49,253 nt of DNA. It comes from Catajapyx aquilonaris (lineage: Eukaryota). The stretch lies in contig JYFJ02002895.1 in the NCBI GenBank assembly GCA_000934665.2, forward strand, positions 1-49,253, given 5' to 3'. Below, piece by piece: positions 1 through 49,253 of this stretch (positions are counted from its first letter, which is position 1; every line of letters starts with the position of its first letter). The translations under genes and the position numbers were made by a program. The notes under the pieces were generated by a model, which made no database searches, had not been told where the DNA came from, and saw nothing but the letters and a program-made list of their open reading frames with translations.

Positions 1-232
1 CACTCTACATTTACTTCTACATTTACTGCACAACCTTAAATTTTTCATTACATACTTTTGCTGGATTTTGGAGGTGTATTGTTTTACAATCTGACATACT
101 CAGTGTGTTGTTTGGACTTCATGCACATGCAATATGCTCCATGTTACAGGTATGCCAACATTGTATAGCCATAATTATTGCAAAGGTAACGACCAAATCA
201 ATGAGTCACTCCTATGGATAAGTATTACATAA

Positions 233-259
233 CCCGAGCAACGCCGGGTATCCTGCTAG
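233..259 (+). mobile_element. Helitron 3'-terminus remnant
   Basis: cccgagcaacgccggg hairpin followed by CTAG|T; same terminus as the Helitron at 6526-6785. Confidence 0.55.
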
Positions 260-316
260 TGTGTATATATTCATAATGTATAGAATCATATGCAAATATG
301 AATGCAATATTTTCAG

Positions 317-3300
317 CACTGGATACTGACATTAATTGGGCTGATGATGCTAGCTGTGGACAAAGCAGCTTATCATGCCTGATGGAAGAGAATGGAGAAA
401 GCCAGTGCTGTTCATGTGATGAGAAGCTCCTTGCAAGACATGACATTGCTCTGCATTGCCACAAAGAGGGCCCTCAGGTTAGTTGTGTGATACCTTGCCA
501 ATGAGAGCTCCAGTAACTGGTGACTAGGGGCAGGGGAGTCTGCCCTTAGCAGCTGATAAACAGACAGAATAGTGAAATTCCCAGTCCAGGTGGAAGGAAA
601 TAAGACCACTAGGCTGACGTGACAGAGTAATAGGTGAGACCAGCCCCCCGCAACTCCCTATCTAGTCCTATGGTGACGGTAGTTGAATATAAAAGGTACC
701 CCCAGCCTAGAATTTGGCGCTGACGCAGCCCCACAGGCATCTTGTGGTTCGGGTGGCTGACTGGCGATCTGTGCATGCTCTCCGGACCCAGCTCAGTGGA
801 AGGAATAGTTCGGATTGGTTCAGGTGTCCGCGAGCGACCGCCCGAACCACAACATCCCTGTGGGCATGCGCCAGGAGCAGTGCTGCGGACGGAGCCTTTT
901 ATATTCAACTCCTGTATCGTATGAGTTGTGGGGGGCTGGGTGAGACCCAGTAAGCCTACAAAGTTCCATCCCTGTGATGGCCAGTGTGGCTGTACCAGTG
1001 TGGATCATATACCACTTGCAACTTGCTCCCATTGGGTTGGATTTTCACTTATTACACAGGTTTATTTCTGGTTGACCTGGCCAGTGATGACCCTGCAACC
1101 CATAACATCATTCAACCCATGAATACTGTACCATACATTAAATTCTTATCCTACAATGACAAATGATTTATGCAAAATAGCCACTGTGATATAAATCGAA
1201 ATTAGTGAAAAGAAGTTCACCAATGAACTATTGAAGTTATTGCAAGATTATAAAAAAAAATAGTTCATGAGTTATGAGTACAAAACATCCTTTCCCCAAA
1301 CTGTTTCTTCTCCAATCACAGTCCAGGGGAGGATTTTCACTTGCTATCACAGCCTGAAATGATCAAAGTTCTGCTGTCAGATGTAAGAAGACCGTAACTC
1401 AAAACTAGTAACGGTGAAAGTCGCATGCATGCTCTGACTTCCCCCTGACTCAGAGGGGATTAGTGCAGGGCATGCATGCGACTTTCACGCTTACTAGTTT
1501 TTGAGTTACGGTCTTCTTACGTCTGATGGCAGAGTTGTCTGCTACATTGTTTCTTTTCTACCGGTAACAAGCTTTGAAAATTGTATGTTTGTTCCCATCA
1601 TCAAGGGCTTGTAGGAAGCTCACATTTCCCCCACACTAGCTCAACCACTGTCTTTGTGGCAAGGAGTCACAACCTTGGTATCACAACCAGTGATATATTC
1701 CCATTTCCTGAGTTTTTGGGTAGGATATGTTGACGGGATTGGGGAAGTTTCCCAATAATTTGATGCACAAAGTCAGCAGCTTTTAATTGTTAAATTTTAT
1801 TTTCAGTTGCAAAGTATTCTGGCTGATTTTTTCTACCATTTAAAATATATTTTGAACAATCAAGTGATGGAAAAGCCTCACTGAAACCATGCAACTTGGG
1901 ACAGTAAATTCCAGATCCTCAAACAAGAAAGGTGTTAAAGAACTTTTGAAAGGGCAATGTTGCCTGCTTTAGGTGGAGAGATTTCATGACTATCTCAATT
2001 TAATGTTCAGAGGCATGTTCATACACTGTGGACTGATCCTAATGCTATATTGTTTCAGCAGATTATGGATGTTGAGGGAAGAGTGCTAAATGGCAGGAAG
2101 GTGGAGGAAATTACATTGGAGCTAGTCAAAGGTCAGTGAGAGAAAAAAGGTGTTTCCCTGCTGACATTGGACCTGGTCATATATTATGTGCAATTCTAAT
2201 GGGTAGGGCGTGGAGTGGCGTTGCGGTAACGTATCCGCCCACGGATGTTAAGGTCCCAGGTCCGATCCCAGCCTGAGGTGTCTCCCTTGTTCCCCCCTTC
2301 ATCTTGTGTAGAGTTAGGCCATCTCTGGCTTCGTCTTGGGTGGAATCTCTGCTAGACTAATCCACCCAGGGGAGTTCACAAAATGACCAATCAACGACAT
2401 TGCACTTGCACTTTGCACATCCCCTCCCAGTCACCCTATGGTGGAATTCCACCCCCACCCCCCCACACTAGGGACTTGGGCAATGCACCACCCTAATGTG
2501 AAAATCTTATTATTTCACTTATTTTTACTATGTGTTACTATATATACCAGTATCATACTAGTAATCACCCTACTTTTCAGGTGTGAAAGAGATTGTGAAT
2601 GAAGAGACAGAGAAACCTACTATGTACGTTTGTGCTGAATGCTCCCATCTATTTGATGATCTGGACACCTGCAGACAACACATGATAAAAGTTAGTCCAC
2701 TGCCTTTGCAGCTCACTGGGATATCATAAGGAAAAACTATTTATACTTCACCAGGTTCATGAACTACTTCAATTACCGGCATATGAGAAAGAACTATGCT
2801 CCCAGCCTGTGGTACCCAGTGACAGCAGCGTTTCGCCCTCTGAGCCTCAAGCCATGCCTATTTCACTAGAAAATAATACAGAAAAAGAGGGCAGTGATAG
2901 CCCTTGTATGAAAAGGAACAGCCGTATTCCAAAGAGTTTGGAGCAAGATTACTATTTGCCCAAGACAGACAGTATGTCCCAGTTCAGAAATGCACGCAAA
3001 CTGCGCTGTCCCTACAAATTTTGCCTCTATCGCTTTCGGACTGAAGGCACTCTAAAGTATCATGTACTGTGCCATGATGAAGACAAGGAGTTTCATTGCG
3101 CTGAATGCAGGCAGAGATTTGAGAAGTGGCGCCAGTGTGCCATGCATCTGTGGAAGGTTCACACAGTGGATGTGGACCTGCTAACCTGTCCTACATGTTG
3201 TACCTACAAAACTGTGACACCGATGAACTTGGAAATACACTGCCGCATACACAGTGATTTGAGAAGGTATTCATGTGACAAATGCAGCAAATGTTTCAAG

Positions 3301-4209
3301 CAGATAACACAACTCCGAAATCACAAGGTTTGTAGTTCCTTGTTCAATCTTTGTTACAAAACTGCCAATGTTCAACAACTTTTCTCACAGGTCTCCCATT
3401 TGGACAAGACCAGGATCCAGGAAGACAAGTGGTATATGTCAAAGAAGTGTGATTTGTGCCACAAGAACCTTGCTGACTCAAAATGTCTGAAAAAACATAT
3501 CCAAGCTGTCCACAGCAAGTTACGTCCATATGTCTGCAACATATGTGGACACATGTCAGCTCGAAAGGCTATGCTACATCTACATCAGAGGCAGCATACT
3601 GGAGAAAAACCATATCAGTGTAGTGATTGTGATTACCGTACTGGAGACCACAACTCGTTGCGTCGTCACAAAATGCGTCACACTGGTGAACGACCATATA
3701 AATGCCCCCATTGCAAATATGAGGCAATTCAGAGTAATTCTTATAAGAACCATTTGAAGAATAAGCATCCAGGAATGGATGGGGTCTTTGTGTGCTCAAG
3801 GTGCCCTTTTAAGACTATTAGTGATACAAGTTACACAATGCATTGTAAAGATCATGATAGTGGATTGGTGGAAACACAGCAGGCTAATGATAACCCATCA
3901 GGCATGTTCCCTAGCAATGCAGCTGCTGCACGGCTGATCTACGAGTGCTTGGATGCTCTATCACAGGATGAGCCCCATCTACAAGCAGTTTCCAGTAGCA
4001 CTACCACTTCACCAGATGGATCTACTCAGACTATCACCATCCATATTCCAGGAAGAAATGGAGAGAGTTGCAACAGGGAAGGTACCTCGACCATTGACAT
4101 TGAAGCAGATGAATCTATAGTGGATACTGGAGGTGTCACCATACCAGCACCTGAGCCTAATGCAGAAATCATGCAAGCAACAGAGAGTACTTTTGATGAT
4201 GTGCTATAG
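317..4209 (+). CDS. Multi-exon C2H2 zinc-finger protein (~10 fingers), 5' end uncertain
   Basis: Phase-compatible GT-AG exons 317-477, 2059-2131, 2581-2690, 2755-3327 and 3391-4209 (TAG). Splicing 2690/2755 completes finger CAEC...HMIK|VH; splicing 3327/3391 completes CDKC...HK|VSH. TGEKPY and TGERPY linkers present. A possible 36-nt upstream exon 150-185 (GMPTLYSHNYCK) is phase-compatible. AATAAA at ~4228. Confidence 0.88.
641..938. mobile_element. hAT-type foldback MITE (family F1)
   Basis: TIR cagccccccgcaactc/gagttgtggggggctg; 8-bp TSD ggtgagac (633-640, 939-946); internal inverted segments; second copy at 7413-7704. Confidence 0.8.
1370..1533. mobile_element. Palindromic MITE (family F2) in zinc-finger intron
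   Basis: ~65-bp inverted arms (tctgctgtcagatgtaagaagaccgtaactc.../...gagttacggtcttcttacgtctgatggcaga); second copy at 30414-30545. Confidence 0.75.
2201..2440 (+). mobile_element. tRNA-derived SINE family A (degenerate tail)
   Basis: A-box/B-box-like head (gtggcgttgcggt...ggtccgatccc); body matches 7 other copies in the window. Confidence 0.85.
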
Positions 4210-4730
4210 GATTACAATAGATTCTGAAATAAATTGCAAGTCTTGGCACAGAAATTCTTGGAACTAGTCTTTAACAATGGGAACCTTGGATATTGAAGGT
4301 CCCTGGTGATCAAGGTATCTAACTTGTAAGTTGGGAATATGCATGGTCAAGGTATAGCCTCAGTCTCACGTAGTTGATAAAGCATGTGTGCCATTATTAT
4401 GATCATTTTTCACTCACCTAAGGACTGACTGTATGGGCATAAATTAAGGAAAATTTATAATATATTATGTAATCACAGTGAATAATCCATCAGAGTAGGA
4501 GAGTTTTCCTTAATTTGCATTGATTCAAGCACCCGTAAGTCTTCATGGAAGTGACTAGGGGTAGACCCATGCTTCCCAGGTCAGGAGGAGGGCTTATGTA
4601 AAATGTGCTGAGTAACTGGATTGAGATCAAGAGTAAATGGATTTGTTGGTTGGTTGGTTAACAGGAATAAAAAAGGTAGTTCAAAATGCCTCCTCCTTAG
4701 TAATTTTTAAGGCTAGCTATTGCACTTGTA

Positions 4731-5008
4731 CAGTGCTGGACATTAATGGTAGAGTACTGACAGCAACATTTTCTGAGGCGGCAGAAGACCACATCAAAGT
4801 GGTGTAGTACGAATCATGCGAGTAAGAAATGGTAGGCCCTTGGTGATGTCACCAGTGGGTTCAATTGTTCAAAACCCTATTGTGCCCAGCTGGTCACATC
4901 ACCCAGGGCCTACCATTTCTTACTCGCATGGCTCGTACTCCATCACTTGCTTTTCTGCCTCCTCGGAAAATGTCACTGTCAGTACTCTACCATTAATGTG
5001 TAGCACTG
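4731..5008. mobile_element. Tc1/mariner-type palindromic MITE
   Basis: TA|cagtgctggacattaatggtagagtactgacag...ctgtcagtactctaccattaatgtgtagcactg|TA; nearly fully palindromic; partial copy at ~7948-8020. Confidence 0.8.
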
Positions 5009-5110
5009 TACCAGGAGGACATGAATGTCATCCACCCTTATTAGTACTAATTGTCAATTATGAACATAGCCATCTGTAGGGTTACCAAGAGAAGAATGAA
5101 CAGGGGAAAG

Positions 5111-6784
5111 CGATACTGTTTAATTTATTTCTGGCATACTTGCAAGAATATCTGGAAAAGCAGCATATTGAAGGGGTAAACCTAGGGGCTGCCACACCGA
5201 ATATAACTTTCCTGGAATATGCTGACGATATAATACTTCTAGCACAAAGTCAATTATACTTCCAAAAACTGATAACTTCTTTTTTTCATTACGTGAACAT
5301 GAATGAAATGACAATTAATCTTGACAAGACGAAGATATTAGTATTCAGGAATGGAGGCTCCCTCCCAAGCTCAATGGCTTTTTGCTGGGGTGATAAAAAA
5401 TTGTAAATAGTAAATGAATACACATATTTGGGAGTTCCTTTTTCCCCAGTTATGAAATTCAGAGGGGCAAATAAGAATTTCGTGCAAGAAGGGATAACAG
5501 CAATAAATGCAGTGTGGCCCACTCTGGTAGCTACCAAATCTAGAAATTTAAATACGGCTTTTAGATTATTTGACGCTAAGATAGTTTCTATCTCCCTATA
5601 TAACGCTCGCATTTGGGGATTGTCTCATTGCGAAGAACTGGAGAGGATACACACATATTATATAAAGAAATATCTTTCACTCCCCAAGAACCACTGCAGG
5701 ATATTTTCTCAGACTGGAAACAGGGAGGAGACCGCTGGAGATCTGAGTGATTAAATTATTGTGTCATTTTCTGATGGAAATAGCTCTGGCAGATCCAAAA
5801 GAATTGATTAGCCAATTCTTCCAATATGCCATGAAAGTGAAAAACCCAGACCCATATGAATGGATAGAGTCAGTTAGAAAAATATTTACATTATCTGGCA
5901 TTGCATTGAACACGTGGGCAAAATAATGTTGAAAAAATAAATTTAGAAGATATACTTACAGCGCAAATCCATTGACCATAAAAAATACATGAATTGCGTA
6001 AGGGAATCAAGAATAAATTATGTACATTACAAAGATATAATCACGGATCATCTAAGACAACACTATTTCGATTCCCAGCTGCCTCTTCCAGTGACCAGAT
6101 TGATAATAAATTTGAGGAACAATTCAAGGAAATACTGGATAAAGGGATATACACTTGTACTGGACAATGAAAATAACTGCACCTTATGTAATGAATCTGC
6201 CAAATTTGATTTGTATCACATCTTGTATATTTGTAGATTTTTTGCAGAGAGTAGAAAAGAATACCTACAAGATATGCCAAAGTTTCCTCCTAATAAGACT
6301 TTCTTTTTATTTCGACATATCTCGTACAAGGAGGATGCATTTAAACTGTATTATTTTTTCAAAGCTATGGCAGTGAAATTGGCTTTTTGTGACATAATAC
6401 TATAAGATCATATATTAAAATTGTATTTCTGTTTCTGATATTAGGGCTGTGTTGGAGAGTCCCCCCCGCCCCCAAGTTGAACATTGTAGGGGTGGGGTAT
6501 GCTCAATATATTATTATTATTATTACTAGCTGCGGCACCCGGCGTTGCCCGGGAAGAAATGAATGAAGGGATAACACCTACCTGTAGCCCAGTCAAAATT
6601 TTCACGCACAGAGAGCCGCCCTGACACTTTTAGGAAGGACGGTAGAGGTGGGAGGTATTTGGGGTGGACGACAGATGGCAGGTTGGCGTTATACAGGCGG
6701 GAGAGGCTGTAGGTATTGGGAGTACGACCACAGATGGCATTGGTGGGCGGACAGACTGACAGACTCACAAACGGCTTTATATAG

Positions 6785-6865
<81 letters not shown>
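5111..6865 (+). mobile_element. 5'-truncated non-LTR retrotransposon (RT C-terminal part, RTE-X-like), degenerate
   Basis: ILFNLFL...EYADDIILLA...KTKILVFRNGG...YTYLGVPF RT motifs; C-terminal CxxC...H...C knuckle (CTLCN...YHILYIC); stops and frameshifts; (TTA)n tail; perfect 16-bp TSD aatgaacaggggaaag at 5095-5110 and 6866-6881. Clade assignment is tentative. Confidence 0.9.
6526..6785 (-). mobile_element. Non-autonomous Helitron inserted in the LINE tail
   Basis: Minus strand: A|TCtatataaag... with (CTGT)-like microsatellite ... cccgggcaacgccggg hairpin ... CTAG|T; no TSD; splits the (TTA)n tail. Confidence 0.85.
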
Positions 6866-6869
<4 letters not shown>

Positions 6870-7412
6870 AACAGGGGAAAGGGGCCTGACTGAGAGGGTT
6901 CCAATTCGTGGAATTGTTCCTATGCACTAAATATAAAGATGAGACAGATTTGGATATGTGCAAAGCCCATATTGAAAGCAGTATCAAAGGACATGGGTTA
7001 AATCCTTATGGAAAAGTGCACCCAGTTGGATTTGGCTGAAACTTGGTCAGTTAATAGACCTTGTCCTCAGGGTCAATTGTTCTGAAGGCCGAAGAAAATC
7101 TACCGTGCCGTTTGGCCTCTGGAGGCGCTGAAAGTCGGAATTTCAAAGTTGTCTGATCTTGGTGAAAATGACACACACTGTAGAGTTTGATGAGCTGAGT
7201 CGAATGCGCCATGGGATAATTTTGTCTTACAAACCATTTGACCGCGATACGGATAAATTAGACTTCAACATTGGGCCTTTTACTGGGACTATAAGGGTGG
7301 ATTGCAAAGACGGAGTTTAAACAGAGGTTCAGTTAGATTGGGGTTTAAACCAGGGTTCATCTGTATTCATCTACTTCCGTAGTCTCCCACAGCTTCTCAG
7401 CACTGTATGGAG

Positions 7413-7704
7413 CAGCCCCCCGCAACCCCCAACCTAGCCGTATGGAGCTATGGTGACAGTAGTGTAATAAAAGAGTCCCTGCAAGCCTGGAATTTGGCAA
7501 TGGCACAGCCCCACAGGCATCTTACGATTCGGGTGGCTGACTGGCGATCTGCGAATGCCCTCCGGACCCAGCTACTGTGGAAATGATGCTTTGGGTTGGT
7601 TCAGGTATCCGCCCGAATCGTAAGATGCCTGTGGGGCTGCGGCAGCGCCGAGACAGAGACGCTGTAATTACACTACCATATTGTGGGAGTTGTCGGGGGC
7701 TGGG
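7413..7704. mobile_element. hAT-type foldback MITE (family F1, copy 2)
   Basis: Homologous to 641-938; flanking gtatggag at 7405-7412 and 7705-7712. Confidence 0.75.
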
Positions 7705-8846
7705 GTATGGAGGTAATCTTGGCACTGCTCTATCAATTTTGTCCCACTGAAGCTCGATAGGAGGAAAGTCTGGCGACTGTGGAGTGCAGTCTGTAGTTTC
7801 GTGGCACCAGACTTCTTATTGTTCTCCAAATAGATGGTGCACAACTGAGATGTATGCTTGGTAACATTTATCTTGTTGGAATATAATTCCAGGCCCAGAA
7901 TTCTTCTTCCCAAGGGCTGTGAATGTTGTGCTGTGCTGTGCAGTGCACAGTGCTGGACATTAATGGTGTCATACTGATGGTGCCACGATCTGATGGAGGC
8001 AAAGGAGCAAATCAAAGTGACTATTATTCCATCAACTACTACTTAATAATCATGGCTTCAGATTAAATCCTTGGCTGTTAATCTGCCTATCCCACTCTTC
8101 CAGACAGCCCTGCGATATTGACGACATATTGATGAGGTCACCAGATCTCTTTCCTTCCGCTTCTTGATGCCATATCTGGAGGCCCAATTACGAGCAAATT
8201 ACTGGAAGTAACGGGAAGGAATCAAAATTTCAAATAATGGGAGCAAAACAAGACCGCGAGCAAAACGTATCGAGCGCCATCATGGGTGGTTTGGTCCCAT
8301 TCGTTCCTTATGTTCCTTATTTCAAATATGGCTGCCAAGAGAGGGACCTTCTGAAAGTGTGATAAATTTCCTCTTTTGTTCTGATTGCTTTAAAAAAAAA
8401 AATTATTTTATTTAACTCGCATTTCTGAAAATCGGATTAGATAGCCGGATGTGTGGTTTGAATATATTTCAAGCGACAATAATGGTGAAAATAACTTGCG
8501 TTTCCAATTGAACTCTATCCTTCAATATTTTTGTAGTTGGCAACTCCCCCAAGCCTACTCTCGTTTTTTGTGGAAATGTCAAGAGAGCATTTCAGGCTTC
8601 ATTTCAAGGGCAATTTAAAAAATTTGATGTTCATTTTTGAGAAAACAAATCAAAATTTTGGGCGTCATCTTTAATTTAATTTTGGTGCCCCACAAATATG
8701 AGTCATACTGTCCGAAGTGGCGTCAAAATAGCTTTCCATCGCATGAATCACATTTTGCGTATGTTACAATCTTCCAAAGTTATGGCCATCCAACTGAGGG
8801 AGGACAGAAGCAAAATTCTGAAAATTATTTTATAGTTGGCAAATGT

Positions 8847-9248
<402 letters not shown>

Positions 9249-9766
9249 GTTGGCAAATGTCACAAGTGTATACTCGTTTTATGCTGAAATGTCTATTAAA
9301 CAATGTGTAGGCTTCATTTAAAGCGCAATTCAATTTTTTTAAATGTCCATTTGTGAGAAAAACATAAATCAAAATATTGGACACCACTTTTAATTCGAAA
9401 TTTTGATTTCTCACAAACATAGTTTCTACCATATGAATGGGTGTTAAAATTAATAACATTTCTGATATGTTACAATCTACCAAAGACATGGCCTCCAACT
9501 GATGTCGGATGGAGGCAAAAATCGCAAAAATCCATACCTTTCACACCCTGTAGTTATGCAACCACACGTCGCCCGATCAAACAAAATAAGGCTCTTGCTC
9601 AGACACATGGTTAGGCCTACTGCAACATAATCAGTTTTGGTCGAAATCGGGAAATATTTGTCGGGGAGAGGGGTCCAGTTGATGCGTTATGCCTCATAAT
9701 TATGCATTTTAATTGGAAGTTTTCAGACAAAAAAAGGCGGGGAGAAGGTCAGGGTTGAAATAATTT

Positions 9767-10058
9767 TTTATTTTTTATTTTTTTAATTATTACCCCGTGA
9801 TAGAGCTCGTGGCCCTCTTAGGGGGGGGAAGGGGAAGTTCCCAAGGGAGGGCGCCGTGCGATAGCCATTTCTGACATTCTTTAACACCAGGCCTTTTCTC
9901 CTGGCCCCGAGCAGAGAAGGGAGTGCAATTCTGATCCGGCATGTCGGGTGAAAAGCGGAAAAAGACCCGGCCAAGCAGAGGTGACGGGGACGGGATTTGA
10001 ACCCCGGCCTCCCGCTTGGCTGGCCAGCGGCGTAACCGCTAGACCACCATGCCGCCCG
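9767..10058 (-). mobile_element. tRNA-derived SINE family C
   Basis: Head tggtggtctagcgg...ggttcaaatccc; TSD gggttgaaataattt; near-identical to 14233-14516 and 37245-37533. Confidence 0.9.
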
Positions 10059-12179
10059 GGGTTGAAATAATTTGTTGTTAGGTTTCTATCTCTTACAGTT
10101 AGTAAAACAAATATGCTGACTTGCAAACTCTTTACCTTCCTGCAATTTCCTCATAAAAATCTAACTTACCTATATTAATTTTTGAAAAGCCAATAATTTA
10201 GGCTGTATAATTGCACCTTTTAGGTGTTTAGAACTTGTGAAAATGATTAAAAACCAATTCTCCAGTTTCTTTTGCGAGAAAATTATGATTTTCACCCCAT
10301 GATCATGAGCTAAATTGGGACCGAGAGAGTCAAGTTGCCAAGTGAAACTATGAAAACCATAAAATGAAAATAAAGGTCGTTTGAACAACAGACAGATTAA
10401 GATGATTTCACCACAAAAATAACATCATTTTAAATAAAGAAATGGTCAAGCAGCCAGGTTGGACCACTTCATATGGACCAACTGTTTTTTTTTTTAAACA
10501 AGTACTGATATGTGGATTACCAAAAAATTAGAGCCCTTAGGATATTCTCACCTCATATTCGGATTCAGCATCAGAAACTACAACAGAATCAGCCAACATT
10601 ATCCATGTTATAAAATTAGGCCTACTGTTGGACAGTGGTGTAACCACTGCTTTTACACCTTGCAGTTGTGAACAGGAAACATGGGTAAAACACTAATAAT
10701 ACACCCTAAATGCATGCACTGAATTACCGAAATACCGTATTATAACACTCTAGGTTTCAAGAAATGAGAAATGTGCAGAATTAATAAATGTGACTTTCCC
10801 TGAATATTCGCGTTTGTTTCTGGGGCTTTCATTATTTTATTATGAACAAAATATGCTTTTCAACATTTTCAGAAAAAACTCGAATATAAAGAGTGAGGCA
10901 TGTTTTTACCAGACCCGCACCATTTTCATCTGTTCTGAAGTGCAAACTGGCACAAATACATATACATACATGTGTATTTCTGGTATTTCTTGACCACACA
11001 AACATGTCCGTCGCGCCGTTCCTTTGTCAGCCTGATGGCTGCTGCAGTCACGAGTCGTTACCACCTAGCAGCTGTGACAGGTGAGTGAGGTCCAAGTATG
11101 TAGAATGCATGGGTGACAGGTGAGGCATGAGTGGCTCCCAGGAGTTAGTTACAAGACTTTCTTGGACAAGCTTCCTGAATTTATTGGGAGTCATTTCCGC
11201 CAAACTTCCAAACTGTCAGTTAAACCAAGGGTTGTCAAAAACAGACAATTTTGACTGATAGAAAAAATAGACTTTTCCCAAGACATATCTTTAACTTTCT
11301 GTGTCCATTATCATGTTATCATTAATGGCTTTGCCTGTTCAAGGCTCCTAACTATGAACACCAAAGAAATCTCAGAAAATGAGCCTGCCACTGTTGGTAT
11401 GTATGCTTCTTTTTTTTATACTTATGGAAGTTGTTGCGGGACAGGTACATTCAAGGACCCAATCATTGCAACAATGGATTTCTGCAGAGATTCCCTCACT
11501 GATTGGGTCAGAGACGAAGTAGGAGTCAGGCAAACATTGCAATAATCTTTTGAGGACTTACATAAAAATTGTTCAACATATGTCATTATATGCAAAATAC
11601 AAACCCAATTTATTTAATTTGTCACACGCAAATTCTACTTTCCAATGGGATGTCACAAATGACAATAGAGGCAAGTGTTTTTTAATTTAAAAATGAAAAG
11701 TTCCTTTAATTGGTTACCCTGTGACAGGCCTGTAGCCTTTCATATGGAATCATCGTCCATGCACCTAGCTATTAATTCAATGCACTGGGATGGATTTTTG
11801 TTGATAGAACCATGAGAAAACCTATGTGAACACAGTGGGAACCCATCAAAACGCTTTCCACGTGAGAAATTCCTCGGACCTTACCAAGAATATATGAATT
11901 TTTAATGCGCTACTGACCTTACTTGTAAATTATTATAGATTCAGGCACTGAAGTTCAGAAAGGCTGTTACAAAAAACATGAACAAATTGTTACATCTGTT
12001 TTTAAATATATTGATGATAATAATTATGCTTATCATCATTGACTTGGGAACTGGATGTGCAAGTCATTACTTACAATGAAAGGCACTATGTTTTGCATAA
12101 TGTGATAAATTAATGACATATCAGGACTGAGGGAATAAGCTGTTATGTGCTGTAATCTTCATTGTAAAGATGACAATAA

Positions 12180-12524
12180 TAATATAATAATAATAATATC
12201 CGGGTAGTGCTTGGCCTTCTCGGCATATAGCACGGACCTTTATTTGTACGATGTACATATTTGGAACCTAATTATTGAAGCGCCCGGGCCCACGGGCAGG
12301 ATGATAGGAGGGGATGTGCAAGGTGCAGTGCAATGTCTTTATGTGGCCATTTTTAGTGAACTCCCCCGGGTGGTTTAGTCTGTAGGAAATACCACCCGAG
12401 GCGAAGCCAGAGGTGACCCAATGAACTCTGCACGAGATGAAGGGGGTGTCCCCGGGCTGGGATCGAACCCGGGACCTTAACATCCGTGGGCGCATACGTT
12501 ACCGCAGCACCACTCCGCCTCCCC
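12180..12524 (-). mobile_element. SINE family A
   Basis: 16-bp TSD gtaaagatgacaataa; class-2 3' stem-loop tail. Confidence 0.9.
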
Positions 12525-12863
12525 GTAAAGATGACAATAAGTCAATATAATGGGTCCTAGAATTATTAAATTTTGGCCTTAATTTTGTATTTGGGAACCA
12601 GAAATGTTCATTCACTGTATCTAAGGGTGTGTTCCATTCATATCTCATAGTATCTCATAGTTTTCTGTAATTATTCTCCACTTGCAATAAATATTTTTAT
12701 TAAGCACTATTTTTAACACATGTTGTGAACTTAACCAATGCTAATTTTCTTAACACAGATCTAGGTGCAGATGCTTCTGTTTGTGGAATGGCTTCAACTA
12801 GTGCATCCGGCACCAACGCTGTGCAATATGGGACTATGCATGAGAATGTGATGAACTTGGAAG

Positions 12864-13320
12864 CAGTGCCGGAATTACCCCCCACCCACCTCCACTTTAT
12901 AATTGATATATTTAAGGAGGTTGGCCCAGCATTGCCTTTCAACCTCCAAGGATAGGGAAGGAAGGAAGCGGCTGTGGCCTATTATACGGAAGCAACCCCG
13001 GAATTATCCTAGAAAGACCGTGGAGAACCACAGAAAACCACGGTCAAGGTTGCCGGCCACGGGATTCGAACCCAGGACCTCCCGATTAGCAGTCGGATGC
13101 CTTATCCACTATGCCAACCTGCTTCGGTAACCACCTCCACTGGCCGCCCTTCGACAATTACCTTTTCTGCCTGTAGTGGTAAATCAAGCTCTCAAAAATT
13201 TTCTTTCCTTTGTAATCTCGCCTTCATTTCCTATTATTGTATTTGAGAAATATTATTTATTGCAACTCGCGGCTGCTCCTAGGCCAGTACCTACTGTGCC
13301 TAATGGGAAATCTGGTGCTG
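12864..13320. mobile_element. hAT-type non-autonomous element inserted in an LDHD exon, containing a truncated SINE B (~12947-13128, minus)
   Basis: 8-bp TSD cttggaag (12856-12863, 13321-13328); termini cagtgccgga/tctggtgctg; removal restores ...[11 protein letters not shown]. Confidence 0.85.
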
Positions 13321-14232
13321 CTTGGAAGTTGTGCTACCTGATGGAAGTATATCTGCCACACAGCAGGAGAAGGTCAACACACTCGCAAGTCCTCTGCAGG
13401 ATACAATCTGACCAATTTGTTTGTGGGGTCAGAAGGAACTCTTGGAATTATCACTAAGGCAACTTTGAGGCTCTAAACCATACCAGAAGTTATGGAATCA
13501 GCTGTCTGTGCATTTCCTTCTGTTGGTGATGCAGTAGCGACTACCATAGAGACATTACAATGAAGCATTCCAGTTGCAAGAATTGGTTAGTCTTTTAATG
13601 TTGAAAGCATCATTAGTTGGAAAGATTTTTAAAAACTAACATTCATATTATTTTATCATTGCAGAATTCTTGGATGAGATGAGTATCAGGGCTGTGAACA
13701 AGTACAGTAAACTTAATTATGCTGAGCAAGCTTTCCCTGTTCCTCGAATTCCATGAATCTCCAACGGAAGTGCAAGCCCATGATAATCTAGTTGGTATGT
13801 TGCTCTTCTATTGTACAAGATTCACTCAGATGAAAGTGAGCAAGTCAACAGTATGTGGACAGATGGTGTGGCATAATTAGACTCATTTTAGAGCATGATT
13901 CCCTATTAAATGACTTGCAACAGTTCAATTACTAGTCTTGCCTTAGTTATTCCATGTTAGGTTTTCAGGGAGTTGCGGAAGTTAGGAGGTGTTGTAATAT
14001 ATTGCATCATGCTATGCAATAAGAACATGTTGTAGCATTGCACCATAATGGGCAATCAGTATACAGAACTCGAGGGATTTCCCCTCTCATCCCCCATCTC
14101 CAATAAGACCAGGCCACCCCCTCCTTACCTCACCTCCTCCCAACTCGCCCTATGCCTATCCACACACCTGAGACTGCTGAGAGTGAATCAGTCGTCGTCC
14201 TCCCACCATCCAAGTTGTAACTACGCTTAGTT

Positions 14233-14516
14233 TTTTTTTTTTTTTTTTGTTACCCCGTGATAGAGCTCGTGGCCCTCTTAGGGGGGAAGGGGAAGTTCCC
14301 AAGGGAGGGCGCCGTGCGATAGCCATTTCTGACATTCTTTAACACCAGGCCTTTTCTCCTGGCCCCGAGCAGAGAAGGGAGTGCAATTCTGCTCCGGCAT
14401 GTCGGGTGAAAAGCGGAAAAAGACCCGGCCAAGCAGAGGTGACGGGGACGGGATTTGAACCCCGGCCTCCCGCTTGGCTGGCCAGCGGCGTAACCGCTAG
14501 ACCACCATGCCGCCCC
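14233..14516 (-). mobile_element. SINE family C in an LDHD intron
   Basis: TSD aactacgcttagtt; poly(A) tail; near-identical to 9767-10058. Confidence 0.9.
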
Positions 14517-16921
14517 AACTACGCTTAGTTCAGTCTACAATATACAAACCTTATTATAACTTCTCAATTGACTCCGGCTATTTACTTGAAATACCCAACA
14601 ACACAAGACACGAAGTTATAACAGGAGGTAATAGTAAAATTACTGTTATAAGTAAGCACTTGTACCTTTGAGTGTGTAAAAATGGTTGGGATTCATGCTT
14701 GGTGTGCAAAACCTGTACTGCATAAGATGTCTAATGATTCTCTCTAACTGCTATGACGCTTGTCCAAAAATAAAAGCTAACCTGGCCAGTCAAACCCTTA
14801 TTACCCCTGTCCCCTAACGCCAATCCTTCGGCCAGAATTCAATATTATCAGCCACACAGATGCATTGGGCTAGGGATAGATACACTACCTCGCAGTGTTA
14901 CTCGTGCAAACGCCTTCTTTCCACTGTCAGATCCTACTAACGTGAATGACAAATGAATATGTCAAATGACAAAGTGGGCCATTGTTGTTATGTTGTGCCT
15001 AGCTTGCAGTTATAAGAGTTACCTGCACCCTGGGTCATGTTATGAATGCTTATTTTGCATTGACATGTACGCAAGATGCAGGGATTCCATCGAGTCAGTA
15101 CTCTCGCAACTTTGACCCCTTTGGGTAGGTATACCTTGGTGCCGGGCGACCGAGGGTATATATTCGCGGTTCTTCCTAGTGTGCTTCTTGGCAGTTCAGT
15201 AGTCTTCCGAGTATCTTCCACACCCCTTCAGGATGGCGACATGGCCAACCACCCACAGGTCAGTAGTATAGAAAGAGTATAGCATCCCATAAATCATCGC
15301 TCGCCTACATTTGGCTACCTGATGTTAAATAAACCATTATAATTGAAAGAGCATTGCGTGCATTATTCCCACCAGCTGACAGACCAGCCACAACCTGGTC
15401 GACAGTTACTGTATGTGGCAATTTATTTCATGATTAAATTATGACACTGTTGTGAAATGAAGAATTCTTTCTTTCTTTGTACTAGGGGAACTTGCAAAGG
15501 GCCATGGAGGTACTGACTTCAAGTGGAGCACTGACACTGAAGAAAGGAACTGCTTGTGGAAGGCATGCCATGATCTCTTCTATGCAGTTGGCAATTTAAG
15601 ATCTGGCTGCAAGCAGTATCTTACTGATGTTTGTGTACCAGTAACCTGAGAGAGGCCGTCGCTTTTGCCTAAGGGGAGATGGAAAAGGAAGGAATACTGG
15701 GTGCCATTTTGGGTCATGTCGGTGATGGAAATTTCCATTGCAATCTCACCTTTGACCCAAATTATCCCAAGGAGCTGTGCCCCAATTGCTGTGCAAAGAT
15801 GTTGCCTCAAGAATTGCAAGGTGAGACTATTGTTGTACAAACCTTAGGAGAATTTTACTAAATCTCCCAAGTGGCACCAGTCAGTTCTAATTAATTTATG
15901 ATTTTAGGTGTTTTGGAACTTTAATTGAATATTAGCTGCACTTTATTGGACTGAAGTAACTCATAGTGTCTGTTTATCATATTGTTGCAGGAAGGCTTTG
16001 GCTCTTCAAGGAACTTGCGCAGGAGAGCATGGTATTGGAGTAGGAAAGATTAAACTGTTGGAGGAGGAATTGGGTGCAACTGGTATTCGTATCATGAAGC
16101 AGATTAAGTCAGTTCTTAATTCAAATGGACTGATGAATCCTGAGAAAGTCTTGAGTCTTGCCTAGTCTGCAAAGTGCATTGAAACCTGTAAGACTGATTC
16201 TGGTAAGGAATCATTATTTCGTTACAATGTTTTCTTATTACTACACTGCATGCAGCACTTGTTAGTGTTGGTCTTAGGATGTTACAGCTCGTAAGTTAAT
16301 TTTCTAACAAGAAAAATATAATATTGATTCAGGATATACCAGCAATAGAAAAAGCAGGCACTGTAATTTTTCATACCACCATATCTCCATACCAATACTC
16401 TTGTGAGGATAGCCACGTAACTTGTGAGGACTTGCAAGAGTGCCAGTACGAATTTTGATGTTCTAATTTGGCAGCAAAAATATTGTATGAGAGAAGAATA
16501 CTGAAGTAATTTTAAAATTCTGGTATTTCACTAACTTCAGCTGCATTTGCATGTGAGCGAAGTAGAGTGAAATCTTCACCAGGGCTGAAATTAACTATTG
16601 ATTTTTGCCTCAAACAATATTGGTTACTTGGGTTACTCAGCCTTGGCAAAGGCTTCGCTGGTCAAATCGCTCACATGTAAATTCACCTTTATTCAAATAC
16701 TGTATATGAACTTCATGCTTACATAGTCAATAAGACACATGAGGTGTGTGGTGGAAAAACATGATAACCCACATTTTTGTCATTTTTGACCTAAACACCT
16801 AGCAACTATGTAAAAGACATGACAAACATTTTGGTATACTCAAAGTTCACATATCATCCACGAGACGGTAACACGAGCCAGATAACAACCCACTTGCCAT
16901 ACGAGTATTTTCTGGCACCTT

Positions 16922-17230
16922 ATTTATTTAATTTTTTTATTTTTATTATTCTACCCCGTGATAGGGCAGAGCCCTTTTAGGGGGGTGGCATACCAACGTC
17001 AGTTTTTCTTCGATTTTTCTGACTCTTACTTCACACATGGATGGGGCCAAGGATAGGGCCGGAAGGAAGCGACTGTGGCCTATTTTTACGAAAACGACCC
17101 CGGAATTGTCCTGGGGGGCCCGTAGGAAACCACAGAAAACTAAGGTCAGGGTCGCCGGCCCTGGGATTCGAACCCAGGACCTCCCAATTAGCACTCAGAC
17201 TCCATATCCACTACACCAACCTACTTCGGT
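16922..17230 (-). mobile_element. SINE family B
   Basis: TSD-like ttttctggcac; class-1 tail. Confidence 0.85.
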
Positions 17231-17936
17231 TGTTTTCTGGCACTTCTTCTCGTGGAAAACCCTGACAAGTGATAACCCACCAAATTTTTATACCCTTCAC
17301 ATTCTTCCATTTAATACAGGATGTAACAAAGGTTTCTAGCCCAGTCAATATTATAGAAGGGAAAGTCTCAGTTTTTTAAAGTTACCTCATCTGTTATGTT
17401 GATATTGTACTCCCATAATCTCCGGAATATGCTGTCCCCTGTATGACTCATTATTATCATATCCATATCCCTCCTGACTCTGCTTTTGTGCTCACATGAA
17501 TGAGATGTGTGCAATGCAAGTGTTGTCTGTCAATAAAATTCCTTGCAAGTGCTTTGTTATCAATGCCTGATTCCCCCCCCCCCCCCATTACCCCACTTAG
17601 GGAGCTACTTACTCCTTTGGGGGGGNTTTTGCGAATTTTATCAAAACATCCATTAAGGAACAGTAAATGAAAGACAAGACTTCCACAATGACACTTTAGA
17701 TTGGAAATTGGAAAACACTGCCCCTTTTTTTCTATTTGGAGGCCGACACTTGCCCCTCTTCCGTTTTGGATTTCGCGATGCGTTTCATGCAGTTATTACA
17801 ATGTTCCCTGGTTGTCATATGCGTGGGTGAAAATGGCTGAAATAATTTTTCCTACGTGATTTGACGACGCACTTGATATTTAAGCACAAATATCCTCTGG
17901 TGAGAATTTAGCTTATGTTATGTTTGAATAAACACT

Positions 17937-18282
17937 GGGGAGGCGAAGTGGCGCAACGGTAACGTTCGCGCCCACGGATGTTAAGGTCCCGGGTTCGATC
18001 CCGGCCCGGGGACACCCCCTTCATCTCGTGCAGAGTAAAGTGTCGTCTCTGACTTCGTCTCGGGTGGTATTTCCTACAGACTAAACCACCCGGGGGGAGC
18101 TCACAAAACGGCCACATGCGGACAAGGCACTGCACTTGCACATCCCCTCCTGTCATCCCTTCCTGCCCGTGGGCCCGGGCGTGATAAATAGGATCCAGAT
18201 GTACTGATGATGATTAATAATAAAGGTCCAGGCAAAACCCCAATAGGGGTACGCCCATACCCAATTATTATTATTATTATTA
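17937..18282 (+). mobile_element. SINE family A
   Basis: TSD gaataaacact; (TTA)n tail; class-2 stem-loop. Confidence 0.9.
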
Positions 18283-19990
18283 GAATAAACACTTGACCCC
18301 TCCTTATACTTAAGAAACGTTGCACAAAAAGTGAGATAAAACAACTTGCACTGCTTTGCACCACTCGCTGACAGTATACAATAAATGGTTTAAAGCCTAA
18401 CGAATGCATGTAAAAGAAAATTAGCCCCCGATAGGCCCCGCTTGTCGGGTAGTATGTTGAATTAGTGTGACCCTGTGCTAGACCAAGGAGGCTCCAGGGT
18501 AGAGCACTACCACGTGCGCCCACTACTTTGCACCTCGCCGGGCTACCCCCTTGATTGACAGGAACCTTCCACTGGTTCCTTTCACTAATCCCAGCAAGTC
18601 ATTTAAATATTCACTTATCTTCATTTTAACGACAATTTTGAATTCTGCAGTGTCAATTACCTATCCTTGCATGTAAAAGTTTCTCCAGAGCTATTATATT
18701 TAAGTGAAATATTACGCAAAAGTAAGAGGGTACAAGTGTTGATAATTATGATTATTTTATTCAATAACGGGACAAATTTTGCATGCTCAGTTTACCTGAG
18801 ACATGAAGACGGACCTAGGTGGGCCGCTCCTTTTCATTCTGCGGGCGTGGCCACTAGCGCAGCGCTCCATGTCAGTACCTATAACTCCGTAACCATTTCG
18901 TATTCCAAAATTCCGTTTGTATCACTGATAGAGGACACTGTGAGGTGTATTTTGATATCAATGTGGTGACATTTGACTTGGCTCTTTTTTGAAAATGTCA
19001 TTTGTTTGCAAAAATGTCGATTTGTGACATGAATTTGTACAGCTATCGGAAAGTGACTATTTTTGTCGGAAAGAGGAGACAATTTCACACATGGAACATG
19101 TATTTCATCATGCATTTACGCTGTCATGTAAATATAATAGGGGGGCGCCTCTAACTGTGATCCTAGTGCAATTAGCGCCTGTAGATAGGCAACCACGCAT
19201 CAGCGGACCAAATCCTTGTGAGAAAGGTCCGAACGTGACTTGGACCTAAACATATCTCACACTCATCGATGGGCAAATTTTTTCGTGCAAAAGGTGATCA
19301 CGTTCACGTGGAATTGCCTCACCGTGTCGCCCCACACCTTATGTTTATTGAAAAATTATTAACCCTCTGGCCGCAGTGTCCGTGATTTACGAACACTCAC
19401 TTTGAGAGATTTTTTTTTGCAAAGTATCTGTAAATTGTAAATGAATACAGTTTTCAGCATATTCACAAGCAAAGCAAGCAGAATTCACCACAAAAATCAC
19501 ATGCTCAAGTGCTTTGTTGGACTTGTTCGTATGACGCCATCTTCCGGCAGCTGTATTGGAAAAGGTTCTATGCGCAATGATAGAGATTGTATGAAGCTCA
19601 ATTCTGGGAATTTAGCAATATATTGGATCAGTTTCTAGGCAATATTTTGCATAGAATCGTTCTTTGAACCCATAAACTTCGTCGCTACGTTTTGTCTGAT
19701 CCGTAGCAGCATAGAAATAGTTATAGCTGTCGTGCTACGCATGGCCTAGACACCTAGACTAGACTATGGGAGCTGCACAGCAGATCTGGCGGGAGCGGCC
19801 TTTCAATCAGGTTCGAATTATATATGAGGCATAGGGCTAACACGAGCTGTTGCGTTGGTGAGATATGGATTTTTAAATCTACGATTACGTCATGCATAGT
19901 CATTGATGAGTCATGCGGCGGGAGTAGCGGCAGAAACTTTTGTTACATCCTGAATCTCTACTAATTACAGGAACAAGTGTTCTAAAAGTT

Positions 19991-20305
19991 ATGGACAACA
20001 ACAGACAGTCAGGCAATATAATAAAACCCAGTGTTACAAGTTCAGGTAATACACTGATTTGTGACAAGAGTGCTAACTTGATTTCGCTCTCCTGAGAAAT
20101 TACACCTTTGTGGGTTATCTGTTTTTCCACCACACCCCTCACATCTCATTTTCACATGAGTAGGGCTCAGCTCACATGTTACTGACCTGCAGCATATTTC
20201 AGGGAAGTGGTTGATGAACAGATCCATGAGGCACTCACTGCTTTGGGCACCAAGTGGTGGAAAAAGGCTGAGTTGGATGACCCTCTACCCCCAGAAGATA
20301 GGTGA
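19991..20305 (+). CDS. Candidate 55-aa two-exon microprotein (or 3' exons of a longer gene)
   Basis: Exons 19991-20045 and 20193-20305 (cag|gtaata donor; actgacctgcag acceptor) join in frame to give MDNNRQSGNIIKPSVTSSAYFREVVDEQIHEALTALGTKWWKKAELDDPLPPEDR*. Upstream acceptor at 19970; AATAAA at ~20405. Confidence 0.35.
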
Positions 20306-20574
20306 ACAAGGAAATCATCATGCGGTTGGTTTAGCCGCATCATTTTTCCCAGAATGTAATTTTTGATTGATCAAGATGGATCTGATTATTATTTTTATTT
20401 ACAAAATAAAACTGCATATGTACTGAGAGAGTATTACTTTATTTTGACAACTTGCTGGTAGTTATCCAGTTTGTACTTGTACAGGCATATGCTACAGAAC
20501 AAAATATTACAAGTGGATTCTTTATAATTGAACAGTTACCGTACATTCAGTAGGCCTACTTTAAACTCAGCATG

Positions 20575-20825
20575 TTTGCATTAGAATCAATTTGCATTAA
20601 AATAAAAAAACTGCATTAGAATCAATTTGCATTAAAATAAAGAAAACTGCATTAGAATCATTTTGCATTAAAATAAAGAACTGCATTAGAATCATTTTGC
20701 ATTAAAATAAAAAAAACCATTAGAATCAATTTGCATTAAAATAAAGAAAACTGCATTAGAATCAATTGGCATTAAAATAAAAAAACTGCATTAGAATCAA
20801 TTTGCATAAAAAAAAAATGCATTAC
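20575..20825. repeat. ~35-bp minisatellite, ~7 units
   Basis: Unit ctgcattagaatcaatttgcattaaaataaa(g)aaaa repeated head to tail. Confidence 0.9.
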
Positions 20826-20999
20826 TTTATAATATTCCAGATTCCCTAAGTTGAGGTTGAAATCTGAGTTGCCCATGAACATCTTGTGAGATGGCAATTA
20901 TCGCAGCATCACATCCAGAGTGTTCACCTGTGCCTAGATATGGAGAACATATTTTGTTACATGCTTTAATCAGGCTATTATGCAAAGCAGACCTGATAA

Positions 21000-22385
21000 T
21001 TATCCATCTTGTCCATTGGCAATACTAGCACCTTCATCCAGCCAGGACAGGTCTGTCGAGGATGTACTCTCTAAAAACAACTTGAGCTCATGATCCTCAT
21101 TGGGACCTTCAATCTTCATCCGCACCTCATTGGGAACTTCAATCTGCATCCACTCCTCAATGGAAACTTCAATCTTCATCCCCTCCTCATTGGGAACTTC
21201 AATCTTCATCCGCTCCTTATTGGGAACTTCAATCTTCATCCGCTCCTCATTGGGAACTTCAATCTTCATCCACTCCTCATTGGGAACTTCAATCTTCATC
21301 CACTCCTCATTGGAAACTTCAATCTTCATCCGCTCCTCATTGGGAACTTCAATCTTCATCTGCTCCTCATTGGGAACTTCAATCTTCATCCGCTCCTCAT
21401 TGGGATCTTCAACTTTCATCCGCTTCATCGATGTTGGTATCTTATCACTGCACACCACCTCCTGTGCTGCTACATCATTTATCATCACCAGGTTTTTCTC
21501 TGCCTGCACACACAAGTAGACGTCATCATCTGAAAGCCCTGGCAATCCTTCCATCATCTCTTCTTCCTCAGGTGACCTTAGTGGCTTCTTGGCTTGATTT
21601 GTTACTTTTATTGGCACACCAACTGCCAGGTTAAGTTCATCCCACCTTTTAGCGACAATGCCCAACTTGCTAATTGATTCCTTCTGTTGTAGCAAGTCAC
21701 TGGCCTCTTGGCTTCTAACTTTATCAGTCAGTTCACGGGCTGCGCTGGGGAGAGATCTTCCCTTCTCCTGGAAGAACTTGTCCACCCATTGGAGAGCTTC
21801 CTGGTAGGATGGAATCTCAAGCTCATAGCGGATTTTACGCTGAAGAATAGAGGTGCACTTCTCGAGCTGTTCGCAGAGTGTGACTACCTGTTTGACAGAG
21901 TGTATTGGGGCATTAGTTACAGGTTTAGTCAAAACACATCTGAGAATGCACTTCTGGAACCTCCCACTTTTCAAGTTTCCACGGAGATGCCCTCTCGCAA
22001 CAAAAGGCATAAGCAGGGTCAACAAAAGGACACTATTTACTCCTATTGTTGAAGGGAAGGCGGAGTGGCACTGCGGTAACATATGCCCCCAAGGATGGAA
22101 GGGTCTCGGGTTCGATCCCAGCCTGGGGTCTCCCCCCTTCATCTCGTGCAGAGTTGGGTCGTCTCTGGCTTCGTCTTGGGTGGAATCTCTGACAGACTAA
22201 TCCACTCAGGGGAGTTCACAAAATGTGCCTTATTCAGACATTGCACTCGCACTTTGCACATCCCCTCCCAGTCACCCTGCCCTTGGATCAGGGTGATTCG
22301 TTCAAAGGTTCCAGTTGTATTGTACTTTAACGGTATAAATAAAGGTCCATGCAACACACCTCTTAAGGATGTCAAGCACTACCCG

Positions 22386-22457
<72 letters not shown>

Positions 22458-24884
22458 CTACTACTACTACTACTACTATTGTTGCATAGGGGCATCTCCG
22501 TGAAAACTTTAAAAGTGGAAGGTTCTAGAAGTGCATTATCAGACATCCTTTGAGAATAGAGCGATATTTTGACCCCACGACTGACCCATAAGATAAGGAA
22601 TGCCTTGCTGGTTAGGTAACTCCTCTGGCATGGGTGATGAAAGAGTCACTTACCTAGCAGGGTATTCCTTATCTAGCCAAGTCAACAAACCATCTGCAAC
22701 ACCGGTGATTCCTAGTTATGCAGCAAAAAAGGGTGAAATAATAAGACAACACAAGGGCATAGCATCCCTGTTAATTTTAATGGCGAAAGTATTCTGATGA
22801 AATCTAATGTATCCAGCCCATAGCAGCATGCTGAAGAGATCAGTAAATACACATCTTTTAGACAAGGTGAGTATCAAACTAATAATTTATGCATAGCAAT
22901 TTGCAAAAAAACCTAGTACTGTACCAGTACCGTACCTGTTAACCTGCACAACTAATTGATTTATGGGGAGGTGCGGTGGACGAGATGGTAAGTTGTCGGC
23001 TTGCTGAGTGAAAGATCCCAAGTTCGATCCCCGCCTGGGAGTTCCCTTTCATCTGTGTCAGTAGGGTCTTTGACCTGCACCTTGGAGGTGTCTGGCAACC
23101 TAACCTCCTGGGGAACAACACATGACCCCTTTACAGACATTCCACTTGCACACATGTTCCCTCCCCAAAAATCCCTATCCTTACCCAATGTCCTTGTTTC
23201 CCTGCACAGTGAAGAAAATGCAGAAAATTGGAATGAAAAATGGTGGTGTTCCACACCCCCCTATCGACCCATAAGGGTCATCACGGGGTACTATATATTT
23301 TTTTAAACTAATTAATTTACGGAACAGACTCCTGCGAGGCTCATTAGACCAATGCAGTCAATTTATTCACATACATTGTTGATAGACATGGACGCAACAA
23401 ATATATTCTTCTCTCAATTTTTGAGTAATCATTAGGCCCCGGATTTGTAGGTTTTTACCTATTTAGTTCCTTGATAGTTATTCCTAATTTTTCAACATAT
23501 CTTTGTGAGTTGGGGTATTCTGAGTGGAATATATAAATCTTATAGAACCTAAAATAACCTAATCGGGGGATTAGAACCTATAAACACCTAAATTGAGGTT
23601 AAACCCCACAAAAACCTAATAAAGACCTATTTCGGGGGTTTTAACGGAAATTGCACTTAAACTGCATGATGGGGTCCAAGAGAAGTTGCAGAATTTAAAT
23701 TCGCCCCTGTTACATCTTGTGCCGCTGCCTTCGAGAGGTGTTTTTCTGGCCTGCGACGAATCATGTCAGATAATCACCGAGGGTTCACTGCAGAAAATCT
23801 TGCCATGTACTTGATTGTTCAAAGCCACAAGAGATCATGATTCATGCATGATCATGAAGCATATGTTTTTAATTATTTCATAAAATATTGAATTAGATTT
23901 AATTGCCGTGTAAATTGATTTCATTGCTCAAATGCGACCCCACTGCAAGAATTAGCAATAAAAAGGACTTACATAACGGTTTTTAGATATGTTAATGCAC
24001 TATAACCTATAAAAACCTAAAATAGAGTTTTTAAAACCTGTAAAAACCTAAAACCCAGATCGAAAAAACCTAATTGGCGATTTTTAAAACCTACAAATCC
24101 GGGGCCTAGTAATCATGTGGTTATTTTAGTTCTCTAGCTATACAGTATGTTCTGTAATATGTACGTCATTTAACATCCACCTGACCTGTTTTACACCCCG
24201 TTTGATACATGAGAGTATTGGCAAATGAGCAATGAAGTTATGTACCTCTGTGGCCATCACTTTGTAGTACATGTGTCCAGGCTGGTGTGCTCCATAAGTC
24301 TCGATCCAGTTTTGCACCTTGAGGATGTGTGCCAGCATCCCCTTGACCATGCCAGCCACCGTCTGCTCTGAAGAACATAGACACCATTAAGCAAGGTAAG
24401 AGTTTGGCTAAAAGGAAACCCTCACTTGGCATGGTGAGGCTCATTGGCAACTGCTTCTTGCTGGCAGCCACCACGCTCAGCATGGTGCTGGTCTTCTTCT
24501 TCGAGCACATCTTCTTGATTTCTTCGATTTCTCGGCGGTGTTCCTTGCTCATGTGAGCTATCTTTTCCAGAAGCTTGAGCTATTTTGTGGAATAAGAACA
24601 AAATCAAACTTAATTCTAATTAACCAACATAAGGACCCATGAACTGGCGAATCTTAAGCAATGACTTCAGTATACCTTATCGGTGTATCGGGTTTGTAGC
24701 CTGTCCCTGACCTCTCCCAGGACCTGAACGCGCGCAGCCACCCCGTTCAGGCATGTCGCTTCCTTTCGCAGGGTGTTCAACTGCAGGTACGCAATTGGTA
24801 GTCATGAACTATCGACATATCAAGGAAAGAGAGTGTACTTACAGCAAGAATGGCCGCCTTCAAGACCGGCGTGACACTGGACAT
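21000..24884 (-). CDS. Five-exon 436-aa protein of unknown family with a tandem MKIE repeat tract
   Basis: Exons 24884-24843 (MSSVTPVLKAAILA), 24780-24676, 24579-24426, 24367-24246 and 21887-21000. All GT-AG, phases 0,0,1,0 compatible, no internal stop; first three introns 62, 96 and 58 nt. Confidence 0.75.
21093..21426 (-). repeat. Coding 30-nt tandem repeat, ~11 units (EERMKIEVPN)
   Basis: Plus-strand unit ctcctcattgggaacttcaatcttcatccg. Confidence 0.95.
22054..22475 (+). mobile_element. SINE family A with (TTA)n(CTA)n tail, in intron 4 of the MKIE gene
   Basis: TSD-like ctattgttg; class-2 tail. Confidence 0.88.
22965..23305 (+). mobile_element. tRNA-derived SINE family D
   Basis: Head ggggaggtgcggtggacgagatggt...agttcgatccc; imperfect TSD aactaatt(g/a)attta; class-1 tail. 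Confidence 0.75.
23433..24108 (+). mobile_element. Internally deleted hAT transposon
   Basis: TIR taggccccggatttgtaggtttt; 8-bp TSD gtaatcat; retains C-terminal dimerisation-like peptide FKFAPVTSCAAAFERCFSGLRRIMSDNHRGFTAENLAMYLIV (~23694-23840). Confidence 0.9.
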
Positions 24885-24960
24885 GTTTCCGGGCCGGGCC
24901 TCGCCACGAAGGGAACCTGACCATGAACCTAGCGAAGACATCATTCGAACCTCTTCGAAC

Positions 24961-25320
24961 TAGGGATGGGAGAACGTATCGGTGTATCGGTATATATCGA
25001 TATTTAGAGGCGCCGATATCACAAATATCGGAACTTTTGAATATCGATCATCGCTATATCGATACTGCAATTTTCCGATATTATGACACTTTTGTCATTG
25101 GCTACAAGTTGAACATGCCTTTTGTGCTGTTCCAAAAATTCATTAGAATAAGCTCTGGGGAAGGTTGTTACGCCACTGCAGCTGACGGACGCATTGTAAG
25201 TATTGATTTCATCTCTACATGTCAGGGAGAATTTTTCTCGATATATCGATGTTTTTGGACCAATATATCGGTATTCCATATATCGTCATATCGATATTTG
25301 ACGAAAAAGCCCCATCTCTA
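24961..25320. mobile_element. hAT (Ac-like) MITE with subterminal ATCGAT motifs
   Basis: TIR tagggatggg/cccatctcta; 8-bp TSD (c/a)ttcgaac; many atcgat and tatcg repeats. Confidence 0.75.
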
Positions 25321-25545
25321 ATTCGAACGCGGCCGTGTGACCGTACCGGTCGCACGGCCGTGTTCGAATTAGAGTTGGGGCTTCTGTTCAGTTGTCTAGT
25401 GCTCTTTCTCTCTCTCGGGGTCATACGGTATGACCCCGAGAGAGAGAGAAAGAGCACTAGCTGGACAACTGCAGGGTCCCCTACATGGTTGCCTCCCCCA
25501 CCCTAGGGGTCTAGGGGGAGGACGGCACTCATGTAGGTTACCCTG
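25316..25545. repeat. Cluster of three adjacent hairpins
   Basis: 25316-25374 (28-bp stem, 2 mismatches), 25389-25471 (near-perfect palindrome), 25471-25545 (imperfect). Confidence 0.85.
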
Positions 25546-25606
25546 GACAACTGGACTAGAGGTAACGCCATTAGAGGCCTGGCCAATCAGCGCGAAGCAG
25601 CCGCGT

Positions 25607-27338
25607 GACGTCACGTCACTCGTCCGGATCAAAATCTGGCGCTTCTTATGAAAACAGGTGCTCTGCATGGGGAAACGGGCTTTGTGACTGCGATTTGAGA
25701 CGGAAAACTCGAGTGACGTGCCAGTGTACGGTGGATTCTTGGTGAGGGGGATGTGCCTAGTACTCACCCATCACTGTCGCCCACCACCGGAGTGCAAACG
25801 ACCGCAACGGACCAAATTGGACCTTCGGTCGCCTCGCCGCGCCGCTGCCCTGTCCTTCTAATCCGACATTTTTTGCCGGAATATATGAACTTTGAGCCTA
25901 AATCGATTTTTCCCACGTTCTAGGCGCCTTATGGAGTTTTTCCAGCGTTGGAGAAACTACCAAAAGTTTCGGGTAATTTTTGTACAGTCGCGCAAAGTTT
26001 TAAAAACGGCGTAAATGAAAATCGCGTATTTACGGAGTATCTGATGGGGTGTGGTAGTCACTTTGGTGTCATTTCCCAGGTTTTAAGGGTCGAGGAACTC
26101 AATTATGGCATTTCCAAAAAAAAACAGTTCGTTTTCCGGAGCGCGTGAGTTCCGAACAGAACTGGTTGTCGTCTACCGCCATCCACTTCTTCTTCGATGA
26201 TGATAAAGTTAAGATGTTTGCACATTTTACAGAGTTCTGGTGTTTCAATGGCCTCATCTGTAGTCAATCAAACACTTACTGACCATTCCCTATCATACGT
26301 GCCCTATCATATTGCATCTTGCATGTTGTTCAGTTGTTGGAGTAATGCGATGGAGTAATTCCAACACGTGACGTGCTGAGAAAAAATTATTGCAATGTTT
26401 TCTCTGCTATTATCCTAGCTTATAAAATAAGTAACGAGCTGAAAAGAGAAGAGCTTCTTCCTAGTGATGTACAGTACACTGTACTCCCGATTATCCGAAT
26501 GCAGATTATCCGGGCATCGCCAAAATACAAAAAAATTAAACAATAAAAGTTAGTCCGAAAAATGTCGATATTTCTGGCAAACAGAAAAATTCCAGAGACT
26601 TTTTCTAGAAGGCAAACTAAAGATATACCGTATGTAAAGTATTTTATTATTAATATTAAACCTTATTTAAAGCCGCATACACCATGTAGAGACTAATAAT
26701 ATATAATAATTTACCCCGTCATAGAGCCATTGGCTCTCTTAGGGGGGGAGTTCATCCCATTTTTTTGTCAGGAACTATTTGCTTTTTACTTTTTGATTCG
26801 CTTTTTGGGAAGGGATAGGGATGGAAGGAAGCGGCTGTGGCCTGTTAATTATGGAAACAACTCCGGAATTTTCCTGGAGGGACCGTGGGAACCACAGAAA
26901 ACCACGTTCAGAGTTGCCGGCCCCGGGATTTGATCCCAGGACCTACACCAACCTGCTTCGGTAAACCATGTAGACTACATAGTATAGTAGTTAAAAACCT
27001 GTGAATAGCTCATTATTATGATGTTAATGACCATTTGCCGATTATCCGTGGCTTCCGATTATCCAGCGACACCCGTGCAGTTATTATCCCGGATAATCGG
27101 GAGTACAATGTAATTTTTACGTAGATTCCATTTGGTGCATACTTCAGAAATGACAGAAGTTAGGGCGGCAGTGATGGCTGAGCACTGGTCACATCCCCCT
27201 CACCAAGAATCCACCGTACACTGGCATGTCACTCGAGTTTTCCGTCTCAAATCGCAGTTCGCAAAGCCCGTTTCCCCATACTATACAGAGCGCCTGTTTT
27301 CATAATAAGCGCCAGTTTTGTCATCCAGGTGACGTCAC
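25607..27338. repeat. ~175-bp inverted repeat pair (25607-25782 / 27162-27338)
   Basis: Long reverse-complement identity, e.g. gatttgagacggaaaactcgagtgac / gtcactcgagttttccgtctcaaatc. Confidence 0.85.
26477..27110. mobile_element. Tc1/mariner (pogo-like) MITE carrying a SINE B insertion (~26696-26962, minus)
   Basis: TA|cactgtactcccgattatccg...cggataatcgggagtacaatg|TA; uninterrupted homolog at 44744-45076. Confidence 0.8.
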
Positions 27339-28232
27339 ATACTGCTGGGCGAGGCACTACCTAGTACACTACGCTTCCTTGTTTCTTAGGTTCCTCTCCT
27401 CATGTCTTCCTTCTACCCTGAGTGAGGTGAAACAGGGTCACCAGGTGACACCACTAGAGACCAGACAGGCAGGCAGACAGGGAAGAAAGAATCCCATCGC
27501 GATCGCATCGCGTCGTCCAGGGGTCTTCGCTTCCTTGCAGTTGGATTTTTCAGTGCAACTCCTGGAACTGTTAGTGCAGTGCGAGGAAGGTCGAGAGGAT
27601 ACCACATGCCACTCTCCTTTACAAGTAAGGATTTTGACATTTCAGGCAGTGCCATCAGCCACAAGCCCATAACGTTCATATACTACTTTTGCATTTACAG
27701 GCCAACCCATTGTCAAGATTCACTCACTGTCAGCTTCATTCACGCCCACCGCTTTTGTTTCTGGTAGAGTGTGGCCCAGGGACACGAAGGGAAACCAGTA
27801 ATACGAAGAGATCGGCAATTATTAGCAGCTTTCTGAACAAGTTTGTAAGTAAGATAATTAGCCTCATTGAGAGAGGTATCTATCAACTATCATTAGGTGC
27901 TAGAAAATGGTTCAGCCACTGAAGATGTACCGGTTTATTGAGGTTTGCCCCAGGTTTTTCCATGGGCTCCTGCATAAGAACTTGGGAATACCTGAAGTTC
28001 AGAAGTTGGACTGGATTGCAAGGCAATGCTTTAGCTCAACGACCATGATGTTATTACTGGGGCCAAAATTAGAATCGATTAGAATTAAAATTAAATGGGG
28101 GGTTGGAAATATGATTATGTATTGTGCATGCCAGTGCAAGGAACTTGGCAACATTGTGAATTTTATTACAAAGTAAGCAAAAGCAGCCTGAAAAACACTT
28201 ATTACATTAGACCGGGGGAGGTTTGGTTTAGT

Positions 28233-28234
<2 letters not shown>

Positions 28235-28283
<49 letters not shown>

Positions 28284-28576
28284 TTGATACCCCATTATCA
28301 GCCAACCGGGCTTTTCTAGGGGGGGGATTTCTCCCAATTTTTTTTTTGTCTGGAACTCCTTCCATTTTTACTACTTTTTCATCGGAATAAGGCAAGGATA
28401 GGGAAGGAAGGAAGCCGCTGTGGCCCATGATTACGGTAACGACCCTAGAATTATCCTGCGAGGGCCATGGGAAACCACAGAAAACCATGGTCAGGGTCGC
28501 CGGCCTCCGGGATTCGAACCTAGGACCTCCCGATTAGCAGTCGGACACCATACCATTCCACCACTACTGCTTCGGT
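28235..28576 (-). mobile_element. SINE family B
   Basis: 15-bp TSD ggtttggtttagtta; (TTA)n tail; class-1 stem-loop. Confidence 0.9.
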
Positions 28577-28853
28577 GGTTTGGTTTAGTTAATGTCAGAT
28601 AGAATGGGTTAGGTAAGGGTAGGTTTAGGAAAGCCAATTACCTGATGTGATGCTGTGTATGACCTGCAATATTGTTTTCACTTGAGGCAGTCAGAATAAT
28701 ATTGAATAGCTAGGTTTTATGCCCATATCTTGTAAATAGCTTAATAACACTCTCCTTACAAAGTATGTGTTTTGCTAAAAAGTGCATCAAAAATGGCACC
28801 AGCTGTAAAAGCAGTATGGAGTGCATGTAGGTAATACAAGGACATGGCACATA

Positions 28854-29433
28854 CGAGGGGCATTCGGAAAGTCTTTACTTTACTTTTTTGCCAAAAATAC
28901 AGGGCCCGTTCAGGTCGGCAGATAGGCACACATTATCGATAGAACCCTTTTGGAGCCGAATGCACAGAAGTCATGGGTGTGGAACATCTCCAGGTCCTCC
29001 TGGAACCACTTTTGGATCTGCGGCATACCTACTCCCGGACTACTGCTCACAGTCAACAACTGTCAGACAATGTCCTGGGAATGGCGTCGGCGAAGGGTTT
29101 TTTCCCGTGGATTTGGCTTTGGGTACTTCCACACTCGCTATTCTCCCCCAGCCTGGCCCCCAGTGACTTTCAACTGTTCGGAATCATGAAAAAACCCTTT
29201 CGCCAATGCCATTTCGAGAACATTGTTGAACAGGAAGCAGTTGTCTGGGAGTGGGTGCATCGCCCCTCCAAAAAGTGGTTCCTGGAGGGCTTGGAGAGGT
29301 TTACACACCTGTGGTGCCAGTGCATTTGGCTCCAGGAGGGTTCTATTGATAATGTGGACCTATTTGCCGACCTGCATGGGCGCTGTGTCAGTGACAAAAA
29401 AATAAAGTGTAAATACTTTCGGAACACTGCTCG
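28854..29433. mobile_element. Mariner-derived foldback element (inverted duplication of the transposase 3' end)
   Basis: TA|cgaggggcattcggaaagt...actttcggaacactgctcg|TA; peptide PHSLFSPSLAPSDFQLFG...EGLERFTHLWCQCI resembles the mariner YSPDLAPSD C-terminus; 28854-29106 is a diverged reverse complement of 29188-29433. Confidence 0.85.
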
Positions 29434-30413
29434 TACAAAGAATGAACTATATCCCAGACTGGCTTACCTTTGGATGAGATTACATTGCTTCTGTAATGCT
29501 GTGTCCTGATTTATAGGTCCTACAAACAGCCAGAAAAGCAGCATGCATGCAACGTGCAAGTGATGCTCATAGGCCTACATTGGCAAATCCCTTCCCGGCA
29601 AAACTTTCCTGAATTGTACAAAGTTGTTTGGTATTCACTACTGTTCCCTATTCATAGTCAGTGTTCTTGGACACCCAAAAGACTGCCAACAAGCTATGAA
29701 TGATGGACTCAGGTGCATCAATTTGAAAATGTTAAGGGACTGTAAATTCGTTTCCTAGTTAGTATTGTCAAATAGAGCAGATATTTGTTTATTGCAGAAA
29801 ATACGAGGGGCATCCAGAAAGTAACTTCCGTTTTTAAATTAGAAAAACACCAATACACCCCAGAATTTTCATTATATTTATACAACAACAACAACAACAA
29901 CATCACGATATTTCCCTATGAGGGGTAGTCAGCGATGAAGGGAGACGCAAGCTAACCCAACATATGAACTAATAAAACTCATGAGAATAAACCTAAAAAC
30001 AACCTCTCCCACCCCCCACCCCTGCCCACCTCAGACATCACCTTATCCTCAGACAAATTTACCTATTTACCCATTAATTAACCTACGCCATTTACTCCTA
30101 TCCAAACAAACAACCCTAGCCTCAGCCACGTTATTATGTTAGGCTCAAACCCCGAAATCGGCCATCGGGCGAAAAAAACGTCCAGATTGCGGAATGCTCC
30201 TTTTCAAACCATCCATTCCACGAATTGGATGTTTTAAAACGCCCAGACCCTGAAATCTTTTTGAAAAGGCCAGAAGGCTTTCCTGGAATAAACTTAAACG
30301 TCAGGACGCCAATTTCATGTCTTGATGGGTGGTTTAGAAGATGCCCATAACTCGTTGTGGCAGTTTCTGGTTTCCCACTATCCCATGTAGATGATGGAAA
30401 TAAATCACCCTAT

Positions 30414-30545
30414 TCTGCCATCAGATGTAAGAAGACCATAACTCAAAAACTAGTAAGGGTGAAAGTCACAAGCATATGCCCTGCATATGCATGCGACTTT
30501 CAACCTTACTAGTTTATGAGTTGCAGTCTTCTTACATGACGGCCG
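30414..30545. mobile_element. Palindromic MITE (family F2, copy 2)
   Basis: Homologous to 1370-1533 with a shorter centre. Confidence 0.7.
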
Positions 30546-30917
30546 TATTGTTGTTTGGCAAATGGTTGAAATACGTAACATTTGATGATCCTGTTTATTT
30601 TCCAGGAACTATTACCTTTATCATAAGAGGTGGGATTCCAATGTCCCCTAGGTCCATTTGTGTCCTTTTCAGATTTGAGATTTTGTTGTCATAAAGTATA
30701 TGGACTTACAAGGTATACATGGCTTTGGAAAAATCCTCCGATTTCCATGCTTGGACCTAGGGACATTTGGTGTATTTTGACCTCAGGATGATGTGGGGAG
30801 TACCATAAGCTACCAATTGTTGTCCTCAGCTAATTTTTCTTGAAAATGGACTTCGGGGACTTTGGAATCTGGCTAGCTAGCGTTCTCACAGGCACCGTCA
30901 GTCACACTTAGAATAGA

Positions 30918-31030
30918 ACATTTAATATTACTTGAACGGCATTTACATTTCTTATTTACATTTAGTATTACTAGAACGGCATTTACATTTCTTATTTACA
31001 TTTAGTATTACTAGAACGACATTTACATTA
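30918..31030. repeat. ~40-bp tandem repeat, ~2.7 units
   Basis: acatttagtattactagaacggcatttacatttcttattt units. Confidence 0.8.
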
Positions 31031-31471
31031 TTTATCAATGTAATACTTTTTGCAACTGCAACTATTGGATTGCCAGCGACGATAAGACTTTTTCAATGAG
31101 AAAAAAGTCTAAAAGGGGTATAGGGGAGAATCATTCAAACCCTTTTATAGGGCTGAAATTCTATCCATAATGTTTAATTTGCTCATTTTTAGATTGGAGA
31201 GTGCATCAAATTTCAATGTGATACATAAGATCTTGCACAGATTTACACAAGCTGACAAAGGTGACATGGCATAGCAGAAATATATTTTTGTACATCTCAG
31301 CAGCATTGAAAAAGCTGAATTAACCTTAACAAGAAGATGGGAATTTCTCCAGTGTAATAGGCATGCAGGAGGTTTTGGGTTAGTGTGTGCAACCTCTTAG
31401 GAAGGCCAGACCTTTCACATCCAAGATAGTGGTAGGTCATTGCTTAAAAAGTTTATTGCCTTCATTACAGG

Positions 31472-32467
31472 ATGATGTCCCAGCAAGTAGTAGATGTTGG
31501 CCATATGCGAGCAGTCCCATCAGCATGCATGGAATGGCCCATCCAACATTTTTCAATCAACATGGATTTGGACAAGCCATTACGTTCTCCATGGTTTTCA
31601 ACCTACCCTGAGATTCACTGCTGTTGGAGAATGGCTGTTATCCAATTGACATCAGCGAAACCGTATTTCTCTGTATACGTTTGGTACTCTTCTCCAGGAA
31701 AGGAAGATGACAAAGTTGTTATGTTACTTGAGCTGGGGATTATAAACAAAGGCCTTGAAACTTGTAATGTTCAGAAGAAGAAGGTGAATCCTTCAACCGG
31801 AGGTATTCTCTTCACAAATTTTCAGATTCTTGAGCATCTGCTCCTTAAATCAGATGAGTGGATGCCAAATAACACTTTAACTTTGCAATTGAAGGTCATG
31901 TGGCACCATCCCAGTACCATTGCTCCATCATTTATGAAACTGGGAAATGACATGCTCCAGTTGTATACATCTAGAAACCTCACAGATGTAACACTTGTGT
32001 CCAAGGACAACAAGGAAATTTGTGCCCATAAGGCAGTCCTTGGTGCTCGAAGTGGAGTATTTGCTGCCATGTTCAGCAATGACATGATGGAGAAGAAAAC
32101 TGGTAAGGTAGAGATCAGAGACTTTGATGCAGATGTTCTTGAGGAGATGCTGTACTATATGTACACTGATGAGCAGCCTAAAAATTTGTTCACTTTGGGA
32201 GCTGAAATTCTTGTTGCTGCTGACAAGTATGATGTGGCAGGGCTTAAGAGAATGTGTGAAAATTCTCTCATGCAGTCACTATCACTTGAAAAAATAGTTC
32301 CAACTATAAATATTGCTATGCAAGGCAATTCTGAAAAGTTGAAGCAGTATTGTGTTCAGAATGCTGTGAAATCACTTCCAGCGTGGAAGACTAGCGCCTA
32401 TTGGAAGGATGCCTCAACCCTTCCTCCTGACATATTGGTTGAAATACTTGGGGCAACAGTGAAGTAA
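31472..32467 (+). CDS. SPOP/roadkill-like MATH-BTB (TD and POZ) protein, CDS in a single exon
   Basis: 331-aa ORF. BTB motifs DVTLV...AHKAVLGARSGVFAAMF...EIRDFDADVLEEMLYYMYT...AADKYDVAGLKRMCE; N-terminal divergent MATH-like region ending in WMPNNTLTLQLKV. Splice acceptor ttcattacag at 31470 directly before the ATG. Confidence 0.88.
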   Translation: MMSQQVVDVGHMRAVPSACMEWPIQHFSINMDLDKPLRSPWFSTYPEIHCCWRMAVIQLTSAKPYFSVYVWYSSPGKEDDKVVMLLELGIINKGLETCNVQKKKVNPSTGGILFTNFQILEHLLLKSDEWMPNNTLTLQLKVMWHHPSTIAPSFMKLGNDMLQLYTSRNLTDVTLVSKDNKEICAHKAVLGARSGVFAAMFSNDMMEKKTGKVEIRDFDADVLEEMLYYMYTDEQPKNLFTLGAEILVAADKYDVAGLKRMCENSLMQSLSLEKIVPTINIAMQGNSEKLKQYCVQNAVKSLPAWKTSAYWKDASTLPPDILVEILGATVK

Positions 32468-33010
32468 TAAGTGCTCCTCAAGGGAATACTATGGGCATGG
32501 AAAAGTTCTGGACAGTTGAGGGAGGCTGAGGGTTATGCTGGCCCCCAATCGAGTGGGCTAGGCGACACTTGTGCAAGTTAGAGATGTATTATTTTTTGAG
32601 AGAGAAGTGTCTATGATCGGAGTACTTTTCTCTTAAAAAAATAATCTCCGACTTGCACAAGTTTTGGTTTGGTTTATTTGGAAGAAGCCAAAGCAACTGT
32701 GGCTATCTGGCTGTAAGAAGAAGCAAAGGTGGGACAGATGGAGGGAGAAACGAAGACATTTCGAAGACACTTCATTGGCGGCCAACATAACCCTAAGTCT
32801 ACCTCCAAGTGTTCCTACCATTTTTGTGCCAATAGTACATTAACCTTGAGAGAAGGTTGTTCCAGGACACAGTGTGTCCAACCGCGAGAACACTTGGACA
32901 AAAATGGTAAAACCAAGTTGGCAGAGTCATGTCAAATCTGCCATAATGTAAGAAATTAATGTCTGAACAATAATAAAAAAACCCTTGGTAGGTTCAATTG
33001 AGATGCGTTT

Positions 33011-33321
33011 GGGGAGGCGGAGTGGTGCTGCGGTAACGCACGCGCCCACGGATGTTATGGTCCCGGGTTCGATCCCAACCCAGGGTTCCCCCCTTCATCT
33101 CGTGCAGAGTTGGGCCATCTCGGGCTTCGTCTCGGGTGGAAATTTCCCCTAGACTAATCCACCCGGGGGAGTTCACAAAATGACCAATATGCAACATTGC
33201 ACTCTCACTTTGCACATCCCCTCCTACTTACCCTTGGAACAATTAACTTATACACATTATATGGTTCCAAAAAATAGTGGTGTTCCACTCCCCTAAAAAG
33301 GGCCCAAGGCCTGAGGGGTAC
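33011..33321 (+). mobile_element. SINE family A with class-1 tail
   Basis: Family-A head and body followed by cccctaaaaagggcccaaggcctgaggggta. Confidence 0.85.
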
Positions 33322-34680
33322 TGTAAAAAAAAAGAGATGCGTTTTATGCCAGGCAGGTACTCAAGTCGAGTGTTCGCCTGCCACCTTTTGTGTCTATTCA
33401 GTCGGCTTCGAATGGTCATGGAAGAAAGGTCACCGCATTTCCAAATTCAGGCTCATCCGGATTTTAAGCTGTGCATAAAATACCTTTGGCTAAGTACTAC
33501 TTACCCTCATGTAGCAATTTGAATGTGACCGCGAAATATTGGTGCCAGGCACTCCTTTGTTGAGGCCTCCATCACGCATATTTGTCACGTCATTGATTTG
33601 ATTTCAAAGACGAAACGAAAAGGATTTCACAATATTTCACTTCGAATCTCACATTAAACGAAGACTAGACTGCCTAGTTATAGGGTGCATTTACACTAGC
33701 GGGTGAAACGCGTTTGGAGCCCGTTTGGATGACGTCAGAGACGCGGTCAGGAGCAGTTACACTAGGGACGTGGTGGGAGCCCGTTCCCTGAAACACGGTT
33801 CTTCCAGATGCAGTCGGGAGTGTGTTAGGAGGGAGTGAGACGTGACTCCGGTGGTGCGCGTACTGTATCTCGGTACCATAGTCTGGGCGCTGGGTGCCTT
33901 CGCATGGTCAGAGAAAGAGACGAAGGATGTCAGCGTGATGCATTTCAGAAGTAGCAGTGGCGGTTGCTTTTTTTCTTTATCTTTCAGTGCAATAATAGTC
34001 AGAAAAATACAATTAGCAAGGTCTTTGGCTTCCCAAACACCAGGGCTATTATTTTGTATTTAATTTCATTCAGTGCACAATATTATCATGCCAATCCATG
34101 CCGGGTAATCGTAATGTACTGTACTATACTGCATATACACTGTAGTGTATTACGATTTTTTAATTTTTGTATCTGAGACTATACGTCATACCTGCAATGA
34201 GCTTCTCTCCATCAATAATGATGATTAACTATTGCAAACATTCGAGTATTACACAGAGATAAACCTAGCTCTGTCGGTAACCTGTTACCTGTAGGCCGGG
34301 TTGCACAACTGAAGATTTTACTACAGAAAATACGTAGTAGGCTACAAATAAGTAGGGATTTTCCTAAAGAACCGGGGTTTTATCATAAACCGGTGGGTGA
34401 AACTGTCCCTCATCCATTGTTGTGATCAAATTCATAGGTTCACTAATTTCGAATTGAGAACAATTCTTAAGTCAATTCATTTCCGAAATAAACGCAATCC
34501 ACAGCTCAATTCAAGTCAGTTCTGCATTCCAAGGAAATTTAATGCAAGCATTTAGAATTATTCAATCAATAACAACGTTATCAACCACAATTACGTACAA
34601 GTCAGAATGTTGTAATTCTCATTACAATTCCATTCATCAGTTTGGAATTAATTCCGAATTAATGCAAGTCCATAGCACTA

Positions 34681-35155
34681 CCCAACAAACGCACTTGGTG
34701 GCGAAATGGTGCCAAAAGTTTAAATATGCAGTACCAAGACGGAAAGGATTTGCCACTTTTACCAGAGCGGTTAGGATACCACTGGTCTGTCTGTATCTAA
34801 CTGGAGATGAAATAATACCGGTATGTTACTGGATAACAAGTACTGATGATTTTGGGTGGTAATCAGTACCTAACCGGTGCCTTTACTTTGTCACTTATAT
34901 TGGTGCCAAGTTTTCGTTGCTATTATGGCATTTGACTGGTGCTGGAAAATTTGCTTTATTAAATCAGTTACACAAATGACACCAAAACGGCGCAGACACC
35001 TAGGTATCTTAATGTAGTCGCCATTTCGGCATCAAATCGTCCAGGGCCGGTATCCCATCGGCAATGGTAAAAGTGGCAAATCCTTGCCGTCTTGGTTCCG
35101 CAATCCGCATATTTAAACATTTGGCACAATTTCGCCACCAAGTGTGTTTGTTGGG
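34681..35155. mobile_element. Nested TIR element (CCC termini, TA duplication)
   Basis: ~80-bp TIRs cccaacaaacgcacttggtggcgaaat.../...atttcgccaccaagtgtgtttgttggg. Confidence 0.8.
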
Positions 35156-35233
35156 TATAGTGAATTGTGATCATCACTCATACTAATTCATGAGCAGCTC
35201 ACAGATGGCAGCGTGAGCTGATCACGTCTAGAA

Positions 35234-35338
35234 ATCGCGTCTTAGTGTAACACCACTGTCAGGTCATCGCGTCTTAGTGTAACACCACTGTCAGGTCATC
35301 GCGTCTTAGTGTAACACCACTGTCAGGTCATCGCGTCT
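35234..35338. repeat. 32-bp perfect tandem repeat x3.3
   Basis: atcgcgtcttagtgtaacaccactgtcaggtc, subterminal in the Harbinger-like element. Confidence 0.9.
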
Positions 35339-35423
35339 CAAAACCGGTTTCAACCGCGTTCGGGAGGAGCACGTCTGCACCGCGGTCTCTAGTGTAAATG
35401 CACCCATAGACTCACTTCGTTTC

Positions 35424-35679
35424 AGAGGGCAACACGATGGCGGAGTGGTTAGCGCCGCAGCCTTCCACCTCTAAGGACCCGAGTTCGATCCCCGAGTCGG
35501 ACGGAGGATTCTTATGTGGATAGAGTTTCGATGGTTTCTCTCCGTGTTCGTGTGGGTTTTCTTGGGGTTCTCCCGTTTCCTCCCGCTATCAAAATCCATC
35601 ACAGCGCAGGCAATGATTAAAGTCGGTTAAATAAAAGATTATCCCCTAAGAGGCCCAAGGAGGCTTAGCACGGGGTATC

Positions 35680-35754
<75 letters not shown>

Positions 35755-35813
35755 CATTATTGTTGTTATTATTATTATTATTATTATTATCATTATTATT
35801 GTTGTTGTTGTTG

Positions 35814-35870
<57 letters not shown>
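35424..35870 (+). mobile_element. tRNA-derived SINE family E with V-domain-like core and long (TTA)n tail
   Basis: Head tggcggagtggttagcg...gagttcgatccc; core gagtttcgatggtttctctccgtgttcgtgtgggttttcttggggttctcccgtttcctccc; class-1 tail; degenerate copy at ~43010-43150. Confidence 0.8.
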
Positions 35871-35875
<5 letters not shown>

Positions 35876-36189
35876 TAGGGTACTCACTTCGTTTCAATAC
35901 CACATAATGCCACATTTTTTCCAAAAAGGGGGCAGCATTTGTCATGCTACTCCAACAAAAGTTGCAATTATGTGCACTTAAAACTAAGTGAATCTATAAC
36001 AAGGGAATCTAGTCATTCATTTGGTGTGTCATTCAAAGGGAAACTTGTGAAATTCACTACTATTCATCTTGAAAATCAGAGGAATATCGTGACCTTCGTG
36101 ACAAATCCGCGCGGAATGGAAGCCATTTTTGTCCAAGCATTTCCGCATTTGGACACACTGTGCAGGATCAGGAAAACTAATTTATTATA

Positions 36190-37243
36190 TAGCATGTTAG
36201 TATGTGATCTGAGGAGCCTCAAGTAAACGATTTTTAAAGCACTGATGCCCCCAGGCACACAGCCTAGTATTTTATTGATTACTGAGTGAACTCATTCAAT
36301 ATGTAATATTGTGGGCGTATAAGAGAAATCCAAGTCCAATTTAGGCAGGTTTGAGTTATTTACACCACTAAGGGCCACTTGCATGAATATGAGTTTAAGG
36401 TTTGAGGTTAACTATGGAGTTAGTCCACATGTAAACAAGAGGTGACCCTATAGTTAACCTTAACTGGTGTTCCTACAACTGCCCCCAAGTAGCATTTTTT
36501 GTGCTCAATCACCTTGTGAAGTCCATTTAGCCCTAAAGAACAAGCCAGCATGTCATAATTTTCTGCATTCACTAGCATGTAAACAAATACAAGGTCAAAT
36601 GTTTGCTTAGGATCAACTCAATTGACTGGTTTTTTGGGCTTCGTGGATTTCTCTTGTATGCCCACAGTATGACATGCATTTATATTTTTTTACCTGCTGT
36701 TTGATGCTCATGCTCATTTTGAGATTTTCTCTGATCGTATATGAAATTACTTTCTGCAACAATACATACTTGTATATTTATTTATTACCCCAGTGGACTC
36801 AGTGGTCATTGGTAGGAGACAGCCAATGGCATCACAAAATTTTACAAGAGAAAAATGAAAAGCAAAAACAAAAGATTTACAACATCAGAGGTAGGCACAA
36901 AAAACCATTGATGGAATGCAAAACAGAACAAAAGCTCAAGGTAACCTTTCTGCAACAATATACCTAGTACTAAAGCAACAAGCTGCACTCCTGTTTTGGA
37001 TTGGGCAAGATATTTTAGGTGGAATAAGGGAAGGTTTTCATTATTAGGTTTATTAGTTTTTTTTATTTTGTAGCATGTTAGTAAGTGATCTGAGGAGCCT
37101 CAACTAACAGATTTTTAAAGCACTGATGCCCCCAAGCACATCCTAGTATTTTATTGACTACTGAGTGAACTCATTCAATACATAATATTGTGGGCATATA
37201 AGAGAAACCCACCTAGTCCAATTTGGCAGGTTTGAGTTGTTTT
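36190..37243. repeat. ~170-bp direct duplication (36190-36362 / 37071-37243)
   Basis: tagcatgttagta...gatctgaggagcctcaa...ggcaggtttgagtt present twice, ~880 bp apart. Confidence 0.85.
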
Positions 37244-37244
37244 T

Positions 37245-37533
37245 TTTTCTCTCTCCTTCTTTTTTGTTACCCCGTGATAGAGCTCGTGGCGCTCTTAGGG
37301 GGGAAGGGGAAGTTCCCAAGGGAGGGCGCCGTGCGATAGCCATTTCTGACATTCTTTAACACCAGGCCTTTTCTCCTGGCCCCGAGCAGAGAAGGGAGTG
37401 CAATTCTGCCCCGGCATGTCGGGTGAAAAGCGGAAAAAGACCCGGCCAAGCAGAGGTGACGGGGACGGGATTTGAACCCCGGCCTCCCACTTGGCTGGCC
37501 AGCGGCGTAACCGCTAGACCACCATGCCGTCCC
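37245..37533 (-). mobile_element. SINE family C
   Basis: Near-identical to the other C copies; head fragment also at ~43290-43342. Confidence 0.9.
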
Positions 37534-39591
37534 GATATGAATTATTTACCTTGCCTATTCAGAATCCTATTAATTCAACATTCCACTATTAGATCATACG
37601 AGTGATTATTTGAGTACATTACTATAGATTATTTGAAAACATTAGAAACGGGGGGGGGGGGATGGATTTACCATGTTTGCAGCTGTATTTGTTTATTCTT
37701 TCATATCATGACTACAGGCTCTCCCCTGAATAAAGTTTTCTAGTAACATGTGAAGGTCACTCAGAGCAAGGCCCCATTGGGAGGGCAGAAGGGAAGGGTC
37801 TAGAACTGTAGATCACATTACTCATAAGAATGATACATGATGCCCCACACTTGAACTGTTGGAGAAGGATGCACTCCAATGCCTGACTGCACATGGCAGT
37901 CTTTGTATAGGGTGTACCGGGTTCCTTTAGTTATCCCTAATACCATCAAATGTAGTTACTTTTTGTAGCTTGTTGAACCCCAATCAAGGTGCCCAAATAC
38001 ATAGCAACCTGGGAATAACTGGATCAGTGTTCAACAGGTGACCAAAAAAAAAACTACTCTGGGCAATATTAGCAATTTTTAACTAAAAGCTACTGGATAC
38101 TTGGAACACCATGTATGGGCGTTTTTCTCAGTAAATCTCTGGAGGTTAACATAGTGCACCTTTGAGCACCCAGATCTTCATCAAGATCTTATGAGTGTAT
38201 CAACCTTTTGTACCCCAATAGGCTCCAAATGATCTGTTTGCTCCATATCTTGGGTTATGCCCAATATGTGGGATATATATTTTTTTTAAAATATTTTTAT
38301 TGGGGATTGTAATATTGTTCTACCAAAAAATTCACTTGATCATGACTTGAAGCGATTGACACTATCAGGTAAACAACTCCAAAGAATATTCTTTGCTTGG
38401 GGCACCACTGTCTATTGTGTTCAAATCTGTCCTTATATATTATATATACATATATGACTGACCCCCCACAACCTCACCCCATCCTTACTTCTCCCCTTTC
38501 CCCCCTGCCAGAATAATAATATAAGTTCTGATATATGAGCCAAAACAAAGTGTTTTATTTAATGTGGCATCAGAAGGTCACCTTCCTGTGACGATCATTC
38601 CGCTTTGAGCTATTTTACAAATAATAAATGTCCCACTAGGACAATCAGAGATTTTCCTATCTCACCAAGCCTTCTCTTTCTCCTCCCATTGTTTCTTCGC
38701 AGCCACCATCTTGCAGATGTTGAGGGCTTTGAAGTGATTCTTGCTATTCTTCTCATGGGACTGCAGCTGGGGGAAATGCTGTATAGTAGGCCTACCTGTG
38801 GCCTTTGAGTGCTTCGACATCATGTGATTGATGGAAGGTGTCCGGATAGGATTGACAAGGAGGGACGGTGGAGGTATACACAAAGAAGCAGAATGATGTT
38901 GAGTCCTTTGTTCAACATACACCCTGCACAATAACAATACATGTTGGGTGACCACAACGTATGTGGCGTATTCAGGGTCCACCCCTGGTTGGACATTGAT
39001 TAGGGGTACTCCCTTGGCAGTCATGGTCCTATGGAGCTCCCGTATGCTGTAGGGCATAGGAGTACATTTGTTCTGCACAAAAAATGGGAATGAATGTATA
39101 CAGGATAGTACCATCATAAACTAGGGTGACTTGGGACAGGGGTGGGACTTGGGACAGGGATGGGACTTGAGACACTGTTGCAATTTTTTCACATTGACAG
39201 GTACCTGTCCATTCTTCAGAATGGATGGTTGGACAAAGAGCATTCTGCAGACTGGACGGTTTGACATGGAGCATTCTGCGGAATTGATGGTTTGGCATAG
39301 AGCATTCTGCAGTATATGGACGTTTTTTTCGCCCAATGGCCGTTTTCGGGGTACATAATTATGTATTATTTTCAAATCCTTGAAGTCTGATTGTTTTCAT
39401 TGCCCAGTTAAAAATTAGAATAAATAAATGATGCACAGATATTACACAGGGCAACTTGGGACACTAATAAATCATAAATTAATGGACATCATAAATCATT
39501 ATCAATAATATAATCTGAAATCATGTGTAATCACCATTAAATCATAAGCCATGCACACAATCACAATTATTTATTTACAGTATTTATTTTG

Positions 39592-39880
39592 GTACCCCAT
39601 GCTAGGGCCGTGGAATACCACCATTTTTTGGGAACCATATAATATTTATATTATTTAATTGTTTCAAGGGTAAGTGGAAGGGATGTGCAAAGTCGCAATG
39701 TCGTTGCTTGGTCATTTTGTGAACTCCCCCAGGTGAGTCTAGCGGAAATTTCCACCCGAGACATAGCCAGAGATGGCCCAACTCTGCCCGAGATGAAGGG
39801 GGGAACCCCGGGTTGGGTTCGAACCCAGGACCTTAACATCCGTGGGCACATACGTTACCGCAGTGCCACTCCGCTTACCT
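39592..39880 (-). mobile_element. SINE family A with partly deleted class-1 tail
   Basis: Shares ccttggaacaattaa...ggttccaaaaaa-type linker with the 33011 copy. Confidence 0.85.
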
Positions 39881-40298
39881 GCCACAATCACCAACAATCA
39901 CAGCATTTTCTCAAGATTGGGTAGCCAGCAATGACCAGGTACATGCAGTACACCTGGCCATCTCACATGACCCATGACCACTGACCACTCTAGAGAGGAT
40001 TGTCACATCATAAATTAAGGACATAAATGAAAGGGTCTTGTTTGACTTCCCTCACAATGAGGATTTTCTGCTGTTGAGCATTCCCAGATCTTGTTGAAGC
40101 TTAATTAACCATAAGAACATCGTGGTTAATTACAGTCCACCCCAGATGTTCCTATGAGTGCATGAAATCAATTTCTGTTCTTGTAAATTGTTAATTTTTA
40201 AAATGGTTTCCTCTTTGCAATGTTTATATTGTTGCAACTACTAATGAATATACAGTATTGTGTGCTTCATTGTGTTTCTTCAGGCTGGGTTGCACCGG

Positions 40299-40376
40299 CT
40301 CCTGGAAAATTTGTCTGGCCGAAAAAGAGCCAGGATATATCCTGGCTCTTTTTCGGCCAGACAAATTTTCCAGGAG
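40299..40376. repeat. Perfect 78-bp palindrome with no spacer
   Basis: ctcctggaaaatttgtctggccgaaaaagagccaggata|tatcctggctctttttcggccagacaaattttccaggag. Confidence 0.95.
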
Positions 40377-40469
40377 GCTTGATCTCATTGAATCCAATTT
40401 TCGATGATCACCATCTGTAATGCCAAGGTAATGCATATTTCACATCGACTTTCAATCTTTGGATACATT

Positions 40470-40470
<1 letters not shown>

Positions 40471-40543
<73 letters not shown>

Positions 40544-40872
40544 CCGGGGTAGGGCTAGACCTCATCCGAGGTATGCAGCACGCGGACCTATATTTATTAT
40601 ATCAAGTACATTTGAGCCTTTTTACGTAGCGCCCGGGCCCATGGGCAGGATGACAGGAGGGGATGTGCAAGGTGCAGTGCAATGTCTTAAACGTGGCCAT
40701 TTTTAGTGAACTCCCCCGGGAGGTTTAGTCTGTGGAAATACCACCCGAGACGAAGCCAGAGGTGACCCTGAACTCTGCACGAGATGAAGGGGGTGTCCCC
40801 GGGTTGGGATCGAACCCGGGACCTTAACATCCGTGGGCGCATACATTACCGCAGCACCACTCCGCCTCCCCC
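40471..40872 (-). mobile_element. SINE family A
   Basis: TSD-like ctttgg(a/t)tacatttt; (TTA)n tail; class-2 stem-loop. Confidence 0.88.
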
Positions 40873-43646
40873 TTTGCCTTTGGTTACATTTTTAAAAGGC
40901 TACAGCTTTTTTAAAAGCTCGAAAAGGGTCTCAACTCTCAAGTCACCTTAACTCTGGTATACTTGGTTATATACAGGCAAAAGAAACTGGTGTCCCAAGT
41001 CGGTGCTAGGGGGTGTGACTTAGGACAACTGTTTTTTAAAATTTAAAATTAATTTTTCAATTTTTTGTAATTACTAACAGGCTAGAGTGTATCTACAGAT
41101 CCTAATAGAGAAGATCAAATGCATTTTTTGTGCAAAGATGGTTTAATTATCTGTAAAATCGGTAAAATATGCTAATTTCGTCCCAAGTCACCCTAGTTTA
41201 CGGGTACTAGTTTTTTTAGGTACTGTACAGTACCATAATGCGTACTCACATTTGAGTATATCAGACATCTCTCTACTGTACTTCGCGCCTACTTTCAAAA
41301 GACAAGTCATAGATTAACTTCTAAAAAGTTGCCCAATGCAGAGGGCGCACTTGATAAACCCTACTACGCCATGTGGCTGAAGCGACCATTGCGCAGAAGT
41401 TGGCAGATTCCCCCTCCTGTCCTACCCAGCGCCGCGCCGGCCAGCCGGCTCCCCTCGCCTGCCTCCTCGCAAGTAGTGCTTTTGCTCTCGCTTCGGCAGT
41501 CGCCATGTTGCAAATATGGCAAAGATTTTGAGATGATGCGCTAGTGCCACTCTCCTCTGACCATGGAGTCCATTGAGTTTGTGAGTATCTCGAATTGTTG
41601 GGTTGTGTTGGGGGCTCGGCGAGGGGCTCGGTGACGGCTGCATCGCTGCTCGTGGTACGGAGTAAATGCGAGCACATTTTCAGGCTGGGCCTAGTCATAC
41701 CTTGCATGCTGCGTTCTAATGAGTTCATTCGATACCACGCAGCGATGTATTGAGGGAAGTGGCCGACGACGTGTGTAGAGTCGAGTTTGGGATTACTGTA
41801 TGGGATGGCTCAGAGGTGTAGAACATGCGTATCAGGCAAGGTTTGTTGTGGTGGGCAGTGAACTGGCAGCTGGCCATAAAATATGGCTGAATAATTTAAC
41901 TTGCACAGTGTTGCACCACTGAAGGTAGGTGTTCTACTGAGAGTTTAGCCATAACATGTCACATTCTTGGTAGATCCTGTTCTTCAGTGATGCAGTTAGG
42001 CCTTGGTGCATATAATTTAATTATATATATATTTGACTAGTACTTTAAACACCTGATAAGTTTTGTTATTAGAGGAGTTCGTTGACTAGACTAGTTGAAT
42101 GACTAGTGGACCAAGGTGGTGTTTAGGTTATCCGGTGTATATGTCAAGGGGTAGGCTGAACAAGAACAGCATGCATGGGGCAGAAGATAAACATTGGCTC
42201 TTTTTCTGCTCCTCACCCCACTGCAACTCCATTTTTTTCATATAGGCTTCCCCCTCAGACCCCCGTAACCTTAGAGCAGCATACGAGTAGTCAGGTGGGG
42301 TTCCGCTTCACTTTAATTTTGGCGCTTGGCCTGTTACTTTAACCAACAAGCGACACACAGCAAATCTGGTGGTGGAACACGGCGAACCACAGCGGACCAA
42401 AACTCCCAAACCGCCTATTCAAATCTCGTAGGCATGGTCCCTTCGTTCCTTTGCATAACTGGGGCTTGTTCGGATCCACATTCTCATCATCTGTTCTGAA
42501 TAATAGTAATAATTTCTCCGCAGCGTAGGGGTGTTGCTTCATACACTTAGTCAATCAGCGGCCGGGTGGGACTCTGAAGATCCACGTGATAAGAGGGCTA
42601 GTTAAGCTCGAAATATTCTTTTATATGCAAAATAAGACCCCCTTTTTTGGACTCCTGATGTCATGATTGGGATTTTCGTACAAATCGCGCCCTCGTGCGT
42701 ACAGAGGAAAAAACTACGTAAAAACATAACTATCCGCCCCCTAGTGATAACTAAAAACAAAACCTGAATATGGAACAGCATGTATGTGCGTGTCAGGTGA
42801 CCCAGGGAGATTGTGGGTGGCATAACTGCAGGGTGACACACACCTTTACATGGATAGACACTGTTATCTCTGTTGTGGATTTGAAATTGCCGAAATCAGT
42901 TCTGTAGGGTGTTCCAAGGAAACTGGATTCGATAGAAAGTGCACACCTCTTCCACCACTAGCAAATACAGTTTAATTTCAAAGCAATATGGTGTTGTAGT
43001 TTGTAGCTCCATGACCTTCCACCTCTGACGGCTTTGGTTCGGTCGTGGAGATGGACACAGGACTTTCTTATATGGAGAGTTTCGATGGACTTGCTTCTTG
43101 TTCATGTGGGTTTTCTTGGACTTCTTCCTTCTGTTGCTGCAATCTAAATGCATATAAGCAGTCATTGAATCAAGTTTGGCATATTTCAGAACTACTCCAT
43201 TTTCATGGCAATAACTCAGAACCAACTGAATCCTGATTTTTGGGAGTTTCAATACATTACCCAGGATTCAGAGTAAGGGCGGACTAATTAGCCTCCCACT
43301 TGGCTGGCCAGTAGCATAGCCGCTAGACCACCGTGCCCCCCTATGTAATTCCCCTAAATGTCCATGGACCTCTGTAGTGTGTCTGTTGGATTGCTAATAC
43401 CAGTAGTTGTAGTTTGAAATTATGGCCCCCACCCAATAATTTTGACATAGTCTATAGATACCGAGCCACTGGTGCAAGTATCAAATACCCTGGCATGATT
43501 TCATTCACTGCTCTTGGTTGATGGCATTACCTGTCATTCTGACCATGTTTTTAAACTTATTTTACATTTAGCCTGGCCACAATACATGGCGGATGTCCAA
43601 TACTCTGTTTGGTCTGAAAATGACCCAGAGTCTGTACTCTGGCATA

Positions 43647-44052
43647 CAGGGTGGTCCAACTTTTTTGTCCGAACAGCTATCACACAGCTATTGACAAATT
43701 CGGCCTAAGCTGCTTATGCTGTAGTGCGTTACCTGGCAACCCCGGCCGGCGGGCTAATTCAAACATCAGCACATGGAGAGTGCTTAGTCGCACCTCTCAG
43801 AGTTGGAGTATGTGCAGGTTCTCATGGTGCTCCTCTGCCACTGGGGCCAGGTTAATTGTGTATTTTTAGAGCCCTGGAAGCTCTTGGCCGGATATGGATA
43901 TGGAATCGACAATGGAAAGAACACCACTCGTCTCCATGGGCTGATGTTTGAATTGGCCCGCCGGCCGGGGTTGCCAGGTAACTCACTACAACATAAGCAG
44001 CTTAGGCCGAATTTGTCAATAGCTGTTCGGACAAAAAAGTTGGACCACCCTG
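43647..44052. mobile_element. Tc1/mariner MITE with ~135-bp TIRs
   Basis: TA|cagggtggtccaacttttttgtccgaacagctat...atagctgttcggacaaaaaagttggaccaccctg|TA. Confidence 0.88.
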
Positions 44053-44198
44053 TATAAGGTCTTCCTATTTTTTCTTTTTTTCTTGTATGCACTTGAGGAG
44101 TAACACCATTTCCCTGCATGTATTTAGTGGTTAGTCATATATTACTGTGAGAGCTTCAAATGCCAGGTTTGGTTGGTAATATGGAAATTGGTAAATTA

Positions 44199-46495
44199 CA
44201 CTGGCCAACAAATTTTTGTGGCATTGATGCCAGCACTTGTTCTTACCTAATTCGAGCGTGCTGAATCCAAATCTGATGTTAGTTTTTCTCGATAAGCTCC
44301 AGATTTAGAACTGTGGTTCGTTCCTTTGCCTATGCTGTACCTGTGCCCAAGGAACAGTGAATAGGCCGTAGGCCAGGAAGCGCAATACTCGATGCGCGGG
44401 AAAAAAGTGTTGTCGTCACGAGCCTGTGTGACGTCACCTGGTTCACCTCTTGTTTTGCTCCCAACGCAAAGCTAATGGGATCACGCCTACAGACGGGGAA
44501 TGTGGCGCTTTACGGCCCTATGTATGACTACAGATTTATCGCATATTTTTTTCAATGAACCTATGGTGATCAGGAATTTGGCAAACTACTTTTCGTTTGT
44601 TATTCTATGAAATAAACAATTTTAAATTACAATAAAAGAAACCCCCCCATCGATTGCCTCGGGGCATTCAATGATATTCAATGATGGAATTCATGGCTTA
44701 TCGACAGGCAAATATCACGCTACCCTTTTCATATTGTATTATACACTGTACTCCAGATTATCCGGGCTAATGACTGCACGGGTGTTGCGCTGTTGCCGGA
44801 TAATCGGAAAACAGTCATAAACACCCCAAAATTCAGCCATTCACAGGTTTTTAATGTGCTACTGTTCGTCATAGTGTATAGGCTGTTTTAACTCCGGAAT
44901 AATCAAAATAATGAAACTTAACATATGTTTTAAATATGTCTTCTAGAAAAAGCCGGTCTTATATGGTATTTCTTAGTTTGCGAGACATATTGACATTGTC
45001 TGAGACTTTTCTTCTTTGAATTTCATTTTTTGGTGATACACGAATAATCCGCACCCGGATAATTGGTATTACAGTGTATATACTGTATGTTACATATAAT
45101 AATTATTTATATACAGTATGTTACAGCATATGCATACTGGCATTTAGTTTGAATTTTAAGAGCATTTACCGCGATGAGGAAAATTAGCTACGAAAGGATG
45201 TGCAAAATAGGGGACAAATTGCTCCCAGCTCTTCGAAAATAGCACTTTCTCAGACTTTCTATCGGAAGCGCGGTATAAAAGTCCAGTGTAAGTGATTGAA
45301 AGGAGCTGAAGAGAAGCGGTGACGAGTAGCCTATATGTGTGCATGTTGATGTAGGGTGGGCCTTTGACAGGATAAATGTGTACGGTGAGTCAATTAAATC
45401 CACCCTTTTCGCCAAATATAATACCCGTACTTATTTTGCCGTTGTACCCTCTCGCAAACGACGCTAAATATTTCTTAAAGGTGCGAACGAAAAGTAGAAG
45501 TAAATTATTTGTGGCCATTGTTACGGCACGTCACCAGAGGACGAACTATTTGCACGTCAACAGCGGTAGGCTAACAAGTTCACTGGGAATTTCATCCCTA
45601 ACAGCTGAACTCCATTCATCTACCATTGTTATTGGTGCTCGTCTTAAACATCCTGTCTTTGTTCGTTCAGTTTCTCCTGAAGCAGGAGAGCAGCAATCAT
45701 ATGTTTTCAAAATAAAATAAAACTATCCTATTATGTATGGAAGAAAGCTCTGCACCTGATTCTACGACTTTATGAAGATGGTGAAGGAATGGGCCGTAAC
45801 TTTTATGCTGTTGCATGGTGATTCCGTGAGCAGGAAGCCCGGCGCAATAAGAACTTGGCGGAAAGTGTTTGAAGGAAAATATCCTCACACCCAAAAGAAC
45901 GCCATTTGCATTACATTTTCGGACAAGAACATTTGAACCGCATCCAGAACCGTCGGTTAAAACAACAAAAACGGGAACGCGATCAAAACACACCAGAAAG
46001 GGGCTGCCATCTATAGAAGTCCGCGTGATTCCTCCCAGCCCTTTTGAACTGCCGCGACTGCCAGTGAACTGGTCGCGTCATCCGCGGGGGAGCCAATCAG
46101 AGGACAGAATGAGCATTGCTCATCCTGTGTATATTCTGTAATCTTTGCCTCTGCCCGCGTAAAGGCAAAAGTGGCCCTTTTGGGAAGATGGCTCGAAGCT
46201 CTATATAGGGAGGTTGGTTTGGCACATTTAACACATTTGACATGAAAGGGCTATGGTTATGATAGATGATAGTTAAGCCTAATTCTCAAGCTAACCCTAA
46301 TGTAAATAGCAAGGGGTGTCCTTTATTGCGAAAATCACAAGTTTCAACTTGCATGAAAACTATAGCTTGGAGAGGAAAACTGATTTAAGATTTGAAATCA
46401 GCGTTGAAAAAATACTTAGAATCAGTTGAAAAATCTCATGCATCAGATTTTTTGTTCTTCTCTTCTTCTTCTTCTTTTTTTTTTTTTGGCCAGTG
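44199..46495. mobile_element. Chapaev3-like non-autonomous element with nested insertions
   Basis: TTA|cactggccaa...ttggccagtg|TTA; subterminal inverted gctgaatccaaatct / agatttgaaatcagc. Confidence 0.55.
44744..45076. mobile_element. pogo-like MITE (same family as 26477-27110, opposite orientation)
   Basis: TA|cactgtactccagattatccgg...ccggataattggtattacagtg|TA. Confidence 0.75.
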
Positions 46496-46661
46496 TTATC
46501 AGAACGGGGTATCCTAGGTGTAGGAAAGCCATGCGTGAGTATCTGAATGCAGGCTCCCCAGGTTTCTAGTGACATAAACGTAGGCATATAAAAATGTGTG
46601 AGTTTCACATAAATGTATTTCCTTGTGGCAGGATTTAAAGGGTCGACTTTGTAACAGATTA

Positions 46662-46990
46662 TAATTGGTGTAGTGCATACCCTCACAAGGGTTTCGCACG
46701 GACCTTTATTTTCCTCATCAAGGATATACAGTTTTGTCTCGACGAAGTGCCTGGGTCCGTTGGCAGGGTGACTGGGAGGGGATGTACGAGGTACAGTGTA
46801 ATGTTGTTACCGTGGTCATTTTGTGAACTCCCCCGGGTGGTTAGTCTAGCGGAAATCCCACCCGAGACAAAGCCTGAGATGACCCTGAACTCCACATGAG
46901 ATGAATGGGGGAATGCCCAGGCATGGGATCGAACCCTGGACCCTTTTATCCATGGGTGCACACATTACCGTAGCGCCACTCCGCTTCCCC
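46662..46990 (-). mobile_element. SINE family A
   Basis: TSD ctttgta(a/t)cagattat; class-2 tail. Confidence 0.85.
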
Positions 46991-47702
46991 TCTTTGTATC
47001 AGATTATTGTACCTAATACTTTGCTGTTTGCTGCATCAGGTCCCATCATGAGGGAATTATGCATTCATAAAACGATGTTTTTGTGAGATAAAGACTAATC
47101 TTTGAAAAGAATGAGATTGTGTTTTGGGCTCAATGTAGAGGACCAATGTAGTAAAGGTTCAGTAACCCTCTGCCTGATTGACCTGCAACCTGACCTTGGC
47201 GAAAAATATCACGCAGTTGGCGGAAATACTCTTGAACATGCAAATCACAAACATCTCCTAAGACTAGATATGGTCTAAAGAAATTTCCATCAAGGTGATA
47301 CCAATGAATAAATAAATAAATTATGTGGTTGTATGATCATGCAACCAACAGCGGGAGACATAGGGTTAAACCGCTATTGTTTTCTATTCTGGAACATTGG
47401 CAGGGGGGTTGAAAAGTGTGTTGCCAATGTACCATAACACGCATGCCACCATGTTGACTGCTTAGTCCTCAGATAATGGAGTGGATGTGAAGGCACATTT
47501 TATTGTAAAATTTACAGCCACTCATTCATTTCGATTATTATATCAGTCATGCTCAAATAAAGTAGGTAAATAAGGCAGGATCATCCTTTTGCTATGGTGG
47601 CATACATCATCAATGCCTCAATTTGTTATATTTTTTTTTCATGTGTCTTATCTGAGTGTACCCTGATTAAACTGAGTACTCTACCCCAAATATTCTTTCC
47701 AG

Positions 47703-48330
47703 GAGTTTGAGTTCCTAGATTACTCAAACATAACTGAGGAGGAATACCAGCGCATACAACGCATCTTGTTTTCTGACAAGCACAGAAGTGATGTATGTGC
47801 ACGAAACAAGGTTGATGTGGAAATCGCCACAGGTGGATGGGCTGCCCAAGAAAGTGATGCCCACGTCACTCAAGGAAGGTGGATGGAAGGTGAAGGTCTG
47901 TATATTTACCTCTTTCATTCCCATTCGACTAGATGTAGGTATGCACTAACGTTTTTTTCGTTTTTTTTCCCCCCTTATTTAAAAAGGTGCACAGACTTCC
48001 CCCTACTTCGTTATGCCACCTCAAGAAGGTGGCTTGCATAGCCAGGTGCTGACTCAACCTCAATCAAGCATCAATGAAGCAGCCCCGATGTACCCAATGG
48101 CTCAGATTTCTCCAGGATTGTACGTGAACAGTGGCTCACCCAACATACACAGCGTACCTGTGCCAGGCTATCCAACCCACATAGCACCACTCAGCCATCC
48201 CCCTCCTCCCTTCAGCACACAAGAGAATGCTTCACAGTACTCACCAGGAGGCCGCATGACATGCGGCAAGGCAGATGAGGAAAAGGCCACTGACTATAAG
48301 CGACCATCAGGATATGATACGTATAGAGCG
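47703..48330 (+). CDS. Two internal coding exons of an unidentified gene (Pro/Ser-rich)
   Basis: Exon 47703-47889 (or -47895): EFEFLDYSNITEEEYQRIQRILFSDK...; exon 47987-48330: GAQTSPYFVMPPQEGG...YDTYRA|gtgagt. Phase-1 join is open; strong pyrimidine tract before 47987. Confidence 0.6.
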
Positions 48331-49253
48331 GTGAGTAGTTGCAGCTTACACACAGCTTCATAAATTTTGGAACTTGGACAGTGGAGTATGATACCCATGG
48401 AAAATAATGTCTCGCGAAAACCGCAGTGTCATTGTTTCTGACAGTGAGTCAAATCTAGGCCTATATCCAGGTGCAACTAATTATTTTCAACATCCAGAAA
48501 TACCTACATGGTCCAAATTCATAAAGAAAAATGCTTCTCCAATCCAAAAACAACCAACATCACCTTGACCTTTGACTGACTGATCTGTGCCTCTTTTGGT
48601 CTAGGACAGGGCTATTCAATTGGCGGACCACAATGATATGCAGGACAGTTTGAAGTAGCGTTAGAAATTACTAATTCATGATTTTTTTTTGGAAAAAGTG
48701 CTACCAATTTCATCAAATACACCCATTCAAATCTCCTGCGTTCACCTAAGCTCATGTGACCTTGAACCCCCAAAAAATTTACCCGCCCCTTTATGGCTTG
48801 TTCACCTTGTGCTTATGAAATGGGCCCCCCTCCGAAATTTTTTCTGCCTACGCGCCTGTACAGGACATCGTAAAAGTCGAAAATGTCTTAACCCTTTCAT
48901 GCCCGAATATTTTGGGCCGTTTCTTCTCTTTTTGAGAAAAGTTTGTAGTAGGCCTAGGATATTAATAAAAAACAATATGCTTAAATATTTATCATTTTTA
49001 CCCGTGGTGGTCTTTTGGAATGTAAAATGCCAAAAACATTCACCTACAGGGTGTTCCAGAAAATTTTAAAATGCAATTAACTTTAAATGTAATTTAATTA
49101 ATTTTAAATTTTAAAATCACTAAAATTGTTACTATGGTTACATAATAATACTAAAACCAAAGTATATAGAAGCCTACAGGTAGCGCCATAACGGATCGGG
49201 CCAATTATAGCGCAGCGGTAGTGACGTCACCGGGATGACAAAATTTCCCGCCA

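Follow-up and report, generated by a model that had tools for sequence, protein, structure and literature searches.

Variable stem-loop tails on closely related bodies in a SINE family of Catajapyx aquilonaris: support for tail heterogeneity or exchange

SINEs need a LINE enzyme that recognises their 3' end, and the way in which this dependence is kept or changed determines the set of repeat families that expands in a genome. In the stringent-type LINE/SINE pairs (eel UnaL2/UnaSINE1, zebrafish ZfL2), a 3' stem-loop and a terminal short repeat are common to both partners. The U6-L1 chimeras are chimeric retrocopies that arise by template switching of the LINE reverse transcriptase. It is an established concept that SINEs can come to use different LINEs by exchanging tails (PMC4758252, PMC11481361, PMC5729268). 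Among the mosaic tRNA-derived SINEs, the HCD-SINEs of molluscs have several LINE partners (PMC11481361), and gastropods and bivalves have the 'jigsaw' SINEs (PMC4758252); both papers discuss template switching or recombination as the exchange route. PMC5729268 describes bird SINEs mobilised by CR1, which end in a hairpin and an 8-bp microsatellite, and a chimeric origin of PittSINE through template switching by a LINE reverse transcriptase. Since the mosaic evolution of SINEs through exchanged tails has been published before, and the family described here (family A) would be a further example, the gain lies in detail and not in concept.

The window, that is, the whole stretch of 49,253 nucleotides that was analysed, was searched over its full length by blastn and revealed eight copies of family A, each approximately 280-350 nt, in 49 kb. 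They are short, non-coding, interspersed and multi-copy, as SINEs are. In six of the eight copies, target-site duplications of 11-16 nt adjoin the head and the terminal repeat and enclose body and tail as a single unit; a further one, at the copy A39k, is doubtful. A B-box-like motif, GGTTCGATCCC, is exact in 6/8 copies. ARAGORN and the Rfam tRNA model gave matches in the heads of a second family, B, only, the family-A heads being without a match; the copy A12k, searched against Rfam with E up to 1, gave no tRNA match and no meaningful match. Family A is probably a LINE-dependent SINE of approximately 330 nt whose head is tRNA-like, with a putative polymerase III B box, and whose 3' end is modular.

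Five of the eight copies end in what we call the class-2 tail (AATAAA-GGTCC-GTGC, a variable hairpin, then GCAC-TACCC-(ATT)n), and all five lie at the positions and on the strands given in the preliminary description of this DNA. In this module of approximately 85 nt, an AT-rich leader, which usually contains AGGTTCCA, is followed by AATAAA, a three-tier stem-loop, TACCC and (ATT)n. The copy A12k (12175-12525, blastn 12197-12525, minus strand) comprises the body (12298-12525), a linker hairpin (12281-12297), the class-2 tail (12199-12280) and (ATT)n (12175-12198), and has a 16 nt target-site duplication, TTATTGTCATCTTTAC. A18k (17937-18282, blastn 17937-18265, plus strand) has the inner stem ACCCC/GGGGT, followed by (ATT)6, and has the target-site duplication GAATAAACACT. 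A22k (22054-22456, blastn 22054-22390, plus strand) ends in (ATT)24. The tail of A40k (40471-40871, blastn 40542-40871, minus strand) is a divergent class-2 tail with the inner stem ACCTC/GAGGT and a terminal (ATT)24; the duplication is 15 nt with one mismatch. A46k (46667-46990, minus strand) is an older copy, with the inner stem ACCCT/AGGGT, one ATT unit and a 16 nt duplication with one mismatch. The sequence AATAAAGGTCC occurs exactly four times in the window, each time in a family-A tail. When one mismatch is allowed, there are 7 matches against 1.46 expected, and the extra three are the A40k tail and two sites, at 10369 and 38623, of unrelated sequence.

Two copies carry a different, class-1 tail, as had been described: A33k (33011-33330, plus strand; CCCC...GGGGTAC), which terminates in A9 and not in (ATT)n and has the duplication GAGATGCGTTT, and A39k (39592-39874, minus strand), in which the tail is degraded. 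The eighth copy, A2k (2212-2500, blastn 2212-2437, plus strand), shows a third 3' arrangement that is neither of the two tails. Here, ATGGTGGAATTCCAC... directly abuts the body at ...CCCT and resembles hairpin 1 of class 1; a target-site duplication was looked for at this copy and none was found. The class-1 tail is common to the two family-A copies and to SINE families B, C and D. Family B, with a tRNA-Ser(GCT)-like head, is represented at 8846-9248 (plus strand; class-1 tail, (ATT)37) and by further minus-strand copies at 12946-13129, 16948-17236, 26712-26960 and 28234-28582; the only two Rfam tRNA matches above the gathering score in the window are both in heads of this family. Family C (35440-35877, plus strand) has the class-1 tail and a long (ATT)n, and family D (14231-14525, minus strand) has the class-1 tail and an A19 end, with near-identical copies at 9764-10057 and 37270-37545 (both minus strand). 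The two classes show no significant local similarity to each other, in agreement with the earlier picture of one body with unrelated 3' modules. Both have a terminal (ATT)n and a GGTTCCA-type motif.

The three-tier fold (GGU/ACC, GUGC/GCAC and the inner hairpin) is the minimum-energy structure, or near it, in all five trimmed class-2 cores. On the five intervals of the preliminary description, the fold z-scores are -2.0, -2.5, -1.1, +0.1 (A40k) and -2.3. For the inner hairpin, comparison with 2000 shuffles gave p values of 0.031, 0.0005, 0.049, 0.118 and 0.0145, and 1.2e-5 when combined. The inner hairpin of A40k is not better than its shuffles (p 0.118), and this tail has GCCC where a clean GCAC arm is expected; in A22k, three of the four middle-tier positions pair. 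A MAFFT alignment of the five tails was out of structural register and was set aside, so the pair changes were read from single-sequence folds instead. Approximately three compensatory changes were identified, a count that is a reading of folds on only five tails and not a formal covariation test. A18k has C-G at inner pairs 4 and 5, where A40k has U-A at pair 4 and A46k has U-A at pair 5; at middle pair 2, the G-C of A18k stands against U-A in both A12k and A46k. These changes and the combined shuffle value bear out the conserved pairing that had been proposed for the tails. The conserved stem-loop of the class-2 tails lies next to the terminal short tandem repeat.

The bodies of the class-2 copies are 74-95% identical, and all ten tail pairs fall at 60-65% whatever the identity of their bodies; the bodies are indeed much more alike than the tails. 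Between A12k and A40k, body and linker match at 227/239 positions and the tail at 59/92 (Fisher p 7e-12), and the mismatch rate over aligned positions rises from 3% in the body to 23% in the tail, with a sharp boundary at the linker. The bodies of these two copies are 95-97% identical, and both have CCGGAT just before the repeat. Families B and D served as controls, the latter as one in which the tail tracks the body. Over aligned positions, family-B bodies are 83-88% and 3' parts 77-84% identical, and the corresponding values for family D are 98-99.5% for bodies and 98.7-100% for tails; neither family has a gap between body and tail like that of family A. Separate histories of tails and bodies within class 2 are supported.

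Could the hairpins have arisen by chance in short segments that contain GC, and could the tails vary through nothing more than the ordinary decay of old copies? Stems of 3 bp, as in A12k and the middle tier of A22k, are common by chance, and A40k fails to beat its shuffles. The combined shuffle value, however, and the presence of the three-tier layout in 5/5 copies speak against this explanation, as do A12k and A40k, which are young by their bodies and intact target-site duplications and nevertheless strongly different in their tails. The identities of tails and bodies together with the shuffle tests largely refute it, and we regard it as very improbable.

The breakpoint had been placed after ...CCCT. 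This position holds between the classes, where the divergence of class 1 from class 2 begins; it does not hold within class 2, where similarity collapses 17 nt further on, past the linker GCCCGTGGGCCCGGGCG. The GC-rich linker folds as a hairpin in all five class-2 copies, and that of A22k carries a G-C to U-A change.

The same boundary appears in contigs of the species itself, taken from four DNA runs of one sample that is possibly the source of the window assembly, at a likeness of at least 80%. No RNA run is listed as containing the stretch, which has no bearing on expression. Between 3,502 and 4,063 contigs per run match one family-A copy. In run X1, summing the word depth gives 127k-900k for the body and 406k for the linker bin; the bin after it has 83k, the tail 2.5k-6.5k and the single-copy flank 71. 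The shape of the profile is alike in the other three runs. The summed body depth, which is not a copy number, exceeds the depth of the single-copy flank by a factor of 10^3-10^4. Where the linker hairpin ends and the tail begins, the summed depth drops approximately 60-100-fold, in a measure that by its nature gives no copy number and cannot rank the parts of a stretch. Bins 12100-12201 are without cover, repeats being skipped there. Loose contig ends at 12271 and 12277 run into GGTTCCA-like sequence with an agreement of only 0.56-0.85. Taken together, the gap between body and tail and the fall in depth at the linker support tail heterogeneity or exchange in family A. Some contigs span an A12k-like tail and the body; a given tail variant is therefore passed on together with its body for at least a while.

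The class-2 tails align in one register, starting 9-12 nt before AGGTTCCA; such an alignment agrees equally well with exchange and with descent under fast drift. The variation might then reflect many old master lineages without any class-2 exchange, the body being held by selection and the tail drifting under the pairing constraint only. The full-length homology of the tails, with AGGTTCCA, AATAAAGGTCC, GCAC and TACCC as common landmarks and with compensatory changes, would agree with this, as would the CCGGAT common to A12k and A40k and the contigs that bridge tail and body. The body, however, is not so constrained, since family-A subfamilies differ by 15-26% over its whole length. The abrupt rise in mismatches at the linker between A12k and A40k, and the absence of such a gap in families B and D, also argue against master lineages, which we consider rather unlikely.

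The only LINE in the window is a 5'-truncated fragment (5080-6525, plus strand) with the C-terminal half of a reverse transcriptase (YADD), a C-x2-C...H-x4-C motif and a 3' UTR that ends in a C-run/G-run stem-loop, TATGCTCAATAT and (ATT)5. Pfam identified RVT_1 alone. In the protein atlas, the fragment falls into unnamed clusters with a weak 'Mollusca' hint, which serves as a lead only. Its ending in a stem-loop and (ATT)n was counted for the modular-tail explanation given below. The preliminary description had proposed a fuller model, in which 3' ends of at least two LINE groups are captured repeatedly and each tail variant matches the 3' UTR of a LINE subfamily. Several observations would suit it: classes 1 and 2 lack significant mutual similarity, class 1 is also found on families B, C and D as a common partner would predict, the window does hold a LINE with this type of ending, and AATAAA, found in many LINE 3' UTRs, lies inside the tail. 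The LINE 3' end (6400-6512), however, stays at or below the 95th percentile of shuffles against all five class-2 tails and likewise against most class-1 tails. No LINE with a class-1 or class-2 tail lies within the window, and homology of a tail to a partner LINE was not found at its one LINE 3' end; the claim that LINE 3' ends from two groups were the donors drew no support from it. The (ATT)n and the GGTTCCA-type motif of both classes could serve related reverse transcriptases and not two groups. The family-A body tree has one supported split and requires just one change between the classes, so repeated capture between them is not needed. A single switch between class 1 and class 2 explains the window, and class 1 may have a single origin. 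We judge the full capture model to be improbable.

The explanation we favour, and to which we give about an even chance, is a modular 3' end: a LINE-dependent family A in which the tail is replaced separately from the body and the pairing is kept. We infer that stem-loop and repeat are the signal by which the reverse transcriptase of an (ATT)n-ended LINE recognises the RNA and primes on it. Selection would then preserve the pairing while the sequence drifts. Between the classes, at least one replacement of the tail would have taken place, its breakpoint lying after ...CCCT; among the diverged class-2 variants, there were most likely several replacements, with the breakpoint right behind the linker hairpin. 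The probable route would be either recombination or a template switch of the reverse transcriptase among RNAs with (ATT)n-type tails, and such RNAs the presumed tail source.

A more radical form, which appears quite unlikely, is that family A has no fixed tail and acquires one freshly at most retrotransposition events. A few conserved source copies would make RNA in which the GC-rich linker hairpin serves as the usable 3' end. The reverse transcriptase would begin on whichever (ATT)n-ended RNA it has bound, be it another SINE or a LINE mRNA, copy approximately 85 nt of it and jump onto the family-A RNA at the linker hairpin. If this were true, uniform bodies would be joined to tails drawn from the whole diversity of the partner population, with the required stem-loop kept.

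Under the modular 3' end that we prefer, family A is a clean small-scale case: a body conserved at 95-97%, a tail variable in sequence with its structure kept and beginning at a sharp hairpin boundary, and a second tail type on other nearby SINE families. If exchange is frequent, the locus would be well suited to measuring how a non-L1 LINE reverse transcriptase switches templates, and would help to show which features of a stem-loop with (ATT)n such an enzyme reads.

Elsewhere, a 15-nt body motif gave 19 loci in viral contigs, all chance matches by blastn. A two-block body pattern gave 0 loci in metagenome contigs, and the class-2 tail pattern gave at least 120. Ten window elements compared by blastn with the 139 viral and metagenome loci listed gave no match at E up to 1e-4. 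Four motifs were absent from the searched supplements of PMC4758252 and PMC4824008 (all but one file of each). Six motifs returned nothing relevant from the full-text literature, and family A may still be in Repbase or SINEBase. For the named HCD superfamilies (CORE, V, Deu, Meta, MESC, Nin-DC, Ceph and Snail), these motif look-ups gave nothing.

Family A resembles the mosaic SINEs described in PMC11481361 and PMC4758252 in its head-body-tail build, with one body carrying different tails and one tail (class 1) present on different SINE families (A-D). Unlike the mosaic HCD-SINEs, family A is without an identified named central domain, as judged by motif look-ups only. Its strong tail variation on nearly identical bodies is on a finer scale than the family-level exchanges described there (PMC11481361, PMC4758252). 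As in the stringent-type pairs and the CR1-mobilised bird SINEs, the stem-loop lies directly upstream of a 3'-terminal short tandem repeat, and pairing is conserved more than sequence. Unlike in those pairs and bird SINEs, the repeat unit is ATT, the stem-loop has three tiers, the window holds no LINE with the same tail and recognition is putative. Like the U6-L1 chimeras and PittSINE, family A has one target-site duplication around a composite whose 3' and 5' histories differ. Those systems have variable junctions or a single event, whereas family A has its junction at a fixed place, the linker hairpin, and 3' parts that show homology to one another.

A blastn search of the window with three family-A copies as queries identified eight copies of this SINE family, named here by their start in kilobases: A2k (2212-2437, +), A12k (12197-12525, -), A18k (17937-18265, +), A22k (22054-22390, +), A33k (33011-33330, +), A39k (39592-39874, -), A40k (40542-40871, -) and A46k (46667-46990, -). 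Their alignment showed that around 220 nt are common to all eight. This shared part consists of a tRNA-like head containing GGTTCGATCCC, followed by a body with ...TTGCACATCCCCTCC..TCA.CCCT as its 3' end. After the CCCT, five copies (A12k, A18k, A22k, A40k and A46k) continue with a GC-rich linker (GCCCGTGGGCCCGGGCG or a variant), an AT-rich stretch in which AGGTTCCA is usually present, AATAAA (AATATA in A40k), GGTCC, a stem-loop, TACCC and (ATT)n. These class-2 tails lie exactly where a preliminary description had placed them. The same description had assigned another tail to A33k and A39k, and in both the CCCT is indeed followed by a different module (class 1) that ends in CCCC...GGGGTAC. Target-site duplications of 11-16 nt, present in 6/8 copies, enclose the head, body, tail and repeat together as a unit; thus, each copy is a single retroposition product. 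The eighth copy, A2k, had not been listed before. Here (2212-2500, +) the CCCT runs straight into ATGGTGGAATTCCAC..., and the usual AT-rich leader is absent. This ATGGTGGAATTCCAC matches the first hairpin of the A39k class-1 module at 14 of 15 positions. A target-site duplication and a terminal repeat were looked for in 2212-2500, and neither was found.

The preliminary observation that the bodies are more alike than the tails was borne out by pairwise global alignments of the five class-2 copies (ten pairs), with the tail defined as the segment between linker and repeat. Body identity is 74-95% and linker identity 53-100%, and the tail identity stays at 60-65% in all ten pairs, independent of the body identity. 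The sharpest contrast is between A12k and A40k, which agree in 211/222 columns of the body, 16/17 of the linker and 59/92 of the tail (body plus linker against tail, Fisher p = 7e-12; p = 6e-7 with mismatches only). The differences between these two tails are distributed over the whole tail, in the hairpin and beyond it. Two other SINE families served as controls. The older family B has bodies that are 83-88% identical and 3' parts that are 77-84% identical over aligned positions. The corresponding values for the young family D (three copies) are 98-99.5% and 98.7-100% for bodies and tails. The body-tail gap is thus specific to family A with class-2 tails and is not a general trait of the SINE tails in the window. 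Drift without exchange, with many old source lineages in which tails drifted and bodies were constrained, is a possible but rather doubtful explanation of this gap.

For A12k, the boundary could also be followed in public sequencing contigs of the same species. The region is contained in four DNA runs from one sample, which is possibly the source of the window itself, and Logan contigs with a likeness of at least 80% were mapped to 12100-12600 (A12k and its flanks; 3,502-4,063 contigs per run). The units are contigs and not reads, and their depth is neither a copy number nor a ranking of the parts of the stretch; with only a very large, sharply placed drop interpreted, the summed word depth in run X1 is 71 in the single-copy 5' flank, 127,000-900,000 in the body bins, 406,000 in the linker bin (12287-12303), 83,000 in the bin 12270-12286 and 2,500-6,500 in the tail bins. 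The shape of the profile is alike in the remaining three runs. The all-depth values are 509,024 at 12305, 46,238 at 12280, 13,373 at 12274 and 7,526 at 12271. The last linker position is 12281 and the first tail position 12280, so the depth collapses at the linker/tail boundary. This drop is consistent with the five tails in the window. Loose contig ends at 12271 and 12277 run, on the element strand, into sequence resembling AGGATTCC... and AAGGTTCCAAAATGTA... These continuations agree at only 0.56-0.85; for random genomic sequence flanking the element on its 5' side, the value is 0.36-0.40. A few contigs (records 1, 9 and 25) join an A12k-like tail to the body.

The class-2 stem-loop has three tiers, GGU/ACC, GUGC/GCAC and a variable inner hairpin. 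Folded on the intervals of the preliminary description, the three-tier structure is the minimum-energy structure in A18k (z -2.5), A22k (z -1.1) and A46k (z -2.3) and close to it in A12k (z -2.0); A40k gives a z of +0.1. The layered structure is found in all five cores trimmed from GGTCC to ACCC. Compared with 2000 shuffles, the inner segments of the five trimmed cores give p values of 0.031, 0.0005, 0.049, 0.118 and 0.0145, which pool to a combined p of 1.2e-5 (Fisher). The inner stems are ACCCC/GGGGT in A18k, ACCCT/AGGGT in A46k, ACCTC/GAGGT in A40k, ACACCT/AGG-TGT in A22k and GCC/GGC in A12k. That the hairpins are chance structures is very improbable and is largely excluded by the body and tail identities together with the inner-hairpin shuffle tests. 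Two-sided changes that keep the pairing occur at two inner pairs (pairs 4 and 5, each C-G to U-A) and one middle pair (pair 2, U-A to G-C in A18k). With five sequences and pairs taken from single-sequence folds, this covariation is real but thin. The MAFFT alignment of the tails is out of structural register. The linker (12281-12297 in A12k and the same place in the other four copies) also forms a hairpin in 5/5 copies (-4.0 to -9.7 kcal/mol); in A22k a G-C pair has become U-A and the hairpin is kept. It is exactly at the linker that the five copies cease to be similar.

The class-1 module, CCCCCCTAAGAG-[hairpin]-...CACGGGGTA(C), is present on SINE families B, C and D as well as on A33k and A39k. 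Its 3' terminus is usually (ATT)n, and A-rich runs are seen in family D (A19 in one copy) and A33k (A9), so that two types of terminal repeat are combined with this one module. Family B copies lie at 8846-9248 (+), 12946-13129 (-), 16948-17236 (-), 26712-26960 (-) and 28234-28582 (-), and those of family D at 9764-10057, 14231-14525 and 37270-37545 (all -). The family B head is tRNA-Ser(GCT)-like, and ARAGORN and Rfam still score two of these heads, at 8853 and 13051, as tRNA-Ser(GCT). The class-1 inner hairpins differ among four family B copies, with GAGCC/GGCTC at 8k and 26k, GGGC/GCCC at 17k and GCC/GGC at 28k. Classes 1 and 2 have no significant local similarity to each other (the A12k-A33k score of 18 equals the 95th percentile of shuffles). 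Both have a GGTTCCA-type motif upstream and the same terminal repeat.

The evidence used here comprises the 49-kb window, the contigs on A12k and published papers. The window (G+C 42%) is eukaryotic DNA with scattered exons and dense short interspersed repeats. Host coding sequence on the plus strand includes a C2H2 zinc-finger ORF of 506 aa (2689-4206), an exon for the last part of an FAD-linked oxidase (D-lactate-dehydrogenase-like C-terminus; 15929-16162) and a BTB/POZ domain exon (31448-32464). Tandem arrays are found at 20577-20824 (35 nt x 7), 21094-21424 (30 nt x 11) and 35234-35338 (32 nt x 3.3). The frame of the 30-nt array stays open on the minus strand, within a 398-aa ORF (21003-22196) that extends into A22k.

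The only LINE in the window (5080-6525, +) is 5'-truncated and has frame breaks. It retains RVT_1, the C-terminal half of the reverse transcriptase with YADD, and a C-terminal CCHC-like motif (C-x2-C...H-x4-C). Its neighbours in the protein atlas are unnamed clusters with a weak hint of Mollusca. In the 3' UTR, a C-run/G-run stem-loop precedes (ATT)5, which shows that the C. aquilonaris genome has LINEs ending in a stem-loop and (ATT)n. The 3' end of this LINE scores at chance level with all class-2 tails and with most of the class-1 tails, and therefore no partner LINE was identified for either class within the window. Directly after the (ATT)5 lies a GC-rich element of approximately 260 nt (6527-6866, +) with the terminus ...CGGCTTTATATAG(ATT)27; neither a second copy in the window nor an obvious terminal hairpin was found.

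In the maximum-likelihood tree of the eight bodies, a single split is supported; it separates A12k, A40k and A18k from the rest (100/100), and no branching is resolved among A2k, A22k, A33k, A39k and A46k. The class-1 arrangement may have a single origin, which is compatible with this tree. The preliminary interpretation, that the SINE-A body repeatedly captured the 3' ends of at least two LINE groups, is supported in part. Repeated swapping between the classes is not required by the window, where one switch, or two counting A2k, suffices. Direct and repeated capture of 3' UTRs from two LINE groups by family A, which predicts LINE counterparts for the tails, seems improbable. We interpret family A as a LINE-dependent SINE with an exchangeable, putative 3' recognition module. 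The most likely account of class 2, with about an even chance, is that the tails have been repeatedly replaced relative to the bodies. The replacement would proceed by reverse transcriptase template switching or by recombination, at or beside the linker hairpin, with a diverse pool of homologous tails as the source. The tails would stay foldable because selection favours those that an (ATT)n-type LINE reverse transcriptase recognises.

In L2-type partners, a hairpin-plus-microsatellite 3' end is the standard and, from work on UnaL2, is reportedly read by the reverse transcriptase. A full-text motif search, with Repbase and SINEBase outside its scope, returned three unrelated papers and no printed description of family A. 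Its motifs do not occur in the searched supplement files of PMC4758252 and PMC4824008 (all but one file of each). That SINEs exchange modules with one another and with LINEs is already published (PMC4758252, PMC11481361, PMC5729268), and the mechanisms named are template switching and recombination (PMC4758252). Bivalve SINE superfamilies are described as using at least four LINE clades in a 'mosaic' scenario (PMC11481361). Template switching is given as a particularly common route to new SINE tails, by which different LINEs are parasitised, and a 3' hairpin and microsatellite that the reverse transcriptase recognises are likewise standard for CR1-type partners (PMC5729268). Compared with these mosaic SINEs, family A is less usual in scale, with near-identical bodies carrying tails that are only approximately 64% alike, and its body/tail boundary is fixed at a hairpin. 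Module exchange itself is already known; family A adds an unusually fine scale.
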